64,000 nucleotides of DNA from Candidatus Euphemobacter frigidus (GTDB taxonomy: Bacteria; Auribacterota; Erginobacteria; Erginobacterales; Erginobacteraceae). The position numbers and the translations under genes were made by a program. The stretch covers positions 5,424 through 69,423 of the forward strand of contig JAVCDH010000111.1 of the NCBI GenBank assembly GCA_030765805.1, read 5' to 3'. How positions within the stretch are numbered: position 1 is the stretch's first letter; each line of letters begins with the position of its first letter. Below the pieces are notes generated by a model that searched no databases, was not told the DNA's origin, and saw nothing but the letters and a program-made list of their open reading frames with translations. Below are positions 1 to 64,000 of this stretch, one piece after another.

Positions 1-1
1 T

Positions 2-529
2 ATCTTCGTTCCCGGCACCCCCCGTTTTCAGGATATCGAGAGCGTCCAAAAACTCACGAAACTTCTCCCCCCTGATCTTCGGTCGGTAGGGGTCTTCTTG
101 GATGAAGAACCGGCGAAAGTTCGAAAGGCGGCGGAGATCTGCGGTCTCGACATTCTCCAGTTTCACGGCCGGGAAACGCCGGAGTACTGCAGTCAGTTCG
201 GCCTCCCCTACTTCAAGGTGATCAGGATTACCGGGGCGATTGACGTCGAACTCTTAACCGGATACCACCCGGAGGCTTTTCTTCTGGATACATTCTCCAA
301 AGAGAACGCGGGAGGTACCGGCCGAACCTTTGACTGGACCGTGGCCCGCCGGGTGATACAATCCGGTACCAGGGTCATCCTGGCCGGCGGGCTCAACCCG
401 AAAAATGTCGCCCGGGCAATTAGAGAGGTCCACCCGTGGGGTGTGGATGTCTCTTCCGGAGTCGAGATTGCTCCGGGCGTAAAAGATCACGATAAGATGA
501 GACAATTCATAGAGGCAGCGCGAAGTTAA
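2..529 (+). CDS. trpF: phosphoribosylanthranilate isomerase, 5'-truncated by window edge
   Basis: Frame 2 is open from the window start. The translation GVFLDEEPAKVRKAAEICGLDILQFHGRE...ILAGGLNPKNV is the conserved TrpF core. It sits directly upstream of trpB-trpA. Confidence 0.85.
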   Translation: MFVPGTPRFQDIESVQKLTKLLPPDLRSVGVFLDEEPAKVRKAAEICGLDILQFHGRETPEYCSQFGLPYFKVIRITGAIDVELLTGYHPEAFLLDTFSKENAGGTGRTFDWTVARRVIQSGTRVILAGGLNPKNVARAIREVHPWGVDVSSGVEIAPGVKDHDKMRQFIEAARS

Positions 530-544
530 GACGCTGAATAAGAA

Positions 545-1741
545 ATGAATAAAGAACAGCGTAAAATCCCCGGCGATTATAAGTCCGCGCACCTGCTTGG
601 ACGTTTCGGGGGGCAGTACGTTCCCGAAACTTTGATGGCCCCACTTCGGGAACTTGAAGAAGCCTACCGCCTATTCAGCCGGGACCCCGGCTTCCGTAAC
701 CGCCTAAAATATCTCCTCTCCGATTACGCGGGGCGGCCGACTCCTCTTTACTTCGCCGAGAGGCTCTCGAAATATGCCGGAGGAGCGCGCATCTACCTGA
801 AGCGGGAAGACCTCTGCCATACCGGCGCTCATAAGATCAATAACTGTCTCGGCCAGGCTCTGCTGGCTAAGATGATGGGGAAGAAGCGGGTCATCGCCGA
901 GACCGGGGCGGGTCAGCATGGTGTCGCCACGGCTACCGCCTGCGCCCTGCTGGAACTCACCTGCGAGGTCTACATGGGAAGTGTGGATATCGAACGGCAG
1001 GCCCTCAATGTCTTCCGGATGGAGTTGCTCGGAGCCCGGGTCATCCCCGTCACCACCGGAAGCAGAACCTTGAAAGACGCTTGCAATGAAGCGCTCCGGG
1101 ACTGGGTCACCAATGTGGGAAACACTTACTATCTATTAGGCTCAACCGTCGGTCCCCGCCCCTACCCGATGATGGTCAGGAACTTTCAGACGGTGATCGG
1201 GAAGGAAGCAAAAGCCCAGTATAAAAAAGCCGAGGGCGGCCTCCCTGATTATCTGGTCGCCTGCGTGGGAGGAGGGAGCAACTCACTGGGGCTCTTTTAT
1301 CCCTTTATCAAGGACCCGGTCCGTTTCATCGGGGTGGAAGCGGGAGGCCGGGGACTGAAAACCGGGGAACACGCCGCCACCCTTCTCAAGGGCCGGCCGG
1401 GAGTACTCCACGGAAGCTTCAGCTATCTCCTTCAGGACCGAGACGGACAGGTGCGGCCGACCCATTCCATCTCGGCGGGCCTTGATTATCCCGGGGTGGG
1501 ACCGGAGCACAGCTACTTCAAAGAGAGCGGTCGAGCCGAATATGTGTCGGTGACCGATCGGCAGACCCTCCGGGCGGCGATCCTCTTAAGCCGCCGGGAA
1601 GGGATTATCCCCGCCCTGGAGAGCGCTCATGCTATTGCTTACGCGGTAAGACTGGCCCGGCGCTTAAAGCGTAATCAATCCATCATCGTCTGCTTATCCG
1701 GCCGGGGTGATAAAGATCTGGAGATTATACAAAAAGCATGA
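545..1741 (+). CDS. trpB: tryptophan synthase beta chain
   Basis: Carries the PLP-site motif HTGAHKINN and [10 protein letters not shown]. Length of 398 aa is typical for TrpB. Confidence 0.95.
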
Positions 1742-1753
1742 ACATCGAACGTC

Positions 1754-1791
1754 CAACTTTCAACTTCGAACTTCGAACTTCGAACTTTTTT
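1754..1791. repeat. tandem heptamer array (CGAACTT x4-5) in the trpB-trpA spacer
   Basis: caactttcaacttcgaacttcgaacttcgaactt is read directly from the sequence between the trpB stop (1741) and the trpA start (1829). Confidence 0.9.
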
Positions 1792-1828
1792 CCTATCTTA
1801 TTACCCCTCTATTTTTTCAAGGCTTGAC

Positions 1829-2620
1829 ATGAATAAGATCGATGCCACATTTCAAAAACTCCGTTCAGAAAAATCAAAAGCCTTCATCGCCTATCTCACC
1901 GTCGGATTCCCGGATCTCGAGACCAATCTCAAGCTGATCCTGGAGATGGAGAGGCGGGGGGTTGACATCATCGAACTGGGGGTCCCCTTCTCCGATCCTA
2001 TCGCCGACGGCCTAACTATCCAGGCTTCCTCCCAGGCAGCTCTGGAACAAGGGACCACTCCCGGGGACGCTCTCAGATTGGCCTCCGAGATTCGATCCCG
2101 TTCATCCCTCCCCCTGGTCCTGATGGGCTACCTCAATCCCTTCCTCAGTCACCCGCCGGAACGATTGGCCGGCGAACTCTCCCGGGCCGGCATCGACGGG
2201 GTTATTATCCCGGACCTTCCCCCGGAAGAATCCGATTTCATTCTTGACCCTCTCAAGGAACAAGGTATCCACACAATCTCCCTGTTGGCTCCGACCAGCG
2301 GTATTGAGAGAATAAAACTGGTCAGCCGGAAGAGCGGAGGGTTTATCTATTACGTCTCCCGAACCGGGGTAACCGGGGCGCGAAAAGACCTCTCAAAGGG
2401 ATTAGTGGAGAGAATAATTGAGATCAAGAAGCTGGCCAACCTCCCCGTCTGCGTCGGCTTCGGCATCTCCACTCGGAGCCAGTTGCTCAAGATCTGGGAA
2501 GTAGCCGACGGCGTCGTCATAGGCAGCGCTCTGATCAGACCGTTTCTGGAGAGTTCGACAGCGTCGGGAGGGCTGAAAAAAAGTATCCAGGTGCTGGACC
2601 GGCTGCTTGGCAACGATTAA
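1829..2620 (+). CDS. trpA: tryptophan synthase alpha chain
   Basis: AYLTVGFPD...ELGVPFSDPIADG is the TrpA signature. 263 aa, immediately after trpB. Confidence 0.95.
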   Translation: MNKIDATFQKLRSEKSKAFIAYLTVGFPDLETNLKLILEMERRGVDIIELGVPFSDPIADGLTIQASSQAALEQGTTPGDALRLASEIRSRSSLPLVLMGYLNPFLSHPPERLAGELSRAGIDGVIIPDLPPEESDFILDPLKEQGIHTISLLAPTSGIERIKLVSRKSGGFIYYVSRTGVTGARKDLSKGLVERIIEIKKLANLPVCVGFGISTRSQLLKIWEVADGVVIGSALIRPFLESSTASGGLKKSIQVLDRLLGND

Positions 2621-2642
2621 TTTTTGCCTGAACCCCTGTTTG

Positions 2643-4016
2643 CTACTCTGCAGTTTGAATTGGCGCCAGCAGGAGTTTGATCTCGATCATGTCCTGGCAG
2701 GGATTCAGTATCGAGATTATGCCTGTCTCGCTCTCGAGCTCGCCTTCCGGCACCAGACTTTCTGCTTCGAAGCCTTCCGGAACGGCAATTCTGATCCGGG
2801 CAAAGTTGGTCTTCCGCTCGAAGTGCAACCGGCCGTCATCGTCAAGAAAGTATGACTCCGGCTTGATGAAGATACTCTCCATCACATACCGGTCCTTCTC
2901 CCGGGGATAAACTTTCCCCCCCCAGCTCCGCACCTCCACTGCCGGGGGTTCATCCGGGACCAACCTCTCGATAAGCGCGTCAAGGCTTTCCTTGTCGTAG
3001 GCCACGATATCTTCGATCGAGGTGGAACGGGTGGAAGAACCAACCTTGAAATCCGGGTGGTGGAACGAGGTGATAACCCCGAAGCTCCCGACATCATCCA
3101 GCAGCTCGTACTCCACCAGCGGCTTCCACTGCAGCGCCTCGAACGCCGCCGCCTCCATCACCTGGAGATAGACCGGGAGAGGTAAAGACGCCGGGAAGGC
3201 CGGTCCGATCCCGGCAGCCAGCTCTTCCGGGAGCCCCTCGACCGGGACCCCCATCGTTTTGACCGGCGAGTCTTCCGGAAGTCGGCAGACTCCCTCCTCC
3301 GTCTTTAAAAGCGGATCGAGGAATAGATTCTCACCATCGGGGGCTTCCGGCCGGAAGTCTTCCTCGTTCTCCCATAATATATTATTGAAAATATCCGGTT
3401 GGGACTCTTCGTCCCGGTTGATCCCGATTTCACAGAAGGCGATGATATTGTTCGCAATGGTGGAACGTGGTGACTTCCAGAACTTGAAACCTTCCCTCCC
3501 CGTGCAGACAAGATTATTAACCGCCAGAAGATACGCGGGGGCGCCATCGACCCCAACCGTCTTCCGATTTACCAAGATGATGTTGTTAATAATAACACAA
3601 TCCGCGGCGCATGCGCGGATCCCGCTCCCACTGTTTCCGGTGATGATATTCTCAAAGACACCTATCAGGCCACCGCTGATCTTAACCCCCTCGAGCCCGT
3701 TGGTGATGGTGAATCCCTTGATAACACTGCCGTCCTCGCCGACCACCACCGGCCCGGTCCCGCCGCCGTCCAGGATGGAGAGATCGGCCCCCGCTCCTTC
3801 CAGGATCACCCCCTTTCTCAGGATCAGGTTCACCCGGTAGGTCCCGGCCGGAACCCGGACAATATCCCCGGGGGCTGCTTCATCGACCAGTTCCTGGAGG
3901 TCAACAATCTGCCCCGGAAGCAAAGTTGATGCCGCCAGAAAGAACAAAACCACCGCAATTGTAAGAAGAGCATGCTTTATCATAATTCCAATACCTCCCA
4001 AGGTATTAATTTGCAT
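2643..4016 (-). CDS. secreted right-handed parallel beta-helix repeat protein (pectate-lyase/NosD-like fold)
   Basis: Has an N-terminal signal peptide followed by repeated G-x-G/N-N-I-I motifs (GFTITNGLEGVKISGG, NIITGNSGSGI, NNIILVN, IANNIIAF) typical of PbH1 beta-helix repeats. Confidence 0.6.
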   Translation of the reverse strand: MQINTLGGIGIMIKHALLTIAVVLFFLAASTLLPGQIVDLQELVDEAAPGDIVRVPAGTYRVNLILRKGVILEGAGADLSILDGGGTGPVVVGEDGSVIKGFTITNGLEGVKISGGLIGVFENIITGNSGSGIRACAADCVIINNIILVNRKTVGVDGAPAYLLAVNNLVCTGREGFKFWKSPRSTIANNIIAFCEIGINRDEESQPDIFNNILWENEEDFRPEAPDGENLFLDPLLKTEEGVCRLPEDSPVKTMGVPVEGLPEELAAGIGPAFPASLPLPVYLQVMEAAAFEALQWKPLVEYELLDDVGSFGVITSFHHPDFKVGSSTRSTSIEDIVAYDKESLDALIERLVPDEPPAVEVRSWGGKVYPREKDRYVMESIFIKPESYFLDDDGRLHFERKTNFARIRIAVPEGFEAESLVPEGELESETGIISILNPCQDMIEIKLLLAPIQTAE

Positions 4017-4082
4017 TTATTTAATATAACCTGTTGATTGTCAGAATGCAAGTAAAATAAATCGAAAAAAGAGTGACCGGTA

Positions 4083-7046
4083 TCATTCTCCTATCATCTG
4101 CTTCATCAACTCTTCAAAATCCCAGTCACCTATGGTTACCTCGACCTCTTCTTCCTTGCCGCTCCCTCCCCTCTCCACCGTGATTTTGATGCTGGTCCCC
4201 GGCTTACTCATCAAACCTTTCAAGAAACCGCCGGGGTCTTCGGAGAAAGTCTTGCCGTTGATCTTCAAGATCGCGTCCCCGGCGGTTAAGCCGCCTCTTT
4301 CGGCAGCTGACCCCGGCATGACTTCGGCGATCGGCAGCGATTTAAAAAATTGCTCACCTTCCATCTCCCCTATCCTGATCCCCAGGGAGGGAACAATATT
4401 CTGACGGCGCTCCCGTTCTTCTTTCTCCTCCGGGGTCAGCCTCTCAAGAGTGATCACGGGGATCTCCTTCTCTTCCCCGGCGGAGAGTAATATACCAGGA
4501 ACCTCCTCTGCCTTATAATCCTTCGCGCTCACGGTCAATGTGTAATCTCCCGGTGAGAGACCCTCCAGGCTGAAGCTTCCTTCCGCGTCGGTCATATCCA
4601 TACTGCCAGAAGAAAAGTCTCCCAACCCCATCCCTTTAATCCATACCCGGGCTTCTTCCAGCGGAGTGCCGTTCAGAATGCCGAACACCCGGCCGGTTAT
4701 CATGCTCTCCGGCTCGAGCGTGATCTCACCCAGGTCGGTCTCCTGCCCGGGTTCTATCTCAATCCCCTCAATCTTCTGGGTGGCCAGGCCGGGTGACCTG
4801 ACTGTCAGGTCATAGACACCGGGTCCCAGATTAGTGATTTTAAAGATACCGTCCCCCAGCTCAATGGTCTGGCGGGAGGAAAAGAAGATGAAGTCAAAAT
4901 CAAAGGGCCCCGCCTTCTGCTTTCGGGGGATCAGCGTTACCTCGGAGACCGGTTTCTTCCCGGCTCTCAGGAAGCGACCCCGGATAGAACCCGCGTCTTT
5001 CAATATAACAATAACCTCGTCTTGATCCACATCAACTCGCTGCCGCCGGGCGGTGACATATTCTTCGGCTTGAACTGAAATATATAATGGTCCGGCGGGT
5101 TCGTCCCGGAGGATGAAAGAACCCTGGGAGTCAGTGCTATTATCTCTTTCCATCGAGCTCATGATTACTGTAAAACCGTGCCCCTCTTCCTGGACGGAGA
5201 CCCGAGCCCCTTCCACCGCCTCACCACGGACATTCTTGACCAGAACCCGGAGATCACGCCCTTCTTTTAATACGATCCTGACTGTGCCCTTCGATTCTCC
5301 TTCTTCAAGCTTTACCTTCCGCCGCGACTCCATGCCGTAGCCGTCTTTCGAGACCTCGATCTTATAGTCAGCCGGAGGGAGATGATCGAAGCGGCAACTT
5401 CCCTTGACATCGGTGAGCTTCTTCCGTGCACTGATCGAGATGACCGACTCGCGGCGCGATGACCAATCGTCATCCAGAGAGACCATGGCTCCGACTACCG
5501 ACTCTCCTTCCTCGTTCTCCACCTCCACTTGCAGTGAACGCCCCGAACTTAATATTAAAACAATTCCTTCTACGGAATCCCGTTCCGGGGAGATGGAGAT
5601 CAACTCTCCCCGCGTTTGAGCGAACCCCTTCTTCCGGGCGGCTAATTTTATCTCCCCCTCCCCTTCCGAAAAGAAGGGCAATGTGAAACAACCGGCGTCA
5701 TCGGATTGAGTTTTTTGTCTATAGTTGCGTTGAAACCTTTTCTTGCCCGGCCGCCGGAAGAAGACCATAATCTCCGAGCCGGAGACCGCTTCTCCTTCTT
5801 CATCAACGACCATACCGTTGAAGGTTATCTTCCGTCCGGGATCGAACTCCAATCGCACACCGGTCAGATTCTCCCCGGCGGTTAGCCGGATTTTCTTCTC
5901 AACCCGGTATTTCGAATAAGGATCCGACCACCAACGAGCTTTTAATTCATATTCCCCTCCCGGCATCGCCCGAAATTGGAACTCTCCTTCTTCATCGGTA
6001 GTATCGCTTTCTTTTTTCGTACTATCGACGGGAGAGAGCACAACTCTCACATTATTCAAGGGTAGTTCGGTTTCGGCCCCGGTAACCCGGCCGGAGATAC
6101 TCGCGCCCCTATAGACGGTCAATATAACCGGGACGGCCTCCTCGAGAGATACCGCTTCGATGTTTCTGACCCAATCGGATGTGTAATCTCTGTCTTTCAG
6201 ACGAAGATCATAGCCGCCTTTCTTTAAATCGGACACGCAGTAATTCTTCTCCGGGTCAATGGGTACCTTCCTGGAAGATGACTCCCACTTCCCTTTTCTG
6301 AACTCCAGTCTGACCGGAGATTCCAGACCATCAAGATCGCCCCGGAGGCTTCCCTTGATGACAAATCCTTCTCTCAGTGCTAGTCTGGTATCCTCCGTCC
6401 CGGTCCCCACATCTCTTTCTGTGCACTTGATATAACCGGGGAGGGAAGCACTGAGAGAGTAGATCCCTTCTTTCAAGCTTTTTATATCAAACCGCCCGCC
6501 TCCATCGGATACAATTTTCCGGTCGGTTGAACGAAAGAAGGGGATACTATCTTCTCCTACGGCCCAGTAGTTAATCTTGACTCCTGCCAGTGGCTGCCCT
6601 TTCTCATCCACCACCTGGCCGGAGATCACCCGCCCCGGATTCAACTTTATCTCCAGTTCCTTCATCTCCCCATCGCTCAAGACGGTTTCTTTCACCACCT
6701 CTCCTACCCAACCCTCCGCCGTGACCTCCACCCGGTAAGGACCCGGAGCAAGCTCCTTCTCAAAAAGGGTAGCGGAGAGCGCCTCGGGTTTAATCTCTCC
6801 AGACACGCCAGACACGCGGTAGGAAATTATCTTTTCTCTCTCCGGGCCTTTTAAAGCGAACAGAGAGACATTCACACCGGGCACCGGCTGGTCTAAAGTG
6901 GAGAGGACCTTGATCCGGAGCGTCGCGGAGACCGGTGGGGGCCCCGGCGAGGGGGATGCCAATGGTATGGGCCCGGTTAAACCGGTGGGGGAGATCAATA
7001 AGCCAAGTAACAGACAGGTATTACAACAGATGAAAATTTTATTCAT
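4083..7046 (-). CDS. large secreted protein with multiple carboxypeptidase-regulatory-like (CarboxypepD_reg) domains and a C-terminal PDZ domain
   Basis: Signal peptide MNKIFICCNTCLLLGLL. Contains repeated about 80-aa modules such as GxVVDEKGQPLAGVKI and GRVFG...ARVWIKG...GDYTLTVSAKDYK. The C-terminal PDZ is PGSAAERGGLTAGDAILKINGKTF. Confidence 0.6.
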   Translation of the reverse strand: MNKIFICCNTCLLLGLLISPTGLTGPIPLASPSPGPPPVSATLRIKVLSTLDQPVPGVNVSLFALKGPEREKIISYRVSGVSGEIKPEALSATLFEKELAPGPYRVEVTAEGWVGEVVKETVLSDGEMKELEIKLNPGRVISGQVVDEKGQPLAGVKINYWAVGEDSIPFFRSTDRKIVSDGGGRFDIKSLKEGIYSLSASLPGYIKCTERDVGTGTEDTRLALREGFVIKGSLRGDLDGLESPVRLEFRKGKWESSSRKVPIDPEKNYCVSDLKKGGYDLRLKDRDYTSDWVRNIEAVSLEEAVPVILTVYRGASISGRVTGAETELPLNNVRVVLSPVDSTKKESDTTDEEGEFQFRAMPGGEYELKARWWSDPYSKYRVEKKIRLTAGENLTGVRLEFDPGRKITFNGMVVDEEGEAVSGSEIMVFFRRPGKKRFQRNYRQKTQSDDAGCFTLPFFSEGEGEIKLAARKKGFAQTRGELISISPERDSVEGIVLILSSGRSLQVEVENEEGESVVGAMVSLDDDWSSRRESVISISARKKLTDVKGSCRFDHLPPADYKIEVSKDGYGMESRRKVKLEEGESKGTVRIVLKEGRDLRVLVKNVRGEAVEGARVSVQEEGHGFTVIMSSMERDNSTDSQGSFILRDEPAGPLYISVQAEEYVTARRQRVDVDQDEVIVILKDAGSIRGRFLRAGKKPVSEVTLIPRKQKAGPFDFDFIFFSSRQTIELGDGIFKITNLGPGVYDLTVRSPGLATQKIEGIEIEPGQETDLGEITLEPESMITGRVFGILNGTPLEEARVWIKGMGLGDFSSGSMDMTDAEGSFSLEGLSPGDYTLTVSAKDYKAEEVPGILLSAGEEKEIPVITLERLTPEEKEERERRQNIVPSLGIRIGEMEGEQFFKSLPIAEVMPGSAAERGGLTAGDAILKINGKTFSEDPGGFLKGLMSKPGTSIKITVERGGSGKEEEVEVTIGDWDFEELMKQMIGE

Positions 7047-7064
7047 TGGACACCCTCGAGTGAG

Positions 7065-7093
7065 TTGAGGTTTCCTTCTATCTGTATTATTAT
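7065..7093 (+). promoter_or_regulatory. candidate sigma70 promoter (TTGAGG-17-TATTAT) upstream of the DUF362 gene
   Basis: Read from the sequence. The 17-nt spacing is exact and the hexamers are plausible. No other support. Confidence 0.3.
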
Positions 7094-7152
7094 ATTCAAC
7101 CGGATAATTAAATCCATGTTAATATGTTAAAATCTTTCAATGGGAAAATCTT

Positions 7153-8292
7153 ATGCTCGTGACCATCGAACGCTGCTCGGCTTATTACGGGGATAATCCC
7201 CGACGGGCCTTATTGCGCGCGCTTGAGCCCCTGGGAGGAATCGAAGAGTTCGTCAAACCCGGGCAGAAGGTTCTGCTCAAGCCTAACCTGCTGAGAAAGG
7301 CGCGTCCGGAAGAAGCGGTGACCACCCATCCCTTGCTGATCAAGGCGGTGGTGGAGCTGGTCCAGGGGGCCGGAGGGAAAGCCGTGATCGGGGACAGTCC
7401 GGGGGCCGCTCTGGCCCACACCCGCAATACCTTGATCAAGCTCTACCGGGGGTGCGGCCTGGACCGCGTGGCGGATGAGACCGGGGCCGAACTTTCTTTT
7501 GATACCGGTTATCGGATAATCCCCCTGCCAAACGGCAAGACGGTGAAACGGATCGAGATTATTGACGCGGCCCTGAACGCCGATGTCATCATCAACCTCC
7601 CCAAATTCAAGACCCATAATTTCACCCTTCTGACCGGGGCCGTGAAAAATTGTTTCGGCCTGGTGCCCGGTCTGATCAAACCCGCCTACCACGCCAAGCT
7701 TCCGGACCTGGACGACTTCTCCTCGATGCTGGTGGATCTGATGGAGTTTGCCGATCCGGCCCTGACCATCGTAGATGGAGTCTGGGGGATGGAGGGGGAA
7801 GGGCCCGGGGCCGGAAAGTTCAGGGAGATGGGATTGATTGTGGCCGGCCGATCCCCGGCCGCGGTTGATGTCGTGCTGAGCCGGATCATGGGGATCGATC
7901 CCCTCTCGATCGCCACCATCCGGCAGTGCGTGGAGCGGGGATTGCTTCCGGAAGATCTCTCAGAAGTCGAGATCCGCGGGCTGGAACTTTCCGAAGCGAT
8001 TCAGAAGAACTTCGCGGTCCCGCCGGGAAAACCAATGGCCTTCCCTGCCTGGACCCGGCCCTTCATGCCAATTGCCAAATATCTCCTCACCACCCGGCCC
8101 CGGATCAATAAGAGACGATGTATCGGCTGCGGTGACTGCGAACGGGTCTGCCCGGTCGATATGATTACCATGGAGAATGGAAAGGCCCGGATTCACCTCT
8201 CCGGGTGCATCCGCTGCTACTGCTGTCACGAGACCTGCGCTCACCACGCCATCGACCTCATCCACCCCCTCTTCCAGCGCCTCTTCGTTTAA
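7153..8292 (+). CDS. DUF362 domain protein with C-terminal 4Fe-4S dicluster ferredoxin domain
   Basis: N-terminal region (MLVTIERC...KVLLKPNLL) resembles DUF362. The C-terminus carries two CxxCxxCxxxCP-type clusters (CIGCGDCERVCP, CIRCYCCHETC). Confidence 0.6.
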   Translation: MLVTIERCSAYYGDNPRRALLRALEPLGGIEEFVKPGQKVLLKPNLLRKARPEEAVTTHPLLIKAVVELVQGAGGKAVIGDSPGAALAHTRNTLIKLYRGCGLDRVADETGAELSFDTGYRIIPLPNGKTVKRIEIIDAALNADVIINLPKFKTHNFTLLTGAVKNCFGLVPGLIKPAYHAKLPDLDDFSSMLVDLMEFADPALTIVDGVWGMEGEGPGAGKFREMGLIVAGRSPAAVDVVLSRIMGIDPLSIATIRQCVERGLLPEDLSEVEIRGLELSEAIQKNFAVPPGKPMAFPAWTRPFMPIAKYLLTTRPRINKRRCIGCGDCERVCPVDMITMENGKARIHLSGCIRCYCCHETCAHHAIDLIHPLFQRLFV

Positions 8293-8338
8293 TCCCGGAG
8301 AAGACTACTCACCACTGACAAAAATTAGAGGCTGGCTG

Positions 8339-9709
8339 TTAGCTGGATTGGAAAGAAGGAGCAGATGATGAAGCCGATCCCAGGAGGTCTTCCATGGTCA
8401 GGTCGGCGGCGCCCTCGGCTAGAGATTTGTCCAGGATCTCTTCGATCCGCCAGACGGCCGGGGACTTTTTAAGCGTCGGGGGGATGATCTCGGGGCCTCC
8501 GGAATTACGGAGAACCTCTATTACCGTCTTGACCGTTAAAGCGCTTAGATCACGGGCCGGCTGATAGAGACGCTGGTTACCGGAAACCTCGTTGATCAAC
8601 CCTCCTTCCACCATCTCCTGGAGTACTTGATTGACCAGCCTGATCGGCACATCGAGTTCACCGGCCAGTTCCTCCACCCCGCCGGGAGGCTTGCCCTGCA
8701 AGAAACGGGAGCCGATCCGGACCAGGAGGTTGAGCGCCACCAGTTCCTGGTACGCCCAGCTCCGGGAGAGCGCGGTCTCTTCACCGTGGAAGGTGCGGAT
8801 ATTCTGAACCGCGAAGGAGATCTCCGCCCCTAAAAGGACGATATTCCAGCTGATATATAGCCAGACCAGGTTGATCGGGATCGAGGCCAGGGCCCCGTAG
8901 ATGTTGGCGTACTTCACGAAACCAACCTGAAAGGTTATGTACCCCCAGAGAGCAGCCTGCCAGACCAGGCCGGCGACCAGGCCCCCGATCAACGCGGCGT
9001 GGACCTTCACCCGGGTATTGGGCATAAAGATATACAGGAAAGAAAATCCCAGACAGATAAGCAGCCTATTGAGTGTCGCCCAGAATAAGACCTGAAGGGT
9101 GTGAAAATGCAGCACGGTGGCGAACAACTGGTTGGAGCGCAATACTCCGCCGATCGTGACTCCGGCCGCGATAAAAAGAGGCACGATCAGCAGCACGCTC
9201 AGATAGTCGCTGAACTTCCGCCAGATGGTGCGGGACCTTTGTACCCCCCAGATATGATTGAAGGAGAGCTCGATATTCCCCATCACAGAGATGATCGTCA
9301 CCACCAGCAGGACCAGGGCGGGGGGCCCCAGGGTTCCGGCCTTGATATTGTCGACGAAGGTGAATAAACGGGACCCGATCTCCTCATTCCCGAGAGCGAC
9401 TTTCTCGATCAAGAATGACTTCAGGGGGCTGATGTCCACTCCGAAGCCACCCCGGGCCAGGGAGAAAGCAAACGCCAGGAGTGGGACCACGGCGAGGAGA
9501 CTGGCAAAGGTGAGGGCGGAGGAGCGGAGCGGGCAACTGTCCTTCAAGAAACCCCTGACCACCAGGTAGACGATCTTGATCAGGCGGACCAGGAGCCGCC
9601 GGGCCCAGGAGAGAGTCGTGAGCTCAAGGGCCCAGATATCCCGGGTAAAGAAGTTAATATACCGGGTAATTGGAGAGACTGGATCGTTCTTTTTAGTTGA
9701 ATTTTCCAT
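8339..9709 (-). CDS. YihY/BrkB-family membrane protein with C-terminal winged-helix-like extension
   Basis: Multipass membrane protein with the YihY-family N-terminal stretch (RDIWALELTTLSWARRLLVRLIKIVYLVVRGFLKD...ALTFASLLAVVPLLAF). Start chosen at MENSTKK (9709). The longer ORF extending to 9964 overlaps the convergent dehydrogenase gene and is probably spurious. Confidence 0.6.
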   Translation of the reverse strand: MENSTKKNDPVSPITRYINFFTRDIWALELTTLSWARRLLVRLIKIVYLVVRGFLKDSCPLRSSALTFASLLAVVPLLAFAFSLARGGFGVDISPLKSFLIEKVALGNEEIGSRLFTFVDNIKAGTLGPPALVLLVVTIISVMGNIELSFNHIWGVQRSRTIWRKFSDYLSVLLIVPLFIAAGVTIGGVLRSNQLFATVLHFHTLQVLFWATLNRLLICLGFSFLYIFMPNTRVKVHAALIGGLVAGLVWQAALWGYITFQVGFVKYANIYGALASIPINLVWLYISWNIVLLGAEISFAVQNIRTFHGEETALSRSWAYQELVALNLLVRIGSRFLQGKPPGGVEELAGELDVPIRLVNQVLQEMVEGGLINEVSGNQRLYQPARDLSALTVKTVIEVLRNSGGPEIIPPTLKKSPAVWRIEEILDKSLAEGAADLTMEDLLGSASSSAPSFQSS

Positions 9710-9760
9710 GATATAATAAATGTCGCTTTCTCTTAATAATAAATATACATCTGGGGTGTT

Positions 9761-10723
9761 ATGAAGACAACCGTTTTTGTGAGCCGGAAGATCCCGCGAG
9801 CCGGGATCGATATCCTGGAAGAGGCTGGAATGGCAGTGGAAGTGAACCCGGAAGACCGGGTCCTGACGGCGGAAGAACTGATGGTGGGCTGCCGGGGTAA
9901 GGACGGCCTCCTCTGCCTCCTGACTGATACGATCGACCGGGCTTTTCTCAAAAAGATGTCCCAACTAAAAGGAATCGCCAACATGGCGGTCGGCTACAAC
10001 AACATCGATGTAAACGCGGCCGCCGAGAGGGGTATCCCGGTCAGCAACACCCCCGGGGTTCTCACCGAGGCTGCTGCCGACCTGACCTGGGCGCTCCTGG
10101 TGGCCACCGCCCGGCGGTTATCGGAAGCGGAACGCTACCTTCGGGCCGGAGAGTTCACCGGCTGGGGGCCGCTCCTCTTCCTGGGGGGCGATCTCCCCGG
10201 CCGGACACTGGGGATTATCGGAGCGGGGAGGATCGGGACCGCGGTCGGCGTGCGGTCACAAGGCTTCAGGATGAAGATTATCTATACCGACCCCAACCGT
10301 AACATGGTCCTGGAAGAAGAACTCGATGGACGGAGAGTTGAATTGGATACCCTCCTCGCGCAATCCGATTTCATCACCCTCCACGTCCCACTCACCGAAG
10401 AGACCCGGCACCTGATCGGGAGCCGGGAGTTGCGCCGGATGAAGAAGACGGCTTACCTGATCAACACCTCCCGAGGACCGGTGGTTGATGAAGAAGCCCT
10501 GGTCGAGGCCCTCCAATCGGGGGAGATCGCCGGGGCCGGGTTGGACGTCTTTGAGAAGGAACCCCATATTCATCCGGGGCTCTTATCACTCCCCAGCGCC
10601 GTCCTCCTCCCCCATATCGGAAGCGCCACCATCGAGACCCGGACCCGGATGGCGGAGATGGCGGCCCGGAACCTGGTGGCGATGATGAAGGGCGAACGTC
10701 CTCCCGACTGCGTCAATCTATAA
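9761..10723 (+). CDS. D-isomer-specific 2-hydroxyacid dehydrogenase (glyoxylate/hydroxypyruvate reductase-like)
   Basis: NAD-binding GIIGAGRIGTAVG motif. Catalytic-domain motifs HVPLTEETRHLIG and NTSRGPVVDE. 320 aa. Confidence 0.85.
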   Translation: MKTTVFVSRKIPRAGIDILEEAGMAVEVNPEDRVLTAEELMVGCRGKDGLLCLLTDTIDRAFLKKMSQLKGIANMAVGYNNIDVNAAAERGIPVSNTPGVLTEAAADLTWALLVATARRLSEAERYLRAGEFTGWGPLLFLGGDLPGRTLGIIGAGRIGTAVGVRSQGFRMKIIYTDPNRNMVLEEELDGRRVELDTLLAQSDFITLHVPLTEETRHLIGSRELRRMKKTAYLINTSRGPVVDEEALVEALQSGEIAGAGLDVFEKEPHIHPGLLSLPSAVLLPHIGSATIETRTRMAEMAARNLVAMMKGERPPDCVNL

Positions 10724-10886
10724 CCTATCCCCATCCCTTATTAGAATTAGATATTTATAGCATTGCTGTTTTTGTCTAATTCTGGAAAACATGCGCTTTA
10801 TTTGAACAGGCTTTCTCTTCCTTAAGTCTAATTAAATGTTAAATATCTTCAATCCATATCCCGAACAAAAGAATGCCTTGACAATG

Positions 10887-10895
10887 TGGTATATT
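10887..10895 (+). promoter_or_regulatory. possible extended -10 promoter element (TGgTATATT) in the 250-bp AT-rich leader of the GH5/GH18 gene
   Basis: Seen in sequence at 10887-10895. An imperfect inverted repeat tagaattaga/tctaattctg (10741-10750 and 10774-10783) lies upstream and may be an operator. Confidence 0.25.
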
Positions 10896-10973
10896 TAATT
10901 GAGGGAAGACGGGTGGGGGCGAGCATGGTCGGGCGGCGGAGGTTACCGGTAATCAAAATTCAGGGGATCAAAA

Positions 10974-13424
10974 ATGACAAAAAAACCCCGAATTAATCAT
11001 CCTGAGAACAGCAAATCGTCGAACCCTCCCGGAAGACTATCTTGGTTCGCGGCAATTTTAGTTCTTGTACTTCTTGTCCTGTTGATCTTCGTGGAAGGGG
11101 TGGAATCCAACCCGGTCTGCAGCGGCGGTAGCGCCCACTGGTGGGGCGGCAATTTAGAGCCCCAGGCTTGTTATCCTCTCGACATTCCGGCTGACAAGCT
11201 GGTGCTGAGCCCCCATGTCTACGGCCCCGACGTTTACCCCCAGGAATATTTCAATGATCCTGATTTCCCCGAAAACATGGGAGCGATCTGGGAGGCCCAC
11301 TTCGGCTTCCTGGTGAACGAGAGTTACGCGGTGGTCCCGGGCGAGTTCGGCGGCAAGTACGGCCACGGCGGCAATCCCCGCGATCCGATACTCCAGGACT
11401 CCCTGGTCGATTATTTCCTGGAGAAAGATATCCCCGGATTCTTCTACTGGTGCTGGAACCCGAACAGCGGGGACACGGGGGGGATACTCAAGGACGACTG
11501 GACAACGGTCTGGGATGACAAGGTCGTTCTCCTCCACCGGATGATGGCTGATGGTGATCCGACCCCCACTCCGGTCTGCGGACCGGGTTTTCCGGACCGG
11601 GTCTTCGCCCCTTACGTGGATGTCTGCATCTACCCGCGGTTCTTCATCACCGAGATGAACACGGCGATGGGGACGAAGTACTACACCCTGGCCTTCGTCG
11701 TCAGCGCCAATGACGGAATCGGACGGCCGGCCTGGGGCGGCTATCCGGAATATCTGGTGGAGGGTGACTGGTACCGGGACGAGATCGACGAGATCCAGGC
11801 GCGGGGAGGAGACGTGATCGTCTCCTTCGGCGGCGAGGCGAGCTCGGAACTCGCCCTGGCCCATGACAATGTCGAGGATCTCCGGGCCGCCTACCAGTCG
11901 GTGATCGACAGATATCACCTGACCCGGGTCGACTTCGACATCGAGGGCGCGGCAGTCGCCCATACGGAATCAATCGACCGGCGCAACAAGGCCATCAAAC
12001 TCCTCCAGGACCAGAACCCCGATCTGACGGTGGCTTACTGTCTCCCGGTCATCCCCTCGGGGCTGACCCAGGACGGGATAAATCTTCTCCAGAACGCCAT
12101 CGACAACGGGGTGAGGGTGGATGCGGTCAACATCATGGCCATGTTCTTCGGGGCCGGTGCCGCGCCGAACCCGGATGGACAAATGGCGGAGTACGCGATC
12201 GAGGCGGCGGAGAGCCTCTTCGATCAGCTAAAAAGCCTCTACCCGGAAAAGTCTGACAGCCGGCTGTGGCGAATGGTCGGGATAACCCCGATGATCGGCC
12301 GGGGCGGCATCACAACCGAGGTCTTCTATCTGGAGGACGCGGAACAGCTCCTGGCTTTCGCCCGCGAGAAGAACATCAACCTGATCTCCATGTGGTCCGC
12401 CAACCGGGACAACGGTTCCTGCGGAGCGGCATCCTACTCCTCACCGCTCTGCAGCAGCCTCGAGCAGGACGACTTCGCGTTCTCGGAGATCTTTGAGCAG
12501 TTCACGGGCGCGGTGGTGCCGACCCCCACCCCGGCTGCTACCGGGACACCGGAGCCCACGGCCACTGCCCCGCCGGCACCGAGCCCGAGCGTTCCGGCGG
12601 TCCCCACCCCCACTCCAGGTGACCCGGGACCGACAGTTCCTCCGACGCCGGCTCCCCCGATTCCGCCGGCTGCCCGGCAGCTCCCGGTTATCGAATCCGG
12701 AGACTACGACGGAGACGGGAGTTCCGATGTTGCCCTCTTCCGGCCCTCCACCGGCTTCTGGGCGGTGAGAGGGATTACGGCCTGTTACTTTGGAAAGGAG
12801 GGAGACATCCCGACCCCAGGCGACTGGAACGGGGATGGGACCACCGAGATCGCCCTCTTCCGGCCTTCCACGGGCCTCTGGTCCGTCAGAGACGGAGACC
12901 GGCTCTACTTCGGAAAGGAGGATGACATCCCGGTCCCCGCAGACTACGACGGAACCGGAGCCTCGGAGATCGCCGTCTTCCGGCCCGCTTCCGGTCTCTG
13001 GGCGGTGAGGGGCGTCACCCGGGACTATTTCGGCCAACCGGATGACAGGCCGCTCCCGGGCGACTACAATGGAGATGGGACCGCCGAGATCGCCCTCTTC
13101 CGGCCCTCCACCGGCCTCTGGGCCGTCAGAGACGGGGGCCGGCTCTACTTCGGGGGAGAGGGGGATATCCCGGTCCCGGCCGACTACGATGGGAACTGGG
13201 AACTGGACGCGGCCATCTTCCGGCCCGCTTCCGGCCTCTGGGCCGTCAGAGGCGGGGACCGGCTCTACTTCGGGGGAGAGGATGATATCCCGGTCCCGGC
13301 CGACTATAATGGTGACGGGACCGCCGAGTTCGGCCTCTTCCGGGAAAGTTCCGGTCTATGGGCGGTGAGTGGAGTATCCCGTCTCTACTTCGGCATCGAT
13401 GGGGATATCCCCGTTACCCGGTAG
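10974..13424 (+). CDS. membrane-anchored chimeric glycoside hydrolase: truncated GH5 C-terminal half + GH18 chitinase-like domain + Pro/Thr linker + six FG-GAP-like repeats
   Basis: N-terminal TM anchor. GH5 C-terminal motifs are present (SPHVYGP, VVPGEFGG nucleophile region, FFYWCWNPNSGDTGG). The GH5 acid/base NEP region is absent. The GH18 catalytic motif DxDxE appears as RVDFDIEG. The linker PTPTPAATGTPEPTATAPPAPSPS is followed by six repeats of about 40 aa, consensus NGDGxxEIALFRPSTGLWAVR...YFGxxxDIPVPxDY, ending GDIPVTR. Confidence 0.7.
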   Translation: MTKKPRINHPENSKSSNPPGRLSWFAAILVLVLLVLLIFVEGVESNPVCSGGSAHWWGGNLEPQACYPLDIPADKLVLSPHVYGPDVYPQEYFNDPDFPENMGAIWEAHFGFLVNESYAVVPGEFGGKYGHGGNPRDPILQDSLVDYFLEKDIPGFFYWCWNPNSGDTGGILKDDWTTVWDDKVVLLHRMMADGDPTPTPVCGPGFPDRVFAPYVDVCIYPRFFITEMNTAMGTKYYTLAFVVSANDGIGRPAWGGYPEYLVEGDWYRDEIDEIQARGGDVIVSFGGEASSELALAHDNVEDLRAAYQSVIDRYHLTRVDFDIEGAAVAHTESIDRRNKAIKLLQDQNPDLTVAYCLPVIPSGLTQDGINLLQNAIDNGVRVDAVNIMAMFFGAGAAPNPDGQMAEYAIEAAESLFDQLKSLYPEKSDSRLWRMVGITPMIGRGGITTEVFYLEDAEQLLAFAREKNINLISMWSANRDNGSCGAASYSSPLCSSLEQDDFAFSEIFEQFTGAVVPTPTPAATGTPEPTATAPPAPSPSVPAVPTPTPGDPGPTVPPTPAPPIPPAARQLPVIESGDYDGDGSSDVALFRPSTGFWAVRGITACYFGKEGDIPTPGDWNGDGTTEIALFRPSTGLWSVRDGDRLYFGKEDDIPVPADYDGTGASEIAVFRPASGLWAVRGVTRDYFGQPDDRPLPGDYNGDGTAEIALFRPSTGLWAVRDGGRLYFGGEGDIPVPADYDGNWELDAAIFRPASGLWAVRGGDRLYFGGEDDIPVPADYNGDGTAEFGLFRESSGLWAVSGVSRLYFGIDGDIPVTR

Positions 13425-13476
13425 CCGCCTTCGCAATTAAACCCGGATTGTGTGGTCGGTGTGGCTGAGATATCTT

Positions 13477-15363
13477 TTACCAGAAGTAGGCAACGCTGAG
13501 GGTAAACTGGCGGCCCGGGCAGGGAACGCCGGGGATCTCCTCGAAGCTGACCTTGAAGGGGTTGTCGATGGTGGCGGTCACCTTCAGTCCCGGAAGGATT
13601 CGGGGAAGATAGGAGAGTCCCAGATAGGTAAGACAGGCGTTCCTCCTTCCTCCGCGCAGATAATTATCTTCCTGCATGCGGTACTCGTTTTCGGAACGCA
13701 GCTCAAAGTCTTCAAGAAAACGCCAGACCAACGTTCCGGTAAAGCGATGGCGGGGAAAATTAATGGCGTAGAAACTGGCATCTACATCCGGGGTTTTATA
13801 ATCATGGGATTTTTTTAAGCAGGTGTAACCAGCCTGGAGATAGAGATCCCGCCACTTTTTATCGAGAATGATCTCGGCGCCCCAGGTCTTGATATCAACG
13901 GCGGAGGCGGTGCGGGCATTGGGAGAACCTTCCTCATAAGTCCAGTCAACCAGGTCATTCTCGATCCGGTAGAATACGGCCCCATGGAGACTCCATGATT
14001 CTCGGAGCAGTTCGATTCCCGCTTCCAGGTTATGGCTCCGTTGCAGTCCCAGGTCCGGGTTGCCCCCGAAGAGCCCTTCGGGGGGTGAGCCGAGAGCCGT
14101 ATAACTGGGTAACTGGTCGGCCGAGGCGTAGCTGCAATAGTAGCGGTTCTCTCCTCGACCGGGAAGGAGCTGGAGCAGGGCAACGCCCGCCAGGGGAGAG
14201 AGAGAAGAAGCAGAGCGGTTGGAATCGTCAAAGGCGGCTCCGCAGCTTAATGAGAAAGACAGTTCAGGATTAAGCTCCACGATCTTCCGCGGCAGGACGG
14301 CCAGCTTACCGATCGTCCGTGAATAGTAAGGGCTGAAGGTCAGGGCGGTTGAAGTGAGGGTGTCGGCGGCAAGCCGGCCCGAGTAGTTCAGATCGAAGAA
14401 ATTAAACGCGTGCCATCCGTTAAAGCCGGCCGTCCAGACCTGGGTTCGATGGAAGGCCTGGTAGATCTCCGGATCGGAACGCTGCAGAATATAATGATCC
14501 CGGTTCCGGCGATAGCATCCGCTCAATTCCAGGTAATTCTGCCCGGAATATTCCACCCGGTGGTTGAGAATGACCAGGGTAGTGTGAAGGCTCTCGGTCT
14601 CATCGGTATCATAATAATCTTTCGGGGTATACATATCGGGCCAGCCGAAAAACTTGGACTGGTAGCCGCAGAAGAGATCGCTCTGGTAATCTCCTCCCTG
14701 AAACTGGAGCCGGCCGCCGATCCGGCGGAAGTTGTAGTCTCCCTGCGGGCGGGTGCCGTCAGACTCCGATCGGGCCAGATCGAGGTCGAAGGCGATCTTC
14801 TCCGTCAGGCCGGCGAGCAGTTCGGGGGGATCGGTGAGATAGGCCGCGTAGGCGTGCTGGAGGTTGAGACGGTGCTCCCCCAGTCCGGCTCGGGCCACAC
14901 CCCCGGTCTCGATCAGCATCCATTGATAATCAACCGTGCCGACCAGGGAGTTGAACCCGAACAGTTTACTATCAATCCCGGTCAGGATCCGGGGCGTGGT
15001 GAGCATGCCGGGGGGGATCGGAATCTCCGCGGCGTAATGCCCGGTCTGAGGGTCAAGCAGGGTTATCGCCCCCACCGCGAAACCGGTCGTGGAGAAGATC
15101 CCGCCCCGGATAGAAAGATCAGCCTGGGCTTCCGCCATGTTCCGGCTCTGAAGATCGACCTGGGGATTAAACCGTAGGAGAGAAACAGGGGCGGCAAAGG
15201 TTCCGGCCGGAGCGGCGGCCGGGGGGCCTCCCGCGCAGACAACAACCGCGGGGAGTTCTAGAGCTGCCTCCTGCTCATCCGCCGCCCCAGCCTTCTTCAT
15301 GGTTGCCAGAGACAGTAAACCGATTAACCCCGCGCCGGTTAACATGCTCTTTCGGAATTTCAC
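13477..15363 (-). CDS. TonB-dependent outer-membrane receptor (small, BtuB/CirA-size)
   Basis: Signal peptide, plug-like region (DLSIRGG), a long beta-rich body and a C-terminal aromatic end ...SVAYFW, as expected for OMP/TonB-dependent barrels. Confidence 0.6.
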   Translation of the reverse strand: MKFRKSMLTGAGLIGLLSLATMKKAGAADEQEAALELPAVVVCAGGPPAAAPAGTFAAPVSLLRFNPQVDLQSRNMAEAQADLSIRGGIFSTTGFAVGAITLLDPQTGHYAAEIPIPPGMLTTPRILTGIDSKLFGFNSLVGTVDYQWMLIETGGVARAGLGEHRLNLQHAYAAYLTDPPELLAGLTEKIAFDLDLARSESDGTRPQGDYNFRRIGGRLQFQGGDYQSDLFCGYQSKFFGWPDMYTPKDYYDTDETESLHTTLVILNHRVEYSGQNYLELSGCYRRNRDHYILQRSDPEIYQAFHRTQVWTAGFNGWHAFNFFDLNYSGRLAADTLTSTALTFSPYYSRTIGKLAVLPRKIVELNPELSFSLSCGAAFDDSNRSASSLSPLAGVALLQLLPGRGENRYYCSYASADQLPSYTALGSPPEGLFGGNPDLGLQRSHNLEAGIELLRESWSLHGAVFYRIENDLVDWTYEEGSPNARTASAVDIKTWGAEIILDKKWRDLYLQAGYTCLKKSHDYKTPDVDASFYAINFPRHRFTGTLVWRFLEDFELRSENEYRMQEDNYLRGGRRNACLTYLGLSYLPRILPGLKVTATIDNPFKVSFEEIPGVPCPGRQFTLSVAYFW

Positions 15364-15896
15364 AATATTGTATTTTCTTCCAGAGCCGTTTTATATACCC
15401 GGTAAGCGTGATCGGAGAAGAGGACGAAACGGACCAGTTCAATCTCCGGGTGATCAGTCAGATACTCCCTCACCGTGGAGAGGGCAATGCCGGCCGCTTC
15501 CTCGATCGGGTAGCGATATGCCCCCGTGCTGATCGAGGGGAAGGCCACCGTCTTCAGCCCATGCTCGGAGGCTAGCTTCAAGCTCTCCCGGTACGCGGAG
15601 GCCAGAAGCCGCGCTTCACCGCGGTTGCCCCCCCGATAGATCGGACCGACAGTATGAATCACATACCTCGCCGGCAGGCGGAAGCCTTCGGTCAGCCGGG
15701 CCTGACCGGTCGGACAACCGTTCAGTCTCCGGCACGCTTCTAAAAGTTCCGGCCCGGCCACCCGGTGGATCGCTCCGTCCACCCCTCCGCCGCCGAGCAG
15801 AGAAGAGTTGGCGGCGTTGACGATGGCCTCGGTTCCCTGTTCCGTGATGTCCCCCCGAACCAGTTCGAGGGTGGAGTCATCAACCTTGATCTTCAT
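15360..15896 (-). CDS. macro-domain protein (O-acetyl-ADP-ribose deacetylase, YmdB-like)
   Basis: GDITEQ...AIVNAAN...LLGGGGVDGAIHRVAG...AFPSISTGAYRYP is the canonical macro-domain signature. 178 aa. Confidence 0.9.
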   Translation of the reverse strand: MKIKVDDSTLELVRGDITEQGTEAIVNAANSSLLGGGGVDGAIHRVAGPELLEACRRLNGCPTGQARLTEGFRLPARYVIHTVGPIYRGGNRGEARLLASAYRESLKLASEHGLKTVAFPSISTGAYRYPIEEAAGIALSTVREYLTDHPEIELVRFVLFSDHAYRVYKTALEENTIL

Positions 15897-15942
15897 CTAT
15901 CTCTCCTTGTTTGCAGTTAAAAAAAATAATCTTCGAGTTGTC

Positions 15943-15971
15943 TTGAAAATCCATAAAAACTCTTATATAAT
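15943..15971 (+). promoter_or_regulatory. near-consensus sigma70 promoter (TTGAAA-17-TATAAT) driving the GH38-like gene
   Basis: TTGAAA at 15943-15948, an exactly 17-nt spacer, then TATAAT at 15966-15971. A strong SD aggagg lies at 16012-16017, 7 nt before ATG 16026. Confidence 0.5.
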
Positions 15972-16025
15972 ATTTTTAACTCATCACTATAACTTTATCA
16001 ATAAATAAACCAGGAGGGGAAACCA

Positions 16026-19000
16026 ATGCACATCGGGCAAGCGTTTATCTGCCTGGCAAATATCGAACAATCTCACACAATCCAGTCTTCCTTGCCCCGG
16101 GGGAGGAAAGCCCTTTTGCGGGGCAGCCGCCTCATGGCGCTCGTTCTGGCCGGATGCCTGCTATCCTTATTCTCGGCAGCGGGGACAGTATCGGCCCAGG
16201 ATTGGGGACTCCTTACCGACGGCACTGTTCACGTCATGCTCTCCTCTCACCAGGATCTGGGATGGGAGGACTCTATTGCAGTGTGCAACGAAATTAGAAA
16301 CGACAAAATTATCAAGCCCGTTCTGGAGTGGATGGGGCAGACCGATACCAACTATCGTTACACCTTTGAATACGTTTACGCCCTGATGCATTATCTAGAT
16401 ACCTATCCGGAGGCTCTCCCGACGGTCCGGGAACACACGGCATCCGGCCGCTTCCAGTGGGGCGCCGCTTACAACGATTTTTATGAATCGCTCTTTTCGA
16501 GCGAGGGGCTGGTCCGCCAGTTCTACCTGGGCAAGAAGTGGATGAAGACCACGCTGGGGGAAGGCTGCGAGTCCCGCACCTATATCAACATGGACCCACC
16601 CCAACGGGCGCTCCAGATACCGCAGATTCTCAACAAAGCCGGCATCGACTTCCTGGTGACCAGCCGAACGAATGCGAGTTTGTTCAAATGGTCGAGTCCC
16701 AACGCCCATACAGATTCCCCGGATGATTACAGCGTGCTGGTATTTTCCAACGGGCTCTATGGCATTCCCTGGCTCTGGTATAGCAGCAAGGGGATGCTGA
16801 CCCCCTATTCCAACGCATGGAAAAATGAAACAGGGCCTGTCCCCAACTATCCTTCAGCTCTTTTTCACGCCGAGACAAGTGTTTGGGATTACTGGAGCCA
16901 GTATACTGACCCGTCGGCTCACCAGGGTTCGCCGGAAGGCATGACCTGGGAGGAGTATTTCCAGGGCAACAATTTTCCGGCTCAGTTCCCGCTTTTATAC
17001 ACTAACGACATGGCCAAACCATCACCATACCTCGGTGTCCTAACAGCTGAATACAACTCCGATCTTATTCAGGATTGGAACCAATGGGAGGAGTACACCG
17101 CCCGCGACTGGCCGGAGATACGATTATTCACCTGCGACCAGGCCCTGGGGGCATTCTGGTCCGCCGCCACCCAGTCGGGAGTAATTTTCGAAGAGTGGAG
17201 GGGGGAACGCCCGAACCTGTGGTTATACAGCCACGGTCCCGGGCATCACTGGGCGGGCAGCGCCATCCGTGAAGCCGGCCGGCTCCTTCCGGCAGCGGAG
17301 ACCTTTGCCACCATCGAGTGCCTGCTGGCCGGGGATTTCAGTTCTTACCCAAGCAATGATCTTTTGAATGGGTGGAAGGGCGCCATCTTCCCAGGTCATG
17401 GTTGGGGTGGTGAAGATGGCGAAGATACCGATAACCGCTTCCTCTGGGCGGCCCAGACCGGAGAGCGGGTGGGACGGGAGGTCCTCGCGAACGCCCTGGA
17501 ATCGATCGCGGCACGGGTGGATACCGAAGGCTTCGGGGGGGAGCCGATCATCATCTTCAACATGCTCCCCTGGGAACGGAGCGACCCGGTAATCTGCCGG
17601 ATTGAACCGGAGGGAGAGAACTGGTCCATCGTTGACAGCGACTGGGCCCCGGTCACCCGCCAGGTGCTGGATGACGCCGATGGGAGTAAGGAGGTCGTCT
17701 TTATCGCCCGGGACGTGCCTTCCCTGGGATATCGGACCTATTACCTGGTGGAAGACGGCGCGGGCGCGCCACCCGCTCGGAGCGCGGTATCGGGTGAGAA
17801 CCAATATTACCGGTGGGAACTGAGCCCGGGCGGTTTCACCAGCCTCACCGACCGGGAACTGAATCTGGAGATCCTGGCCGCGACCAAATCATACGGCGGT
17901 AAGACATTCCGCGGCGCCGAATTCTTCTCCATGTCCGCCTGCTGTGCCTGCGCCACCTATCCAACCTGCTGCTGCGGGGCTTTCGAACAACAGACAATCA
18001 TGCAACCCGACCCGAACTCTTACTTTCAACAGATGAGGGATTACGGGGCCGGGTGGACAGAGGTCGAGGCGGGTCCGGTCCGGGACTCGTTTGAATACGA
18101 AGTAGTGGTAGATGACTGGACCGCCCGCCAGAAACTTATCTTCTACCGGGATCTGAAGCGGATCGACTGCGAGTTCTCGATGCAGTCGTGGCCCGGCACC
18201 CACTGGCGGGAGTGGAGAATGGCACTGCCGGTGAACCTGGATTCGGGTTTCGTGAGCTACGAGGTCCCCATGGGTGTGGTCCAGGTCGGCCGGGATGAGC
18301 TGCCGTTTCCGGCGGGGGGGCATTACAACGAGCAGACCTGCAGCTACGTCACTCCCCGGGAGGTCCAGAACTTCATCAGCGTCTGCGGTCTGAACCCGGC
18401 TTTCGGAGAGCAGACCTTCGGGGTAACGATGAGTTCCAGTGTAGCCGTCTGCAATTATATCTTCCCCCCCAGCACCTATGTCGGCCCCGACTCACAGGGG
18501 AGAATAAGCGATCCGATCCTCCAGCCGATTCTCCTGGCTACCCGTCACAGCAATAAAGATGATGGGAATTGGTGGTCACAGGAGGGAGATCACAATTATT
18601 ACTTCTCTATATTCTCCCACGAGGGCGACTGGAGAAACGGATGGAGGAGCGCCGCCCAGGCCAACAGCCCCCTAGTACCGGTTGTGGGGGTCGCGCCTGC
18701 CGCCGGTGCCAATCTCCCGGAGGAGAAGAGTTTCTGCTCGGTCGCCCCCGACAACATCGTCCTCACCGCTTTTAAGAAACGTGAAGATGATATCTTCACC
18801 CCAGAAGGCACGGTTGACGAAGATGTTATCGTGCGCTTTTACGACATTGAAGGCCGACACACATCCGACGCCGAGATCAGATTCTTTTTCACGGTGGAAG
18901 GGGCCGAAAAGACGAACATCCTCGAAGAACCGCTGGCGGGGGGTGGATCCGGCATCTCTGTTTCCGGGCAGTCGGTGAGACTGGATGTCGGCCACCACTC

Positions 19001-19820
19001 CATCGAGACGCTGCGAATAGTTCCCGGGCCCATCCCTCAACCCACTCCGGACTATATAGTTCTCAAATCCGGCGATTACAACGGTGACGGTAAATCGGAT
19101 ATCGCCGTCTTTAGGCAGTCCACCGGACTCTGGGCGGTGAGGGGATTGGGGCGGATCTATTTCGGCACCACCGGCGACATTCCGGTGAGCGGAGATTACG
19201 ATGGCGACGGCATCACCGACGTCTCGATCTTCCGGCCCTCAACGGGCCTTTGGGCGGTCAAAGGGATCACCCGGCTATATTTTGGGGGCTCAAACGATCT
19301 TCCAATTCCCGGCGATTATAACGGGAACGGATTATGTGATATCGCCGTCTTCGGAAATACAAGCGGTTGGTGGAGCGTGAAGGGTCTCACACAGGTTTAT
19401 TTCGGAATCTTGAACGATCGGCCGGTTCCGGGAGACTTCAATGGAGATGAAAAGGCGGAGATCGCCATATTCCGGCCCTCCTCCGGTCTCTGGGCGCTTC
19501 GGGACATTACCCGCTGTTATTTCGGTGGAGGTGATGACATACCAGTCCCCGGTGTGTATGAATGGTACGGTGCTGCCCGGGCGTCGGGCACCTTTAAAAG
19601 CCGGATCGCCGTCTTCCGGCCAGACAGCGGGTTATGGGCCATTCGGGGTTTCACCCGTTATTATTTTGGGGCGGTCGATGACAGGCCGGTCATAGGTGAC
19701 TTTACGGGCAATTCCCTGGATGATATCGCTATATTCCGGCAAGGTACCGGTCTCTGGGCGGCAAAAGGGATTACCCGGGCTTACTTTGGCACTTTTGGGG
19801 ATATTCCGGTGACACGCTAA
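16026..19820 (+). CDS. secreted GH38-like (alpha-mannosidase family) glycoside hydrolase with a C-terminal tail of FG-GAP-like repeats
   Basis: Signal peptide RLMALVLAGCLLSLFSAAGTVSA after a 36-aa N-terminal extension. The GH38 N-domain-like motif is MLSSHQDLGWEDS (compare HSHxDxGW). An unusual Cys cluster ACCACATYPTCCCG is present. The C-terminal about 280 aa are six or seven 40-aa repeats (DxNGDGxxDIAVFRxSTGLWAV...YFGxxxDIPVPGDY) ending GDIPVTR. Confidence 0.55.
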   Translation: MHIGQAFICLANIEQSHTIQSSLPRGRKALLRGSRLMALVLAGCLLSLFSAAGTVSAQDWGLLTDGTVHVMLSSHQDLGWEDSIAVCNEIRNDKIIKPVLEWMGQTDTNYRYTFEYVYALMHYLDTYPEALPTVREHTASGRFQWGAAYNDFYESLFSSEGLVRQFYLGKKWMKTTLGEGCESRTYINMDPPQRALQIPQILNKAGIDFLVTSRTNASLFKWSSPNAHTDSPDDYSVLVFSNGLYGIPWLWYSSKGMLTPYSNAWKNETGPVPNYPSALFHAETSVWDYWSQYTDPSAHQGSPEGMTWEEYFQGNNFPAQFPLLYTNDMAKPSPYLGVLTAEYNSDLIQDWNQWEEYTARDWPEIRLFTCDQALGAFWSAATQSGVIFEEWRGERPNLWLYSHGPGHHWAGSAIREAGRLLPAAETFATIECLLAGDFSSYPSNDLLNGWKGAIFPGHGWGGEDGEDTDNRFLWAAQTGERVGREVLANALESIAARVDTEGFGGEPIIIFNMLPWERSDPVICRIEPEGENWSIVDSDWAPVTRQVLDDADGSKEVVFIARDVPSLGYRTYYLVEDGAGAPPARSAVSGENQYYRWELSPGGFTSLTDRELNLEILAATKSYGGKTFRGAEFFSMSACCACATYPTCCCGAFEQQTIMQPDPNSYFQQMRDYGAGWTEVEAGPVRDSFEYEVVVDDWTARQKLIFYRDLKRIDCEFSMQSWPGTHWREWRMALPVNLDSGFVSYEVPMGVVQVGRDELPFPAGGHYNEQTCSYVTPREVQNFISVCGLNPAFGEQTFGVTMSSSVAVCNYIFPPSTYVGPDSQGRISDPILQPILLATRHSNKDDGNWWSQEGDHNYYFSIFSHEGDWRNGWRSAAQANSPLVPVVGVAPAAGANLPEEKSFCSVAPDNIVLTAFKKREDDIFTPEGTVDEDVIVRFYDIEGRHTSDAEIRFFFTVEGAEKTNILEEPLAGGGSGISVSGQSVRLDVGHHSIETLRIVPGPIPQPTPDYIVLKSGDYNGDGKSDIAVFRQSTGLWAVRGLGRIYFGTTGDIPVSGDYDGDGITDVSIFRPSTGLWAVKGITRLYFGGSNDLPIPGDYNGNGLCDIAVFGNTSGWWSVKGLTQVYFGILNDRPVPGDFNGDEKAEIAIFRPSSGLWALRDITRCYFGGGDDIPVPGVYEWYGAARASGTFKSRIAVFRPDSGLWAIRGFTRYYFGAVDDRPVIGDFTGNSLDDIAIFRQGTGLWAAKGITRAYFGTFGDIPVTR

Positions 19821-19905
19821 AAACCAGTACGGGTCGGACCTGCGTAACTTGTTTAATATCAATTAGTTAGATCCTCAAAATAGCTGTTTTCAGGGCTTAG
19901 AGGTC

Positions 19906-19937
19906 CAGTTTTGGGGTCAAAACTGACACTGTAATAG
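19906..19937 (+). terminator. hairpin (cagtttt-ggggtc-aaaactg) followed by T-rich tract; likely terminator of the GH38-like gene and left REP-like element
   Basis: Seen in sequence 86 nt after the stop at 19820. The stem is 7 bp and is followed by taatagattttt. Confidence 0.3.
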
Positions 19938-20068
19938 ATTTTTGGCTCCCTCAATACACCGATTCCATTCTCTTCGGCTATCTCTCGATCCATAGCCTCA
20001 ACACCCAACCTATCCATAACATCTTTTACAAAAGTATGATCTCCCACTGCAATACTTTCGGTACATTT

Positions 20069-20198
20069 TTAATGACGCACCTTTCCATCACCTTCCAGAA
20101 CAGCTTCTATCCAGGCTCTCTGTTGTTGCGCCAATTCCTCCACGCTATTGAGATGCCAGATAAAACCGGGAATATGATGTCTGTTTGCCCTAGGCATA
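20069..20198 (-). pseudogene. truncated RayT/IS200-like transposase N-terminal fragment (43 codons)
   Basis: Translation is MPRANRHHIPGFIWHLNSVEELAQQQRAWIEAVLEGDGKVRH followed by a stop. Only the N-terminal motif is recognisable. The adjacent ORF 19859..20047 may be a frameshifted continuation. Confidence 0.3.
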
Positions 20199-20211
20199 AG
20201 AACCAACTTTC

Positions 20212-20254
20212 CTTAGAGGTCCAGTTTTAACCCTAAAACTGGACCTCTAAGCCC
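20212..20254 (-). terminator. perfect 17-20-bp stem hairpin (cttagaggtccagtttt/aaaactggacctctaag) downstream of pckG; REP-like element copy and possible terminator
   Basis: Perfect palindrome read from the sequence, located 45 nt beyond the pckG stop on the minus strand. Confidence 0.35.
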
Positions 20255-20298
20255 TGTGAGAGGCCGTAAATATATGTTACCTGTTTGTATATAGTGCG

Positions 20299-22206
20299 TT
20301 ACGTAGGTCCGACCCCAACGAACAACGAAAATGGGGAGATATAGTCTCCGTGCTCGGCCCTGGCCTCCTCCAACCTTCTCTTCTGCTCCTCGAAGACCCG
20401 ATAAAATATCTCCGGGGGGGGTACCTCTTCATCGTTATAAATCTTGAGCATCCTCTCGATCTTGGCCAGGCACTCCGGAACCCGGATCTTAAACTGCTCG
20501 ATGTAATCTTCTTCGGAGTAATCCTTATCCAGCACTTCCCGGAAGAGACGCTTCAGATCCGGATAGCGGGGGATGTATCCGGTGGGAGACTGGATCATCT
20601 CCAGGTCGTTATTTATCGATAGTTCCATCCACTTCAGCCAGACTCGCTTATCTTCATGGCCGTTCAGGTACTCACCGTCACCGCCCCGGAGGAAGTAGTT
20701 AACGGAGAAGATGACCGGCGGCTTACTGAGCCTTTCTCCGAAAGCGAGGTATTTCTTAACGTAATCAGACAGGGAGACGGGCAAGAAATCCAGATTCGAC
20801 ATAATGTTGAACTTCCTCACCCCCTCCTCCCCGAGGGTGGCGGCGGTGGTCTCCGACTCGATAGCCGCGCCCTTGGTAATAACCCCGTGGTTCCAATCAA
20901 AAGCTCTCTCGACCGGTACCCAGGTATCGGAGTCCCGGCCTCCGTAAAGGATGCCGCCCAGTTCCACACCGTTGGGATCGTCTCCCAGAGGATCGCGGTT
21001 GCTGAGCCGGGAGAGACTGACCGTATAGCGGGCGTTCTTATGGGCGCAGGGGATCGGCTTGCCTTCTTCATCAGTTTTCCCCTTCTGCCAGCGGCCGGAA
21101 AAATTGGTTCCCCGTTCTGGGGTCTCCCGCCCGTCTCCCAGCCAGTACGGCACTCCATCATCGGTGATGAGTACGTTGCTGAAGATCACCTCTCCGGGTG
21201 TCGTCAGGACATCCCAGATCACCGGATCATCTTTCCGGCTGACATCCCGGATGATCCCGAATATCCCCGCCTCCACGTTGGCGGCGAAACATCTCCCCCC
21301 CCTCTCTCGCAGGTAGGCTATATCATCCCCCACGATCGTCTCCCCGGCGCACATGGCGGTGGAGGTCTTCCCGCAGGCGCTGGGAAATGCGCCGGAGAAA
21401 TAAGTCACCCTCTCCCCCGGTCCGTGGACCCCCATCAGGAGCATATGCTCGGACAGCCATCCTTGACGTAAGGCCCTCCGGATGGCAAGGCGGAGGGCCG
21501 GTTTCTTTAAGCCGATCGTATTGCCGGCATACTGGGTATTGGTGCTGAAGACGATGTCCTCTTCGAGATCGATGTAGATCCGCCTACCATCGACGTCCGC
21601 GCTGACATTATCTTCCAGTCTTCCGGCGCTGTGAATGAACCGGAAGAAATCGACGGCATCACCGATGCTCTGGAAATAATCGTATCCCTTCCGGTAGAGA
21701 ATAGTCTCGGAGTGGGCCACATAGCTGGAATCGGTGATCTGGACGCAGGGGATGGAGAACCCGGAGAAGGTCGGTCCAAGACAGAAGAAGAGAATAAGCG
21801 CTTCCTTCCCCCGCATACTGTCTCTCAGTAGATCCTCTACTTCCTTCAACCCGGCCGCCTTTTCGATTGAGTTGATCCGGGAGCCCAGGTCCACCCCGGG
21901 AGGGAGAAGATATTTGGTCCGGGCCTTGTCCCGGGCCTGATCACCGGGACCGTCAAAGTGGATGGTATGGCCCTCAATGGCAAGCTCTCTCTCTTCGTCA
22001 GCCTTTAGAGCCAGACTACGGATGTACGCCGTATTCTTCTCGGAGTCGTCGGCCACATAGACGGAATCGGGATTACAAAGCTCCAGGTAATGAGCGACGA
22101 ATTCGTGCATCTTCGGATTGGCCAGGATCATTAATCTCTCGAAACCGGCGGGCGTACATTTTTCTTTTAGAATCTCAGGTGCAGACTTCACGTTGTTTCT
22201 CTCCAA
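20299..22206 (-). CDS. pckG: phosphoenolpyruvate carboxykinase (GTP)
   Basis: Kinase-1a motif GAFPSACGKTS. 635 aa, the typical GTP-PEPCK length. Overall collinearity with PckG. Confidence 0.95.
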   Translation of the reverse strand: MERNNVKSAPEILKEKCTPAGFERLMILANPKMHEFVAHYLELCNPDSVYVADDSEKNTAYIRSLALKADEERELAIEGHTIHFDGPGDQARDKARTKYLLPPGVDLGSRINSIEKAAGLKEVEDLLRDSMRGKEALILFFCLGPTFSGFSIPCVQITDSSYVAHSETILYRKGYDYFQSIGDAVDFFRFIHSAGRLEDNVSADVDGRRIYIDLEEDIVFSTNTQYAGNTIGLKKPALRLAIRRALRQGWLSEHMLLMGVHGPGERVTYFSGAFPSACGKTSTAMCAGETIVGDDIAYLRERGGRCFAANVEAGIFGIIRDVSRKDDPVIWDVLTTPGEVIFSNVLITDDGVPYWLGDGRETPERGTNFSGRWQKGKTDEEGKPIPCAHKNARYTVSLSRLSNRDPLGDDPNGVELGGILYGGRDSDTWVPVERAFDWNHGVITKGAAIESETTAATLGEEGVRKFNIMSNLDFLPVSLSDYVKKYLAFGERLSKPPVIFSVNYFLRGGDGEYLNGHEDKRVWLKWMELSINNDLEMIQSPTGYIPRYPDLKRLFREVLDKDYSEEDYIEQFKIRVPECLAKIERMLKIYNDEEVPPPEIFYRVFEEQKRRLEEARAEHGDYISPFSLFVGVGPT

Positions 22207-22281
22207 TAATTTTAAGATAGTTATACGGGAGATATCCGATCTCTGTATAGTGAAATTTTATAGAAGAGATATATAGCCCGG

Positions 22282-23679
22282 TTAGATTAAAATTATCCGG
22301 CCGGCCAGGACTTCCCGCAGGCGGGGAACCACGATCGGGATATCCTCGCGTTTCTTCACCGGGAAGAACCGGCCGGATGTCTTCACCGCCAGAGGCTTCA
22401 GGAGTCGGGTGAGGTCTCCCTGGAGACGCTCGAACTGTACGACCGGCAGAACGGTCTCTTGCTCATCGGCCACCTGCTTCAATTCCTTGATCGCCACGTA
22501 GACGGGCAATCGGTCGGTCACTCTCCTTACTTTCTCCACCAGATCTTTCTGGACCAGGTTTTCCAGCTCTTCCCGGTTAATATCGAACAACTGGAGCAGC
22601 GTCTTCACGGATATCGTATAGGCGGCGTTATTGAACTCGGGGATCCGGTCCTGATCGAAATCCAGAGGAAAGGCGAACTCCTCGATCAACTGGGTCCATT
22701 CTTTTCCCCGGACCGGGTCATAGACCCGGGCGAGGGCTCCCCCCTTCTGGCCAGGTGGCTTGGTGGAGACCTCACAGAGAATCCGGATCCCTTCGTCGTG
22801 TCGGAAGGAGAGGAGCCCCGGGAGGACCGGATCGACCAGCGCTCCCAGGTTGTCGATGTTGGAGATCATGATGTATTCCACACCCAGTTTCAACATTTTG
22901 AGGAGCGGGCGGCTCCGGTCCAGAACCAGCCAGAGGGTGGTATCAAGGTGCCCGGGAGGATTATACCGCTTCTTCTCATCCATCGCCTCGATCTCGTCTC
23001 CCGTCCGGCCGCGGAGCTCTTCTATCCAGCCGGCAAGATCGTCTTCGAGAAGCCGTTTCTCCTCTGATAGTGCCTCCCGATCGGCACCGGGAGAAACAGA
23101 GTCGATCTTCCTGGTCAGCCTGGTGATCCTCTTGCCGTAATGGAGTTTCAGATCCGCCTCCGAGGGGATAATTCGTTTCATGATCCCCTGGCAATAGGTA
23201 AAGAGATCGGCCGAGCCGAAATTTTCGTTCTCCCGCAGGATGGCCTTCGTTCTCTCCTCGGTAAAGTAGCTGTTGAGAATCCAGACCGGGATCGCGCCCC
23301 CGAACTCCCGCTCGGCAAACCGGGCATTGGCCAGCTTCAGTTCCATGAAACTGCGCGGACGCCCCTCCATTTCCATGATCGGGAAGGCTCCTTTGGGCAG
23401 GCTCTCCCCCGGCTTCTGAAACCGGGTGGCGGCCCCCCCGTTCATGAAGATGAGGCCGAGTTTTCCCTGCGCGATTATCTCTCTCCCCCGCTCGTACTCT
23501 TCACTCCGGGTTGAGGGGAAATCAGTGCTGTCGGTGGGGAGAGGAAGCCGGACTTCCCAGGGATTATCGTGATTGATCACGTTGCTCCGGAGGCTGAGCC
23601 GGCCTTCGCGGTACTCCTCCTGGAGATAGAGGAATTCACCTTTGTTAAAGCCATATCTTTTGAGCAAGTTTTCCTTCAT
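22282..23679 (-). CDS. UDPGP-family sugar-nucleotide pyrophosphorylase (UTP-glucose-1-phosphate uridylyltransferase / UDP-sugar pyrophosphorylase-like)
   Basis: Nucleotide-binding loop LGLIFMNGGAATRF (compare LNGGLGTxMG). 465 aa, eukaryotic-type UDPGP length. Confidence 0.65.
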   Translation of the reverse strand: MKENLLKRYGFNKGEFLYLQEEYREGRLSLRSNVINHDNPWEVRLPLPTDSTDFPSTRSEEYERGREIIAQGKLGLIFMNGGAATRFQKPGESLPKGAFPIMEMEGRPRSFMELKLANARFAEREFGGAIPVWILNSYFTEERTKAILRENENFGSADLFTYCQGIMKRIIPSEADLKLHYGKRITRLTRKIDSVSPGADREALSEEKRLLEDDLAGWIEELRGRTGDEIEAMDEKKRYNPPGHLDTTLWLVLDRSRPLLKMLKLGVEYIMISNIDNLGALVDPVLPGLLSFRHDEGIRILCEVSTKPPGQKGGALARVYDPVRGKEWTQLIEEFAFPLDFDQDRIPEFNNAAYTISVKTLLQLFDINREELENLVQKDLVEKVRRVTDRLPVYVAIKELKQVADEQETVLPVVQFERLQGDLTRLLKPLAVKTSGRFFPVKKREDIPIVVPRLREVLAGRIILI

Positions 23680-23729
23680 CTAATCCTCCAAGCTAATAAT
23701 ACAAAAACGGTACAACGTGTTTTGTATCA

Positions 23730-24434
23730 TTAGGTGAATTTTAATTTCCAGACTCGGAAAAGGTAGGTGATGAGCACCAAGGAGTTGAGCTTGGAGACAT
23801 CCCGCTCCCTCCGGCGAAAGACAATCGGAAGCTCCACGATCCGGAGGCCGGCCCGGTGACAGCGGTAGAGCACCTCGGTGACGATGAAGGGGTCGGAAGC
23901 CCGCAGGGTCTCCGGTTTGAGCGCCTCCAGCGCCTTCCTTCGGAAGACGCGGTAGCCGGAGGTGGGATCGTTGACCGCGATCCCGAGGATGGTCCGGATA
24001 TAAGACCGAGCCCATCCGCTGATACAATCGCGGAACCATTGCCGGCCCTCCACCGCCCCTCCCGGTATGAACCGCGAGCCGATCACCAGATCGGCTTCGT
24101 CTCGGATGATCGGCTCCAGCAGACGGGGGAGCTCGGCGGGGTTGTGCGATCCGTCCCCGTCCATCTCCACGATACAGTCCGCGCCCAGGTCCAGGGCCCG
24201 GAGAAACCCCTCTCTTCCGGCCCACCCGCGGCCCCGCGGTCCGGGGCGGGAGATGAGATGAACTCTATGGTCGCGAACGGCAATCTTTTTGACAATCTCC
24301 CCGGTCCCATCCGGAGAATTATCATCGACAACCAGGATCTCACAATTATCCAGCGGAAGAGCGAGCAGTTCGGAGATCAGTGAATCGATACTGCCGGCCT
24401 CGTTATAGGTCGGAATCATGACAACGGTCTTCAT
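23730..24434 (-). CDS. GT2-family polyprenol-phosphate mannosyltransferase-like glycosyltransferase (DPM1/Ppm1-like)
   Basis: MIPTYNEAGSI...ILVVDDNSPDGT...VEMDGDGSHNP is the classic DPM-synthase-like GT2 signature. Start taken at MKTVVMIPTYNE (24434). It overlaps the upstream GT9 stop by 1 nt. Confidence 0.8.
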   Translation of the reverse strand: MKTVVMIPTYNEAGSIDSLISELLALPLDNCEILVVDDNSPDGTGEIVKKIAVRDHRVHLISRPGPRGRGWAGREGFLRALDLGADCIVEMDGDGSHNPAELPRLLEPIIRDEADLVIGSRFIPGGAVEGRQWFRDCISGWARSYIRTILGIAVNDPTSGYRVFRRKALEALKPETLRASDPFIVTEVLYRCHRAGLRIVELPIVFRRRERDVSKLNSLVLITYLFRVWKLKFT

Positions 24435-25546
24435 TATATAATTTTCTGAATAGCGTCGAAGACCATTTGCGGAGTAATACTCTCCATGCAGTTCGGCTTC
24501 ACATCGCAGTCGGGAAGATAACAGCATTGGCAGGGGACGGGCGCGACAATCTTCTCCCCCCGTCCGTAGAGCTCTATCTCCGCGGCGGAGGTCGGGCCGA
24601 AGAAGGCCACCACCTTCTTCCCCAGGCCGACCGCGGCATGGAGGGCCAGGGTGTCGGAGGTGACGAGGAGATCGGAGAGGCTCAGCCGGGCAAAGAACGT
24701 CCTCAGGTCGTTATGGCAGCCAGTATCAATGAAGATTCCCCCTCCCCGCTCCAACAGCCAGGCATTCCTCTCTTCTTCCGCCGGGCCCCCGTAGAGGAGA
24801 AGCCGCGCTTCCAACCTTTCCGCACACCGGCGTCCCAGTTCCAGGGTAGCTTCCCGGCTCCATTTTTTGTACTTCCACCGGCGACCGGCACCGGTATTAA
24901 AACCGATAACCGGCTTCTCCCGGCCCAATCGGGCCTCCTCGGCGAACAACTCGGCGCCGCGCATCTCTTCCGGCGTAAGCCTGAGCACGATCTCACCGAC
25001 GGGCGGCGGGAGCCCGACGATCTCGGCCATAATAGCCTGCGCGGTTTTACGGTTGGCTTTCTTCGCGTCGTCGAAGACGCTCATCCTCAGCCATTCCTCC
25101 GCCTCCGGGTTGCAGGTGGAAACGCGTCCCCGTTCATCCAGGGTGAACCCCTTCTTCTCGCCGGACCGCACCAGATTCTGGAGGGATGAACTGAGCGGGG
25201 AGGTGTCCAGATTAATAGAGAGATCAAAACTCTCGGCCAGACAACTTACCAATCCATCCGGCTGCAGGGGAAGTATCCGATCTACATAAGGATTATTAAG
25301 AAAAAGCGGCCGCGATTCCGCGGCGCTTATCCAGGTCAGGTGGCTATCGGGATATTTTTTCTGCAGGCCGGGCAGAATCGAGGTCGTCCGCAGCACATCC
25401 CCTACCGCGTCCAGTTTGATAACCAGTATCTTAATCGAGAACGGGGAGTAATGGGGACAGTCGGCGCATTTGACTCCCTCCCGCTTATGGAAGACGCAGG
25501 GCCGGTCTCCCCGGTAATAGCGGCAGTCTTGGTTAATTATGTCCAT
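24434..25546 (-). CDS. GT9-family (heptosyltransferase-like) glycosyltransferase with Cys-rich N- and C-terminal extensions
   Basis: LVIKLDAVGDVLRTTSILPGLQKKYP...LTWI matches the GT9 N-domain. The N-terminal CRYYRGDRPCVFHKREGVKCADCPH and C-terminal PVPCQCCYLPDCDVKPNC clusters are not usual for RfaC/RfaF. Confidence 0.7.
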   Translation of the reverse strand: MDIINQDCRYYRGDRPCVFHKREGVKCADCPHYSPFSIKILVIKLDAVGDVLRTTSILPGLQKKYPDSHLTWISAAESRPLFLNNPYVDRILPLQPDGLVSCLAESFDLSINLDTSPLSSSLQNLVRSGEKKGFTLDERGRVSTCNPEAEEWLRMSVFDDAKKANRKTAQAIMAEIVGLPPPVGEIVLRLTPEEMRGAELFAEEARLGREKPVIGFNTGAGRRWKYKKWSREATLELGRRCAERLEARLLLYGGPAEEERNAWLLERGGGIFIDTGCHNDLRTFFARLSLSDLLVTSDTLALHAAVGLGKKVVAFFGPTSAAEIELYGRGEKIVAPVPCQCCYLPDCDVKPNCMESITPQMVFDAIQKII

Positions 25547-25581
25547 TAACTTTATTCCGTAATTTCTAACTGAAATAGCGG

Positions 25582-28500
25582 CTACAACCCCCGGAAGATA
25601 GTGGTGATGGTCCCGGGGGCGGAGCGGTAAAGTTTTACCTCCCGGTCAGGGTCGCCGGAGTAGCACCACCGGTGGACGGGATTCGGGTCCGACCAGCTGG
25701 TCCGGTCCCGATGGGTGGCCCGCTCGACGCCTGCCCAGGTCACCTGCAGGCTGGTCCCGTTCACATCCAAGACCACGCCGTTACCCCGCCATTGGGGGAT
25801 CCCCTGGAAGTGCCAGTAAACACTCCCCCGCCGGGAGAGAGTGTCTTTTACCTCGATCCGGCGGTCCCCCTGCTTATAGAGAGTGATCTCCCTGGTCCAG
25901 GTCTTCTTCCCATCCTTAAGTCGGGTAACGCTGCGGGAAAACTTCTCGTTGTTCACCCAGCTTACAAGCTGCGCCGAGGAATATTTTCCCAGGATATCGG
26001 AGATATTGGCTTTTGTCTTGCCGTGGTTAAAGAAGGTCATGGTCAATCCGGTCATGAACTCTTCCGGCCCGTAAGAGAGACTGACAATGTTGTTGGCAAA
26101 GCCGCACTTTCCCGACTTGGCGGCCGGATAAGCCGGGTCCAGCATCAGGAAGAGGGCGTTATCCTCCCAGCCGGTACGGTGAATGATCTTGTCGAGCTGG
26201 ATCTTGAAGGATTTCAGGCTCTCGTCATAGCCATCGGCGATGCTCTTCTTGATCGCCATCGGCCGGTAGATGGCCCGGCTGCCGGTGCGGGCGAGACCGG
26301 GGCGCTGGGGCTGAAGTCCTTCGTTCAGATACCAGTAAAGATAAAGCGGGTTGAGGAGGATCGCGAACGGCCCCCACTGGGGGGCCTCATAGCCGTAGGT
26401 GTTGCGGCCGAAGTCGCCGACCCGGTGGGTCGTCCCGTAGCCGAACATCTCCTGGAGGAGCCACTTGGCCTCCCGGGCCAGCCGGATATGGTCGGGGTTG
26501 CCGTCATCGAGAACCGTGGTGGCCACGGCCAGGGGGGCCATGTAGTGATCGACGTAGTTCTGACGATAGTCCCGCCCATAGGCCGGGTTATAGCCGTTGT
26601 GGGGAAAGGTATCGATAATCCATTCCACCTGGCGGATAAAGTTGCTCTTCCAGGCCACTCCCCACTCGTCCAGATCCGGGATGGTCATCCGGTTGGAGTA
26701 GAGCGCCACCCGGAGCATCTCCCGGATGAAGAGCCCCTGGTAGTGGCGGGAGTTATACGGCAAGGTCCAGGTGTCGTCGTAGCTGAGGAGACGGTTGGCC
26801 CAGGAGATCATCTTGTCTCCCCGCTTGCCGCCGACGATATAACCGACTACGGCGTTGAGGCCGCAGACGATCCCCTGGGCATAGTTGCCGTGATTATAGA
26901 AGCCCCGTTTTTCGATCGCCAGCCGGTAGAACTTCTCTTCAATCTCTACCCGCTCTTCCTTGCTGAAGAACCCCTCACCCAGCATCGCCAGGTAGGCCTC
27001 GGCCACATCGGCGATGTAGCGACAGTGCTCCTCGCCCCCCCAGTCGAATTTCGTGTCCCGGATCAACTCCAGAAGCTTCTCCTTGAAGTATCTCCCGGTC
27101 GGTTTATAGCCGGTAACCAGGTATATAAACGCGGTGTTGGGGAGGTAGTCGTAGAGGGCATACTTCTTATCCACCTTGCTGAGATCCCATTCATAGATCT
27201 TGAAGTAATGACCATTCGCAAAATCGATCCAGTCGACGTAATCCTGGAGCCGGAGGTCCACATCGTAAGCGGAAGCCCCGGCAACGAGGCCGTAGGCGGA
27301 TCCGAGCGGCTGCTGGCTGTTCCTCGCGCCCGGTGTCCCGTAACTTCCGGAGGAGCCGTAGACCTTGCTGGTCGGCGCCGTGTTCCAGTTACCGGCGCTC
27401 CCGGGGATTGCCGGGTCGATCCGCTCCATCGAGTACCCCGGATCCCCCGCGAACCAATTGCCGGCGCAGTTGACCGTGTCCACGCTGGCGGCGCTTGAAT
27501 CCACCAGAACCAGATGGCCCCCGCTGCTGTTCATCTGCTTATTGAGATAGGTCATGTTGCCGATTGCACCGCTGGGAGAGTTGGTCGACAGGACAAAGTA
27601 CCCGCCGCCTGCAATCGAATAAGAGCTGGAGAACGATATAGGAGACCAGGCAGCGGAGTCATCCCTCAGCTTCCATCCGTCCAGGCTGACAGTGGAGGTT
27701 CCGTTATTATAAAGCTCGATCCACTGCTGGTCGGTACCGTCGAAAGTCCCACCCCAGGCGATCTCGTTGATGACCACATCCCCGGTGGTTCCGGGGGAAC
27801 CGGTGGGACCAGGGACCGCCGACGGCGTCGGAACCGGTGTCGGGGGCGGCGAGGGCGTGGTGAGGAGGATGTTGAAGAACTCAAGGTAGACCTTCTTGTA
27901 GGTCTCCTGGAGAAGCGGGTAGTTGAGTGTCTCCTTGTGCGGGTCATACGGCTCCGCCGGGGGCTTCCACTCGTAGACGGGTGGGGTGGGGTTCAGGACC
28001 GGGAACGCGTCCTCCTCGTCCCCGCCGGAGGGTGATCCCTCTCCTGAAGGGGTGGGACCCGGGATCCAGTCGGATGGATCCTTCGATGCCGGCGTCGGAG
28101 TCGTCACCACCTCGGCCCGGGATCCCGCGGGGGGGGCTTGCCAGACGTAGATGTTCCCGTCCCGGGCCGCCCCGAAGATCTGCTCCCCGTCGAGATAGAC
28201 CCACTGCATCGACTGCTTGGCCTCGTCGATCACTCCGTAGAGGCTCAGTCCCGGCTTCCGCCAGATGTAGATACCGTTATCGAGGCTCGACCCGTAGATA
28301 TAATTACCGCCGGAGACGACGGAAGTCACCTGGTTGAGGGGCTCGGCCAGGATCTTCTCCAAACGAAACGATCCATAATCCCAGAGGTAGATATTGCTGT
28401 CCGCTGAAGCTCCGTAGATGTAATCATTATCCGCCCGGACCGCGTTCAGGTCGTCGGTCGGGCCGGCCAGGATCTTTTTCAGGTTGAAGGTTGTCCGATC

Positions 28501-30852
28501 CCAGATATTGACATTGTAATCCCTTCCCCCGCTCCCCGCGTAGATCCGGGAGGTGTCGGCGAATACCGAGTTCAGCCACCCCCCGGACCCGGAGAGCCTG
28601 GTCTGGAGATTGAAGTCGGACCGGTTCCAGATATAGAGAGACCGGTCATAGTTGGCGGAATATAGGTAGTCGGCGTCCGCGTAGACCGACTCGGCGAAGT
28701 ACTGCCCATCCCCCAGGACATGGAGCAGCTCGAAGGTCCGCCGGTCCCAGACGTAGACCCGGCTGTCGTCGTTCGAGCCGTAGATATAGTCGCCATCGGC
28801 ATAGACCGAGAGCATCTCCTTGCAATCGGGGACGGTAAGACTCGTCACCGGCCGGTAGGACGACCGGTCCCAGATATATATATGCTTATCTTCACTGGCT
28901 CCGTAGATATAGTCACCGTCGGCATAGACCCCGAGCATCCAGCCCTTTCCCCGGGAGAGAACAGCCAGAAGCGTGAACTCAAGCGGAGTCGGTGAGGGGG
29001 CCGGAGTCGGAGTCGTGAAAAACCGGATTCCAAAGGTAGGCGAGGGCGAAGGCAGCCGGGTTAGGAGCACTTCCGGTGTACCGGTCGGAACCGCGGTAGG
29101 AGGGGGCGGCGGAGTATGGAACCCTTTCGGAGAGGGCGTCGTCGAGGGCGGCGGTGTCGGCGTTCGGTAATCCGCCGGCGTGGCGGAAGGCGGCGGGGTC
29201 GGGGTCGGAGTGGGAGACGGCGACGGCGTGGGGGTCGGGGTTCTCTCAGCCAGCCAGAGATATATATTGCCGTCGGCATTGGCCCCGTAGATATAATGGG
29301 TAAAGGAATCTCCGGGCCGGTAGCGGTCGGCAAAGACACCATTCATCGGCAACCCGCTCGCCTTCAGTTTCGTCTGGGGGGAGAAGTCCGTGAGTCTCCA
29401 GGCGTTGATTGCACCGTCGGGACCGGCGCCATACAGGTAGTTCCGGTCGTCGGAACTGAGACTCCCGATCGGACCGGGCGCCCCGCGGAGAGCGGTCTGG
29501 AGATTGAAAGAGCCTTTCACCCAGGCAGCGGCGGCCGGGGCGGACCCTCCGCCGTAGCAGTAAGAACTGTCAACGGCCGCCGCCCACATAATATCCGTGC
29601 TCTCGGAGAAGGCACCGGCCGGAACAAAGGTCTCTCTATCCCAGAGATAGAGAGACCCGTCCACGTTGGCCCCGTAAATATAATCGTCATCCAGGCAGAC
29701 CGAGAGCATCGGCCCCAGCCCCCGGTCAAGGACAGTCTGGAGGCTGAAATCGGAGGCAGCCCAGAGATAGATCCTCCCATCGTTGTTGGCCCCGCAGATG
29801 ATCTCGGAATCTCCGGCTACCGAGTACATGAAGCCCCCGCCCTGGTCGAGAACGGCCAGCAGAGAGAAGCCTCTCCCTCGAATGTCGTAGTCCCAGGCGT
29901 AGACGTTGCTGTCCGCGCTCGCTCCGTATAAACGCCGGTAAGATGACCCGCGGACAGACTGTATTCCATAGATATTCCCGGCGGTATACCCGCCAATAGT
30001 CTCCAGAAAATTGAAACCGGCCGGTCCCCTCTCCCAGATATAGACCCGGCCGTCCCCGGCTCCTCCGTAGAGATACCGGTCGTCCGCCCAGACCGACCAG
30101 ACCGGGCTGGCGACCGGGATGATATACACCAGATCGAAAGGCGCCGGACCGGGGATGGAGGCAGGAGAAGGCAGGGGGGACGGGGTTAAAGACCGGAGTT
30201 GCTTGCGAGAGGCGGTGGGTGTCGCAGTCGGGGTTGGGGTTGGGGTTGACGTCGGAGTGGGAGATGGTGTGGTGGATGGAGTTGGACTGGGCGCCGGGGT
30301 CGGGGTCTTCGGGGTACGGGTCGTGATGGTGGTCGGGGTAGGAGCCGGGGTGGGGGTCATAAAGGGGATACCGAACAACTCCAGGTAGACCGCTCGATAG
30401 GCCTTTTCAAGAAGGGAATAGGAGAGGCTCTTCTTATGGGGATCATACTTCGTCTCCGGATAAACATCATACTCGACCCTGGTCCGGTCGGGGTATATAA
30501 TGATGATCTCCTGCTTCTCGGACGTGTGATCGAAGATACCCCCCGCCGGCCGGATTTGCCGGGCCCCCGGGCCGAAGGCGGCAAAGAGCTCTTCCGGCGG
30601 GATCCAGGCCGCGGAGACCATCTTCGGGGTCGATGTCGGGGTCGGACTTGGAGTTCTATACGCATCCGGTGTCGGAGTCGGGTGGATCCGGAACCAGGTT
30701 CGGATCGGCGACGCGCCGACAACAACCGGGGATTCCGGGGGGAGGGGCATGGCCCCGTCACCCCACAGATCGGACAGAGAGAGGACCAGCCATACCCCTG
30801 AAATTATCGCGCCCGTGATCAGCGTCTTCATCATCTTCATTCTCACTCTCAT
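25582..30852 (-). CDS. giant (1756 aa) secreted multidomain protein: signal peptide, Pro/Thr-rich linkers, two WD40/PQQ-like beta-propeller repeat blocks, lamin-tail domain (LTD), and a C-terminal polysaccharide-lyase-like region (heparinase II/III- or alginate-lyase-like, tentative)
   Basis: Signal peptide MKTLITGAIISGVWLVLSL. There are about 14 repeats of the form D-G-x-IY-x-W-D...L-x-G (YIYGA.ADGNIYLW). The LTD signature is GDVVINEIAWGGT...QWIELYNNG...LDGWKL. Long PTPTPSPSPTP linkers separate the blocks. The C-terminal 600 aa are alpha-rich with an NHGNYAQG motif. The gene starts 32 bp downstream of gspM on the same strand. Confidence 0.75.
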   Translation of the reverse strand: MRVRMKMMKTLITGAIISGVWLVLSLSDLWGDGAMPLPPESPVVVGASPIRTWFRIHPTPTPDAYRTPSPTPTSTPKMVSAAWIPPEELFAAFGPGARQIRPAGGIFDHTSEKQEIIIIYPDRTRVEYDVYPETKYDPHKKSLSYSLLEKAYRAVYLELFGIPFMTPTPAPTPTTITTRTPKTPTPAPSPTPSTTPSPTPTSTPTPTPTATPTASRKQLRSLTPSPLPSPASIPGPAPFDLVYIIPVASPVWSVWADDRYLYGGAGDGRVYIWERGPAGFNFLETIGGYTAGNIYGIQSVRGSSYRRLYGASADSNVYAWDYDIRGRGFSLLAVLDQGGGFMYSVAGDSEIICGANNDGRIYLWAASDFSLQTVLDRGLGPMLSVCLDDDYIYGANVDGSLYLWDRETFVPAGAFSESTDIMWAAAVDSSYCYGGGSAPAAAAWVKGSFNLQTALRGAPGPIGSLSSDDRNYLYGAGPDGAINAWRLTDFSPQTKLKASGLPMNGVFADRYRPGDSFTHYIYGANADGNIYLWLAERTPTPTPSPSPTPTPTPPPSATPADYRTPTPPPSTTPSPKGFHTPPPPPTAVPTGTPEVLLTRLPSPSPTFGIRFFTTPTPAPSPTPLEFTLLAVLSRGKGWMLGVYADGDYIYGASEDKHIYIWDRSSYRPVTSLTVPDCKEMLSVYADGDYIYGSNDDSRVYVWDRRTFELLHVLGDGQYFAESVYADADYLYSANYDRSLYIWNRSDFNLQTRLSGSGGWLNSVFADTSRIYAGSGGRDYNVNIWDRTTFNLKKILAGPTDDLNAVRADNDYIYGASADSNIYLWDYGSFRLEKILAEPLNQVTSVVSGGNYIYGSSLDNGIYIWRKPGLSLYGVIDEAKQSMQWVYLDGEQIFGAARDGNIYVWQAPPAGSRAEVVTTPTPASKDPSDWIPGPTPSGEGSPSGGDEEDAFPVLNPTPPVYEWKPPAEPYDPHKETLNYPLLQETYKKVYLEFFNILLTTPSPPPTPVPTPSAVPGPTGSPGTTGDVVINEIAWGGTFDGTDQQWIELYNNGTSTVSLDGWKLRDDSAAWSPISFSSSYSIAGGGYFVLSTNSPSGAIGNMTYLNKQMNSSGGHLVLVDSSAASVDTVNCAGNWFAGDPGYSMERIDPAIPGSAGNWNTAPTSKVYGSSGSYGTPGARNSQQPLGSAYGLVAGASAYDVDLRLQDYVDWIDFANGHYFKIYEWDLSKVDKKYALYDYLPNTAFIYLVTGYKPTGRYFKEKLLELIRDTKFDWGGEEHCRYIADVAEAYLAMLGEGFFSKEERVEIEEKFYRLAIEKRGFYNHGNYAQGIVCGLNAVVGYIVGGKRGDKMISWANRLLSYDDTWTLPYNSRHYQGLFIREMLRVALYSNRMTIPDLDEWGVAWKSNFIRQVEWIIDTFPHNGYNPAYGRDYRQNYVDHYMAPLAVATTVLDDGNPDHIRLAREAKWLLQEMFGYGTTHRVGDFGRNTYGYEAPQWGPFAILLNPLYLYWYLNEGLQPQRPGLARTGSRAIYRPMAIKKSIADGYDESLKSFKIQLDKIIHRTGWEDNALFLMLDPAYPAAKSGKCGFANNIVSLSYGPEEFMTGLTMTFFNHGKTKANISDILGKYSSAQLVSWVNNEKFSRSVTRLKDGKKTWTREITLYKQGDRRIEVKDTLSRRGSVYWHFQGIPQWRGNGVVLDVNGTSLQVTWAGVERATHRDRTSWSDPNPVHRWCYSGDPDREVKLYRSAPGTITTIFRGL

Positions 30853-30884
30853 CTTCTTCCCCTCTCTTCTTTTAACCTATTCGA

Positions 30885-31421
30885 TTATTTCAAAGGCCGG
30901 GTGGAGACAACGGTAAAATCCACGTCCAAAAGATCTTCGGCATTTCGCCCCAGCTTGATCTTCAGTTGATTGACCTTCATTCCTTCCGGTGACGCCTCTA
31001 TCCCGGCCAGGATATTGACCAACTCCGGTACGGCAACTTTGCCCAGACGAACAGTCACAAATGTCTGGCGGTAGAGACCTTGGACAGTTTTATCCCGGGA
31101 CTCTATCATCTTATCTAATGCGACAGCCGGGGCTTCTTCCTTGATCAACTTTTCAAGAAATCCATACACCGACACGCCTTTCTTCCGGTCCCCCATCCCG
31201 GCTGTCAGAGCGCCGATCTCCTGTTGAAGGCGGCAATACCGCCCCCGAAGGCCGATCATCTTCAATAGGACGTTCTCCCGGGTCGTCACCTCGCTCCGAA
31301 AGGTTGTCCACCGGTTCCAGAGTGAGTTCTCCCAGAGGTAGAAATACCAGAGAAGGACGATGAGCAGCACAGCGAATCCGCCCATGATCAAGGCCCGTTT
31401 TTCTTGTTTCTTCAATTTCAT
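30885..31421 (-). CDS. gspM: type II secretion system protein GspM
   Basis: 178 aa with a single N-terminal TM helix (FAVLLIVLLWYF), then a coiled-coil and an alpha/beta domain. It occupies the last position of a canonical gspC-M operon. Assigned by position and topology. Confidence 0.55.
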   Translation of the reverse strand: MKLKKQEKRALIMGGFAVLLIVLLWYFYLWENSLWNRWTTFRSEVTTRENVLLKMIGLRGRYCRLQQEIGALTAGMGDRKKGVSVYGFLEKLIKEEAPAVALDKMIESRDKTVQGLYRQTFVTVRLGKVAVPELVNILAGIEASPEGMKVNQLKIKLGRNAEDLLDVDFTVVSTRPLK

Positions 31422-31491
31422 AAAATTTTTACTCCGTAAAAATTTTATTGAGTCAAAAAATAAAAATTCCTATCATTCATTCTGCTTTTCG

Positions 31492-33120
31492 CTATTTTAT
31501 GTGGGCAAGAGGAATATTGTACTCAAACTCCACGGTCACAAGCTGCCCCCCCTTTCTCCTGGTCTTCGAACCCTTGGCTTCGTGAATCTTGTCCCCCTCA
31601 AAATACCTGGATTTGGCTAACGCGTTCTTAATCAGGTCTACCGAACGGAAGCTATTGGTTCTCCCCCGGAAGAGGACACGCTTGTTGTTGATATCCATGG
31701 TTACAACCTGGACTTTAAGTGAATCGGGGATGATCCGGCTGATCTCCCGCAGGATATCCAGAGCGGAGACCGAGACCATGTCGTGGTAGAACTTTAACTC
31801 CCTCCCGGCCTGTTCCACCCCTTCCTTCATTGCTTTCAATTCGCTTTCCGTTTCCGGCTCCGGTTGATCGGGGAAGGTCCGGCGCACGATCAGACTGATT
31901 CTCCGGGCCAGGTTCTGGGACGTGATCTCTTCCAGCCGTATCTTCCAGAACAATCCCGCCGCCAGCACGACAATCAACCCCACAACAAGGCCGGCGGTCA
32001 ACAGGAGGCGGCGGCGGGTCTTCTCCCAGTACCCTTCAAAGGCAAACTCGGCTATGCGAAAATCAAGCCGGGCCCGGATCGGCGTAACTTCTCCCAGGGC
32101 CAGTCCCAGCGCCGGCAAGGCTGCGGCGGGATGATCGGGGAACTTCTTCGCTTTGAGCGAACTCCAGGGGTCGAGGTCCAGCACCTTCAGATCGAGCTTC
32201 CGGCCCAGATACTCCTTCAACCCCGCCTGACGGGTGGCGTCCCCGGCCAGGATGAGATTTAGCGGAGCGCGCCCACCCGTGACCGTGATCGCTGAATCCA
32301 CCGTTCTGAGCAACTCCGCCTCCAACCGGGAGAAGGCGTCTCCGCAAACGGAGATGATCCGGTCCCGGAGGGAAGAATCCTCAGCGGCGGCGGCTTTCAT
32401 CGACTCCGCCTCCATGAATTCGCATCCCATCTTCTCCATTATCGCCGCGGTCACCACATCTCCTCCCCACGAAAAACTCCTCAAGGAGACCACTGTGCCC
32501 CCCAGTAAAAATGCCACGCCGGTATGAACGGCCCCAATCTCCAGAAGCATCGTCACCTCGTCGGGGGGGAGAGTGGGCAAGTAGGTATAGGCCCGGCAGC
32601 TTCCCAGAAGATCAATGCTCACTTTAGTCGGATCCAGGCCGACCTCGGAGAGCAAGCCGAGGTGAGCTTCCAGGACCACTTTTTTTACGGCAACCATTAT
32701 TACCCTGGTCTTTCCTTCCGCCAGCTCTTCCGCCGGCCAGAAATCCATCACAACCTGCTCCAGGGGGAAAGGGACATGAATCTCGGCCTCCGCCGCTATC
32801 ACCTGTCTGATCTGAGAAAGTCGGGCAAAGGGCATCTCCAGGGACCGGACGAAGACCCGATGGACGGGGAGGGTACTGCAGATAACCTCTTCTTTCCATC
32901 CGACCTCACTGACCAACCGCCGCAACTGTTCCAGCACCACTTCCGGCGGCGCGGGGCCCGGCCTTTCCCGGGGGATGATGCATTCCCGCAGATCGGAGAG
33001 ACGGATCCTTTTGCCGCTCCTCTTCAGGGCTACCATCCGGATGCCCGTCGTCCCGATCTCGATCGCCCGGCAGCTATAAACCGATGCCGATCCTTTCTGG
33101 AATAGATCTTTTATGTTCAT
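31492..33120 (-). CDS. gspL: type II secretion system protein GspL (PilM-like actin-fold cytoplasmic domain fused to PilN-like TM/periplasmic domain)
   Basis: N-terminal region SCRAIEIGTTGIRMVAL is PilM/GspL-cyto-like. There is a central TM helix (LLLTAGLVVGLIVVLAAGLFW) and a periplasmic C-terminal domain. Operon position between gspK and gspM. Confidence 0.65.
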   Translation of the reverse strand: MNIKDLFQKGSASVYSCRAIEIGTTGIRMVALKRSGKRIRLSDLRECIIPRERPGPAPPEVVLEQLRRLVSEVGWKEEVICSTLPVHRVFVRSLEMPFARLSQIRQVIAAEAEIHVPFPLEQVVMDFWPAEELAEGKTRVIMVAVKKVVLEAHLGLLSEVGLDPTKVSIDLLGSCRAYTYLPTLPPDEVTMLLEIGAVHTGVAFLLGGTVVSLRSFSWGGDVVTAAIMEKMGCEFMEAESMKAAAAEDSSLRDRIISVCGDAFSRLEAELLRTVDSAITVTGGRAPLNLILAGDATRQAGLKEYLGRKLDLKVLDLDPWSSLKAKKFPDHPAAALPALGLALGEVTPIRARLDFRIAEFAFEGYWEKTRRRLLLTAGLVVGLIVVLAAGLFWKIRLEEITSQNLARRISLIVRRTFPDQPEPETESELKAMKEGVEQAGRELKFYHDMVSVSALDILREISRIIPDSLKVQVVTMDINNKRVLFRGRTNSFRSVDLIKNALAKSRYFEGDKIHEAKGSKTRRKGGQLVTVEFEYNIPLAHIK

Positions 33121-33180
33121 TAGAACTTATCCCTCACTAAGCTTACACTGAGGGACTCGAATGTGTTCGGGCAACGTTCT

Positions 33181-33224
33181 GAAGTGCCTAAAGTGAACTA
33201 AAGTGAGCTAAAGTGACTAAAGTT
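33181..33224. repeat. tandem 9-mer array (CTAAAGTGA x3-4) in the gspL-gspK spacer
   Basis: gaagtgcctaaagtgaactaaagtgagctaaagtgactaaagtt is read directly from the sequence. Confidence 0.9.
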
Positions 33225-33230
33225 AAAAAA

Positions 33231-34610
33231 CTAACGGCCTTCGAACCGCCAATAGCAGACCACTATCCGGTTCTTCCGGCGCTGTACCACGGCTCGCACC
33301 CGGGCGGTTGTCTCCCCTACCCTCCCTTCAGAGAGGATGGTGAAATATTCACTCTGGACTTTGAAATGTTCGAGAAACTTGTCTTGCATCTCCTCGCTTA
33401 AAAACTCGTCGTTGTTGATATCTTCAATCGCCTGAAAGGGGAGCTCCTCCCGGGCATCGATAATATCGCCGGCCAGTGTCATCTGATCGTCGTTATCATC
33501 CTGAAGCATTACTTCCAGCACCTCCCTCGAGGCGGTGTTGATGTTGACCTTGCCGTCTCCGTAGACCGTCAGGTATCCCCGCAGCCCCGGGAACGGTTTC
33601 CTGGCCCAGGGATCGATCAACTGGAGCTCGCTCTCTTCCTTCTCTATCTCGATCTCTTCCCGCCCGGGCGCCCCCATAAGCCAGGTCCGGGTCATATCTT
33701 TTATCAACGCCAGTTCCCCGATCGTCTCCATGGGGCCGCTCCGTGAGATGCCATCCGGATCGGAGCCCTCGTCTTCCTCGAACCAGTCAACGATCGCATC
33801 CATGGTCCCTTTCGGCGTATCGAAGAGCGCTTTGGCGAAGGGGTCGATCCCATCCGCCGCATCAGCCAGGGCCCGGATCTTCTCCAGCAGAAGCTTAAGG
33901 GCCAGATACTCCGTCGATTCATCGTCTATCTCTATCTCCTCATCCTCCTTATCGTCCTCTTCCCTGTCATTCTCCTTCTTCTCCTCTTTCTCTGCTCGCT
34001 CTTTTTGCTTTCTCTTCTCCTTATCCCCCTCCTTCTTTTTTTCGGACTCGTCCTCTTCTTCCGCTGACTCGCCGCCGGCAAGCCCCTCCCGGGCCGCCGC
34101 GATCTCCTTGACGGCATCCTCCAGGAGGAGATTCAGGTTGAACTTTCGTTCCTCGTCGATGATCATAAAGTAGTAGGTTCCCGAGCCGAGCGTTGCCGGA
34201 GATTGAGGACGCGCCCAATCTTCATCGAGACTGTCAATCCCATCTTCTTCTTCCTCGGACCGGCTACCTCCCGCCTGGTTTCCCACCACCTCCTCGCCTT
34301 CACCGGAACCCAGGTCGACCAGCTTATCTTCTTCCAGCAACGCGATAGCCTGACTAATACCGGCCCGGGCCAGATAATACGCTTCCAGATTATCCCGAAA
34401 ACCGGCCGCCATCCGCACATCCAGGGTACTGAGATAATTATACTGCATGACCAGCACCCCCAGGAGGACGATCACCAGAACGACCGTCAGCAGAACCACG
34501 CCGGACTGCGCCTCTGCCCGGGCCCCTTTTCTGGCGGGGTTCACGGGCCATAGCCCCGATACATCGGGGCTATGGCCCGCGACGGCAGGATTAACAGGGT
34601 CATTACGCAT
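33231..34610 (-). CDS. gspK: type II secretion system minor pseudopilin GspK with a large E/K-rich low-complexity insertion
   Basis: Prepilin-like N-terminus ...AQSGVVLLTVVLVIVLLGVLV. The C-terminal motifs NINTASREVL and YFTILSEGRVGETTARV are typical of GspK. An insertion of about 110 aa runs EEEDESEKKKEGDKEKRKQKERAEKEEKKENDREEDDKEDEE. An alternative GTG start at 34544 would give a 15-aa leader. Confidence 0.7.
   Translation of the reverse strand: MRNDPVNPAVAGHSPDVSGLWPVNPARKGARAEAQSGVVLLTVVLVIVLLGVLVMQYNYLSTLDVRMAAGFRDNLEAYYLARAGISQAIALLEEDKLVDLGSGEGEEVVGNQAGGSRSEEEEDGIDSLDEDWARPQSPATLGSGTYYFMIIDEERKFNLNLLLEDAVKEIAAAREGLAGGESAEEEDESEKKKEGDKEKRKQKERAEKEEKKENDREEDDKEDEEIEIDDESTEYLALKLLLEKIRALADAADGIDPFAKALFDTPKGTMDAIVDWFEEDEGSDPDGISRSGPMETIGELALIKDMTRTWLMGAPGREEIEIEKEESELQLIDPWARKPFPGLRGYLTVYGDGKVNINTASREVLEVMLQDDNDDQMTLAGDIIDAREELPFQAIEDINNDEFLSEEMQDKFLEHFKVQSEYFTILSEGRVGETTARVRAVVQRRKNRIVVCYWRFEGR
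34545..34578. repeat. perfect 16-bp-stem palindrome (gggccatagccccgat-ac-atcggggctatggccc) at the gspJ-gspK junction
   Basis: Seen in sequence. It lies immediately 5' of the candidate GTG start of gspK, and inside the coding sequence if the ATG at 34610 is used. Confidence 0.9.
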
Positions 34611-34712
34611 CCACCTCGGCCCCTTTCCTGAAACCGCGGATTATGCTGATTAAGCGGATTATATCCCTCTACTCCGGCCTCCGTGTCACGTTCGACGTTC
34701 ATTCGTTATTAG

Positions 34713-35438
34713 TCATTCCTCCATCTCCTCTTCATCCTCTTCCATCCGGGGGATCATCGGCAGGGAGGCGACAGTACTGAATCGGGTCGTCTCCTTCTCG
34801 CCTTCCAGGCCCATGGAGATGGTTATCCTCACCCCATAGGGGAGCGCCGGCGCCTCCGATTCTTCCGCCACATTCTCCTCCTCCACTTCCCACGCTTCTA
34901 CCCACTCGCCTTCTGCGTCAAAGTATTTAAAATCAAGCGCCCGGACGTTCTCCGCCAGAATGATCTCTTCTCCTTCCTGGAACAATTCCTCCGCCTCCAG
35001 GATAAAATAGGGCGCTGTCTTCATGAAGAGCAACCCATCCTGGCGCCCGTGGCCAAGGTAATAACTGACCTCGAACGAGTCATATCCGATCTCATCTTCT
35101 TCCCCCCGAAGACAGGTCGTCGTCACCATGTTCAGGGTATCGTTCTCGAATCCGCCGTACCATTCATCCTTTCCCAGAAACTTCGTCCCTTGTTCGGCAA
35201 AGAGGGGCTGGTAGGCTCCGCTGATCTCCTTTGCCATGGTGTCCAGGACAATCCGGGCGGTCTGATAGATATCGGAGACCCGGCTATAGTTTCGAGTTGT
35301 CTTCATTACCGTATAATAGGCCCCGTAGACTGAAGCCAGAACCACCGCTCCCAGAGTGATGGCGATCAGGATCTCGATGATGGTGAACCCCCCGTTCCGC
35401 TCCTGAGCTAAAACCCGGCCTGCTCTTCTCCCGATCAC
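34713..35438 (-). CDS. gspJ: type II secretion system minor pseudopilin GspJ with acidic C-terminal tail
   Basis: Prepilin motif GGFTIIEILIAITLGAVVLAS. 241 aa. Acidic tail PRMEEDEEEMEE. Operon position. Confidence 0.7.
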   Translation of the reverse strand: MIGRRAGRVLAQERNGGFTIIEILIAITLGAVVLASVYGAYYTVMKTTRNYSRVSDIYQTARIVLDTMAKEISGAYQPLFAEQGTKFLGKDEWYGGFENDTLNMVTTTCLRGEEDEIGYDSFEVSYYLGHGRQDGLLFMKTAPYFILEAEELFQEGEEIILAENVRALDFKYFDAEGEWVEAWEVEEENVAEESEAPALPYGVRITISMGLEGEKETTRFSTVASLPMIPRMEEDEEEMEE

Positions 35439-35920
35439 AGGTCTTCTTCCTCTTCTTCCTCTTCTTCAAAATAGAGGTTCACAATGTATGAGACGATATC
35501 AACACCCGGGCGCCCTTTCTCGCCCGCGGGAGCAGCGAACCGCGCCGAGACCTCGACTTCCGCCTGAAGCAGGGCGCCGGAGTCGGCCTCCGTTATCTCC
35601 TCCTTCACCTTGAGAAAGGGATGCTCCTCATCTTCTTGCGCATTCGCCATACCCGTCTCATAAGAGGCGTCATCACCCGAGAGCGCCATGAAGCCGAGAG
35701 ATTCCAGTGTGCCGATCCGGCTCTGGGCCAGAAGCCCGGCCTGAGTCAACTCCTTGGCCCGTCGCAGATTTCGGACGGTGGTGGCATGCGTCACCAGGAG
35801 CGGGACCATCCCCACGGCCAACAAGGCCACGGAGATCATCACCTCCAGGAGGGTAAAACCTCCGCTCTTCTCCTTCGGAAAGAGCTTCCTGCTTGCGTGG
35901 ATAATAGATAAGAGAGCCAT
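35435..35920 (-). CDS. gspI: type II secretion system minor pseudopilin GspI with poly-Glu C-terminal tail
   Basis: Prepilin motif GGFTLLEVMISVALLAVG. 161 aa, ending YFEEEEEEEEDL. The 4-bp overlap with gspJ suggests translational coupling. Confidence 0.7.
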   Translation of the reverse strand: MALLSIIHASRKLFPKEKSGGFTLLEVMISVALLAVGMVPLLVTHATTVRNLRRAKELTQAGLLAQSRIGTLESLGFMALSGDDASYETGMANAQEDEEHPFLKVKEEITEADSGALLQAEVEVSARFAAPAGEKGRPGVDIVSYIVNLYFEEEEEEEEDL

Positions 35921-36010
35921 AATGACAGCTAATTTATTGCTTCCGAGTCACAATATTTAAATTCCAGATAAATGTCTCTACACAGATACTCGTCCCCTGT
36001 GCGAGCACCC

Positions 36011-36529
36011 CTACTCCATGGCTATGACCTCCGATCGCCCGGTATACGGCTTGACCTTGATCTTGACTTTATCCCCCTGGTCTGTCTCCAGGAAGATCTC
36101 GGCACCGTTCGAGTTTCCCCGGGGATAGAACCGGACAACCGGTTCGAACCACTCGACAACGCGGCGGCCCAGTTTCAGGCGCCGGACGCTGATTCCATCT
36201 GGAATCTTCCGCTTCTTCGGTTCCTCGCTTTCTTCTCCGCGACCGTAGTAATCGCTCTCTTCGTCAAGGCTCGTGATCCAGTATTCATTCTCTTCCCGGT
36301 TAATATGAAAGGTATATATCCGACCGTCAATCACCGCCCGGGAACGGGCGTAATCAAGCGAACCGGCAAGTTCCCGGCAGAAGCCCAAAAGCTTTCGGCC
36401 CGAGAAGAGCCCGGCGAGCTTCGGGAAGGTCACCATGAATACCACCCCGATCAAAATCAGGACCACTGAAAGCTCGATCAGCGTAAAACCGCTATGCCGG
36501 GTTGACGGCCGTATAATATTCATTGACAT
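36011..36529 (-). CDS. gspH: type II secretion system pseudopilin GspH
   Basis: Prepilin motif SGFTLIELSVVLILIGVV. 172 aa. Operon position. Confidence 0.7.
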   Translation of the reverse strand: MSMNIIRPSTRHSGFTLIELSVVLILIGVVFMVTFPKLAGLFSGRKLLGFCRELAGSLDYARSRAVIDGRIYTFHINREENEYWITSLDEESDYYGRGEESEEPKKRKIPDGISVRRLKLGRRVVEWFEPVVRFYPRGNSNGAEIFLETDQGDKVKIKVKPYTGRSEVIAME

Positions 36530-36556
36530 TAGTCACCAGTCACCGGTCACCAGTCC

Positions 36557-36967
36557 CTATTCCCCACTTCCCCCTTCTATATCCCAGTTCATGATGTCGG
36601 CGTTATCCCCCGTCCCCCCCGCCACCCCATCTTTCCCGTAGGATGCGATATCCACTTCCTGGCTATGCTGGCTGACCGATGAATAGAAGTAGGGATTGCC
36701 CCAGGGATCTTTGGGGACCTTCGGCAAGTACTTGGGGACCAGGGGCGACAGGGAATCGGGGTATGAGTAATGGTCGGCGAAATACATCCCCAGCGCCAGC
36801 TCGATATTCTTGATCCCGGCCTGGGCGGCGCCCCGCTGCCCTTTCCCGATTGCCTGAAAAAGCTTGGGGGCGATAACGGCAGCCAGAAAGCCGATAATCG
36901 CGATCACCACCAATAACTCCACCAGTGTAAAGCCCCGGGACATTTTGAGTCTGGTTCTTGAACTCAT
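36557..36967 (-). CDS. gspG: type II secretion system major pseudopilin GspG
   Basis: RGFTLVELLVVIAIIGFLAA followed by the GspG-specific DPWGNPYFY motif. 136 aa. Confidence 0.9.
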   Translation of the reverse strand: MSSRTRLKMSRGFTLVELLVVIAIIGFLAAVIAPKLFQAIGKGQRGAAQAGIKNIELALGMYFADHYSYPDSLSPLVPKYLPKVPKDPWGNPYFYSSVSQHSQEVDIASYGKDGVAGGTGDNADIMNWDIEGGSGE

Positions 36968-37016
36968 TTTAAAAAATCTCCCTGTGTTTGATTTTTTATA
37001 AACTCAATTTTGATTT

Positions 37017-37086
37017 ACAACTTTAGTCACTTTTCCGCCGGAGGCGGATCAGCCTCTGGCTGAAGTTCACTTTAGTCACTTTATTC
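37017..37086. repeat. TCACTTTAG-type tandem repeats flanking a short GC hairpin in the gspG-gspF spacer
   Basis: caactttagtcactttt ... ccgccggaggcgg ... gaagttcactttagtcactttatt, read directly from the sequence. Confidence 0.85.
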
Positions 37087-38307
37087 CTATGCTACCACCT
37101 GGCTCATCTGAAAGATGGGCAGGAGAATTGAGAGAACGATATATCCGATCACTATCCCCATGGTCACTATCATGATCGGCTCCAGCAGCGAGGTCATCGC
37201 GCTGACCGACGTCTCGACCTCATCCTCATAAGACTGGGCGATCTTCTCCAGCATCGCCTCCAGGGCTCCGCTGGTCTCTCCCACCGAGATCATATGCACC
37301 ACGATCGGGGGAAAGACCCGGCTCTTTCGGAAGGGACCGGCGACGGATTGACCGGCCCGTATCGCTTCAATGGCTTTTCCGATCGCTTGAGCGATCGAGG
37401 TGTTATTTACTATATTCCTGACAATGCCCAGCGACTCGATCAGGGGGGCTCCGCTTGAGAGCAGGGTGGCCAAGGTCCGGCTGAACCTGACCACCGCGAT
37501 CTTCCTGATCAGGGGACCAAAGAGGGGGAGACGAAGTTTGAGTCGGTCGAGAAAGAACCTTCCCCGGGGCCCTTTCTTCCAGAAAGCGAAAAGAAAATAC
37601 AGCCCTCCGGCGATGAGGATGATCACCCACCAGTACCCCCGGATAAAATCGCTGATATTAAGGAGGATGACGGTGGGAAGAGGCAGGGCCTGCTGGGTCT
37701 CGGCAAAGATGCTGGTAATGGTGGGGACTACATTTACTAAAAGAAAGATGATCACCGCAACGCTGATAAAGGCCACCAGGATCGGATATACCATCACACT
37801 CCTGATATGATTACGCATCTTTACGTTCTTCTCGGTGAGGTCGGCCAGCCGCTCCAGAACCACGTCCAGAGCGCCGGCCGCTTCCCCGGCCTGAATCATG
37901 TTGGTATAAAGAGGAGAGAAGACCCGGGGGAATCGCCGGAGTGATTCGGCGAAGTTTTTCCCGGCATTGACATCGTCGCGAACTTTGATGATCACCCGCT
38001 TCAGGGGACTCTTCTCCAGCTGATCGATCAGAGCGTTCAGTGACTGGACCAACTGGAGGCCGGAACTGAGAAGCGTAGCCATCTGGCGGGTAAAGACCGC
38101 CACATCCCCGGCCTTGACCCGGTGGAGAAGCCGCGAGAGAGCCAGGTCGCTTCTCAGATCAACCTTCTCTCCCGACTCCCGGACCTCGGTCGGAAAGATC
38201 CCCTGCCGGCGCAATTTGGCCCGGGCATCGGCGGAGCTGTCGGCATCGATGATGCCGGTTACCTGCTCGCCCCCGCTGTTCAATGCTTTGTAGTCGAAGA
38301 CTGGCAT
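37087..38307 (-). CDS. gspF: type II secretion system inner-membrane platform protein GspF
   Basis: 406 aa with two GspF-domain repeats and three TM segments. The N-terminus MPVFDYKALNSGGEQVTGII is a classic GspF/PilC start. Confidence 0.9.
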   Translation of the reverse strand: MPVFDYKALNSGGEQVTGIIDADSSADARAKLRRQGIFPTEVRESGEKVDLRSDLALSRLLHRVKAGDVAVFTRQMATLLSSGLQLVQSLNALIDQLEKSPLKRVIIKVRDDVNAGKNFAESLRRFPRVFSPLYTNMIQAGEAAGALDVVLERLADLTEKNVKMRNHIRSVMVYPILVAFISVAVIIFLLVNVVPTITSIFAETQQALPLPTVILLNISDFIRGYWWVIILIAGGLYFLFAFWKKGPRGRFFLDRLKLRLPLFGPLIRKIAVVRFSRTLATLLSSGAPLIESLGIVRNIVNNTSIAQAIGKAIEAIRAGQSVAGPFRKSRVFPPIVVHMISVGETSGALEAMLEKIAQSYEDEVETSVSAMTSLLEPIMIVTMGIVIGYIVLSILLPIFQMSQVVA

Positions 38308-38314
38308 GATAGAT

Positions 38315-38394
38315 AAGTGAGCTAAAGTGAACTAAAGTGACTAAAGTGAGCTAAAGTGAACTAAAGTGACTAAAGTGAACTAAAGTTTAAAGTT
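38315..38394. repeat. tandem 9-mer array ([ACG]CTAAAGTGA, about 8 copies) filling the gspF-gspE spacer
   Basis: aagtgagctaaagtgaactaaagtgactaaagtgagctaaagtgaactaaagtgactaaagtgaactaaagtt is read directly from the sequence. It has no spacers, so it is not CRISPR. Confidence 0.9.
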
Positions 38395-38423
38395 AGACTT
38401 ACGCTTTGTTTTAACATTTTGTC

Positions 38424-40142
38424 TCAAGCTTCTATGATATCCTCCTGGGTTACCCGGATAACCTCTTCGATAGTCGTGATCCCTTCAACGACCTTCCGGG
38501 CCCCGTCCATCCGGAGAGTCAACATCCCCTTCTTCAGGGCCACTTTCTTGATCTCTCCGGTATTGGTCCGCTCCAGGATCATCCGGCGGATATCCTCGTC
38601 CACCAGGAGGATCTCGAAGATACCGCTCCTCCCCATATAACCGGATTGAAAGCACTTATCGCATCCCTTCCCCCGGTAGAGTTTCCCCTCCGAGATATCA
38701 TCCGGGGAGAGCCCGATCTCGCGGAGGGACTCTTCACCGGGATGATAGCTTTCCCGGCAGTGCGGACAGATCATCCGAACCAACCGTTGAGCCATGATCC
38801 CTACCACCGAGGATGAGACCAGGTACGGCTCCACCCCCATATCGATGAGCCGGGTTATCGCCCCCGCCGCGTCGTTGGTATGGAGGGTGGAGAAGACCAG
38901 ATGCCCGGTGAGACTGGCCTGGATCGCGATCTCGGCGGTCTCATTATCCCGCATCTCCCCGATCAGGACCACGTCGGGGTCTTGCCGGAGGATCGAGCGG
39001 AGTCCGTTGGCGAAGGTGAGACCGATCTTGGGTTTTACCTGAATCTGGCCGATCCCGGGGATCTGATACTCAATCGGATCCTCGACCGTGATGATATTCT
39101 GCTCCATCGAGTTCACGTTGCTCAAGGCCGCGTATAGGGTGGTAGTCTTGCCGGAACCGGTCGGGCCGGTTACCAGGATGATGCCGTGGGAGAGCTTGAT
39201 CAGCCGGGAGAAGAGCGCCAAGCGATCATCACTCATTCCCAGATCGTGAAGGCTGTAAAGCTGGGCGGACCGGTCCAGCAACCGGAGTACGATTCTTTCC
39301 CCGAATGAGATCGGGATTGTGGAAACACGCAGGTCAATCTCCCGGTCGGTGATCTTAATTTTAATCCGGCCGTCCTGGGGAAGGCGTTTCTCGGCGATAT
39401 TCAGGTTAGCCATGATCTTAACCCGGGAAGTGATCGCGGACTGGTACTGCTTGGACGGCTTGATCGATTCATAGAGGATGCCGTCTATCCGGTAACGCAC
39501 CCGGAGCTCTTTTTCATAGGGCTCGATGTGGATATCGCTGGCCCGGACTTTGACGGCTTCAAAGAGAATCAGATTGACCAGCTTGATCACCGGAGCCTTG
39601 GTGGCGATGTCCAGGAGATCTTCCGCCTCATCAGTCAGGGTCACCAGTTCAGTGATTTCCTCTTCCTCCATCCCCTCCAGCATCGCCTCGGCGGCGCCGT
39701 CGGCATGGCCGTATGAATGGTTGGCGACCCTGATGATCTCATCAGGGGCACAGACGACCGGGTGCACTTCCTTCTCCAGCAAAAGACGGAGGTCGTCCAG
39801 GGGCTGAAGCTCGAGAGGGTTGGCCATGGCCACGGCGACCGTTCCCTTCTCTTCCTTAAGCGGGATCAGCTGATGGGCCAACAAAAAATTCAGCGGGATG
39901 CGGGAGACGATCTCCTTATCCACCATCTCCACCGAGAGCGAATCGAGATAGGGGAGATTCAGATGACGGCTCAGCGCCCGACGATACTGTTCCTGATTGA
40001 TAACCCCCATCCCGAACAAGATATCACCCAGTTGTTTCCCCTGGTCAGGGCCTTCCTGGCGCGACCGGGCCGTATCGAGGACCGCCCGATCCACCACTTT
40101 ATCGGCCAGTAAAATCTCTTCGATTGATTGATTCGCAATCAT
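38424..40142 (-). CDS. gspE: type II secretion system ATPase GspE
   Basis: Walker A motif LVTGPTGSGKTTTLYAAL. N-terminal MshEN/T2SE_N domain. C-terminal zinc-binding tetracysteine CPHC...CDKC. 572 aa. Confidence 0.95.
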   Translation of the reverse strand: MIANQSIEEILLADKVVDRAVLDTARSRQEGPDQGKQLGDILFGMGVINQEQYRRALSRHLNLPYLDSLSVEMVDKEIVSRIPLNFLLAHQLIPLKEEKGTVAVAMANPLELQPLDDLRLLLEKEVHPVVCAPDEIIRVANHSYGHADGAAEAMLEGMEEEEITELVTLTDEAEDLLDIATKAPVIKLVNLILFEAVKVRASDIHIEPYEKELRVRYRIDGILYESIKPSKQYQSAITSRVKIMANLNIAEKRLPQDGRIKIKITDREIDLRVSTIPISFGERIVLRLLDRSAQLYSLHDLGMSDDRLALFSRLIKLSHGIILVTGPTGSGKTTTLYAALSNVNSMEQNIITVEDPIEYQIPGIGQIQVKPKIGLTFANGLRSILRQDPDVVLIGEMRDNETAEIAIQASLTGHLVFSTLHTNDAAGAITRLIDMGVEPYLVSSSVVGIMAQRLVRMICPHCRESYHPGEESLREIGLSPDDISEGKLYRGKGCDKCFQSGYMGRSGIFEILLVDEDIRRMILERTNTGEIKKVALKKGMLTLRMDGARKVVEGITTIEEVIRVTQEDIIEA

Positions 40143-40152
40143 TTTTTGTAAC

Positions 40153-42417
40153 TTATTTATGGAACCGCCCGGTGCCTTTCTGATCTTCCTCGCTCTCGTC
40201 GTGACGCCCGAAAGAGATATTCGGGAGACTGTCCAGGAAGGAGCGCGAGGTAGAACTTTTCCCGACGGGTTTCATTTCAGAGTCCCCACCGGCAGGAGCG
40301 ATGGGAAGTTCATCTGGAGGCGGGAGGGCGCGGTGCGCTTCTTCATAATCCTTCATAGCCCCCAGTTGCAAGGCGTAACTGGCCTTCAGATCCTGGTATT
40401 TCATTGCTTCTTTCTTCTGCGTTTCTCTCTCCCGGTCGGCCATCTCGGACTCCCGTCCCTTTATCCGGGAGTCGAGCTCCGGAGCCTGATGACGCTTGAG
40501 ATTGGTCAGGTCGGCAATCTGCTGGGTGGTCCGCACCACTCGGGGGGTAATAAAGATCAGGAGGTTATTCTTCTCCTTCCGGGTGGAGGTCTGCCGGAAG
40601 AGGTTGCCAATAAGCGGGATGTCACCCAGGATCGGAATCTTGCTTTCGGCCTCGTACCAGTCGTCCCGAATCAGCCCCCCGATCACTATGGTATGGTTGT
40701 CCTTCACGATCACCGATGTCTCGGTCTCCCGGTCGAAGGTCTCCGGAGTAAGAGTTACCCCGCCACTCACTTCACCACTGGTCAGGCTGGATATCTTCTG
40801 GTGGATCTCCATCCGCACCATCTGGGCCTTGCTGATATGGGGGGTTATCGTCAGCTCAATCCCGACATCCTTGTATTCGATATCCTGATAATCACGGCTA
40901 TCAGTACTCCCGATCTCGATCTTGCTCACGTAGGGAATGTTCCGTACCACCTTGATCTTTGCCTCCTCGTTGTCCATCGTCAGGACCTGGGGGGTGGCCA
41001 GGATGTTGACGTCCGAGTTGGTCTGGAGGGCGTGGAGCATGACCGCGAAGTCGGGAAGGCTGGTGCCCGTGCCGGCCATCTTCTGAATAAACCCCAGTGA
41101 GAGGCCGTCTATACCCGGTGATTGGTGCCCTCCCTCAGCGTCGGTGGCCCAGCTGGAAAGGGCGCCGCTAAAGACCGACTGGGCCATCCCCTCCGCGTTG
41201 TTCCGGCCGGTTCCCATAGTCGCGATATCAGGAAATCCGGTGCCGTCATTGTCCATGTCGATCCAATCCACACCCAGCTCGAATGTCTTATCATAGGCGA
41301 TCTCGGCGATCAGAACCTCCACCAGGACCTGGTCGCGGACCACGTCCAGCTTCTGGATGATCTTAATCAGGTCGGCGTAGGCTTCCTGGGTGGCATCGAT
41401 GATCAGGGCGTTGGTCCCCTTGTCTTCGCTGATCAGGGCCGGCTCCTCTCCGCCTTTTGGTTTGCGCTTGGAGACGATGCTGTTGAGGACCTTGGCCATA
41501 TCCTCGGCATTAGTATTTTTAAGAAAGTAGACATGGATATTGCTCCGTTCGGTCTCCACATCCAGCCGTTTGATCAGGTCCAGAACCCGCTTGGTGTCTT
41601 CATCGTTGGCCAGGATAATCAGGGAGTTGGTCCGTTCGTCGGGGATAATCTTGAGATTCTTCTCACTGGTCTGGAGCTGGCCGGCCTTCTGCCGTCTGCG
41701 GGGGGTGGGGGGAGCGCCCGGGACCTTGCCCGCTTCCTCGATCACCTGCGAGAGCTCCCCGGCCAGGATGTCGGCCGCCGCGTAACGGATGGGGACAACG
41801 GTGATCCTGGTTTCATAACCGGGGATATCGAGCTCCTTGATGATCTTGACGAGGCGGTGGATATTGGAGGAGATGTCGGTGACGATCAGGGTGTTGGTAA
41901 CCGGGTAGGCGATCACGCTGGAATCTTTCGAGAAGAGCTGGCCCAGCGCCGTCCGTACTTTCTGCACGTCCGCGTACTGGAGGGGGATGAGCTGAGTAAT
42001 GATCGTGTCCTCCGGAACGATCTGCTCCAGATTATCTCCCACCGACATGGCGATATTCCTCTTGCTCGCTTCCTTCTTGGTGGAGATTTTGATCACCTTG
42101 CCGGAGGGGACGGTGACAAAGCCGCGAACCTCCAGGATCGACTCGAATACTTTATAGACTTCGTCCAGGGGGATCTTGGTTGGGGAGATGACCGTAACCG
42201 GACCGCGGACGTTCTGATCGATAATGAAGTTCTTTCCGGTCAGGTCACTGATATACTTAATCACCACTCGGATCTCGGTATTTTCAAAGTCCATGCTGAC
42301 GAGCCCATCTTCCTCCTCAAACCCGCCGGTTTGAGCCCGCCCCAAGCCTTGAGATATCAGTAACCCGAGGAGAAGCCCCAGCCAGATCGCAACAATCAAT
42401 TTTCGCAAATATTTCAT
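40153..42417 (-). CDS. gspD: type II secretion system secretin GspD
   Basis: 754 aa with signal peptide, N0-N3 domains and the C-terminal secretin domain (ILGDIPLIGNLFRQTSTRKEKNNLLIFITPRVV). Confidence 0.9.
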   Translation of the reverse strand: MKYLRKLIVAIWLGLLLGLLISQGLGRAQTGGFEEEDGLVSMDFENTEIRVVIKYISDLTGKNFIIDQNVRGPVTVISPTKIPLDEVYKVFESILEVRGFVTVPSGKVIKISTKKEASKRNIAMSVGDNLEQIVPEDTIITQLIPLQYADVQKVRTALGQLFSKDSSVIAYPVTNTLIVTDISSNIHRLVKIIKELDIPGYETRITVVPIRYAAADILAGELSQVIEEAGKVPGAPPTPRRRQKAGQLQTSEKNLKIIPDERTNSLIILANDEDTKRVLDLIKRLDVETERSNIHVYFLKNTNAEDMAKVLNSIVSKRKPKGGEEPALISEDKGTNALIIDATQEAYADLIKIIQKLDVVRDQVLVEVLIAEIAYDKTFELGVDWIDMDNDGTGFPDIATMGTGRNNAEGMAQSVFSGALSSWATDAEGGHQSPGIDGLSLGFIQKMAGTGTSLPDFAVMLHALQTNSDVNILATPQVLTMDNEEAKIKVVRNIPYVSKIEIGSTDSRDYQDIEYKDVGIELTITPHISKAQMVRMEIHQKISSLTSGEVSGGVTLTPETFDRETETSVIVKDNHTIVIGGLIRDDWYEAESKIPILGDIPLIGNLFRQTSTRKEKNNLLIFITPRVVRTTQQIADLTNLKRHQAPELDSRIKGRESEMADRERETQKKEAMKYQDLKASYALQLGAMKDYEEAHRALPPPDELPIAPAGGDSEMKPVGKSSTSRSFLDSLPNISFGRHDESEEDQKGTGRFHK

Positions 42418-42428
42418 TATAAATAAGA

Positions 42429-43403
42429 TTATTCCAGCTCCAAAAGCTCAACCTGAACCATGTACTCCAGTTGGAGGAGTTCTGATTGCCTTTTTATCTC
42501 CACGATCACGGTCTTTTCGGTCTGAACCTCCTGGAGCAGTTCCAGGGCTCTCTTCTTCCCGGTGATCATCTTCTCGTTTACCGTACGAATAATGTCTCCC
42601 TTCTTGATCCCCAGATAGGTCGAGAGATGGCGCGGAGGCAGAATCAGTATCTCGTACCCCTCGGAGTCTCCCCGCCGGGGTTTTCCCGGCGGATAATACG
42701 GGCGGCAACCGACACCGCTCAACGCCTTCATAATCTGGGCGACCACTTCATCGACCTTGACCTTGATCTGATCTACTTTGATATATTTCCAGAGACCTTT
42801 CTTGCTGACGAGCCATTTATTATTAGCGATCAACTGCCAGAGACCTTTCTTGCTGATCAGCCATTTGTTCTTACCGACCGGGCGAAGAATGCGAGAGAGG
42901 GGAATGGATCCCTTATTAACCTTGATGCTATCTTTAAACGCGGTTAAGGTAAAGACATTCCCCTTGAAATCCATGACTACCTGGTTTCGCTCGATCTCCA
43001 GCACTACCGCCTCGGCTACCGAGTCTCCCACCCGGTAAGAGTCCTGTTTTTTATTCACAACCTCCTCAATAAAGGCCAAACTTTTCGACTGATCGGCCCG
43101 GACCGTCGTTCCCAGTAGATTTAATTTGGGGGGAGGAACTTCCTGCGGCCTGGGGGTGGGCGGAGGCGCTTCCTCCGGGGCGGCAAACTTCTCTCTCCAA
43201 AGATCGCGGGAAACGATTACTTCATAATACGATTCCCCGGGCGGAGTAGGGACCGCCTCGGCCTCTATCGATTGGTCGGGGGAAGCCCAGTCATCTTCAA
43301 CCGGTCGGTCCTGGTAATACGTCCAGGCCAGGTAACCGCTTCCGGTCACCAGCAGGACAGCCAGTACCAGGTTGATCAACATTATTTTTCTTCGAGACAA
43401 CAT
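42429..43403 (-). CDS. gspC: type II secretion system protein GspC (TM anchor, HR domain, C-terminal PDZ-like domain) with an internal 11-aa tandem duplication
   Basis: N-terminal TM helix, a Pro-rich linker, an HR-like domain (LNLLGTTVRADQSKSLAFIEE...YRVGDSV) and a C-terminal PDZ (GYEILILPP...GIKKGDIIRTVN). Contains the duplicated peptide NKWLISKKGLW/NKWLVSKKGLW. Confidence 0.6.
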   Translation of the reverse strand: MLSRRKIMLINLVLAVLLVTGSGYLAWTYYQDRPVEDDWASPDQSIEAEAVPTPPGESYYEVIVSRDLWREKFAAPEEAPPPTPRPQEVPPPKLNLLGTTVRADQSKSLAFIEEVVNKKQDSYRVGDSVAEAVVLEIERNQVVMDFKGNVFTLTAFKDSIKVNKGSIPLSRILRPVGKNKWLISKKGLWQLIANNKWLVSKKGLWKYIKVDQIKVKVDEVVAQIMKALSGVGCRPYYPPGKPRRGDSEGYEILILPPRHLSTYLGIKKGDIIRTVNEKMITGKKRALELLQEVQTEKTVIVEIKRQSELLQLEYMVQVELLELE

Positions 43404-43421
43404 AAGTTGATCCAGGTCAGC

Positions 43422-44156
43422 TCAATTTAGGTTAAATTTGTCGATCTCATCCAGCAGCGCCACCGGGTCTACTTCCGGAGGTAGACTGAGTGCTTCCTCC
43501 TCCCGTCCCCGTCCGCTCCGGAGAATCAGCCAGAATTTATCGTGCAGATCCCTCACTATTAAACGGGACGCCGGAGGGAGATCTGAATTTTCCAGGAGAT
43601 AATTCGCCCGCCCCTGGAGGTCCCGGGAGACAATCTCCGACAGAACCGATCCCCAGGTATTATAAGTCCCTTCCCGGATCCCGCCAAGAATATTCCTGGT
43701 CTCTTTTAGGTAATCTTTCAGAGTTTTCGTCGGATCGGGCAGCGGCAGTAACTGCCGTGAAAACGCACTGGCCGAGCGCGCAGCCGCCGGGCCTTCCGTC
43801 CGGTCCGGTCCGGAGGATTCCCGAAGGAAAAGAAAGAGGCCAACCCCCGCGATCAAGGCTGCCGCCGCGGCCAGGGGGGAGAGGTGCCGAAAGTTAAGAA
43901 GGAGGTCCGATAACCGGAGTCCACCGGGCCGGGGGCGAGAGGCGGCTTCCCGGAGCACATTACGGGAAAGGCGAAGAGGAAAAGACAGTCGTTCCAGGGC
44001 CTCCAGGGACTGCCAAGCAGCCCGGGTCTCCTCATAGCACCGGCGGCACTGTGAGCAGCGCGCCAGATGTTTCCGGATCTCATCTTCCACCGAATCCGGT
44101 AACGGCTCTCCCAGGACCCGGTCAAGCAAGTATTCTCTTATCCTGTCACATTTCAT
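43422..44156 (-). CDS. anti-sigma factor, zinc-finger (zf-HC2) type, membrane-spanning
   Basis: The N-terminus CDRIREYLLDRVLGE...HLARCSQC matches the C-x27-H-x3-C-x2-C zinc finger of RsrA/ChrR-like anti-sigma factors. A central TM helix (AAAALIAGVGLFLFL) is present. The start overlaps the sigma-factor stop by 11 bp. Confidence 0.65.
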   Translation of the reverse strand: MKCDRIREYLLDRVLGEPLPDSVEDEIRKHLARCSQCRRCYEETRAAWQSLEALERLSFPLRLSRNVLREAASRPRPGGLRLSDLLLNFRHLSPLAAAAALIAGVGLFLFLRESSGPDRTEGPAAARSASAFSRQLLPLPDPTKTLKDYLKETRNILGGIREGTYNTWGSVLSEIVSRDLQGRANYLLENSDLPPASRLIVRDLHDKFWLILRSGRGREEEALSLPPEVDPVALLDEIDKFNLN

Positions 44157-44742
44157 TATGATCTTCCCCGGTGAACATTTTCTTTCTCAGATGCTCCAGC
44201 GCGTAATGAAGCCGGGAGCGGACCGTCCCGGAGGGAATCCCCAGAATCCGCGCGATCTCACGGTACTTCAGCCCGCTGAGACGGTTCATGATCACCACCT
44301 GCCGATGTTCCTCGGAGAGGCCGGCCAGCTTACGCCGGAAGATAGCCTCCAGTTCCCTCCCTCCGGCCTCTTCACGGGGTCCGGGCCCCTCTCCGCCGAC
44401 GGTTTCGATCATTCTACCTACCGGAACGCCGTCCGGCCCCTTTATCTCGGTCTCCAGAGAGAGGGTGGGCTTCCGCCTCGACTTCCGGAGAGCGTCCCGG
44501 CAGCGGTTCATGGCAATCGCGTAAAGCCAGGTTTTGAAGCCGGCACCGGACCGGAACCGCCGCGCTTCGCGATAAATCCGGATAAAAGTTTCCTGAAATA
44601 TGTCCTCCGCCAGGTGATAGTCTCTAACTACGGAACAAATAAAGGCCATCAAAGGATTGCGATATTGGTTCAGAAGTTCTTCCAAAGCAGAGAGATCTCC
44701 ATTTTTGCATAACTCAATTAATTGCTCATCCGTTTGAGCCAT
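44146..44742 (-). CDS. ECF-subfamily RNA polymerase sigma-70 factor
   Basis: Region 2 (LMAFICSVVRDYHLAEDIFQETFIRIY, FKTWLYAIAMNRCRD) and region 4 (VVIMNRLSGLKYREIARILGIPSGTVRSRLHYAL) are both recognisable. Start taken at MAQTDEQ, with SD aaggagag 5 nt upstream. Confidence 0.85.
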   Translation of the reverse strand: MAQTDEQLIELCKNGDLSALEELLNQYRNPLMAFICSVVRDYHLAEDIFQETFIRIYREARRFRSGAGFKTWLYAIAMNRCRDALRKSRRKPTLSLETEIKGPDGVPVGRMIETVGGEGPGPREEAGGRELEAIFRRKLAGLSEEHRQVVIMNRLSGLKYREIARILGIPSGTVRSRLHYALEHLRKKMFTGEDHNEM

Positions 44743-44756
44743 TATCTCTCCTTTAA

Positions 44757-44784
44757 TACGCCCAGTATGGGAATTAAGTTCAAA
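44757..44784 (-). promoter_or_regulatory. candidate ECF-type autoregulatory promoter (TGAACTT-N16/17-CGTA) upstream of the sigma-factor gene
   Basis: The minus-strand sequence reads tttgaacttaattcccatactgggcgtatt, ending 14 nt before the SD. It resembles SigW/ECF consensus promoters (TGAAAC-N16-CGTA). Confidence 0.4.
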
Positions 44785-44981
44785 ACTAAAATCTATATCT
44801 TTCTGTACCGGAACTTCAACGGAAAAAATCGCGATTTCTCCTCTTTTCGTTCTTCTCACCGGGGGGAACGCTCAGGGACAGGAGCGGCTCAATGGAGCTG
44901 GAAGAGAATATTCCGGAGATAGACGGAGGAGATCCTCGGACACCTCCATCCGATGAATGGGAAGCGCCCCATGATTACTGA

Positions 44982-46493
44982 TTATTTTTTCGAAGAGAAA
45001 ATAATCAGCTCGTCTAAGTAACCGTCCCGGTTGGCGTCAAGGCCTCCCATCCGCGCGGGGAGAACGCTTAACAGTTTCTCCGGCAGGGGGGCCGAGGTGA
45101 GATAGGAGATCTCATAGCCGAAGCCCGATCCGTTCAAACGGAAAGCGTGGAGCCAGTATTCGCCGGACGGAGTCAGCTCTAAGAAGACCGGATCCCGCTC
45201 CTCCCCGTCCCCATCCGCGTCCAGAACCGCCAGGCCCAGCAACCGGGAGCCTTCCTGGAGCCCGGGTACGTTGATCTCAGTCCCGGAATCCGGTTCTTCG
45301 ATCTCTTCGCCCACCGGGGGAGCGGTATGTAGATAGAGGGTGTAACCCGCTGGGGTCGCCCGGAGCAATAGAAGCTCATCCTTGATCCCGTCGCCGTCCG
45401 CGTCCAGGGAACCCATCCCTATTAGATTATTGGCCCCGGGGGCCGCGACCCCCAATGACGCAATCGGGGTTAGCGCCGCCTCCGTTTCGGGTTCAAGGGA
45501 GTAAAAATAAAGCACCTCCTGTTCATCGTCCCGGAGGAGAACCACCGCTTCTCCGCAGATGCCGTCCCGGCCGAGGTCAATCCCGCAGACAGCCGTGATC
45601 TTTCCCTCCAGAACGATCTCCCGGGGGGAGGCGAGCCGGGCCACGGAACCGGTCTCAGCATTGATCAGGCCCCACCCCTCCAGGGTCTTTTGCCCGTCCT
45701 CCTCCCGACAAGACGCCAACAGCTCGGAGCAGTAGCCATCCCGGTCAAAATCTATCGTCCCCAGGGCGCTTACCCAGCAGTCGGGGCCCGGGTCCAATTC
45801 CGGAGTCAGGGGGTGGGAGGATGACTCTCCCGGGAAATCACCGGGATAGAAGAGAACGGGTAGATCAAAACTACTCACCTTCCGGGAGGAGTGGGGATAG
45901 AGAAAGAGGAGGGCTTCCACCTCGTCCCGGCTCAACGTCCGCCGGGCTGGACTGGCCGGGGTGATGGTGTCATACATCACGGCGCCGGGGTTGAAGGAGT
46001 GGCCGATCCCCAGGAGATGGCCGATCTCATGGAGAGCGGTCTCAAGAATGCCGGGGGAACCGGGTGACGACCAATCAAAGTCTCTGGTATTGAACTCGAT
46101 ATCGACCTCTTCAATTATTCCCCCCTCGTTCGAATACCAGATAGTCGCGATAGCCACAATCTCCGATCCATACTTCCATCCGTCCCCAACCCAGAGGATA
46201 ATATTGGTTTCATCCTTTACGGCTTCTCCATCTTCAAGACGACCGGCATAGATAAACGCGAGCTCTCCCTGTGACTTCTCTTCCCAAACTTGAAAAGCGC
46301 GGGCCAGATCCCTGGCCGCCACGGGGGTTGGGCCCTCTTGGTAAGAACCGATCATGTAGAAGATGGTGGTGCGGTCCGGGGGCCATTGGAGCATGGTTCC
46401 ATCGTCCACGGTCTTGATGGTAAATGAGAAGACCCCGGATGTGGGAATAAGGACAATAAAGGATAATATCGTTGTTAACAGTACACTCTTCAC
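44982..46493 (-). CDS. secreted metzincin (M10/matrixin-like) zinc metalloprotease with C-terminal FG-GAP/calcium-binding-like repeat region
   Basis: Signal peptide. Zinc motif HEIGHLLGIGHS followed by the Met-turn AVMYD. The C-terminal half contains repeated D-x-D-x-D-G motifs (LDADGDGIKDELL, LDANRDGYLDELI, FDRDGYCSELL). Confidence 0.75.
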   Translation of the reverse strand: MKSVLLTTILSFIVLIPTSGVFSFTIKTVDDGTMLQWPPDRTTIFYMIGSYQEGPTPVAARDLARAFQVWEEKSQGELAFIYAGRLEDGEAVKDETNIILWVGDGWKYGSEIVAIATIWYSNEGGIIEEVDIEFNTRDFDWSSPGSPGILETALHEIGHLLGIGHSFNPGAVMYDTITPASPARRTLSRDEVEALLFLYPHSSRKVSSFDLPVLFYPGDFPGESSSHPLTPELDPGPDCWVSALGTIDFDRDGYCSELLASCREEDGQKTLEGWGLINAETGSVARLASPREIVLEGKITAVCGIDLGRDGICGEAVVLLRDDEQEVLYFYSLEPETEAALTPIASLGVAAPGANNLIGMGSLDADGDGIKDELLLLRATPAGYTLYLHTAPPVGEEIEEPDSGTEINVPGLQEGSRLLGLAVLDADGDGEERDPVFLELTPSGEYWLHAFRLNGSGFGYEISYLTSAPLPEKLLSVLPARMGGLDANRDGYLDELIIFSSKK

Positions 46494-46568
46494 GCTACTA
46501 TTCCTAATGTATATGGAGTAGATTATTTAATAAAACTTACTATAAAAACTCATCTTCCACAAGCTAAA

Positions 46569-47423
46569 TTAATTCGCGGAGTTAGCTTTCAGTATCTTCT
46601 GCTCGGCTTTCGGGCGGGCGCCGGGACCGGTCGGGGTCCGCTCGATCGCCTTCACCACATCGTACCCTCCGGTCACCTCCCCGAAGATGGTGTGATGGTT
46701 GTTCAGCCACGGAGTAGGCGCCACCGTAATAAAAAATTGGGAGCCATTGGTATCCGGGCCGGAATTGGCCATGGCCAGAAGACCCGGTTTATCAAACTGA
46801 AGACCGGGGCTGAACTCGTCCTTAAAGGGCTTACCCCAGAGCGAAGAACCACCCCGGCCGGTCCCGGTCGGGTCACCCCCCTGGATCATGAAACCCGGGA
46901 TCACCCGGTGAAAGATAATCCCGTCGTAGTATCCCTTCTTGACCAGGCCGATAAAATTCTCCACCGTTTTCGGGGCTTTCTCCGGGTAGAGTAACAACTC
47001 TATCCGCCCCCGGGTAGTCTCCAGGATGACCCGCGGCGGGGGCGCTGGCGTCGCTTTTTTCAAAGGTGTCTCCGACGGTTCCGAGACCTTTTCCAGGGCC
47101 GCGACTACCGCCTGAGAGATCAATTTACTGGTATCCGTAGCCCCGGTCACGGCATCGACCCGGGGTGACTGTTCTCTTACGATCCTCTCGCGCATCGTCT
47201 TCTTTACCTCCTCGGTTTGCCAGTCAGGGATCTCTATATATTGAATATCCTTGATCATCCCGTTCTCTATCACCACTTTCAGCCGGACCTGGCCCCAAAC
47301 AATTTTTGGAGACACCCCCTCATAGATCCCGTCCCGGTATGACTGTGCCCGGGCGGATGAGAATATTACCGACAATACCCCAAGAGTGGTAATAGTTAAC
47401 CGGAGCAACTGCTTAAATCTCAT
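46569..47423 (-). CDS. fusion protein: N-terminal FMN-binding domain + C-terminal cyclophilin-type peptidyl-prolyl cis-trans isomerase
   Basis: Signal peptide. FMN_bind-like VDAVTGATDTSKLISQAV. The cyclophilin core is FHRVIPGFMIQGGDPTGTGRGG...GLLAMANSGPDTNGSQFFIT...HHTIFGEV. Confidence 0.8.
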   Translation of the reverse strand: MRFKQLLRLTITTLGVLSVIFSSARAQSYRDGIYEGVSPKIVWGQVRLKVVIENGMIKDIQYIEIPDWQTEEVKKTMRERIVREQSPRVDAVTGATDTSKLISQAVVAALEKVSEPSETPLKKATPAPPPRVILETTRGRIELLLYPEKAPKTVENFIGLVKKGYYDGIIFHRVIPGFMIQGGDPTGTGRGGSSLWGKPFKDEFSPGLQFDKPGLLAMANSGPDTNGSQFFITVAPTPWLNNHHTIFGEVTGGYDVVKAIERTPTGPGARPKAEQKILKANSAN

Positions 47424-47425
47424 AT

Positions 47426-49267
47426 TTATTCTCCATAATGAGATTTGGGATTTTCAGCCATAGGCTGATCAGCCTCCGGCGGAAGGATCTCAAAGAACCT
47501 CACCATCACCTCTCGCTCAAGATCGATCTTCTCATAGATCGGCCGGAAGAACCTCAACTTCTTCGGTTCATAGATGAGGCGAAAGAGAAACGTCCGGCGC
47601 ATCCTCGATAAGCGGCGGATATGATCGGGACGGGGACCGATGCTGGTACTGCCCCGCATGTTGAAAGTGTCATTTTTTTGATCGACGCCGGTTACGCTGA
47701 AGTAGCGGGTACAGATATGAACATACCTTACTCCGCGCCCGATTAATTCCCGGGCTGCGTCCTCCTCATCTTCCCAGTAGAGCCGGGAGAGGGAGAGATC
47801 TATCCGCGCCGGGGTGGTAATAGGAACCAGGTGGGTGACCGCTTCGATAAAATAGCCCTGGTTCCAGGACGCGAAGATCTTCTCTCCCGGCCGGGAATGG
47901 TCGTTCAACCATCGATAAGCCTCGTATTCAACCTGATCACTACTGGTCCGGGCAGCCAGCAGGACCCAGCCGCCCTGAAGAAAGGCAATGATCAGGAGTA
48001 AAGCGAAGGCCGGCCGGCTTCTTTTCCAGACCGGCAGAAGAACCCAGATGATGGTCACGACAAAGAATCCGGCGAACAACCAGCCGCAGCGCAGAAGAAC
48101 CGGATTGGGCCGAAACACCGGATCGGACAATGTCCTGCCGATCGTCTCCCACAATTGAGAAAGGCTGTAGGGAAGCCCGACATACAGTCGGGCGGCGATC
48201 CCCGGGAATAAAAGGTCAATCGCCAGATAGAGAAGAACTGTGGCCACGGTCACCAGGGCGGCGGTTTTCTTCCAATGCGCGAGTCCCAGCGCCGTCAGCA
48301 TCACCACCGAGAGATCGAGGAGCCGGGCTCCCCGGTTCACGACCAGGGCCAGGGCCATACTGAAGCAGAAGAGACTCAACCCAAAAAACTCCTTCTTCTT
48401 CAAGGCCGTCCAGAACCCCCAGGGAAGGAAGAAGATGAAGAGAGTGTACCGGCCCCAGAAGGCGTCCCGGGGCAGCGGCTGGAGATCGCCGACGACAATC
48501 TTGACCTGCGCCGTGAGATCGATCCCCCTGAACTTCAGGGCCAGGGGGGCGATCCACTCCAGCAGGTGCGCCTTCATGATCCTGAAGAGGGCATAATTCA
48601 ACAGGAGGAGCCCGAGCAGAAAGAGAGCGGCCGCCCATAACGACGGGTTACCTCCCAGCCGGAGACGGAAAAAATACCAGAGGCAGTAGAGGATGACAAT
48701 GACCAGGGCGCCGGCCATCAAGGGCCCGATCTCCAACCCCAGAAGCAGGCAGAGGACCGCGAGAAACGCCGCCGGCGCACGCCTCCCGGGCCTTTTCGCT
48801 CCCCGGATAGCCGTGCCGGTCGACCAGAAGAAGAGGACCATCAGGGGAACCTGAACCAGGTCGTGAGAGAAGTTGACCAGCGAGAGGGTCAGGGGCGCGG
48901 GCAGCAGGGCGAAGACCACCCCGCCCCAAAAACCCGTCTCCCGGCCGGCCCAGCTATCGAGCCAGAAGAAGATCAGAACCGCGGTAACGGCGGAGATAAG
49001 GGCCGCCTCGAAGGCCACTGCCTGATAAAGAACCGCTCCGGGCAGGAGCAAACCGGGGACCCGAAGCAGAAGAAAAGTGGGATCGAGTGTGGAGAGGGTA
49101 AACACTCCCCGGGCGACACCGTAATAAAACCAGATCTCGATCAGGTGAGAAGAGTGCCAGCCGAAGCGGAAGAAGAAGACGAGATCAAGGACAAGGCGGA
49201 GAAGAAAGGCAGCCAGGAAGACGGTGAGTGCAAGCAGGACTTTACGCTGTTTATGGGAGTCGGACAT
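47426..49267 (-). CDS. polytopic membrane protein, GT-C-fold glycosyltransferase-like (ArnT/PMT-like), with C-terminal soluble domain
   Basis: At least 12 predicted TM helices over the N-terminal 430 aa, then a soluble domain of about 180 aa. No catalytic motif was confidently recognised. Confidence 0.35.
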   Translation of the reverse strand: MSDSHKQRKVLLALTVFLAAFLLRLVLDLVFFFRFGWHSSHLIEIWFYYGVARGVFTLSTLDPTFLLLRVPGLLLPGAVLYQAVAFEAALISAVTAVLIFFWLDSWAGRETGFWGGVVFALLPAPLTLSLVNFSHDLVQVPLMVLFFWSTGTAIRGAKRPGRRAPAAFLAVLCLLLGLEIGPLMAGALVIVILYCLWYFFRLRLGGNPSLWAAALFLLGLLLLNYALFRIMKAHLLEWIAPLALKFRGIDLTAQVKIVVGDLQPLPRDAFWGRYTLFIFFLPWGFWTALKKKEFFGLSLFCFSMALALVVNRGARLLDLSVVMLTALGLAHWKKTAALVTVATVLLYLAIDLLFPGIAARLYVGLPYSLSQLWETIGRTLSDPVFRPNPVLLRCGWLFAGFFVVTIIWVLLPVWKRSRPAFALLLIIAFLQGGWVLLAARTSSDQVEYEAYRWLNDHSRPGEKIFASWNQGYFIEAVTHLVPITTPARIDLSLSRLYWEDEEDAARELIGRGVRYVHICTRYFSVTGVDQKNDTFNMRGSTSIGPRPDHIRRLSRMRRTFLFRLIYEPKKLRFFRPIYEKIDLEREVMVRFFEILPPEADQPMAENPKSHYGE

Positions 49268-49433
49268 GGGACTTTCAAGTGCGAAGTGCGAAGTGACTAA
49301 AGTTCGAAGTTGTCGCCTCGCATGGACGGCCGTTGAACGCTGGATGTTGAAAGTTGAGCTCCTGCCCGCCGAAACCTTAGCTGATGAGTGTTGAATGTTC
49401 GGTCTTTAAATGTTCGAAGTTCAGTCTTTCCCA
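49268..49433. repeat. spacer rich in GTGCGAA/GTTCGAA/GTTGAA-type short tandem repeats
   Basis: caagtgcgaagtgcgaagtgactaaagttcgaagtt ... gttgaacg ... gttgaaagttgagc ... gttgaatgttcgg ... aatgttcgaagttcag, read directly from the sequence. Confidence 0.8.
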
Positions 49434-50417
49434 TCACCCCGCCTCTCCTCTCCGGAAGAGGTCGAGGAACCGGTCTTCATAGATATGGTAGACCCCCCAT
49501 TTATCCAGCTCTTCCTTGAGCCGGGGCGCCCGCAAGGGATCTTGCTTGACCTGACGGAAGAGTTCTTCAATTCGCAGCCGGGCGGTATCGGAGAGCGGCT
49601 TACTCTCCTCCTCCTCTTCTTCTTCCTCCTCTTCATCCTCGACCAACCCGCCGAATTCCATCGAATCCTCGTCGGAGTGGATAAATGTCTCCATTGTCTC
49701 CTGGGTTTTCTTCCCGATCCGGGAAATTTCACGGTCGAATTTTTTAATATCATCTTCAAGAGAGTGAAAGTCAATTCGAAGAGAGAGCAGGGTCTGGAGG
49801 AGGTGGAGGACAGACCAGGCGGCCCGCGGGTTCTCGAGGTTAACGGTATAGTAGGGGATCTCTCCCAGCAGGCATATCCCGGAGATGCCGGTTTGAGAAG
49901 CTACCCCTATCAACAGACCGTTCAGGCCGCTGATATTTCCCATCTCCAGCATATCAACATTCTGCCCGATCAGGTACTCCTTCAAGGACACGTGATTGGC
50001 AACCCCCCAGACCCGGGGGGTATCTTTATGCTGGATGGGGGCCGGGGCGGCGGCAAAGGTCCAGAGCCGGAAGACGTTCATCCGGGCAGCCAGACCGAGT
50101 ACCTCTCGGGCCATCCGGAACTGGAGCGGAGTGGAGGGCTGGGAATCACCCAAAAAGAAGATCAGATCGCTCCCCGAGTACGGGTTCTTCCAGAAGTAGA
50201 AATTACTGGCCGGCAGGGAAGGGATCCGGGCCACGCTATCTTCAACAACCACACTCGAGGGAGAGAAATAATCCCCGGGATGGATAAAAGCAAACCGTTC
50301 CGCTTCCAAGGAATCCACCAGGTAGGAGACCGTCTTGGAAGCGACATAACCCATCCCCGGCCAGGCGATCAGCAGCTGGGGATGATCCAACCGGGGCTGT
50401 TTGAGATAGGTGATCAT
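49434..50417 (-). CDS. PAC2-family (proteasome-assembly-chaperone-2-like, COG1938) protein with poly-Glu segment
   Basis: N-terminal LLIAWPGMGYVASKTVSYLVDSL resembles the PAC2/DUF75 family. Contains EDEEEEEEEEEES. Confidence 0.45.
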   Translation of the reverse strand: MITYLKQPRLDHPQLLIAWPGMGYVASKTVSYLVDSLEAERFAFIHPGDYFSPSSVVVEDSVARIPSLPASNFYFWKNPYSGSDLIFFLGDSQPSTPLQFRMAREVLGLAARMNVFRLWTFAAAPAPIQHKDTPRVWGVANHVSLKEYLIGQNVDMLEMGNISGLNGLLIGVASQTGISGICLLGEIPYYTVNLENPRAAWSVLHLLQTLLSLRIDFHSLEDDIKKFDREISRIGKKTQETMETFIHSDEDSMEFGGLVEDEEEEEEEEEESKPLSDTARLRIEELFRQVKQDPLRAPRLKEELDKWGVYHIYEDRFLDLFRRGEAG

Positions 50418-50477
50418 TTAAGGTTCTCGGAGGGGGTGGGCTCTCCACAGTGAGAACAGGTGATCAGTCCGTCGTTT

Positions 50478-51845
50478 TTATGCGCGTCCACCGGATAGAA
50501 GCTTCTTCACGCGGCGTTCGTAATCCCGCGCGGCGCCTTCCAGGCCGCTCGCTCGGCTGACCCGGACCAGCAGCTTCAGTGCCTTGATCTTATCCTGGAT
50601 AAAGCTCCCCTCGGAACCTTCGGCGGCCGCCCGGGCCAGCTGGACGGCGGACCGGGTCATCCCCCGCCGGAACTGGGCCTCGGCAAGGTTGAGCAAGGTC
50701 AGGATATTACCCGGAAAAGTGATCAGCAACTGTTCCAGGACTTCCTTCGCCTCGGCCAGTTTCTTCTCCTTCTCCAGTTGATGGGCCAGATCGATAAAAG
50801 CGTTGAAGGCGTCCGAATCGGCAATCAGCGCTTTCTCGATCCGGGAGTGGACTTCCGCTTTGAATTCGTCATCCAGAGCCCGGTACCCCTCCGCCAGAAT
50901 CGCATGGGCATGGACCAGTTCCATCGGATAATAGAACGGGGTCTCGCTCAGTCCATCAACCGCCAGCTCGACCGCTTTTTTATGGTTGCCTTTCCTCAGA
51001 TAATATTCCGCCAGCGCCAGTTTGGATCGGGAATCCCAGGGCTCGCGCTTCTTCTTCTGGACCCGGAGGATCTGATCCACCCACTTCTTCGCTTCATCCA
51101 GCTTGTCCTGGCGGAGGGCCAGCTCGGCCAGCTCGATGTGAGCCTGGTAGGAATCACGATCTTGCTCCAGAATCTTAAAGAACCAGTTCCGGGCCAGGCC
51201 GTATCTGCCCAGGTCGAGATTGGCCAGGCCGATCAGCTTTACGGCGTCCAGATCATCGGGTTTGTACCGGAGAGCCTTCTTCAGAAACTTGATCCCTTCC
51301 ACTTTTTGGCCGTCCTTCATATAAAGCCGCCCCAGCTTCTTTACCAGCTGATGAGAAGGCCCGCAGTGACGGATGGCTGCCTTGATGTTCTGGATGCCCC
51401 TTTTATGAGCGCCCATCGCGAAGAGGAGATCATAGAGGGGGATATATGATCTCTCCTTGAAGGGATGCCGGGAAGGAATGCTTTTCAGGATGGCGACCGC
51501 GCCTTCATAATCCCCTTTCTTCTGGTGGATGCGGGACAGGCGAAGATAAGCCGGCCAGCTCTCACCCTCTTTAATCAGCTTTCGGTAGATCTCGGCCGCG
51601 CGGGCCGTCCGCCCCATATCTTCGTAGAGACCGGCCAGCTGCTCGCGAGTCAAGCGATCTTTGGGAAAATAGGTCAGGGCCAACCGCAAGACCTTTTCCG
51701 CTCCCTCCGTATCTCCTTCCCGGGCCAGGAGCCGGGCCAGGTGTTTATATCCCTCCAAACGAGAAGGATGGAGAACAAGCCTCTCCAAGACCTTTCTCTG
51801 CTTGGGGGTCTTCAACCGCAATTTCAAATCTTTAATCGTCTTCAT
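50478..51845 (-). CDS. tetratricopeptide (TPR) repeat protein
   Basis: 455 aa, alpha-helical throughout, with recurring 34-aa W-LG-Y/A-F-A-P TPR-like units (YEGAVAILK, EGIKFLKKALRYKPDD, WFFKILEQDRDSYQAHIELAEL). Confidence 0.75.
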   Translation of the reverse strand: MKTIKDLKLRLKTPKQRKVLERLVLHPSRLEGYKHLARLLAREGDTEGAEKVLRLALTYFPKDRLTREQLAGLYEDMGRTARAAEIYRKLIKEGESWPAYLRLSRIHQKKGDYEGAVAILKSIPSRHPFKERSYIPLYDLLFAMGAHKRGIQNIKAAIRHCGPSHQLVKKLGRLYMKDGQKVEGIKFLKKALRYKPDDLDAVKLIGLANLDLGRYGLARNWFFKILEQDRDSYQAHIELAELALRQDKLDEAKKWVDQILRVQKKKREPWDSRSKLALAEYYLRKGNHKKAVELAVDGLSETPFYYPMELVHAHAILAEGYRALDDEFKAEVHSRIEKALIADSDAFNAFIDLAHQLEKEKKLAEAKEVLEQLLITFPGNILTLLNLAEAQFRRGMTRSAVQLARAAAEGSEGSFIQDKIKALKLLVRVSRASGLEGAARDYERRVKKLLSGGRA

Positions 51846-51980
51846 TCGTTAAATTTTCCTCCGGAAAATTTAAATTGGTTTGAGGTCAACTATAACCGGG
51901 ATAACCATGTCCTTATAATAATAAATGATCGGTAAGAAGTAAATGTATTAATCAGCCGTCGCCCTTCGGGCTTTGGCGGA

Positions 51981-53114
51981 TTAATATATGCTCCCCCCGA
52001 TGAACTCACGGATCAGAGAGGAGGGCGAGATAACCGAGTCATCTTCCAACACGTCGATCTCCTCCAGATAGTTGAGACACCGGGCCCCTCTCCGGCGAGC
52101 GTCCTCTTTTCCGGTCTGGCCGGCGTACTCTTCCACGGCCGCCTTCAACGATTCATAGAGATACTTCTTATAGACCGGGAGCTCATAAGGGAGATAGCCG
52201 TTGATCACCGCCTCCGCCTGTCCGATGAACGGTACGATAAACTCCTTCTCCGCTTGCCGGACGTAATGCCAGTGTCCGAGCGTCCTGACCGGGGTATAGT
52301 TGCGCTGAAGGTTATCCCGGACCATTCTGCGCAGGAGACGGATGTCCGTCCAGGGGATGAAGTTATCCGCCCCGTCCTGGAGCTGGCAGACGGTCTCGAT
52401 ATAGACCCGGAACTGTATCTCCCCCGGGATACCGGCCGTCATCGGTTGATAAAAGGCGTGCAGTCCTTCCATGACCAGCAGTTGACCGTCCAAAAGTTTC
52501 ATCTTCTCCCACTTTTCCTTCCGGCCGCCGGCCATGAAGTCGTAAACCGGGACCGTGGTTTCCTTCCCGGCCAGAAGGTCCCGGAGGTTCTGGTTGATCG
52601 TCTCGATATCCAGGGCCTGGGGGGATTCGAATTGATAATCCCCGAATTCGTCCTGGGGCTGGTCCTTCAGGTTCCAGAAGTAGTTATCCAGGGACAGTAG
52701 CTGCGGATCCTCGCCCATGGCCCGGAGAGCTTCACAGAGTTTGAGGGTGGTGGTAGTCTTGCCGGATGAACTGGGGCCGGCCACGATCACCAGCCGGATG
52801 GTGTCGCGCCTCTCCATGATCTCCCCCGCTATCTTCCAGATTGACCCTTCATAGGCCCGGTCGGCGTCGCGGATAACATCCCGGTATCCCCCGAACGCCA
52901 TCCGGCGATTGATGCCCTCGATCGTGCCCATGTCCCGGGCGCGGTTCCAGGCCCGGGCTCGGGTAACTATCTCCATCTCATAGATTTTTTCCCACTCGAG
53001 CTGTTCCGGCCCCGGAAGCGGCGGCATCACTACTTCTTTCTTCTTTCGCTTTGGGCTCTTTCGGGCAGTTAGTTTCTTCGGCGGCCGGGCGAAGGTTTTC
53101 TTCTTCTCATTCAC
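51981..53114 (-). CDS. P-loop NTPase of the uridine-kinase/phosphoribulokinase-like family with Lys-rich N-terminus
   Basis: Walker A motif IVAGPSSSGKTTTT. Downstream LLSLDNYF is uridine-kinase-like. Exact substrate unknown. Confidence 0.45.
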   Translation of the reverse strand: MNEKKKTFARPPKKLTARKSPKRKKKEVVMPPLPGPEQLEWEKIYEMEIVTRARAWNRARDMGTIEGINRRMAFGGYRDVIRDADRAYEGSIWKIAGEIMERRDTIRLVIVAGPSSSGKTTTTLKLCEALRAMGEDPQLLSLDNYFWNLKDQPQDEFGDYQFESPQALDIETINQNLRDLLAGKETTVPVYDFMAGGRKEKWEKMKLLDGQLLVMEGLHAFYQPMTAGIPGEIQFRVYIETVCQLQDGADNFIPWTDIRLLRRMVRDNLQRNYTPVRTLGHWHYVRQAEKEFIVPFIGQAEAVINGYLPYELPVYKKYLYESLKAAVEEYAGQTGKEDARRRGARCLNYLEEIDVLEDDSVISPSSLIREFIGGSIY

Positions 53115-53209
53115 AATCAGTTACTCCTTTTACAATTTGCTATTTTAGGGGGTGGAGTCTATTCACTCGCCCGGGAAAGTCAACTGAAAATAAATTTGTG
53201 AGCATTATA

Positions 53210-54220
53210 TCAGTAAAACTTTTTCACCACCTTACCGGTCCGGGCGGACCGGTAAAGTGCCGCGATTACCTCCGCGTTCTCCCGGCTCTCCTCCAGGTTA
53301 TAGGCCGGCGGCACCCCGTCCAGGACGGCGGATTCCAGCGTTTCGATCTCACAGAGGTAGGGGTCTCTGGCCAAGGTGGAGATCTCGGTCTCGGTATCGT
53401 CGGGGGCGACGTGAACCAGGTCGCTCACTTTTCCGTCGAGATCGGGCTGCCAGGGGTTAAGGACCCGGAGCAGGCCTTTCTCCCCCACGACTTCCGCTCC
53501 CACTCCGTAAGGAAGAGAGAAGGCGCAGTCGATCTGGGCGATAATATCGTTGGAGTAATTCAGCTGGCAGGCCGATATGACATCAACACCGGTGGGGCCA
53601 GTCTGTTGTCGGGCGAAGACTTCGACCGGTGGCGCGCCGATGATCGCCCGGCAGAAACTCACCGGATAGCAGCCCACGTCCCACAGGACACCGCCTCCCA
53701 GTTCTTTCGACCAGCGGATGTTACTTCCCCGGGGGAGGAAAAAACGAAACCAGGCCCGGATCAACCGCACCCTCCCGATCAACCCATCGGCGATGAAAGA
53801 TTTCAACCGCAAGAACTGCGGGTGCATCAGATAGGCCATGGCCTCGATCACTACTAATTTCCTTCCGCGGGCCTCCGCCGCCATCCGCTCGACTTCCGTC
53901 CCGGAAAGAGCCAGGGGTTTCTCGCAGAGGACATGCTTGCCGGAACGGCCCGCCCGGAGCACCCACTCACCGTGAAGGCTGTTAGGGAGGGAGATATAGA
54001 CGACGTTAATCCCGGGATTGGCCAGAAGCTCCTCATAGGAGTTAAAGGCCCGGGGAATCTCCCACCGGGAAGCGAACCGCCGGGTCCGCTCGGGGTCCCG
54101 GCCGGCCACCCCCACCAACTCGGAGCGGGAAGCCTTCTTGATCTGAGGGATAATCCTCCGGTTGATCCGGGCAGTGGAGAGGATCCCCCAGTTAAGTTTA
54201 TCAAGCGGGCGGTTATTCAT
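53210..54220 (-). CDS. Gfo/Idh/MocA-family NAD(P)-dependent oxidoreductase
   Basis: LNWGILSTARINRRIIPQ Rossmann start and the EKP motif (HVLCEKPLAL). 336 aa. Confidence 0.85.
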   Translation of the reverse strand: MNNRPLDKLNWGILSTARINRRIIPQIKKASRSELVGVAGRDPERTRRFASRWEIPRAFNSYEELLANPGINVVYISLPNSLHGEWVLRAGRSGKHVLCEKPLALSGTEVERMAAEARGRKLVVIEAMAYLMHPQFLRLKSFIADGLIGRVRLIRAWFRFFLPRGSNIRWSKELGGGVLWDVGCYPVSFCRAIIGAPPVEVFARQQTGPTGVDVISACQLNYSNDIIAQIDCAFSLPYGVGAEVVGEKGLLRVLNPWQPDLDGKVSDLVHVAPDDTETEISTLARDPYLCEIETLESAVLDGVPPAYNLEESRENAEVIAALYRSARTGKVVKKFY

Positions 54221-54759
54221 TTTATTGCGCGGGACCAGCTATTGAACCAGGCTCTCTCCCCGAAGGGCTTCTTATCTTTTCGCGGGCCTTCCTCGACGGG
54301 AACGCCAACCGGGAGGATAACCCGGACGATCTTCTCCGCCGGGACCCCCAGGAGTCCCCCGATCTTCTCCGCCCGTCCCTCCAGACGCAGCCAGCCGTCT
54401 ATCCACACCGAACCATATCCGAGCGCCGTGATTGCCAGTAACATATTCTCCACCGCCGCCGCGCAATCCTCTATCTGGAAGGAGTATCCCTCATAAATCG
54501 CCTCGGGCTTTCGGTCGATGACGCAGGCAATCAGGGCCCGGGCCTCGCGCAGGGCCCGGTTCTTCAGGTGCATCATGCCAATCTCCCGAACCAGGACCAG
54601 GTCATCAACAATAATAAAGGTGGTAGTCTGGCCGTTCACGCCCGAGGGGGCCTTGAGACCGGCTTCCACTATCTTCTTCAGATCCTCGCGCGGAACTTCT
54701 TTATCCTCAAAGGCACCACGATAGCTGTAACGCCGTCTGATCGCTTCAAACAGTTCCAT
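54217..54759 (-). CDS. nitroreductase-family protein
   Basis: MELFEAIRRRYSYRGAFEDKEVPREDLKKIVEAGLKAPSGVNGQTTTFIIV is the nitroreductase signature. SD gaggagg lies 5 nt before this ATG. The longer ORF to 54804 is unlikely. Confidence 0.8.
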   Translation of the reverse strand: MELFEAIRRRYSYRGAFEDKEVPREDLKKIVEAGLKAPSGVNGQTTTFIIVDDLVLVREIGMMHLKNRALREARALIACVIDRKPEAIYEGYSFQIEDCAAAVENMLLAITALGYGSVWIDGWLRLEGRAEKIGGLLGVPAEKIVRVILPVGVPVEEGPRKDKKPFGERAWFNSWSRAIK

Positions 54760-54850
54760 AACAACCTCCTCAATAGGGGACTGCTGCCTCGTCTGTCCAA
54801 ACACACAAAATAACTAAAAATTAACTCCCAGGGAACTCACTATATATATA

Positions 54851-55744
54851 TCATTCTTCTTCTTCCCGGAGGCCGGGCGGTTGTTGTACCGGTCGGAGAA
54901 GGTGGCCGTCAGGTAGAGATTGGAAGAGAGGCTGAAGAAGACCGATCGAACCGTCGAGGAAGTAATCATCAAAGCCCTTCAGTTTCGGCTTATAGGAAGC
55001 GCTATGCATAAGAGTCAGAATCGAGGTCAGGGCCAGTTCTCCGCTCTCAGCGATCCGGAGATAAGTTCCATGATCTTTTCTGTCCTTGTCGATGTCAGTG
55101 TTGTACTTGCTATCGATATAGGAAGCCCCCATTTCAAGATCCAGGAATGTGCCGTTTACCCGGAAGAGCTCATAACCGAAGCCGGGACCGTTCTCGAGCC
55201 GGCGTTCCAGGTCCTGTTTCCGGTCATATCCGATTTCGGACCGGAAATAACAATAAATATCCCGAAACCAGAATAGATCCGCCTGGAGCGACGCAGCGCC
55301 CCGGTTGGCGGTCCGTTCTTTAGCCCCCGAGTCTTTCTTCTTGGTGCCCCAGACATAAGACCCGTCCGCGGTGAGGCGGTATTCATCTTTCACGAACCGG
55401 ACGATGGTGGCCCGGGCGTTGACATCCCCCGTGTTCGAGTTCCCTTCCTGGAATTGATAACCGGCGGAGGCACTGAAGCTCCATTCCTGGGGGATAGGGG
55501 GATTAACCTCTTTGATCTTTCTGAAGTCCGGTTGACCAAGGGTTAATTTCGTGATCTTCTTCTCGGTTCCGTCATCCAGGATCAGGGGTACCGGCCGGTC
55601 GAAATCAATCCCCTGGACGGAACCGAGATTGATCTCAACTGTCCGGGCGTAATCCGTCGTTAAAAAGACCTTCCCCCCTCTCACCGAACAGGCCGTCCCG
55701 GTTATCTGATCGCCATTCTTTAAGTAAACCGTCTCCGCGGCCAC
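54851..55744 (-). CDS. DUF481-family outer-membrane beta-barrel protein (YdiY-like); true start probably upstream of first ATG
   Basis: Beta-rich, with a C-terminal aromatic-rich barrel-like region. The frame stays open for 34 codons upstream of the first ATG and encodes a signal peptide (KLQSKYCLIISVFCGLAAGSVAA). A strong SD ggaaggag lies at 55815-55822, so the annotated ATG at 55744 is probably not the real start. Confidence 0.55.
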   Translation of the reverse strand: MAAETVYLKNGDQITGTACSVRGGKVFLTTDYARTVEINLGSVQGIDFDRPVPLILDDGTEKKITKLTLGQPDFRKIKEVNPPIPQEWSFSASAGYQFQEGNSNTGDVNARATIVRFVKDEYRLTADGSYVWGTKKKDSGAKERTANRGAASLQADLFWFRDIYCYFRSEIGYDRKQDLERRLENGPGFGYELFRVNGTFLDLEMGASYIDSKYNTDIDKDRKDHGTYLRIAESGELALTSILTLMHSASYKPKLKGFDDYFLDGSIGLLQPLFQSLPDGHLLRPVQQPPGLREEEE

Positions 55745-55972
55745 CGAGCCGGCGGCCAGACCGCAGAAGACCGAGATGATCAGGCAGTATTTAGATTGTA
55801 ATTTTATAACGTTTCTCCTTCCCGGAAAGATCGTTAAGCCAGAATATTATACACCTTCACAACAATCAAGAGGATATTAACCTTGCTCGACTCTTCTTCC
55901 GGAGTAATCACCTTTACTTTTTTCAATTAACCAGGTACTGTTTATTTAAAACCTAAACAAGGAGGTAATATT

Positions 55973-56398
55973 ATGAATGACGAGAGAGCACAACCCACGA
56001 GCGACCCGGAAGCAATTACACCCGTACCGAAGCCGTCTCCTCCGGCGCCGGATTCCCGGGAAGTGGAGGAGGGAAAGGTCTTCGCCATCCTCTCCTACGC
56101 GTTAAGCATTATCGGGCTCCCTTTCTTTCTTATCCCCCTGATCATGCGCAACAATGAATTCTCCCTATATCACGCCAAACAGACACTCATAATCTGGCTG
56201 GCAGGTATCGCGGCGGGGATCGTCAGCGGAATCCTGTCCTTTATCTGTATCGGGATCGTTCTTGGTGTCGCCGCGGCAATATTTCTGTTGGTCCTTACCA
56301 TCATGGGTCTGATCAACGCCGCCCAGGGAGAAGAGAAACCGCTCCCGCTCATCGGGCAATGGGGAGAAGAGTGGTTCAAGGGGATAACGAAGGTATAG
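55973..56398 (+). CDS. DUF4870-family small membrane protein
   Basis: KVFAILSYALSIIGLPFFLIPLIMRNNEFSLYHAKQTLIIWLAGI matches the conserved DUF4870 core. SD aaggagg is 7 nt upstream. Confidence 0.6.
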   Translation: MNDERAQPTSDPEAITPVPKPSPPAPDSREVEEGKVFAILSYALSIIGLPFFLIPLIMRNNEFSLYHAKQTLIIWLAGIAAGIVSGILSFICIGIVLGVAAAIFLLVLTIMGLINAAQGEEKPLPLIGQWGEEWFKGITKV

Positions 56399-56427
56399 TT
56401 CTCGCTTGCTTCTCTCTCCTTGGGGCA

Positions 56428-56769
56428 ATGAAGCTCTGCTGGCACAGGTTGGGGCCGGGTGAGCAGGATTATGAAACCATCTTCGGGGTCTTATTCCTGA
56501 CCCTTCTGCTGATTGTTTCCTTCGTGGTCACCCGGATTCCGGAGGAGAAGCTCCCGGTCTGCCGATTCAGAGCAGCTACGGGTATCCCGTGCCCCGCCTG
56601 CGGCATTACGCGGGCCGTCAAGCTCTTCTGGGCCGGAGACTTGTGGGGAGCGACCACCACTCATCCGCCCGGGACTTTCCTGCTGGTAGTGGGGATCGTC
56701 TACCTGGTCTACTCCTGGGTGGTGGTGATATTCAAACTCCCCCGGATCCGGCTTGACCCGGCCAATTGA
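56428..56769 (+). CDS. DUF2752-family membrane protein
   Basis: Contains the hallmark CPACGITRA motif (CPxCGxTR) between TM helices. Start placed at MKLCWH. Confidence 0.5.
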   Translation: MKLCWHRLGPGEQDYETIFGVLFLTLLLIVSFVVTRIPEEKLPVCRFRAATGIPCPACGITRAVKLFWAGDLWGATTTHPPGTFLLVVGIVYLVYSWVVVIFKLPRIRLDPAN

Positions 56770-57752
56770 CCGCAGGCGGCTTTTATCTCCCGGCCGAAGC
56801 GGTATCTCCGGGTCACGGAGATGCCCCTGCTCTCCAGGATACGCTGGAACTCCCTGATCCGCTCCGGGGGTGAAGGCAAGTACTTCCCGGTGGGATTATA
56901 ATAGATAAGGTTGACGAAGAAGAGCCAACCAAGAGATCTCCGAAGAAGCACCGCTAATCGCTCGGCCGCCGCGGGAGAATCATTGAGATCCCGGAGCAGG
57001 AGATACTCGATCATCACCCGGCGGCGGGTCAGCCGGATGTACTCCGCGACCGCGTCCAATATCTTCTCGATCGGATACTGTCTATTAACCGGCATCAAGC
57101 GGGACCGCAGCCGGTCGTCGGGGGCGTGGAGGGAGATGGAGAGGTTCAACTGCAATGGCTCCCTTGACAGCTTACGGATGCCTTCAATAATCCCGACCGT
57201 GGAGATGGAGATCCGCCTCGCGCCGATCTTCAGGCCGTCCCGGTTGTTCATCAGTCGGATTGCTTTCATTACCGCTTCATAGTTAAGAAACGGCTCGCCC
57301 ATCCCCATGAAGACCACGTTCTTCACCCGCTCCCCTTCCGTCTTCAACCGCCGCGCGAAGAGCAGGACCTGGCCAACGATCTCTCCCGCCGTCAGGTCCC
57401 GCATAAACCCCCTCGCCCCGGTCAGGCAGAAATCGCAGGCCAGGGAACAGCCGGCCTGGGAGGAGACACAGACCGTGTTCCGCCCATCCTGATGGCGCAT
57501 CAGGACGGTTTCAATGGCTACACCATCATCAAGTTGGATAACGGCTTTTACCGTCTTCCCATTGCCGGATTCATGCATCTCCGCGTCGATCTGAAGCGGG
57601 CATTCCCGCGCCAGTATCGCGCGGAAGGCCTTCGGCAGGTTGGTCGCCTCTTCCCAGGACGAGAATAAATTATCAAAGACAACCGAGTAAGCCTGCCGGG
57701 ACCGGTAAGGCGGATATTGTTCAAGAATATTATTCAATCTCCCAAGATTCAT
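56709..57752 (-). CDS. rlmN: 23S rRNA (A2503-C2)/tRNA (A37-C2) methyltransferase, radical SAM
   Basis: Radical-SAM motif CSLACDFCLTG. Conserved GMGEPFLNYE and SISLHAPDD. 347 aa. Confidence 0.9.
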   Translation of the reverse strand: MNLGRLNNILEQYPPYRSRQAYSVVFDNLFSSWEEATNLPKAFRAILARECPLQIDAEMHESGNGKTVKAVIQLDDGVAIETVLMRHQDGRNTVCVSSQAGCSLACDFCLTGARGFMRDLTAGEIVGQVLLFARRLKTEGERVKNVVFMGMGEPFLNYEAVMKAIRLMNNRDGLKIGARRISISTVGIIEGIRKLSREPLQLNLSISLHAPDDRLRSRLMPVNRQYPIEKILDAVAEYIRLTRRRVMIEYLLLRDLNDSPAAAERLAVLLRRSLGWLFFVNLIYYNPTGKYLPSPPERIREFQRILESRGISVTRRYRFGREIKAACGQLAGSSRIRGSLNITTTQE

Positions 57753-57800
57753 CGCGCCCCTTCTTTGGAATAAGTAAGCGGTAAGTGATTGCTGACTGGG

Positions 57801-57876
57801 GACTGGTGATTGGTTACTGGTTACTGATTACTGATTACTGATTACCGATTACCGATTACCGATTACCGATTACCTT
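57801..57876. repeat. tandem heptamer array (TTACTGA/TTACCGA, about 11 copies) between rlmN and arfB
   Basis: gactggtgattggttactggttactgattactgattactgattaccgattaccgattaccgattaccgattacc is read directly from the sequence. Confidence 0.9.
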
Positions 57877-57890
57877 CTATTCACCATCCA

Positions 57891-58316
57891 TCACTCCTCC
57901 TCCGGCAATACCGGCCGTCTCAAACGCTTGGCGCGGCTCCGGAGGCGCTTGGACTCCAGCCGTTGTTCCCGGGACGCCCGGGTCGGCCGGGTCTTTCGAC
58001 GCGGCCGGGGAGGTCGGGCCGCCCGGCGAAGAAGAGCGACCAACCGTTCCCTCGCGTCCCGGCGGTTACCAGCCTGGGTCCGAAATCTCCCGGCGTCAAT
58101 GATCAGTATTCCGTCCGCGTTGATTCGCCGGCCGGCCAGCCGGGTCAAACGTTCCCGAAGATCATCGGGCAGTGAAGGGGAGTTCCTGGCATCGAAGCGG
58201 AGCTGGACGGCCGTCGCTACCTTATTGACATTCTGACCGCCCGGACCGGAACTTCGGATGAACTCCTCTTTAATCTCGTTCTCCGGAATTGCTATGGCCG
58301 GGGTAATATATATCAT
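57891..58316 (-). CDS. arfB: alternative ribosome-rescue factor ArfB (peptidyl-tRNA hydrolase, GGQ-domain)
   Basis: SGPGGQNVNKVATAV GGQ motif plus a basic C-terminal tail (RPPRPRRKTRPTRASREQRLESKR), collinear with E. coli ArfB/YaeJ. 141 aa. Confidence 0.9.
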   Translation of the reverse strand: MIYITPAIAIPENEIKEEFIRSSGPGGQNVNKVATAVQLRFDARNSPSLPDDLRERLTRLAGRRINADGILIIDAGRFRTQAGNRRDARERLVALLRRAARPPRPRRKTRPTRASREQRLESKRLRSRAKRLRRPVLPEEE

Positions 58317-58319
58317 TTT

Positions 58320-59177
<858 letters not shown>

Positions 59178-60230
59178 CTAAGCAACCGTTATCTCCGGGG
59201 ACAGATAGACGTCCTGAATCGCGTTCAGGATCTCGATCCCTTCCTCCATCGGCTTCTGAAAAGCCTTTCTTCCGGAGATCAGGCCCATCCCGCCGGCGCG
59301 TTTGTTGATCACGGCGGTTGTGACCGCTTGCTTAAGGTCGTTCTCTCCCGAGGCGCCGCCGGAATTAATCAGGCCGGACCGGCCCAGGTAACAGTTCGCG
59401 ACCTGGTAACGGGTCAGGTCGATCGGATGGTCTGAGGACAAGTTCTCATACATCAGGGGATGGGTTTTGGAAAAACCGATCTCGAGGAAACCCCGGTTGG
59501 TGGTGGGCAGTTTCTGCTTGATGATGTCCGCTTCGATGGTTACCCCCAGGTGATTGGCCTGACCGGTCATGTCGGCGGAAGTATGATAATCAACGCCTTC
59601 TTTCTTAAAGCCATCGTTCCGCAGATAACACCAGAGAACGGCAAATAAACCCAGGCTGTGGGCATACTCAAATGCCTCCGAGATCTCCTCGATCTGGCGC
59701 CTTGATTCAGGAGAGCCGAAATAGATGGTGGCCCCAACCCCCATCGCCCCCATTTCGAAAGCCTGGTCGACCGAGGCGAAGATTCGCTGATCATAGGTGT
59801 TGGGATAAGATAAAAGCTCATTATGATTTATCTTCAGAATAAACGGGATCCGGGGGGCGTACTTTCTCGCTACCGAGCCCAGAACTCCCAGGGAGGATGC
59901 AACCGCGTTGCATCCCCCCTTGATAGCCAGTTTGACGATATTCTCCGGGTCGAAGTAAATCGGATTGGGGGCGAAGGACGCTCCCGCGGTATGCTCGATC
60001 CCCTGGTCAACCGGCAGGATCGAGAGATAGCCGGTCCCGGCCAGACGGCCATGATCGAAGACCGCCTGGAGGTTCCTGAGAACCGGAGCGGGACGATCGG
60101 TCTGGATACAAACCCGTTCGATGAAATCCGGGCCGGGCAGATGAAGCATATCTTTCGGGATGGTAGTACATTCGTGGGTAAGGAGGCCTTCCGCCTCGGC
60201 ACCCAATATTTTCCGGATCTTTTCAATCAT
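59178..60230 (-). CDS. fbaB: class I fructose-bisphosphate aldolase (FbaB/DhnA type)
   Basis: Near-collinear with E. coli FbaB: LRN.Q...[56 protein letters not shown]. Start at MIEKIRKIL with SD ggaga. Confidence 0.9.
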
Positions 60231-60264
60231 GATATTCTCCTCAATGAAAAATATTTTTAATTTG

Positions 60265-60398
60265 AACCGCAAAGGCGCAGAGGACGCAAAGAAAAAATAT
60301 ATTTAATGCCGGACAGAGACGTAAAATATACCCGGATTACCGCTAAATTATCTTCAACAATTCTCTGCGTTCTCCGCGTTCTCTGCGTCTTTGCGGTT
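60265..60398. repeat. long-range inverted repeat built from tandem 9-mers (AACCGCAAAGGCGCAGAGGACGCAAAG / CTCTGCGTTCTCCGCGTTCTCTGCGTCTTTGCGGTT) flanking an AT-rich 80-nt core, upstream of fbaB
   Basis: The arms (60265-60291 and 60363-60398) are about 24 of 27 complementary. Each arm is itself a tandem of TTCTCTGCG-like 9-mers. Confidence 0.8.
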
Positions 60399-60422
60399 AT
60401 TAAAAAACAACAGCGCTGCTGT

Positions 60423-60857
60423 TCAGCTTCCGCACCACCTGGACCCGAAGATCGCGGCCAGCAGGATGAAGACCCCCACCAGCAACCCGATGAAGCTGAG
60501 AACCCGGACGATAAATTCTCCCCGGTCGACCAGCAGTCCCTTTAACACCCGAGGGAACCATTCGGGATGAAAAACAAAGGCGCCGGAGAGTAAGAGGAGC
60601 AGCCCGATCAGGAGACCTAAGACCAGAAAGACCGGCACCTGACTGAAGATAATGGCCAGGGCGGAGTAGAGAATCCATATCCCGACCAGCCCGAGAATTA
60701 CATAAAAAGTCCGGATCCAGCCCTTCCCGAGCCGGGCGAGTTTGGCCCCGATATCTTTTGCCGGGCCCGGTTTGATAACCCCGTAAAGTTTGGTGACGAT
60801 AATAAGTCCTCCCAAAATACCAACCACAATCCTTAAAGTTTCCTGCGTCATTCCCAT
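60423..60857 (-). CDS. small hydrophobic membrane protein (3-4 TM), function unknown
   Basis: 144 aa, highly hydrophobic, with no recognisable motif. Confidence 0.4.
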   Translation of the reverse strand: MGMTQETLRIVVGILGGLIIVTKLYGVIKPGPAKDIGAKLARLGKGWIRTFYVILGLVGIWILYSALAIIFSQVPVFLVLGLLIGLLLLLSGAFVFHPEWFPRVLKGLLVDRGEFIVRVLSFIGLLVGVFILLAAIFGSRWCGS

Positions 60858-60876
60858 GCTGACCTCCTTTTGGCCA

Positions 60877-60925
60877 AGTTCACTTTAGTCACTTTAGCTC
60901 ACTTTAATCACTTTAGTTCACTTCA
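60877..60925. repeat. tandem 9-mer array (TCACTTTAG-type, 5 copies; opposite orientation to the 38315 array)
   Basis: agttcactttagtcactttagctcactttaatcactttagttcacttc is read directly from the sequence. Confidence 0.9.
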
Positions 60926-60929
60926 TCTT

Positions 60930-62261
60930 CTACTTCCCTTTCCCAATCCCCCGATAGATAAAGCCGGCGGCCTCGACCTGCTCTTTAGCAAGTACATTGC
61001 GGCCATCGATCAAGATGGGGGTTCTCATCAATGATTTCACCTTTTTCAGATCAAGGCTGAAATAGGGCTTGTGCTTGGTTACGATCACGGCGCAGTCGGC
61101 GCCTTTCAATGCTTCATCCAGGTCACGGGTAAGTTCGGCTTCCGGAAATTCCCGGACATGGGGATCATGGGCGATGATCTCGGCGCCGCGTGATTTTAAT
61201 TCATAGATCAAGCTATAGGCGGGCGTATTGCGGGTATCGTCGGAATCCTCGAGATAGGCCACCCCCAGGATCGCGACCCGGGCGGATACCAGTTCCCGCC
61301 CTTCCTCCTTGAGCGCGCTCTGAATCAGCTCCACCAAGTGGAGCGGCATCAGGTCATTGATCTTACGGGCCAGGCAGACAAATTCGGTCTCCATGGTGGG
61401 AGCCCAGTACTTCCTCAAGCCATAGCGAAGCAGCCAGGTGTCCTTGGGCAGACAGTGCCCTCCCACCCCGGCCCCGGGGAGATGCATGTTCCTTTCCGAA
61501 CGGGAGTTAATCAACCGCTGGATCTCGTATATATCCACCCCCAGTTTCTCGGCGATCATGGCCATCTCATTGGCGAAAGCGATATTCACGTCCCGGTAAG
61601 CATTCTCCATCGTCTTGGAAGTCTCAGCGGTTAAAACATCGGTCGAGTAGATCTTCTTCTTTACTATCTTGCTGTACATCTTCACCGCCCGCTCTTCACT
61701 CCGCTTGTCGATCCCCCCGACGATTCTCGGAAGATTGACTATATACTCGATCAGCTTGCCCGGCATTACCCGTTCGTACGAATAGGCAAGGGAAAAGTCC
61801 CGGCCGGCTTTCAAACCCGACTCGCTCTCCAGGATCGGCTGTACAATATGCCGGGTAGTGCCGGGGGCGACCGTCGACTCGGTAATAACCAGGACACCTT
61901 TCTTCATATACTTCCCGACCCGGGCGGATACCTCCTTCAAGGATTCATACCTGGGCTGGTGGTCGTGCCCCTCGGTCGGAGTTTGAACATCGAGCAGGAT
62001 AATGTCCATCTCCTTAAGGACAGAGTAATCATCCGTAACCCGGAAAGTCCCCTTCTCAACCACCCGGGCGATCAGTTCATCCAGGCCCGGTTCATTCCCT
62101 TCAAACGGGCAGCGCCCGGAGTTCAAGACCTCGATCTTCCAGCCGGAGCGTTTTGACCGGCGCTGAAGTCCGGTCACCTCGAAATCCGCCACATCGGCAA
62201 GCAACGCCGCCGCGGGAATCCCTACGTATCCCATCCCGATAACTGCGATCTTCGTATTCAT
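60930..62261 (-). CDS. UDP-sugar/nucleotide-sugar 6-dehydrogenase (UDP-ManNAcA/UDP-GlcNAcA-forming WecC/WbpA-like)
   Basis: N-terminal Rossmann motif KIAVIGMGYVGIPAAALLA. Catalytic Cys region GAGVGGHCLPKD. C-terminal UDP-binding domain. Has an atypical insertion of about 45 aa after the first Rossmann strand. Confidence 0.85.
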   Translation of the reverse strand: MNTKIAVIGMGYVGIPAAALLADVADFEVTGLQRRSKRSGWKIEVLNSGRCPFEGNEPGLDELIARVVEKGTFRVTDDYSVLKEMDIILLDVQTPTEGHDHQPRYESLKEVSARVGKYMKKGVLVITESTVAPGTTRHIVQPILESESGLKAGRDFSLAYSYERVMPGKLIEYIVNLPRIVGGIDKRSEERAVKMYSKIVKKKIYSTDVLTAETSKTMENAYRDVNIAFANEMAMIAEKLGVDIYEIQRLINSRSERNMHLPGAGVGGHCLPKDTWLLRYGLRKYWAPTMETEFVCLARKINDLMPLHLVELIQSALKEEGRELVSARVAILGVAYLEDSDDTRNTPAYSLIYELKSRGAEIIAHDPHVREFPEAELTRDLDEALKGADCAVIVTKHKPYFSLDLKKVKSLMRTPILIDGRNVLAKEQVEAAGFIYRGIGKGK

Positions 62262-63043
62262 CCTTCCTCTTTCTCACGGTACTGCGCCAGAAGATCGGGA
62301 TTGGCAATAAGATCCGTGGCGCTCCAGGCATCCAGACAGTGCCGGTCCATATACTCATAGGAAAGATACCCGAAGCCATGGTCCCCCCATCCGGTACCCC
62401 AGGAATTCTTGAACTTGAAATAGTTGCCGGAACGGCTGTACCCCATGATACAGATGGCATGGCCGCCCAGGGAAGACTCATCCTTCGGGGGCAGTGGGAT
62501 CTTTCCTCCGTGATCTTCGAACCAGTCGGAGAAGACATTCACCCCGGCCAGAAACGGACCGTTGATAGAGAGGCTCCGCTCCATCTCCACTATTTCATTC
62601 AGGCGGGCGTAAGTCCGGATCTTAAACGGGAGCGCTTCTTCATCCGCGGTCGGACAGGAATGATCGGTCTGATACGGCTGATAGGGCCAACATTCTTCCG
62701 GACAGACCCCATTCTGAGCCAGGGCCTTCATCGCTATCCGAGGGAAGGTCCCTTCCTGGCCCGGGACGCCATCCATCCGCTTGCAGAGATGGTAGAGATA
62801 ACGGGGGGAGAGCTCAATCAACCGTCGGCGCTCTGCCTGCTCCTGGTATTCCTTTATCCCCACTACCGAGGCGAAGGCCACACAGGTGCCTTCCTCACCC
62901 TGGTTCCGGACCGGACTCATCAGCCCGGTATAATCAACCCGGGGAGGGGCGGTAATTCTGGGGAGCACCAATTGCATCGGCACATCCCGGTTGTCCGCCG
63001 GATCTTTTAAACAACCTAATCCATATCGCGGTCTTTCAGGCAT
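62258..63043 (-). CDS. papain-like cysteine peptidase (C1 family) without signal peptide or propeptide
   Basis: Catalytic triad context NQGEEGTCVAFAS (Cys), LGGHAICIMGYS (His), KFKNSWGTGWGDHGFGYLSY (Asn/Trp). 261 aa with no signal peptide. The stop overlaps the dehydrogenase start by 4 bp. Confidence 0.8.
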   Translation of the reverse strand: MPERPRYGLGCLKDPADNRDVPMQLVLPRITAPPRVDYTGLMSPVRNQGEEGTCVAFASVVGIKEYQEQAERRRLIELSPRYLYHLCKRMDGVPGQEGTFPRIAMKALAQNGVCPEECWPYQPYQTDHSCPTADEEALPFKIRTYARLNEIVEMERSLSINGPFLAGVNVFSDWFEDHGGKIPLPPKDESSLGGHAICIMGYSRSGNYFKFKNSWGTGWGDHGFGYLSYEYMDRHCLDAWSATDLIANPDLLAQYREKEEG

Positions 63044-63087
63044 CTTGTCTCCTTTGTCTCCCGTTGCTCAGATCATTGTGAGTATTA

Positions 63088-63303
63088 CGTAACTACTCAG
63101 GTTGTCAGGTTCAACGTTCACGGTTCACGGTTTATTACCTTGCGCGCTTCATATGTCTTGAGATAGTTGATGAATCGTAACTACTCGGGTTGTCAGGTTC
63201 AACGTTCACGGTTCACGGTTTGTTGCCTTGCGCGCTTCAATATCTTCAAACCGTTTAATCTTCATCACTCTCTAACCGTGAACCCCTAAACCTGAGTAGT
63301 TAC
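63088..63303. repeat. two 64-bp direct repeats (63088-63151 and 63176-63239, about 95 percent identical) plus a partial inverted copy (63274-63303) in the leader of the C1-peptidase/dehydrogenase operon
   Basis: The unit cgtaactactcaggttgtcaggttcaacgttcacggttcacggtttattaccttgcgcgcttca occurs twice in tandem with an 88-bp period. aaccgtgaacccctaaacctgagtagttac is the reverse complement of part of the unit. Confidence 0.9.
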
Positions 63304-63340
63304 AGTATTACTATATAAAAAATCGCGGCCTCGATCAAGC

Positions 63341-64000
63341 TTACTCTAAAACGACTTGAAATATTTTCAAGGCTATAGTTCCATCCGGAGCCTGATCGTC
63401 CAGCCGACCCGGAAGATGATCACCGCTGCGCTCAAATAGTACCGCGTGGTAGAAGATATTTCCTCCCGGAAGAAGGTCGGGCCGGCGGTCCGGGCCCGGG
63501 TTCTGATCGGTGAGGAGATAGACCACCGGGTCTTCCCCGACACCTTGTGCCCGGTCCCGCTTCATTCGCCGTATGATATTCTTGAGAATCGGCCACCGGT
63601 TCGGTTTGTTGCCGTAGACCGGCAGAACAGTCAGGCCATAGGTCAATTCCAGGGGAGTGGGCAGTTTGTCAACCGCTCTCCCCTCCACTATGACTAGATC
63701 GGCCCCCCGAACCCGACCGGCCACTTTATCCATGAACTCGGCCGCCCCCCGGTATTCCCGGTGCGCGAAGACGACCCGGCCGGCCGAGATCTCACAGAAT
63801 ATGAGAAGGAGAAAGATCACAACCGCAGCCTCCCGGGAGAACCGCGGGCGACTGCGTCCCAGGCGAACAATCGTCCAGGCCGCGCAGATCAGGAAACCCG
63901 GAATGGTCACGACCGCGAAACGGCGCGCGGCCCACATATAGTAAGGGTGGATCAACTGGCGCCAGAGGAAGATCCCGGCAAAGATAAGCGTTATCAGCAG
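63341..64000 (-). CDS. C-terminal part of a membrane protein (possibly GT-C/ArnT-like); N-terminus lies beyond the window
   Basis: The ORF is open to the window end. Hydrophobic segments are followed by a soluble C-terminal domain. No motif was recognised. Confidence 0.35.
   Translation of the reverse strand: MLITLIFAGIFLWRQLIHPYYMWAARRFAVVTIPGFLICAAWTIVRLGRSRPRFSREAAVVIFLLLIFCEISAGRVVFAHREYRGAAEFMDKVAGRVRGADLVIVEGRAVDKLPTPLELTYGLTVLPVYGNKPNRWPILKNIIRRMKRDRAQGVGEDPVVYLLTDQNPGPDRRPDLLPGGNIFYHAVLFERSGDHLPGRLDDQAPDGTIALKIFQVVLE

What the first reader, a model, noticed from the sequence alone, without database searches (positions are those of the whole stretch)
10974..11560. Glycoside hydrolase with only the C-terminal half of a GH5 domain fused to an intact GH18 domain
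After an N-terminal TM anchor, the protein begins in the middle of a GH5 fold. The His/Tyr (SPHVY), nucleophile (GEFGG) and C-terminal WCWNPNSGDTGG motifs are present. The strand-4 NEP acid/base region is absent, and the 250-bp AT-rich upstream region is non-coding. Either this is a domain relic fused to GH18, or an unusual split or alternative catalytic arrangement.
Basis: partly seen in the sequence, partly recalled or inferred. Interest (0 to 1): 0.5.

Follow-up and report, generated by a model that had tools for sequence, protein, structure and literature searches.

The report
Chitinase gene carrying a leftover half-cellulase
This is a shortened copy of a large multi-enzyme gene: the cut fell in the middle of its cellulase (GH5) domain, leaving an inactive but undecayed half-domain in front of an intact chitinase (GH18), so it is an ordinary gene-truncation relic and not a new kind of enzyme.

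Summary
ORF 10974..13424 (816 aa, Ca. Euphemobacter frigidus, Auribacterota, Ace Lake) has five parts: a basic tail plus one hydrophobic segment, the C-terminal half only of a GH5_1 barrel (β5 to α8; the β4 NEP acid/base is absent), a complete GH18 with DFDIE, a PT linker, and six FG-GAP repeats.

Comparison explains it. Relatives about 75% identical (L089, 1554 aa; L092, over 2309 aa) encode signal peptide–GH18–CBM5/12–complete GH5–(CBM3/GH18)–GH18–FG-GAP. DNA homology to them starts abruptly at window base 11082, the LIFVEG β5 codons. The 36 codons before it have no homolog anywhere and look like intergenic DNA (GC3 0.39 against 0.77). So the gene is a 5'-truncated derivative that acquired a new start and a new export or anchor segment.

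The junction is identical in four independent assemblies. The relic shows no decay: dN/dS is 0.09–0.13, 31 of 32 conserved columns are kept, and there is no rate acceleration. That means either a recent truncation or continuing constraint.

Most likely only the GH18 is catalytic. A split or complemented GH5 is disfavoured, because β5 lies inside the hydrophobic segment. It could not be excluded, because the rest of the genome was not searchable.

The parts
10724..10973 (+). AT-rich non-coding leader (40% GC) between the 2-hydroxyacid dehydrogenase gene and the ORF. It holds an SD-like AGGGGA at 10962-10967, 6 nt before the ATG.
   Evidence: There is no ORF, no GH5 remnant in any frame and no Rfam family. 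The consensus scan found no sigma-70 promoter in this stretch. An extended -10-like TGgTATATT at 10887-10895 is seen by eye only.
10974..11081 (+). Codons 1-36, a new 5' segment unrelated to the GH5 lineage. It encodes the basic tail (aa 1-21, net +4) and most of the hydrophobic segment.
   Evidence: No DNA or protein homology to the full-length relatives upstream of 11082. GC3 is 0.39, against 0.77-0.83 for the rest of the gene and 0.64±0.09 for the first 36 codons of 20 other window genes. There is no homolog among 1.84 billion representative proteins; the only hit, P0361, is a low-complexity protein. Not similar to the GH5 β4-α4 region beyond shuffles.
11037..11093 (+). Hydrophobic segment LSWFAAILVLVLLVLLIFV (aa 22-40), a predicted signal anchor or long signal-peptide core. 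Its last four residues (LIFV) are the GH5 β5 strand.
   Evidence: Kyte-Doolittle 19-residue mean is 3.15; the next best in the protein is 1.2. AF2 models a helix at aa 21-32 with low confidence. The breakpoint falls inside this segment.
11082..11552 (+). GH5_1 relic, β5 to α8 of the (βα)8 barrel (aa 37-193). It keeps His/Tyr (SPHVY, 11208-11222), the nucleophile Glu (GEFGG, 11340-11354) and the β8 Trp motif (WCWNPNSGDTGG, 11448-11483). It lacks β1-β4 and the NEP acid/base Glu.
   Evidence: It is 73-77% identical in protein and 73-74% in DNA to the same part of the complete GH5 in L089/L091/L092. dN/dS is 0.09-0.13. 31 of 32 columns that are ≥90% conserved are kept.
11553..11585 (+). Short Pro/Thr linker (GDPTPTPVCGP)
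   Evidence: Sequence; AF2 pLDDT is below 50 at aa 194-202.
11586..12509 (+). Complete GH18 catalytic domain (aa 205-512) with the catalytic motif VDFDIEG at 11928-11948. This is the probable sole active site.
   Evidence: End-to-end alignment to the chitinases 9buf (E 2e-71) and 2dsk/3a4w (E 8e-50) with DFDIE conserved. AF2 pLDDT is above 90. dN/dS is 0.15 against relatives.
12510..12692 (+). Long Pro/Thr/Ala-rich linker
   Evidence: 77% P+T+A+S.
12693..13421 (+). Six 40-residue FG-GAP-type repeats (DYDGDG...FRP..GLWAVR...YFG)
   Evidence: Pfam PF01839/PF13517 and the repeat listing. Homologous tails occur in L089/L092 and in the GH38 gene at 16026..19820.

Best explanation
The ORF is a 5'-truncated derivative of a large secreted multi-catalytic glycoside hydrolase gene of the type signal peptide–GH18–CBM5/12–GH5_1–GH18–FG-GAP.

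Shown: the breakpoint lies between β4 and β5 of the GH5 barrel, at window base ~11082. Everything 5' of it in the ancestor is missing: the signal peptide, the first GH18, the CBM and GH5 β1-β4 with the NEP acid/base Glu.

Inferred: the truncated gene now starts at an ATG in AT-rich, intergenic-like DNA. The 36 new codons supply a positively charged tail and a hydrophobic stretch. Together with the former β5 strand (LIFV), these form a Sec signal anchor or long signal peptide, so the rest of the protein is still exported.

Inferred from family knowledge: the GH5 remnant cannot hydrolyse anything. It lacks the acid/base residue and half the barrel, and its first strand is buried in the anchor or cleaved off. 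It therefore serves at most as a spacer between the membrane and the GH18. Catalysis resides in the intact GH18, which uses the substrate-assisted retaining mechanism of GH18 chitinases through the Asp-x-Glu of DFDIE. The FG-GAP repeats are kept as in the full-length relatives.

Inferred: because the remnant shows no decay at all, the truncation is probably recent.
For: Ancestral architecture:
- L089 encodes a 1554-aa protein with GH18 (aa 37-238), CBM5/12 (437-479), a complete GH5 (543-845, Pfam profile 8-272 of 272), the same GH18 and FG-GAP repeats.
- L092 encodes over 2309 aa with CBM5/12, a complete GH5, three CBM3, an extra GH18, the same GH18 and FG-GAP.
- The window protein is 73-77% identical to them in both the relic and the GH18.

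Breakpoint:
- blastn and tblastx homology starts at window 11082-11085 in all four loci and continues to the stop codon.
- The base-level alignment shows TTGATCTTCGTGGAAGGG against TTAATCTTCGTCGAGGGC, with unrelated sequence before it.

Reality of the junction:
- DNA is identical in four independently assembled samples (Logan x2, ENA, JGI). 13 contigs carry the protein.

New 5' end:
- GC3 is 0.39, there is no homolog, and an SD-like AGGGGA sits 6 nt upstream.
- There is a single strong hydrophobic segment and a net +4 tail.

Intact GH18.

No decay of the relic:
- 242 bits against a leave-one-out mean of 220 for intact members.
- 31 of 32 conserved columns kept.
- dN/dS 0.09-0.13. The relic/GH18 dN ratio is about 1.2 in both window-vs-intact and intact-vs-intact pairs.
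- Relative-rate test: 6 against 2 changes, p=0.29.

Rarity: 130 of 134 evaluable relatives have NEP in frame.
Against: - Lack of decay is equally what continued purifying selection on a still-useful half-domain would give. With only one clonal population (no polymorphism) and no second species carrying the truncated form, 'recent' and 'constrained' cannot be separated.
- The flanks of the full-length relatives are not syntenic with the window. So it is not shown whether the truncation happened in place or during a transfer or duplication of a partial copy.
- Export through the new N-terminus is predicted from hydrophobicity and charge only.
- GH18 activity and substrate are inferred from homology.
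- No promoter was found by the consensus scan.
Confidence: 0.8

Rival explanations
1. The half-barrel is retained under selection for a non-catalytic role. It might act as a carbohydrate-binding or spacer module that keeps the +/- subsite residues of β6-β8 (His80, Tyr82, Glu124, Trp161). This would be comparable to inactive GH5 modules kept in other multidomain proteins.
For: - dN/dS of 0.09-0.13 over the whole divergence and no rate acceleration.
- All conserved motif residues are kept.
- Catalytically dead GH5 modules retained in multidomain proteins are documented: GH5_30, and the Xanthomonas GH5_1-derived subgroup with expansin/CBM63 (PMC3526467).
Against: - The dN/dS values mostly reflect the time before truncation and cannot isolate the period after it.
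- The documented inactive GH5 modules are whole barrels on long branches, not half barrels on short branches.
- None of the six window-specific substitutions (I→V, P→G, G→S, D→N, A→S, S→C) suggests adaptation of the newly exposed barrel interior.
- The truncated form is known from a single clonal population.
- Three to four βα units with one strand in the membrane are unlikely to fold stably. This point is inference; the confident AF2 model simply reflects the family alignment.
Confidence: 0.1
2. It is a split or self-complementing GH5. The C-half would assemble either with an N-half (β1-β4 with NEP) encoded elsewhere in the genome or with a second copy of itself, rebuilding an active barrel next to the GH18.
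For: - Halves of a clan-GH-A-like barrel restore glucanase activity when co-expressed separately (GH148 EngU, PMC5725463).
- Isolated GH1 half-barrels gain weak activity on self-association (PMC4591997).
- The relic keeps the nucleophile Glu and all β6-β8 active-site residues.
Against: - β5 (LIFVEG) is part of the only hydrophobic anchor or signal segment, so it would be in the membrane or cleaved off and not in a barrel.
- No N-half is present in the 64-kb window.
- No Euphemobacter or Auribacterota protein appeared among the 120 best matches to an N-half profile.
- A homodimer of C-halves would still lack the acid/base Glu.
- The intact relatives carry the two halves in cis, so the simplest history is loss, not fission.
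Confidence: 0.05
3. It is a dead or dying gene: a non-functional pseudogene fragment that happens to keep an open frame.
For: - Truncation removed the native signal peptide and two of the ancestor's four functional modules.
- No promoter was detected by the consensus scan.
- The form is known from one population only.
Against: - A 2451-bp frame is open with no stops or frameshifts.
- The in-frame new N-terminus has exactly the features needed for export: a basic tail followed by 19 hydrophobic residues. There is also an SD-like site at optimal spacing.
- The GH18 catalytic motif and fold are intact.
- The gene's GC3 (0.77) matches the host genes and not the relatives (0.61-0.64).
Confidence: 0.05

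Closest known systems
Full-length multi-catalytic relatives found here (L089 / P0348, 1554 aa; L092, over 2309 aa; uncultured, JGI/ENA metagenomes)
   Same: They have the same GH5_1 C-half, the same PT linker position, the same GH18 subtype and the same FG-GAP tail, in the same order. Protein identity is 73-77%.
   Different: They have a signal peptide, an additional N-terminal GH18, CBM5/12 and the complete GH5 with NEP. L092 has three CBM3 and a third GH18 as well. The window gene lacks all of this and has 36 unrelated codons instead. Their genomic flanks and GC3 also differ.
GH5 subfamily 1 endo-β-1,4-glucanases (Xanthomonas EngXCA 4tuf; Pyrococcus horikoshii EGPh 2zum/2zun; Acidothermus E1 1ece)
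   Same: β5-α8 align at E 2e-60 to 6e-31, with the His/Tyr, nucleophile Glu and Trp motifs conserved. 2ZUN is the GH5_1 reference structure.
   Different: Only about half of the barrel is present. The acid/base Glu and β1-β4 are absent.
GH18 chitinases of the 9buf ('Exochitinase 1') / Pyrococcus furiosus ChiA catalytic-domain (2dsk) type
   Same: Full-length alignment with the DFDIE catalytic motif conserved.
   Different: It is embedded between a GH5 relic and an FG-GAP repeat domain. Its activity is untested.
Non-catalytic GH5 modules in multidomain proteins (GH5_30; the Xanthomonas GH5_1-derived subgroup with expansin and CBM63; Aspeborg et al. 2012, PMC3526467)
   Same: A GH5 module that cannot be catalytic, retained next to other modules.
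   Different: Those are complete barrels that lost catalytic residues and sit on long branches. This one is half a barrel that keeps its remaining catalytic residues and sits on a normal-length branch.
Split or half (βα)8 barrels that complement: GH148 EngU (PMC5725463), Sfβgly half-barrels (PMC4591997)
   Same: The break falls near the β4/β5 midpoint of a clan-GH-A-type barrel.
   Different: In those cases both halves are present, or self-association was shown experimentally. Here no partner is known and β5 is in the hydrophobic anchor.
Cellulase-chitinase multidomain enzymes, e.g. TcChi (GH12+GH18) of Thermococcus chitonophagus (PMC13629093), and other GH5+GH18 proteins found here (P0025, P0029, P0044, P0046, P0069, L086)
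   Same: A β-glucanase module and a GH18 on one polypeptide.
   Different: In those the glucanase module is complete. In L086 it is broken only by a 1-nt frameshift.

Membership tests
GH5 (clan GH-A) active glycoside hydrolase | Complete (βα)8 barrel | tested here: not met
   Only Pfam profile positions 162-272 of 272 and subfamily-HMM positions 150-306 of 311 are matched. No remnant of the rest was found in the ORF, the upstream DNA or the window.
GH5 (clan GH-A) active glycoside hydrolase | Acid/base Glu in the Asn-Glu-Pro motif at the end of β4 | tested here: not met
   It is absent. MAFFT's placement of SSNPPGRLSW on KNEPHGRATW is no better than shuffled sequence, and homology starts only at codon 37.
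GH5 (clan GH-A) active glycoside hydrolase | Nucleophile Glu at the end of β7 | tested here: met
   GEFGG aa 123-127 aligns with GEFGG of 4tuf and 2zum.
GH5 (clan GH-A) active glycoside hydrolase | Conserved His/Tyr on β6 and Trp on β8 | tested here: met
   SPHVY aa 79-83 and W(C)WNPNS aa 159-165 are present. 31 of 32 columns that are ≥90% conserved in the C-half are kept.
GH5 subfamily GH5_1 (by descent) | Closest sequence relatives are GH5_1 members | tested here: met
   The best PDB matches are 4tuf, 2zum/2zun and 1ece. 2ZUN is the GH5_1 representative in the classification paper.
GH18 chitinase | Complete catalytic (βα)8 domain | tested here: met
   Query residues 4-314 align to residues 5-307 of 315 in 9buf, and residues 7-296 of 311 in 2dsk are also covered. 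AF2 pLDDT is above 90 across aa 210-510.
GH18 chitinase | Catalytic D-x-D-x-E (the core of DxxDxDxE), with the proton-donor Glu | tested here: met
   VDFDIEG aa 319-325 is identical to 9buf (VDFDIEG) and matches 2dsk (LDFDIEA). The first Asp of the long motif is not conserved in this subtype, including in the solved chitinases.
GH18 chitinase | Chitinolytic activity | not testable with these tools
   This needs an enzyme assay.
Split or trans-complemented (βα)8 barrel enzyme | A partner half encoded elsewhere in the same genome | tested here: inconclusive
   None is present in the 64-kb window. None was named Euphemobacter among the top 120 N-half hits.
Sec-exported / membrane-anchored protein | N-terminal basic region followed by a hydrophobic core | tested here: met
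   aa 1-21 have 5 K/R against 1 D/E. aa 22-40 have a Kyte-Doolittle mean of 3.15. Whether the segment is cleaved or acts as an anchor was not determined.

The most novel reading that the evidence does not exclude
The half GH5 barrel is not a passive leftover. It would be kept by selection and be functional in one of three ways: as a natural half-barrel that assembles with itself, as one that assembles with a separately encoded N-half into an active glucanase, or as a new type of glycan-binding module derived from β6-β8 of a GH5. A signal anchor born from intergenic DNA would have rescued its export. That would be a natural example of the half-barrel modularity so far shown only with engineered fragments.
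Probability: 0.07. Interest if true: 0.7.

Novelty: new member of a known kind. Interest (0 to 1): 0.22.

Why it matters
It matters mainly for annotation. NCBI names this protein 'cellulase family glycosylhydrolase', but the cellulase part cannot be active. The protein should be read as a GH18 chitinase-type enzyme carrying a GH5 vestige. This affects metabolic inference for an organism reported to have only six glycoside hydrolases (PMC9324843).

It is also a clean, well-documented snapshot of modular enzyme decay. The breakpoint can be mapped to the base, an intact ancestor-like form is known, and the new export segment appears to have been recruited from non-coding DNA and spliced onto a former β-strand. 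If the relic proved to be retained by selection, it would bear on how (βα)8 barrels tolerate halving, but nothing here requires that.

Tried and rejected
1. NEP remnant. MAFFT aligned the N-terminal SSNPPGRLSW with KNEPHGRATW, and a weak tblastn hit (E=2.9) lay in another frame at 10924-11028. Both are no better than shuffles, and the DNA comparison shows homology starts only at 11082. The phmmer extension of the 4tuf alignment back to residue 27 is likewise just hydrophobic similarity.

2. Recurrent breakpoint. P0136, a 171-aa stand-alone C-half ORF starting MLSVNPNILVFVEG, turned out to be a full-length gene interrupted by a 10-N scaffold gap. P0133 and P0139 look like frameshifted or chimeric fragments.

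3. L086 as a trans partner. It has an N-half ORF followed 5 bp later by C-half–GH18–CBM2. It comes from a different sample, has a different GH18 subtype (DGVDLNFE), and is a single gene broken by a 1-nt frameshift.

4. Genome-collection scan for an N-half in the same organism. It was capped at the 80 best full-length hits, and Euphemobacter was not among the 80 loci returned. Uninformative.

5. N-half profile search of the protein database. It found no Euphemobacter hit, but the tool also failed to return the L089-type proteins that are in the collection. This is weak negative evidence.

6. Donor of the first 36 codons. There is no match inside the window and none among 1.84 billion representatives.

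7. Polymorphism-based selection test. All assemblies are identical.

8. Synteny with the relatives. None was found.

9. Regulatory RNA in the leader. None was found.

10. Supplementary GH list of the Ace Lake paper. It is not held.

11. AF2. It models the relic confidently, but this reflects the family alignment and is not evidence that half a barrel is stable.
Full report
**What is there**

ORF 10974..13424 (+) encodes 816 aa. It is identical to a protein that NCBI names 'cellulase family glycosylhydrolase' from a Candidatus Euphemobacter frigidus MAG. That organism is a member of Ca. Auribacterota from the anoxic zone of Ace Lake, Antarctica, and is reported to have only six glycoside hydrolases (PMC9324843).

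The protein has these parts:

| Residues | Feature |
|---|---|
| 1-21 | Basic tail: 5 K/R, 1 D/E |
| 22-40 | The only TM-like segment, LSWFAAILVLVLLVLLIFV (Kyte-Doolittle 3.15) |
| 37-193 | C-terminal half of a GH5 barrel |
| 194-204 | Short PT linker |
| 205-512 | Complete GH18 domain |
| 513-573 | PT-rich linker |
| 574-816 | Six 40-residue FG-GAP repeats |

**Checking the observation**

Three independent comparisons agree that only the second half of GH5 is present.
- Pfam PF00150 matches profile positions 162-272 of 272.
- 4tuf, a 346-aa GH5_1 endoglucanase, aligns only at its residues 183-342 (E 2e-60). 2zum/2zun and 1ece behave the same way.
- A subfamily HMM built from 56 intact homologs (311 positions) matches only positions 150-306.

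2ZUN is the reference structure of subfamily GH5_1 (PMC3526467), so the fragment descends from a GH5_1 endoglucanase. SPHVY, GEFGG (the nucleophile) and WCWNPNSGDTGG are present. The NEP acid/base motif is not.

I looked hard for a remnant of β1-β4.
- tblastn and a six-frame HMM search of the whole window found none.
- The upstream 250 bp and the N-terminal 34 residues score no better than shuffles.
- An apparent alignment of SSNPPGRLSW to KNEPHGRATW is therefore chance.

The GH18 aligns end to end with the solved chitinases 9buf (E 2e-71) and 2dsk, and the DFDIE catalytic motif is conserved.

**Is the junction real?**

The identical protein occurs on 13 contigs. Four loci from independent assemblies (two Logan runs, one ENA, one JGI) are base-for-base identical to the window across the upstream gene, the leader and the ORF. 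So this is not an assembly chimera. It also means there is no polymorphism to exploit.

**Where it came from**

A metagenome scan with the part of the protein spanning the relic/GH18 junction found relatives that match across both parts.
- L089 (also L090 and L091) encodes a 1554-aa protein: signal peptide, GH18 (aa 37-238), Cys/Asp-rich repeats, CBM5/12 (437-479), PT linker, a complete GH5 (543-845, Pfam 8-272 of 272, with IDIKNEPHG), PT linker, the same GH18 subtype, PT linker, and FG-GAP repeats.
- L092 encodes over 2309 aa with the same order plus three CBM3 modules and a third GH18.

The window protein is 73-77% identical to these in the GH5 C-half and 76-78% in the GH18.

DNA homology to all four loci begins abruptly at window 11082-11085 and runs to the stop codon. 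At base level, window ...CTTGTCCTG|TTGATCTTCGTGGAAGGG aligns with L089 ...GATATA|TTAATCTTCGTCGAGGGC. Homology therefore starts exactly at the codons for L-I-F-V-E-G, which form β5.

The window gene is thus a 5'-truncated derivative of this family. About 738 codons are missing relative to L089. The flanking genes are not shared, so I cannot say whether the truncation occurred in place or when a partial copy moved.

**The new 5' end**

Codons 1-36 are unrelated to the relatives. Their features are:
- GC3 is 0.39, against 0.77-0.83 in the rest of the gene. For the first 36 codons of 20 other window genes GC3 is 0.64±0.09 (minimum 0.42). The adjacent intergenic DNA is 40% GC.
- They have no match elsewhere in the window.
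- They have no credible homolog among 1.84 billion representative proteins.
- An SD-like AGGGGA lies 6 nt before the ATG.
- No known RNA family and no consensus sigma-70 promoter was found in the leader.

These codons encode exactly what an exported protein that lost its signal peptide would need: a basic tail and a hydrophobic run that continues into the old β5 strand. I infer that they were recruited from non-coding DNA, or from an unidentifiable gene start, and that they restore export as a signal anchor or long signal peptide. This is inference from composition and hydrophobicity only.

**Is the relic decaying?**

No.
- It scores 242 bits against leave-one-out family profiles. Intact members average 220±16, and 50 of 53 score lower. 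One caveat is that the homologs were collected with this fragment as the query, which favours it.
- It keeps 31 of 32 columns that are ≥90% conserved. The one exception, W→L, is shared with the intact homolog P0123.

| Comparison | Relic dN/dS | GH18 dN/dS |
|---|---|---|
| Window vs intact relatives | 0.09-0.13 | 0.15 |
| Intact vs intact | 0.06-0.09 | 0.07-0.15 |

- The relic/GH18 dN ratio is about 1.2 in window-vs-intact pairs and in the informative intact-vs-intact pairs.
- A relative-rate test with outgroups gives 6 window-specific against 2 clade-specific changes in the relic (p=0.29) and 6 against 7 in the GH18 (Fisher p=0.37). All six window-specific changes are conservative.

With silent sites near saturation between the window and its relatives (dS about 1-2), this means one of two things. 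Either the truncation is recent, roughly within the last tenth of the window lineage's divergence by a rough calculation from the dN values, or the relic is still under constraint.

Three observations fit recency: the intergenic-like composition of codons 1-36, the absence of any second population or species with the truncated form, and the absence of substitutions that would adapt an exposed barrel interior. None of them proves it.

**How it most likely works**

By the established mechanism of clan GH-A enzymes, hydrolysis needs the β4 acid/base Glu and the β7 nucleophile in a closed barrel. Here β1-β4 are gone, and β5 lies inside the only hydrophobic export or anchor segment. The GH5 remnant therefore cannot be a glucanase on its own.

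The GH18 has everything required for the substrate-assisted mechanism of chitinases and is the probable sole catalytic module. The FG-GAP repeats are retained as in the relatives, and the same kind of tail is found on the GH38 enzyme 2.6 kb downstream.

AF2 models β5-α8 of the relic as ordered (pLDDT about 80-91) and the GH18 at above 90. The relic's confidence comes from the family alignment and says nothing about the stability of half a barrel.

**Rivals**

*Retained non-catalytic module.* This is possible, and inactive GH5 modules are known. But those are whole barrels on long branches.

*Split or self-complementing barrel.* There are experimental precedents in GH148 EngU and GH1 half-barrels. 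However, β5 is unavailable and a C-half homodimer would lack the acid/base. No N-half was found in the window or among named hits.

That last negative is weak.
- The protein search missed the L089-type proteins although they are in the collection.
- The window's own contig was not among the loci the metagenome scan returned.

The rest of this genome was effectively not searchable here.

*Dead gene.* This is unlikely given the 2.4-kb open frame, the export-competent N-terminus, the intact GH18 and host-like codon composition.

**How unusual is it?**

Of 134 related loci in which the region upstream of β5 could be read, 130 have NEP in frame and two run off the contig end. The remaining two are L167, which has an N gap, and L105, a single-sample contig in which a DUF1365-like 5' end runs into GH5 just before β5 and which may be an assembly chimera.

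Other apparent half-GH5 ORFs in the databases were artefacts: a scaffold gap in P0136 and a 1-nt frameshift in L086. A verified, in-frame, export-equipped half-GH5 is therefore rare. But the process that made it, truncation of a modular CAZyme gene, is ordinary.

**Verdict**

It is a new member of a known kind: a truncated modular glycoside hydrolase. Interest is low to moderate, and the main practical consequence is a corrected annotation, GH18 enzyme and not cellulase.

Noticed in passing
L089:1464-6128 and L092:74-7003 (metagenome contigs Ga0075114_10001823 and Ga0222666_1000007): These are very large multi-catalytic enzymes. One is SP-GH18-CBM5/12-GH5-GH18-FG-GAP (1554 aa). The other is a version of over 2309 aa with three GH18 domains, one GH5, three CBM3 and CBM5/12, all joined by PT linkers. 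The 1554-aa protein's cluster has 13 members in JGI/ENA data, none with a name.
   Followed up: partly
window 16026-19820 (+): A 1264-aa GH38-family protein 2.6 kb downstream carries the same kind of C-terminal FG-GAP repeat tail. It is 66-76% identical in DNA to the tails of L089/L092. This suggests a shared surface-attachment or substrate-binding module on several glycosidases of this organism. A TonB-dependent receptor (13477-15363, -) and a Macro-domain gene lie between the two.
   Followed up: partly
L105:580-2469 (JRYL01001422.1): A single-sample contig in which the 5' part of a DUF1365-like gene runs in frame into a GH5 just before β5, at an 'AVL' microhomology, followed by CBM-like modules. 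It is either an assembly chimera or a second independent mid-GH5 fusion near the same point.
   Followed up: no
L086:2501-5564 (JGI 3300056625, 159-kb contig): An independent GH5-PT-GH18-CBM2 gene is split into two called ORFs by a 1-nt frameshift between β5 and β6. Its GH18 has DGVDLNFE, with Asn in place of the second motif Asp.
   Followed up: partly
window 10974-13424 compared with the rest of the window: GC3 of the glycosidase gene downstream of the breakpoint (0.77-0.83 in its domains; 0.77 for the whole ORF) is at or above the top of the range of other window genes (0.61-0.77). It is well above that of its closest relatives (0.61-0.64).
   Followed up: no
tool behaviour: The word-indexed protein search did not return the L089-type proteins (about 75% identical over ~780 aa) even though they are in the collection. 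It also did not return the query's own protein when queried with its first 200 aa. The window's own contig was absent from the metagenome scan. Negative results from these tools should be read with that in mind.
   Followed up: yes

Follow-up and report, generated by a model that had tools for sequence, protein, structure and literature searches.

A probable fossil copy of a TIR-flanked RayT-like mobile element between convergent GH38-like and pckG genes

The window analysed here, a 64-kb stretch of DNA from Candidatus Euphemobacter frigidus, contains two convergent genes separated by an unusual interval. A profile search shows that the gene at 16026-19820 (plus strand) is GH38-like, i.e. mannosidase-like, with Glyco_hydro_38N and Glyco_hydro_38C domains and FG-GAP repeats. 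The gene at 20299-22206 (minus strand) is pckG, encoding a GTP-dependent PEP carboxykinase (PEPCK_GTP, E = 3e-102). GC content is ~43% across the interval at 19831-20316 whereas it is 52-60% in the flanks. The interval is bounded by an outer inverted repeat in which 19831-19848 pairs with 20298-20315 over 18 nt with one mismatch (17/18 positions complementary); 0.07 matches were expected from shuffles, and two matches occurred in 0/100 shuffles. A preliminary description of this DNA had given the repeat as 21 bp. The repeat is there, but at 18-19 nt, the extra 3 nt per end holding two mismatches.

Inside the repeat, the 20-bp element GGGCTTAGAGGTCCAGTTTT is found in two exact copies, at 19893-19912 (plus) and 20235-20254 (minus), as the preliminary description had stated. 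A third copy with three mismatches, which was not part of that description, is at 20209-20228 (plus), where 0.01 would be expected by chance. The copies at 20209-20228 and 20235-20254 together form a hairpin at 20212-20251, its 18-bp stem perfect and its loop 4 nt long (DNA dG -18.4 kcal/mol, z = -9.1, 0/200 shuffles). Read directly from the sequence, the feet of the hairpins are CAGGGCTTAG... and ...CTAAGGAAAG, with GTAG absent. The left-hand hairpin (19897-19934) is imperfect or degenerate (dG -7.7, z = -2.65). Chance similarity, considered as a source of the repeat and hairpins, is ruled out by the shuffle counts; the inverted repeat, both hairpins and an ORF starting MPRANRHHIPGFIWHL are all present, far above chance. 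No further hairpin or TIR copy was found within the 64-kb window at up to three mismatches, and an Rfam search of 19600-20500 gave a chance snoRNA match only, below threshold.

What does the interval encode? On the minus strand, the ORF starting MPRANRHHIPGFIWHL runs from 20197 down to 20069 and comprises 42 codons plus a stop, so that the 43 codons first reported hold if the stop is counted. A 62-codon ORF at 20047-19859, missed at that stage, is in the same frame, with a single in-frame TAA (20071-20069) between the two; homologues read through this position (...VRDSKWSESIAVG...). Joined, the two ORFs (19859-20197) give the N-terminal 15 residues and the C-terminal ~97 residues of one protein, i.e. 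residues 1-15 fused to 167-263 of a 263-aa transposase. Searching by tblastn with a composite full-length protein, the remnant matches only residues 1-17 and 167-263. Alignment of the remnant with the family alignment using hhalign placed it on the C-terminal 99 residues of the 263-aa family (probability 99.9%, E = 3e-31), and its identity to the relatives P0003 and P0007 is 49-71%. In a MAFFT alignment with five intact copies of 940-944 bp (L006, L007, L025, L027 and L028), there is a single 453-column gap, and nucleotide identity is 79-86% over all 486 shared columns. The 486 bp at 19831-20316 (minus strand) accordingly correspond to an intact ~940-bp element from which a single in-frame deletion has removed 453 bp. 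In the junction alignment the junction, TGGCAT/CTCAAT, lies at 20152-20153 on the minus strand (junction sequence of the 486-bp form, TGGCATCTCAATAGC).

The missing codons, 16-166, held the HuH motif (H60, H62), the W motif (FWEDRY) and the Tyr motif (Y121-IDLNM); the window copy lacks both the HuH motif and the catalytic Tyr. Because every catalytic motif is deleted and a nonsense codon has been gained, the window copy is unable to make the enzyme. It is a pseudogene derived from a member of the HUH/Y1 superfamily, not a functional member, and tblastn with the composite protein found no intact transposase gene in the 64-kb window. Searched against Pfam by themselves, the two short ORFs had no Y1 match (only a chance MPI_cupin match, E = 0.076). 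This is because the catalytic core is deleted, and for the same reason the ORFs are tied to the Y1 family via homology of the parts that they retain. The absence of a Y1 profile match, which, together with a lack of other hairpin copies in the genome, the preliminary description would have held against its reading, therefore applies to the short ORF alone; the full-length family passes.

Intact copies, which the preliminary description had suggested looking for elsewhere, were found at metagenome loci. They encode a 263-aa RayT-like HUH/Y1 protein that passes the Pfam Y1_Tnp model (PF01797; 35.7 bits for the composite full-length relative and 23.8 bits for P0007, cut-off 23). The best NCBIfam model is REP_Tyr_transpos, at 68 bits and so below its cut-off of 80; transpos_IS200 has a cut-off of 55 and gave 17 bits. 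When an intact relative was searched against PDB by sequence, nothing significant emerged (4er8, E = 0.56; TraI, 0.11), and a fold comparison was used instead. The closest PDB fold to the AlphaFold model of the intact relative P0010 (pLDDT 84.5) is that of E. coli TnpA-REP (4er8; E = 3e-6, TM 0.69), the next matches being IS608, ISDra2 and IS200 TnpA; these are distant solved relatives, sharing 15-22% identity with P0010. Among the relatives H60-x-H62 and Y121 are invariant, as is M126 in the Tyr motif (Y-I-D-L-N-M), and the protein also has an H-x-C-H motif and C118. Its C-terminal domain has no match in Pfam, and Bac_DnaA_C, HTH_23 and HTH_28 were not found at E <= 1. The C-terminal homology (E = 3e-31), the Y1_Tnp match and the 4er8 fold bear out the central proposal of the preliminary description, that the interval is a degenerate transposase remnant of the RayT/IS200 (HUH/Y1) superfamily.

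The intact elements consist of a TIR of ~18-28 bp starting GGGGTCGGACC, a ~55-nt spacer, a hairpin, a ribosome-binding site, the 263-codon gene and an inverted TIR, with a second hairpin within the last ~25 codons of the gene. Their median length is 941 bp (range 928-960). The hairpins lie 73-74 nt inside each tip, at a constant offset from the TIR, and in most related loci the TIR motif is 107-132 nt upstream of the start codon. In the window copy the left-end (5') TIR arm, GGGGTCGGACCTACGTAAC, is at 20298-20316 (minus strand). The left-end subterminal hairpin (20212-20251) is 73 nt from the element tip and ends 14 nt before the start codon. The final 25 codons of the gene (SVSFDPKTGPLSP) contain the imperfect right-end hairpin (19897-19934), which is 74 nt from the tip, and the right-end (3') TIR arm, GTTACGCAGGTCCGACCC on the sense strand, is at 19831-19848 (minus strand), 10 nt past the stop codon of the GH38-like gene.

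End conservation and covariation were counted in ~80 metagenome loci. The TIR motif was present in the scan window at the 5' ends of 64/77 loci and at 62/78 of the 3' ends, and the right-arm sequence was also found past the stop codon of the unrelated loci L003, L005, L006, L007, L010 and L013. In 42/50 loci both arms share the same core sequence, and the arms co-vary (GGGCC/GGCCC, TCTGACC/GGTCAGA). RNAalifold on a MAFFT alignment of 64 left ends found no consensus hairpin; per-sequence folds and explicit pair counts were used instead. With the counted structure taken from the window copy, 75.5% of cells are paired at the left-end hairpin vs 68.5 +/- 0.8 in shuffles, with 135 double-sided changes vs 79 +/- 7 and slid controls at most 59%; at the right-end hairpin, which is imperfect family-wide too, 75.1% are paired vs 70.5 +/- 0.8, with 83 double-sided changes vs 51.5 +/- 7.4 and slid controls at most 53%. 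A 2-8-bp target duplication was seen in 0-1/51 elements. Contrary to the original proposal of independent REPs on either side of a gene, the outer repeat and hairpins form the conserved ends of the element itself, and the right-end hairpin is in fact part of the coding sequence.

The left end of the element also bears on pckG. PckG orthologues end in ...GDYISPFDL plus 0-6 residues, and the window PckG ends in ...GDYISPFSLFVGVGPT*. Homology of its tail to the orthologues stops exactly where the TIR begins: the last five codons of pckG (GVGPT) and its stop are borrowed from the left TIR arm of the element. In a related MAG, pckG is not followed by the element. A search for an empty site via the closest PckG orthologue (80% protein identity) found no precise one, and the region downstream of that orthologue is not syntenic.

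Is the family mobile? The flanking genes vary between its loci, and many matches are on ~1-kb contigs. One related MAG has two intact copies, one copy cut by a contig end, one differently deleted copy and a 5' fragment. The same MAG has at least seven solo ends, i.e. TIR and hairpin modules without the gene, and these blur the distinction between an IS-like unit and REP-like dissemination. A hairpin scan of a genome collection lacking the host genome matched one unrelated MAG. Plasmids gave no match in a DNA search and only generic transposases (<=34% identity) by tblastn, and no relative was found among IMG/VR viral contigs. Judged from its sequences, the family has the appearance of a unit of ~940 bp in which gene and ends move together.

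Our interpretation is that window positions 19831-20316 (minus strand) are a fossil copy of a ~940-bp RayT-like mobile element, to which we assign a probability of about 0.88. One such element would have entered the space between the convergent GH38-like and pckG genes, replacing the stop codon of pckG and the few codons before it. The loss of 453 bp (codons 16-166) and the gain of the nonsense codon would have come later. Intact members may, by analogy with IS608 TnpA and E. coli TnpA-REP, move as single-stranded DNA, with the enzyme recognising the end hairpins and cutting and rejoining at the conserved termini. Since both of its ends are intact, the window copy might in principle still be mobilised in trans by an intact relative; otherwise it would be inert.

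The preliminary description had instead called the locus a decayed REPtron, meaning a RayT gene that was once domesticated, is present in single copy and lies between inverted REP hairpins with copies spread over the genome. REPtrons and their RAYTs are the subject of Nunvar (2010), Bertels and Rainey (2011) and Ton-Hoang (2012). The resemblance is real in that the gene is RayT-like, that its product has E. coli TnpA-REP as its closest solved fold and REP_Tyr_transpos as its best-scoring model, that hairpin-forming modules in inverted orientation lie on both sides of the gene, and that one related MAG carries solo end modules. A decayed REPtron is nevertheless improbable, for several reasons. 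In the first place, the GTAG tag is absent, the protein scores below the model's cut-off, and it has 263 aa rather than 165. Moreover, the right-end hairpin is coding rather than extragenic, and the 64-kb window contains no dispersed hairpin or TIR copies. Finally, a REPtron gene is single-copy and vertically inherited, whereas here gene and ends recur as a multi-copy unit of fixed length (~941 bp) in many contexts, with two intact copies and fragments in one MAG.

We likewise give little credence to a still-mobile, non-autonomous (MITE-like) derivative, i.e. a 486-bp unit with two complete ends that spreads with the help of an intact relative acting in trans. Like MITEs and other internal-deletion derivatives of IS elements, the window copy is ~0.5 kb long and has kept both ends (both TIR arms as well as both hairpins) while losing its coding capacity. 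End-keeping internal deletions also recur in the family: L021 lacks residues 49-208 but has both ends, and many family representatives match in two stretches. However, the only other occurrences of the window's deletion form (L001 and L002) are the same pckG/GH38 locus, so that this derivative is known as one copy in one context, with no sign of amplification and no intact gene within the window. Every derivative seen has a different deletion, which points to independent decay rather than amplification.

An exapted function, in which the hairpins would terminate transcripts of the convergent genes or stabilise their mRNAs, or the C-terminal ORF of 62 residues would encode a functional small protein such as a transposition inhibitor, is very improbable: the hairpin at 20212-20251 is very stable and lies 47 nt past the pckG stop codon, and a public MAG lists the 62-aa ORF as a hypothetical protein, but that ORF begins at a GTG directly after the in-frame stop of a longer frame, other remnants of the family are truncated at different points, and neither hairpin fits a simple intrinsic-terminator pattern (stem plus T-run), the sole match of the scanned region falling within pckG. 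The last result also tells against the hairpins as terminators for the convergent genes, as first suggested; the same scan found no promoter-like site.

How does the fossil element compare with described transposons? With the IS200/IS605 group (IS608, ISDra2, IS200) the family shares the HUH/Y1 fold, subterminal hairpins at both ends and the lack of target-site duplication. In IS200, as in the present family, the ribosome-binding site is immediately preceded by a stable hairpin. Unlike IS200/IS605 elements, however, the family has TIRs and symmetrical ends and no tnpB partner gene; its protein is ~110 aa longer (IS200/IS605 TnpA has ~130-155 aa), has Y-x3-N in place of Y-x3-Q and, as noted above, falls well short of the transpos_IS200 cut-off.

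Among described classes, the family comes closest to the TIR-flanked RayT-like TIRtron, not to the REPtron. TIRtrons are named with their TIRYTs (TIR-associated tyrosine transposases; Di Nocera, De Gregorio & Rocco 2013, PMC3733652) and have been discussed as TnpA-Y1 subclass 2.1 (Quentin et al. 2018, PMC6006769), which is characterized by a C-terminal HTH (Bac_DnaA_C, HTH_23, HTH_28) and a Y-x3-N-P motif (PMC6006769). As in TIRtrons, a RayT-like HUH/Y1 gene is flanked by TIRs instead of GTAG REPs, the distance between TIR and gene is fixed, and TIR-bearing end modules are moderately repeated in some genomes. The TIR also starts with GGGG; GGGGTCGG matches 7/8 positions of the published GGGGWSAS, the exception being position 7, which is G here and A in the published motif. 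The family differs in lacking the C-terminal HTH of subclass 2.1, in having Y-x3-N-M rather than Y-x3-N-P, and in the hairpin 73 nt inside each tip, which is not described for TIRtrons in PMC3733652 or PMC6006769. The window copy differs, too, in being a dead derivative.

It is conceivable, although we think it rather doubtful, that these loci belong to a large, formally undescribed and still active IS-like family of ~940-bp elements, having a 263-aa Y1 enzyme with Y-x3-N-M, ~28-bp TIRs and 73-nt-offset hairpins. Such a family would combine the IS200/IS605 layout, which has hairpins only, with that of classical TIR elements; the element would look alike on either strand and would shed REP-like solo end modules, and the window copy, with both ends intact, could be a trans-mobilisable member.

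The window copy itself is ordinary genomic debris, and the end structure of the family to which it belongs is neatly conserved. We recommend annotating the interval as a transposase pseudogene or IS remnant, and the annotated 62-aa 'hypothetical protein' as a fragment of that pseudogene. At the family level, the analysis provides a clean anatomy for the TIR-flanked RayT-like class, so far described only bioinformatically: the length is fixed, the TIR arms co-vary, the hairpins (one of which is coding) covary and keep a constant offset, and target duplication is absent. With its anatomy thus defined, the class is directly testable in vitro.

The interval between the GH38-type gene (16026-19820, +; 1264 aa, with FG-GAP repeats) and the gene for GTP-dependent PEP carboxykinase (pckG; 20299-22206, -) is what is left, after decay and an internal deletion, of a RayT-like element flanked by terminal inverted repeats (TIRs). 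An outer inverted repeat, put at 21 bp in the preliminary description, is present but measures 18-19 nt: 19831-19848 pairs with 20298-20315 over 18 nt with one mismatch, and the motif has only these two sites in the 64-kb window (≤3 mismatches; 0.07 expected). The 20-mer GGGCTTAGAGGTCCAGTTTT occurs, as described, in two exact copies, at 19893-19912 (+) and 20235-20254 (-), and a window search gave a third with three mismatches at 20209-20228 (0.01 expected). The right-hand hairpin (20212-20251) has a perfect 18-bp stem and a 4-nt loop (dG -18.4 kcal/mol, z = -9.1); the hairpin on the left by window coordinate (19897-19934) is imperfect (z = -2.65). Neither fits a simple intrinsic-terminator pattern in a terminator scan of the region, which does not support the proposal that they terminate the convergent flanking genes. 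The short ORF starting MPRANRHHIPGFIWHL is also there (minus strand, 20197-20069, 42 codons); one TAA (20071-20069) parts it from a second ORF of 62 codons in the same frame (20047-19859, -). Beyond the interval itself, no second copy of hairpin, TIR or gene was found in the 64-kb window.

The fused 111-residue translation of both ORFs matched nine short relatives, P0003 (188 aa, with FWEDRYHATAV and YIDLNMVR) and P0007 (133 aa, with SNHIHLL) being two of the nine. A 263-aa full-length protein, a composite assembled from short relatives of the remnant, scores 35.7 bits against Pfam Y1_Tnp (cut-off 23), 68 bits against its best NCBIfam model, REP_Tyr_transpos (under the cut-off of 80), and 17 bits against transpos_IS200 (cut-off 55). 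Searching with the composite gave >7,700 proteins, mostly 259-268 aa long, with many encoded on ~1-kb contigs, and a profile run against 1.84 billion representatives gave 768 matches at E ≤ 1e-30, many being fragments or aligned in two separate stretches. The family invariants are H60-x-H62 (HuH), W100-E-D-R-Y and Y121-I-D-L-N-M. The intact member P0010, modelled with AlphaFold (pLDDT 84.5, pTM 0.81), is closest in fold to 4er8, E. coli TnpA-REP with bound REP hairpin (E = 3e-6, TM 0.69), followed by the TnpA proteins of IS608, ISDra2 and IS200; a sequence-only search of the PDB with an intact relative did not reveal this kinship. Against the family, the remnant in the window aligns over residues 164-262 (E = 3e-31), and with the composite passing Y1_Tnp the suspected degenerate RayT/IS200-like transposase is borne out. 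Alignments A1 and A4 of the family also show invariant or near-invariant H18-R-C20-H21 and C118 (P0010 numbering), possibly an extra metal site, and the last ~110 residues of the family protein have no Pfam match.

In tblastn the composite matches the window only with residues 1-17 and 167-263. When the DNA of the window copy is aligned with that of five intact copies there is a single gap, of 453 bp (codons 16-166), with 79-86% identity across all 486 shared positions. The deletion of these codons removes every catalytic motif. The copy is thus a whole element minus one in-frame deletion, plus one nonsense codon. Public records of Candidatus Euphemobacter frigidus, an Auribacterota species of Ace Lake (PMC9324843), list the identical 62-aa product as a hypothetical protein (MDP8215245.1, MDP8276696.1); as it corresponds to the pseudogene fragment 19859-20047 (-), this is an annotation artefact.

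Intact copies do exist elsewhere. A hairpin scan of 185,579 species genomes matched nine contigs, all from MAG CAKZYZ01; the window's own locus was not among the matches, so its host genome lies outside the scanned collection. CAKZYZ01 has two intact copies, one ended by a contig edge, one lacking a different internal stretch (residues 49-208), one 5' fragment and at least seven solo TIR-plus-hairpin modules. No relative was found in the viral contigs searched, and plasmid searches gave no close relative. Another repeat family in CAKZYZ01, with members of ~290-360 bp that are 88-95% identical (L019 1281-1572, L022 2233-2521, L024 3450-3807, L026 5480-5852), opens with the same TIR-plus-hairpin module and continues into unrelated sequence with runs of 9-nt GAAGTCACC-like repeats and no transposase gene.

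Intact L006, L007, L010 and L025 and the distant L013 (59% protein identity) share one order, 5' to 3': GGGGTCGGACCTRCGTAA, a ~45-nt spacer, the hairpin CTTAGAGGNCCAGTTTT-N6-AAAACTGGNCCTCTAAGG, a ribosome-binding site and ATG, 263 codons, and GTTACGCAGGTCCGACCC. At both element ends the tip lies 73-74 nt from the hairpin, and in the unrelated loci L003 and L005 GTTRCNCAGGTCCGACCC(C) follows the gene's stop codon. The ends were surveyed in 80 metagenome loci at 50-60% protein identity. In most, the start codon is preceded at 107-132 nt by GGGGTCGGACC (≤2 mismatches), and GGTCCGACCCC reaches 32-53 nt past the point where the protein match stops; counted inside the scan windows, the TIR is present at the 5' end in 64/77 loci and at the 3' end in 62/78. 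In 42 of 50 loci the two arms agree fully at the core positions, and they co-vary (eight loci pair GGGCC with GGCCC, and one pairs TCTGACC with GGTCAGA); the consensus repeat is ~28 nt, GGGGTCGGACCAAGCTAAC...TTGAT. The median element is 941 bp long (928-960), and only 0-1 of 51 show a 2-8 bp target duplication. RNAalifold called no consensus hairpin on the left (5') ends, most of which fold into a hairpin individually. With the structure under test taken from the window copy, paired cells at the left end reach 75.5% (shuffles, 68.5 +/- 0.8; slid controls, ≤59%) with 135 double-sided changes (79 +/- 7), and at the right (3') end 75.1% (70.5 +/- 0.8; ≤53%) with 83 (51.5 +/- 7.4). The right-end hairpin lies within the last ~25 codons of the gene (SVSFDPKTGPLSP in the window). 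Since TIRs and hairpins are conserved, co-vary and keep a fixed offset, the repeats belong to the element: what had been read as REP-like hairpins and an outer repeat bracketing the gene are its own two symmetrical end modules. In the intact copy at L010 (2723-2817, 3820-3896; also L011, L012) the 3' TIR stands three times in tandem, and another TIR-plus-hairpin module lies ~160 nt upstream of the left end, pointing to ends that were duplicated repeatedly or to nested insertions.

Di Nocera et al. described RayT-like genes flanked by TIRs as 'TIRtrons' or 'TIRYT'; many of them have GGGGWSAS in common, at constant spacing from the gene, and some have TIRs that form moderately repeated families (PMC3733652). 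According to Quentin et al., most TIRtrons are TnpA-Y1 subclass 2.1, around which REP-like structures were not found (PMC6006769). The family found here agrees with this account of TIRtrons, with departures: its GGGGTCGG agrees with GGGGWSAS at 7/8 positions, its protein has no C-terminal HTH by Pfam, its tyrosine motif is Y-I-D-L-N-M (Y-x3-N-M) rather than the Y-x3-N-P reported for all class-2 TnpA-Y1, and it adds a conserved subterminal hairpin. The family fails as a member of IS200/IS605: that group lacks TIRs and has a short protein and a Y-x3-Q motif, none of which holds here. The decayed REPtron of the preliminary description is unlikely: on the REPtron traits tested, the family shows neither a GTAG tag nor single-copy occurrence and falls below the REP_Tyr_transpos cut-off.

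GC content is ~43% across the TIR-flanked element and 52-60% in its flanks. PckG takes its final GVGPT and its stop codon from the left TIR arm (20316-20298). The window protein ends ...GDYISPFSLFV|GVGPT*, its orthologues in ...GDYISPFDL followed by 0-6 residues, and the hits span only 96-98% of the query length. The right arm begins 10 nt past the stop codon of the GH38-like gene. A related Auribacterota MAG has unrelated sequence after pckG, without the element. The window locus recurs, deletion included, on two short ENA contigs (L001, L002). At L003 (5251-5282; also L004) the right TIR of a second, differently decayed copy lies ~11 nt after the stop of a convergent gene, as at 19818-19831 in the window. 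The product of that gene closes with the same FG-GAP-like repeat tail (...VYFGGSGDVPVER*) as the window GH38-like protein (...AYFGTFGDIPVTR*); the two have only the C-terminal repeat domain in common (50% identity, 278 aa). This parallel may reflect target preference, a co-moved segment or coincidence. In the window the GH5-like (10974-13424) and GH38-like (16026-19820) genes, with a TonB-dependent receptor gene between them, both encode C-terminal FG-GAP repeat domains.

The family combines an HUH/Y1 homologue with conserved, co-varying ends and a fixed unit length, and shows no target duplication, varied genomic contexts and repeated independent decay. By analogy with IS608 and TnpA-REP, for which structure and biochemistry are established, intact members would move via single-stranded DNA, the enzyme reading the end hairpins, then cutting and rejoining at the conserved tips. 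As one end is an inverted copy of the other, hairpin and tip are arranged alike on both strands, unlike in IS608. In IS200 a hairpin occludes the ribosome-binding site; several family members have the start codon directly after the left hairpin, which may therefore act likewise. The window copy is unable to act alone. Its ends are intact, so an enzyme supplied in trans might move it, but nothing indicates that this has happened.

TIR-flanked RayT-like elements were already described as a class, to which the window copy adds one example, and the locus itself is of limited importance (low to moderate). The anatomy at the level of the family is tidy and testable, and goes beyond what one fossil copy can show.

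What the first reader, a model, noticed from the sequence alone, without database searches (positions are those of the whole stretch)
22282..44784. 22-kb colinear cluster: ECF sigma / anti-sigma -> complete T2SS (gspC-M) -> 1756-aa secreted LTD/beta-propeller protein -> three glycosylation-type enzymes
Nineteen consecutive minus-strand genes with small gaps or overlaps form what looks like one transcriptional unit. In order they are an ECF sigma factor, a zf-HC2 membrane anti-sigma factor, the canonical gspCDEFGHIJKLM set, a giant secreted protein starting 32 bp after gspM, then GT9, GT2 (Ppm1-like) and a UDPGP pyrophosphorylase. T2SS operons are not normally headed by their own ECF sigma/anti-sigma pair, and normally do not carry an obvious cargo gene plus glycosyltransferases in cis. 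The arrangement suggests a signal-controlled, dedicated secretion system for one very large, possibly glycosylated exoprotein.
Basis: partly seen in the sequence, partly recalled or inferred. Interest (0 to 1): 0.85.

Follow-up and report, generated by a model that had tools for sequence, protein, structure and literature searches.

The report
ECF-sigma-headed T2SS operon with giant cargo
An uncultured Antarctic-lake bacterium (Ca. Euphemobacter frigidus, phylum Auribacterota) has a protein-secretion machine whose genes sit behind their own on/off switch and in front of one huge, probably sugar-polymer-cutting, secreted protein; this arrangement is conserved in its relatives, but the three sugar-transfer genes next door are ordinary cell-envelope genes and not part of it.

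Summary
The genes are real, but there are 17, not 19. The window comes from Ca. Euphemobacter frigidus (Auribacterota, PVC group).

Supported:
- The order ECF sigma, ZAS-type membrane anti-sigma, gspC-M, giant exoprotein is a conserved module. Sigma/anti-sigma precede gspC in every relative with upstream sequence (11 loci; gspC down to 38% identity).
- The giant gene follows gspM in six further lineages, while both outer flanks are rearranged.
- An ECF-type promoter (TGAAC-N16/17-CGTAT) lies 6-13 nt before the sigma start codon in 6 of 6 loci. It is the only intergenic match in the 64-kb window.
- The giant protein has a signal peptide, two WD40 propellers and a lamin-tail domain. Its C-terminal domain has no Pfam match, and its low-confidence model matches only heparinase II/III-like polysaccharide lyases.

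Not supported:
- GT9, GT2 and UDPGP are not part of the unit. In relatives two genes, one on the opposite strand, separate them from the giant gene, or they are absent.
- GT9 has about 50%-identical orthologues in other phyla, in LPS-core contexts without a T2SS.
- Co-orientation is weak evidence, because every gene from 20.3 to 64 kb is on the minus strand.

Precedents exist: P. aeruginosa vreAIR-hxc-lapA and E. coli yghJ(sslE)-gsp. This is a new variant of a known kind. Interest is moderate.

The parts
44756..44782 (-). ECF-type promoter: -35 TGAAC (44782-44778), 17-nt spacer, -10 CGTAT (44760-44756). It ends 13 nt before the sigma ATG.
   Evidence: The same -35/-10 pair, with otherwise unalignable spacer sequence, lies 6-13 nt upstream of the sigma start in L024, L025, L026, L028 and L029. 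A second copy precedes the anti-sigma gene in L028 and L029. There are 11 matches in 281 kb of loci, 7 of them at these positions. It is the only intergenic match in the window.
44146..44742 (-). ECF (group IV) sigma factor, 198 aa from ATG 44742
   Evidence: Sigma70_r2 at 7e-18, Sigma70_r4_2 at 3e-15, and TIGR02937 sigma70-ECF at 110.6 bits against a cut-off of 42.9. Orthologue alignments begin at this Met.
43422..44156 (-). Single-pass membrane anti-sigma factor (ZAS type). It overlaps the sigma gene by 11 nt.
   Evidence: zf-HC2 hit. H30-x3-C34-x2-C37 is invariant in 8 orthologues. A TM segment lies at about aa 92-112. The roughly 130-aa periplasmic C-terminal domain is conserved and matches no known family.
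42429..43403 (-). gspC (T2SSC HR domain plus PDZ), 18 nt after the anti-sigma gene
   Evidence: PF11356 at 34.2 bits (cut-off 27). NF041515 GspC_delta at 1e-22, below its cut-off.
40153..42417 (-). gspD secretin
   Evidence: TIGR02517 at 512 bits against a cut-off of 351.
38424..40142 (-). gspE ATPase
   Evidence: TIGR02533 at 723 bits against a cut-off of 630. The PilB model scores below its cut-off.
37087..38307 (-). gspF platform protein
   Evidence: TIGR02120 at 461 bits against a cut-off of 424.
36557..36967 (-). gspG major pseudopilin
   Evidence: TIGR01710 at 109.5 bits against a cut-off of 88.9.
34713..36529 (-). gspH (36011-36529), gspI (35435-35920) and gspJ (34713-35438), the minor pseudopilins
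   Evidence: All three carry N_methyl motifs. Their best hits are GspH/XpsH, XpsI/gspI and gspJ/T2SSJ, all below curated cut-offs.
33231..34610 (-). gspK-like minor pseudopilin
   Evidence: NF037980 T2SS_GspK at 5e-30 (105 bits, cut-off 130).
31492..33120 (-). gspL-like protein (PilM-type cytoplasmic domain plus PilN-type periplasmic domain)
   Evidence: PilM_2 at 5e-24, PilN at 7.5e-4, TIGR01709 gspL at 3e-7.
30885..31421 (-). gspM-like protein
   Evidence: Assigned by position plus a weak NF040576 GspM hit at 8e-5. There is no Pfam hit.
25582..30852 (-). 1756-aa exoprotein and putative T2SS cargo. Sub-features, approximate and by eye:
- signal peptide, aa 1-33 (30852-30754)
- WD40 propeller 1, aa ~240-560 (30135-29173)
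- WD40 propeller 2, aa ~626-910 (28977-28123)
- LTD, aa 1022-1128 (27789-27469)
- polysaccharide-lyase-like (alpha/alpha) toroid plus beta-sandwich, aa ~1196-1756 (27267-25585)
- Pro/Thr-rich linkers between the domains
22282..25546 (-). Neighbours that are not part of the module: GT9 (24434-25546), GT2 polyprenyl-phosphate-sugar-synthase-like (23730-24434) and a UDPGP-family pyrophosphorylase (22282-23679)
   Evidence: Pfam. In relatives they lie 1.5-2.5 kb beyond the giant gene, separated by two genes, or are absent. GT9 orthologues sit in LPS-core contexts in other phyla.

Best explanation
This is a lineage-conserved secretion module of Auribacterota.

Proposed mechanism:
1. An ECF sigma factor is held inactive at the inner membrane by a ZAS-type, single-pass anti-sigma factor (shown by domain content).
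2. An unknown periplasmic cue releases the sigma factor (inferred).
3. The sigma factor transcribes from its own TGAAC-N17-CGTAT promoter (motif shown; activity inferred).
4. The anti-sigma gene overlaps the sigma gene, and gspC, gspD and gspE follow with gaps of 18, 11 and 10 nt. The same transcript therefore most likely runs into the T2SS genes and on to the gene 32 nt after gspM (inferred).
5. That gene encodes a Sec-exported, 1756-aa multidomain protein. Its C-terminal domain is an unannotated member of the heparinase II/III-like polysaccharide-lyase fold class. It is the probable T2SS substrate, with the propellers and LTD serving as binding or spacer modules (inferred).

GT9, GT2 and UDPGP are envelope-glycan (LPS-core-type) genes. 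They abut the module in this species only because two genes present in relatives are missing here.
For: Identity of the parts.

Sigma/anti-sigma linkage to the T2SS:
- Sigma, anti-sigma and gspC-D... keep their order in all 11 metagenomic loci that carry upstream sequence (L020-L031). gspC identity falls to 38% and anti-sigma identity to 30%.
- The DNA upstream of sigma differs between loci: M10 protease in the same orientation, inverted, 7 kb away, or replaced.

Giant gene linkage to gspM:
- gspI-M followed by the giant gene is seen in L009, L011, L012, L013 and L016.
- It is also seen in the more distant L036, where the C-terminal domain is 46% identical.
- There are no counter-examples among the multidomain (giant-type) homologues that have upstream sequence.

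Promoter:
- The ECF -35/-10 motif lies 6-13 nt before the sigma start in 6 of 6 loci.
- It is duplicated before the anti-sigma gene in 2 loci, and no other intergenic copy exists in the window.

Anti-sigma factor: HxxxCxxC is invariant and the periplasmic domain is conserved.

Cargo-like features:
- N-terminal signal peptide and Pro/Thr-rich linkers, and an LTD.
- Two independent fold searches return only (alpha/alpha) toroid plus beta-sandwich polysaccharide lyases or epimerases at the top.
- A distant family member carries Laminin_G_3 and a dockerin.
- A stand-alone homologue sits in a glycan-biosynthesis cluster.

Precedent for ECF control of a neighbouring T2SS and its substrate gene: PMC2729926.
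Against: - There are no expression or secretion data.
- The ECF motif occurs only at the head of the module. T2SS and cargo expression from it therefore depends on read-through across gaps of up to 119 nt here and up to about 520 nt in relatives. Those gaps carry repeat and hairpin elements.
- The relatives all belong to one candidate phylum, so part of the conservation is shared ancestry. PEPCK and GH38 are also syntenic in some loci.
- The structural model is of low confidence (pLDDT 54), and catalytic residues were not mapped.
- Whether the genome holds other T2SS loci or other substrates could not be checked. Several nearby FG-GAP-bearing hydrolases and a protease are also plausible substrates.
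Confidence: 0.6

Rival explanations
1. General-purpose T2SS. The locus encodes the organism's only, housekeeping T2SS, which exports many exoproteins. The giant protein is one substrate among many, or simply a conserved neighbour. The ECF pair tunes secretion capacity or envelope stress rather than a single cargo.
For: - The cluster follows the canonical gspC-M order, and GspD, E, F and G score above equivalog cut-offs.
- The window also encodes signal-peptide or extracellular-type enzymes. These are an M10 protease with FG-GAP directly upstream, GH38 with FG-GAP, GH5 with FG-GAP, a cyclophilin with a signal peptide, and a 987-aa protein with CarboxypepD_reg repeats.
- Homologues of the FG-GAP module recur beside the T2SS locus in relatives.
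Against: The gspM-to-giant adjacency is the only cargo-like linkage that survives in all lineages examined. The FG-GAP proteins move around. This rival differs from the best explanation only on the word 'dedicated'.
Confidence: 0.3
2. All 17 genes form one signal-controlled transcript, and GT9, GT2 and UDPGP glycosylate the giant cargo.
For: - In this genome the giant-to-GT9 gap is 35 nt, GT9 and GT2 overlap by 1 nt, and the GT2-to-UDPGP gap is 50 nt.
- No strong terminator was found after the giant gene.
- The Pro/Thr-rich linkers are the kind of sequence that is often O-glycosylated (my knowledge, not tested).
- GT9-GT2-UDPGP follow the module at a distance in 5 relatives, and UDPGP does so in L036.
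Against: - In every relative that keeps them nearby, a roughly 225-aa gene and an opposite-strand gene of 155 to about 370 aa lie between the giant gene and the GT genes.
- L016, L017 and L018 lack the GT genes downstream. L036 has UDPGP without GT9 or GT2.
- GT9 has more than 3000 homologues, with about 50% identity across phyla. In L033 it lies in a cluster with SIS, PfkB+CTP_transf_like, GT2, GT9, GT4 and Wzy_C genes. I read SIS as GmhA-like and PfkB+CTP_transf_like as HldE-like (my inference). In L034 it forms a GT9-GT2 pair with no T2SS.
- The best PDB sequence matches are GT9 entry 3tov, WaaF and WaaC. TibC did not appear.
- No GT-C (periplasmic) transferase was identified in the cluster.
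Confidence: 0.08
3. Coincidental synteny. The sigma/anti-sigma pair regulates itself and unrelated genes elsewhere. Its position before gspC, and the giant gene's position after gspM, are inherited gene order without functional coupling.
For: - All comparisons lie within one candidate phylum.
- Housekeeping neighbours such as PEPCK are also partly syntenic.
- No ECF-type promoter was found directly before gspC, the giant gene or other cluster genes.
- Gaps of 250-520 nt carrying repeat elements separate the anti-sigma gene from gspC in some relatives.
Against: - Both outer flanks are rearranged repeatedly, while the two internal junctions are never broken.
- In the window the anti-sigma-to-gspC gap is 18 nt, with no terminator-like site between them.
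- ECF sigma genes typically sit next to their targets (PMC7826278; PMC2729926).
Confidence: 0.1

Closest known systems
Pseudomonas aeruginosa PUMA3/Vre system with the Hxc T2SS and LapA (vreA-vreI-vreR, PA0674-0676; hxc, PA0677-0687; PA0688)
   Same: An ECF sigma/anti-sigma pair is encoded immediately next to a complete T2SS cluster and the gene for its substrate. Over-producing the sigma factor induces the hxc genes and PA0688 (PMC2729926).
   Different: - By my knowledge, VreR is a FecR-type regulator that works with a TonB-transducer-like receptor fragment, VreA (cell-surface signalling). Here the anti-sigma is a ZAS (HxxxCxxC) protein with an unrelated helical periplasmic domain, and no VreA-like gene is present.
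- Here the sigma pair is co-oriented with gspC and lies 18 nt upstream, so it appears to head the same operon.
- The cargo is a 1756-aa polysaccharide-lyase-like protein, not a small phosphatase.
- The phylum is different.
E. coli T2SS-beta operon yghJ(sslE)-pppA-yghG-gspC-M
   Same: A large exoprotein is encoded in the same cluster as a T2SS that has been described as dedicated to it (PMC3707838 and PMC5012682). Its length of about 1500 aa is from my knowledge. It acts on glycans or mucin.
   Different: - The cargo gene lies upstream of gsp rather than downstream.
- The cargo is an M60-like metalloprotease lipoprotein.
- The prepilin peptidase and pilotin are in the operon.
- There is no ECF sigma/anti-sigma pair.
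ECF sigma factors that control other secretion systems (HrpL/ECF32 with T3SS; SigP with T9SS; EcfK with T6SS)
   Same: An ECF sigma factor is genetically linked to, and drives, a dedicated secretion apparatus (PMC7826278; PMC13147305 abstract).
   Different: The secretion systems and the input mechanisms differ (two-component systems, Ser/Thr kinase). None is a T2SS operon headed by a ZAS anti-sigma pair.
Heparinase II/III-like polysaccharide lyases with (alpha/alpha) toroid plus beta-sandwich (PL12, PL15, PL17, PL33, PL35) and dermatan-sulfate epimerase
   Different: - There is no sequence-level match to any Pfam, NCBIfam or PDB family.
- Only 22 representative clusters exist in 1.84 billion proteins.
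- Catalytic residues and substrate are unknown.
- The domain is fused behind two WD40 propellers and an LTD.
LPS-core heptosyltransferases (GT9: WaaC/WaaF), for the adjacent GT9 gene
   Same: PF01075 hit. The best solved homologues are GT9 entry 3tov, WaaF and WaaC. A 51%-identical orthologue sits with ADP-heptose-pathway-type genes and a Wzy_C ligase gene.
   Different: This subfamily carries conserved N-terminal (DCx5DxPCxFHK...CxxC) and C-terminal (CxCCY...C) cysteine clusters. I am not aware of these in WaaC or WaaF, and I did not compare them. All scores are below the NCBIfam equivalog cut-offs.

Membership tests
Type II secretion system (Gsp) | GspD-type secretin with N0 and Secretin_N domains | tested here: met
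   TIGR02517 at 512 bits against a cut-off of 351. Pfam finds type_II_gspD_N0, three Secretin_N domains and Secretin.
Type II secretion system (Gsp) | GspE ATPase, GspF platform protein and GspG major pseudopilin | tested here: met
   TIGR02533 at 723 bits (cut-off 630), TIGR02120 at 461 (cut-off 424), TIGR01710 at 109.5 (cut-off 88.9). The PilB and PilQ models score below their cut-offs.
Type II secretion system (Gsp) | GspC (HR domain plus PDZ), a T2SS-specific component | tested here: met
   PF11356 T2SSC at 34.2 bits against 27, plus a PDZ domain.
Type II secretion system (Gsp) | Minor pseudopilins GspH-K and assembly proteins GspL/M | tested here: inconclusive
   The best hits are the expected families in the canonical order, but all fall below curated cut-offs. 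GspM is assigned mainly by position.
Type II secretion system (Gsp) | Prepilin peptidase (GspO/PilD) | tested here: not met
   No Peptidase_A24 hit among the cluster genes or the other window ORFs of 150 aa or more. In other bacteria it is often encoded elsewhere (my knowledge), so this does not exclude a working T2SS.
Type II secretion system (Gsp) | Secretion of folded periplasmic substrates across the outer membrane | not testable with these tools
   This needs a secretome comparison of wild type and mutant.
ECF (group IV) sigma factor with class I anti-sigma | Sigma-2 and sigma-4 domains only | tested here: met
   Sigma70_r2 and Sigma70_r4_2, 198 aa, TIGR02937 above its cut-off.
ECF (group IV) sigma factor with class I anti-sigma | Co-transcribed anti-sigma factor with an N-terminal anti-sigma domain (here ZAS HxxxCxxC) and a TM helix | tested here: met
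   The genes overlap by 11 nt. zf-HC2 scores 21.3 bits, just under the 22.2 cut-off. The H30/C34/C37 motif is invariant in 8 orthologues, followed by a hydrophobic segment.
ECF (group IV) sigma factor with class I anti-sigma | Autoregulatory promoter with an AAC -35 element and a CGT -10 element | tested here: met
   TGAAC-N16/17-CGTAT is conserved in position in 6 of 6 loci. Activity was not tested.
Vre/Hxc-type cell-surface signalling | FecR-type anti-sigma plus a TonB-transducer-like receptor component (VreA) | tested here: not met
   The anti-sigma factor hits only zf-HC2, and there is no VreA-like gene between M10 and gspC. The locus may work like Vre/Hxc but is not a member.
Heparinase II/III-like polysaccharide lyases | (alpha/alpha)n toroid followed by an antiparallel beta-sandwich | tested here: inconclusive
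   The predicted secondary structure and both fold searches agree. However, the model has mean pLDDT 54 and comes from an 8-sequence alignment.
Heparinase II/III-like polysaccharide lyases | Sequence membership in a known PL or Pfam family, and catalytic Tyr/His/Asn-Arg residues | tested here: not met
   There is no Pfam, NCBIfam or PDB sequence match; the best PDB E-value is 0.56. The catalytic-residue half of this feature was not tested: invariant Y, H, N and R columns exist but were not mapped onto an active site.
LPS heptosyltransferase (GT9), for the neighbouring gene | GT9 fold or Pfam hit, and a genomic link to ADP-heptose and LPS-core genes | tested here: inconclusive
   PF01075 is met. 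The 51%-identical orthologue in L033 lies with SIS, PfkB+CTP_transf_like, GT4 and Wzy_C genes. In the window itself no heptose-pathway gene is adjacent, and scores are below the equivalog cut-offs.

The most novel reading that the evidence does not exclude
The module is a self-contained sense-and-secrete device for a polysaccharide.
- The conserved periplasmic domain of the anti-sigma factor, which belongs to no known family, would detect either breakdown products of the target polymer or the load on the T2SS or its cargo.
- Detection would release the ECF sigma factor, which would then drive one operon encoding both a dedicated T2SS and its single giant substrate.
- That substrate would be the founding member of a new polysaccharide-lyase family.

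Functionally this would be an Auribacterota counterpart of the ECF/anti-sigma-controlled polysaccharide utilisation loci of Bacteroidota or the sigmaI/RsgI cellulosome switches. It would be built around a T2SS.
Probability: 0.2. Interest if true: 0.6.

Novelty: new variant of a known kind. Interest (0 to 1): 0.42.

Why it matters
T2SS regulation and substrate choice are known almost only from Proteobacteria.

This locus offers a compact, conserved and testable case in an uncultured PVC-group phylum. It has one promoter motif, one sigma/anti-sigma pair, eleven gsp genes and one obvious candidate substrate.

It also flags a rare, unannotated protein family with a polysaccharide-lyase-like fold. 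Only about 22 clusters exist in 1.84 billion representative proteins. The family could be a new carbohydrate-active enzyme family relevant to carbon turnover in anoxic waters.

The finding does not overturn anything. ECF-linked T2SSs and cis-encoded T2SS cargo both have precedents.

Tried and rejected
- **Sigma-70 promoter and intrinsic-terminator scans across the cluster.** Counts were at shuffle background, so they are uninformative.
- **Folding of every intergenic spacer.** Only the gspF/G spacer (z = -2.6) and the short giant/GT9 spacer (z = -2.6) stand out. Neither has a U-tract, so no terminator is called.
- **Additional ECF-type promoters inside the cluster or elsewhere in the window.** None is intergenic. 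None lies before gspC, the giant gene or the GT genes in relatives.
- **GT9 as a protein (autotransporter-type) heptosyltransferase.** I considered this because of the cysteine clusters. I rejected it because the best solved relatives are LPS-type GT9 enzymes, TibC did not match, and the same cysteine motifs occur in orthologues from other phyla in envelope-glycan contexts.
- **Type IV pilus instead of T2SS.** Rejected. GspC with PDZ is present, GspD, E, F and G score above T2SS cut-offs, and the PilB and PilQ models score below theirs. I did not search for PilT.
- **Distant GspC locus L032 (21% identity, high GC).** It has no sigma pair upstream. It is too remote to be informative.
- **Sequence-profile search of the C-terminal domain against PDB.** Nothing significant.
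- **AFDB Foldseek library.** Unavailable.
- **Rfam and tRNA scans of the window.** Empty.
- **Search for the two 'spacer' genes of relatives in the window.** Absent.

Full report
**Source and observation**

The 1756-aa protein is encoded identically on NCBI contig JAVCCQ010000067.1 of assembly GCA_030765385.1 and on several metagenome contigs. The gspC and GT9 products are named by NCBI as Candidatus Euphemobacter frigidus. This is an Auribacterota (PVC group) MAG from Ace Lake, Antarctica (PMC9324843). That paper does not mention a T2SS.

ORF listing and Pfam/NCBIfam scans confirm the gene content, but there are 17 genes rather than 19:

| Gene | Window coordinates (minus strand) |
|---|---|
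| ECF sigma | 44146-44742 |
| zf-HC2 anti-sigma | 43422-44156 |
| gspC | 42429-43403 |
| gspD | 40153-42417 |
| gspE | 38424-40142 |
| gspF | 37087-38307 |
| gspG | 36557-36967 |
| gspH | 36011-36529 |
| gspI | 35435-35920 |
| gspJ | 34713-35438 |
| gspK | 33231-34610 |
| gspL-like | 31492-33120 |
| gspM-like | 30885-31421 |
| 1756-aa protein | 25582-30852 |
| GT9 | 24434-25546 |
| GT2 | 23730-24434 |
| UDPGP | 22282-23679 |

- GspD, E, F and G exceed their NCBIfam equivalog cut-offs, and GspC exceeds the Pfam cut-off. GspH-M are best hits below cut-off.
- No prepilin peptidase was found in the window.
- Junctions range from an 11-nt overlap to a 119-nt gap.
- Co-orientation is not distinctive. 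Every credible gene from 20299 to 63955 is on the minus strand, including PEPCK, a PPIase, a Met-aminopeptidase and DeoC.
- Consensus promoter and terminator scans are at background level.

**Is the sigma/anti-sigma pair tied to the T2SS?**

I aligned gspC homologues and scanned metagenome contigs with the alignment. I then mapped all window proteins onto the 14 loci found.

- Every locus with sequence upstream of gspC (L020-L031) has the anti-sigma gene directly before gspC. Wherever the sequence reaches far enough, the sigma gene lies before that.
- This holds down to 38% gspC identity and 30% anti-sigma identity.
- The DNA upstream of sigma is not conserved. The M10 protease is adjacent and co-oriented in the window and L025, inverted and displaced in L024, 7 kb away in L026, and replaced in L029.
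- The only very distant GspC (L032, 21% identity) has no sigma pair, but it is too remote to count.

**A conserved ECF promoter**

The sequences upstream of the sigma start codons share only a TGAAC (or TCAAC) element, a 16-18-nt spacer and CGTAT. This is the classical ECF -35 'AAC' / -10 'CGT' architecture (my knowledge).

- The motif ends 6-13 nt before the ATG in the window, L024, L025, L026, L028 and L029.
- In L028 and L029 a second copy lies 9 nt before the anti-sigma gene.
- Across 281 kb of fetched loci the pattern occurs 11 times, and 7 of these are at those positions.
- In the window the strict pattern has one intergenic match, at 44782-44756.
- This places the sigma start at ATG 44742.
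- No copy precedes gspC, the giant gene or the GT genes. If the sigma factor drives the T2SS, it therefore does so by read-through.
- Read-through is plausible in the window, where sigma and anti-sigma overlap and 18-, 11- and 10-nt gaps lead to gspC, gspD and gspE.
- It is less certain in relatives. Their anti-sigma/gspC spacers reach about 520 nt and hold hairpin and repeat elements.
- The anti-sigma alignment shows an invariant HxxxCxxC motif, a TM segment and a conserved periplasmic domain of about 130 aa with no family match.

**Is the giant protein tied to the T2SS?**

The word-indexed search with the LTD plus C-terminal part found only seven full-domain homologues. An alignment-based scan of one genome per species found ten loci.

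- Mapping shows gspI-M immediately followed by the giant gene in L009, L011, L012, L013 and L016.
- The remaining loci start too close to the gene to tell.
- A more distant homologue (46% identity, GCA_003551625.1) shows gspD-M followed by the giant gene again.
- The gspM-to-giant gap varies from 32 nt in the window to about 240 nt.
- No giant-type (multidomain) homologue with upstream sequence lacks the T2SS.
- A stand-alone 662-aa homologue of the C-terminal domain (38% identity by tblastn) sits in a glycan-biosynthesis cluster without a T2SS.

**What is the giant protein?**

- The sequence shows an N-terminal signal peptide, Pro/Thr-rich linkers and a twice-repeated motif of about 45 aa.
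- It has two WD40-type propellers and an LTD (59 bits).
- The C-terminal region of about 560 aa has no Pfam, NCBIfam or PDB sequence match.
- An AlphaFold2 model from the 8-sequence alignment is of low confidence (pLDDT 54, pTM 0.61). It clearly shows a helical-hairpin region followed by a beta-sandwich.
- The first 37 Foldseek hits are all PL15, PL35, PL33, PL12, PL17 or PL8 lyases or the epimerase.
- An exhaustive phmmer search of 1.84 billion representatives finds only 22 clusters.
- Distant members also lack Pfam hits. One carries Laminin_G_3 and a dockerin.
- My reading is an extracellular polysaccharide-lyase-like enzyme of an undescribed family. The fold assignment is tentative and the chemistry is untested.

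**Are the glycosylation genes part of the unit?**

No.

- In L009, L010, L011/L035, L013 and L015, GT9-GT2-UDPGP lie 1.5-2.5 kb beyond the giant gene. Two conserved genes lie in between: a protein of about 225 aa on the same strand, and a protein of 155 to about 370 aa on the opposite strand.
- L036 has the two spacer genes followed by UDPGP, without GT9 or GT2.
- L016 and L018 have the spacer genes and then unrelated genes. L017 has unrelated genes directly.
- The spacer genes are absent from the whole window. The tight giant/GT9 junction is therefore most simply a deletion specific to this species.
- GT9 has more than 3000 homologues, at about 50% identity in Thermodesulfobacteriota, Ignavibacteria and others.
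- In a Syntrophobacteraceae contig it lies with SIS, PfkB+CTP_transf_like, GT2, GT4 and Wzy_C genes, an LPS-core-type context. In another bacterium the GT9-GT2 pair occurs with no T2SS.
- Its best solved relatives are LPS-type GT9 enzymes, not TibC.

**Comparison with known systems**

- In P. aeruginosa, vreA-vreI-vreR lies immediately upstream of the Hxc T2SS genes and the substrate gene PA0688, and VreI induces them (PMC2729926).
- E. coli yghJ(sslE)-pppA-yghG-gspC-M places a large glycan-active cargo in the operon of a T2SS described as dedicated.
- ECF sigma factors linked to T3SS, T9SS and T6SS are documented. The main text of the ECF re-classification paper mentions no T2SS-linked group.
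- The present locus differs in four ways. It has a ZAS-type anti-sigma with a novel periplasmic domain and no CSS receptor. The pair sits at the head of the gsp operon. The substrate candidate is a giant lyase-like protein. The phylum is different.

**Verdict**

- The best-supported model (confidence about 0.6) is an autoregulated ECF/anti-sigma switch that heads a T2SS operon ending in its probable giant substrate. GT9, GT2 and UDPGP are unrelated envelope-glycan neighbours.
- Whether the T2SS is dedicated or general remains open.
- This is a new variant of a known kind and is moderately interesting (0.42). Its value lies mainly in being a clean, testable T2SS regulation and cargo case in an uncultured phylum, and in pointing to a possibly new polysaccharide-lyase family.

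Noticed in passing
window 38315-38386, 33182-33223, 37068-37075, 60880-60923; also 1740-1787, 36531-36555, 57785-57874, 63108-63220: Many intergenic spacers hold short tandem arrays of 7-10-nt units. CACTTTAG(N1-2) occurs 7.4 times in the gspE/F gap, 4.4 times in the gspK/L gap and 4.7 times at 60.9 kb. That is 15 exact octamer hits against 0.7 expected. Other heptamer arrays occur elsewhere. The arrays are not specific to the T2SS locus, and their function is unknown.
   Followed up: partly
L024 9477-10000; L026 9540-10000: In relatives the anti-sigma/gspC spacer is expanded to 440-520 nt. The inserts are AT-rich elements with inverted repeats (for example ...ACCACGAAGGACACGAAG...CTTCGTGTTCTTCGTAG...) and tandem copies. 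They look like small mobile or repeat elements inserted inside the operon.
   Followed up: no
window 10974-13424 (+), 16026-19820 (+), 44982-46493 (-); L024 6943-7713, L029 4697-5509, L011 20257-21012, L017 3362-4225: Three different enzymes near the T2SS end in FG-GAP repeat modules: GH5 cellulase-like, GH38 mannosidase-like and an M10 metalloprotease. Homologues of the GH38 C-terminal FG-GAP module recur beside the T2SS or giant locus in relatives. The module could be a shared surface-anchoring or secretion-related tag for exoenzymes. This was not tested.
   Followed up: partly
L009 12000-13160; L010 6438-7589; L011 11501-13440; L013 11406-12591; L015 10088-11266; L016 11186-11929; L018 2819-4527; L036 14781-16541: A conserved gene pair follows the giant gene in all relatives but is missing from the window. 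One gene encodes a protein of about 225 aa with an internal duplication (motifs RTDEAYLVDLGQGKVWIP and ETDRAYL...IWFPKR) and no signal peptide. The other is an opposite-strand gene encoding a protein of 155 to about 370 aa that starts MAxQRLKVDPExIDLM. Neither has a confident Pfam match.
   Followed up: partly
window 24434-25546 (-): The GT9 enzyme belongs to a subfamily found in several phyla. It has a conserved N-terminal cysteine cluster (DCx5(D/N)xPCxFHKx6CxxC(P)HY) and a C-terminal CxCCYx3Cx5-6C cluster, which suggests a metal or Fe-S site. I am not aware of these in classical WaaC or WaaF and did not compare them.
   Followed up: partly
window 25582-30852 (-), aa ~118-165 and ~955-1000: A motif of about 45 aa (...YDPHK(K/E)(S/T)L(S/N)Y(S/P)LL(E/Q)xxY(R/K)xVYLE(L/F)F...) occurs twice. 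Each copy lies in a Pro/Thr-rich linker, the first ahead of WD40 propeller 1 and the second ahead of the LTD. It matches no family.
   Followed up: no
window 47426-49267 (-): A 613-aa protein with an N-terminal TM segment is syntenic with the PPIase and M10 protease upstream of the sigma gene in L025. It has no Pfam or NCBIfam hit.
   Followed up: no
window 13477-15363 (-) and 4083-7046 (-): A TonB-dependent-receptor-like barrel lies among the glycoside hydrolases, and a 987-aa protein with seven CarboxypepD_reg repeats and a PDZ domain is also present. The neighbourhood is rich in envelope and exoprotein genes.
   Followed up: no
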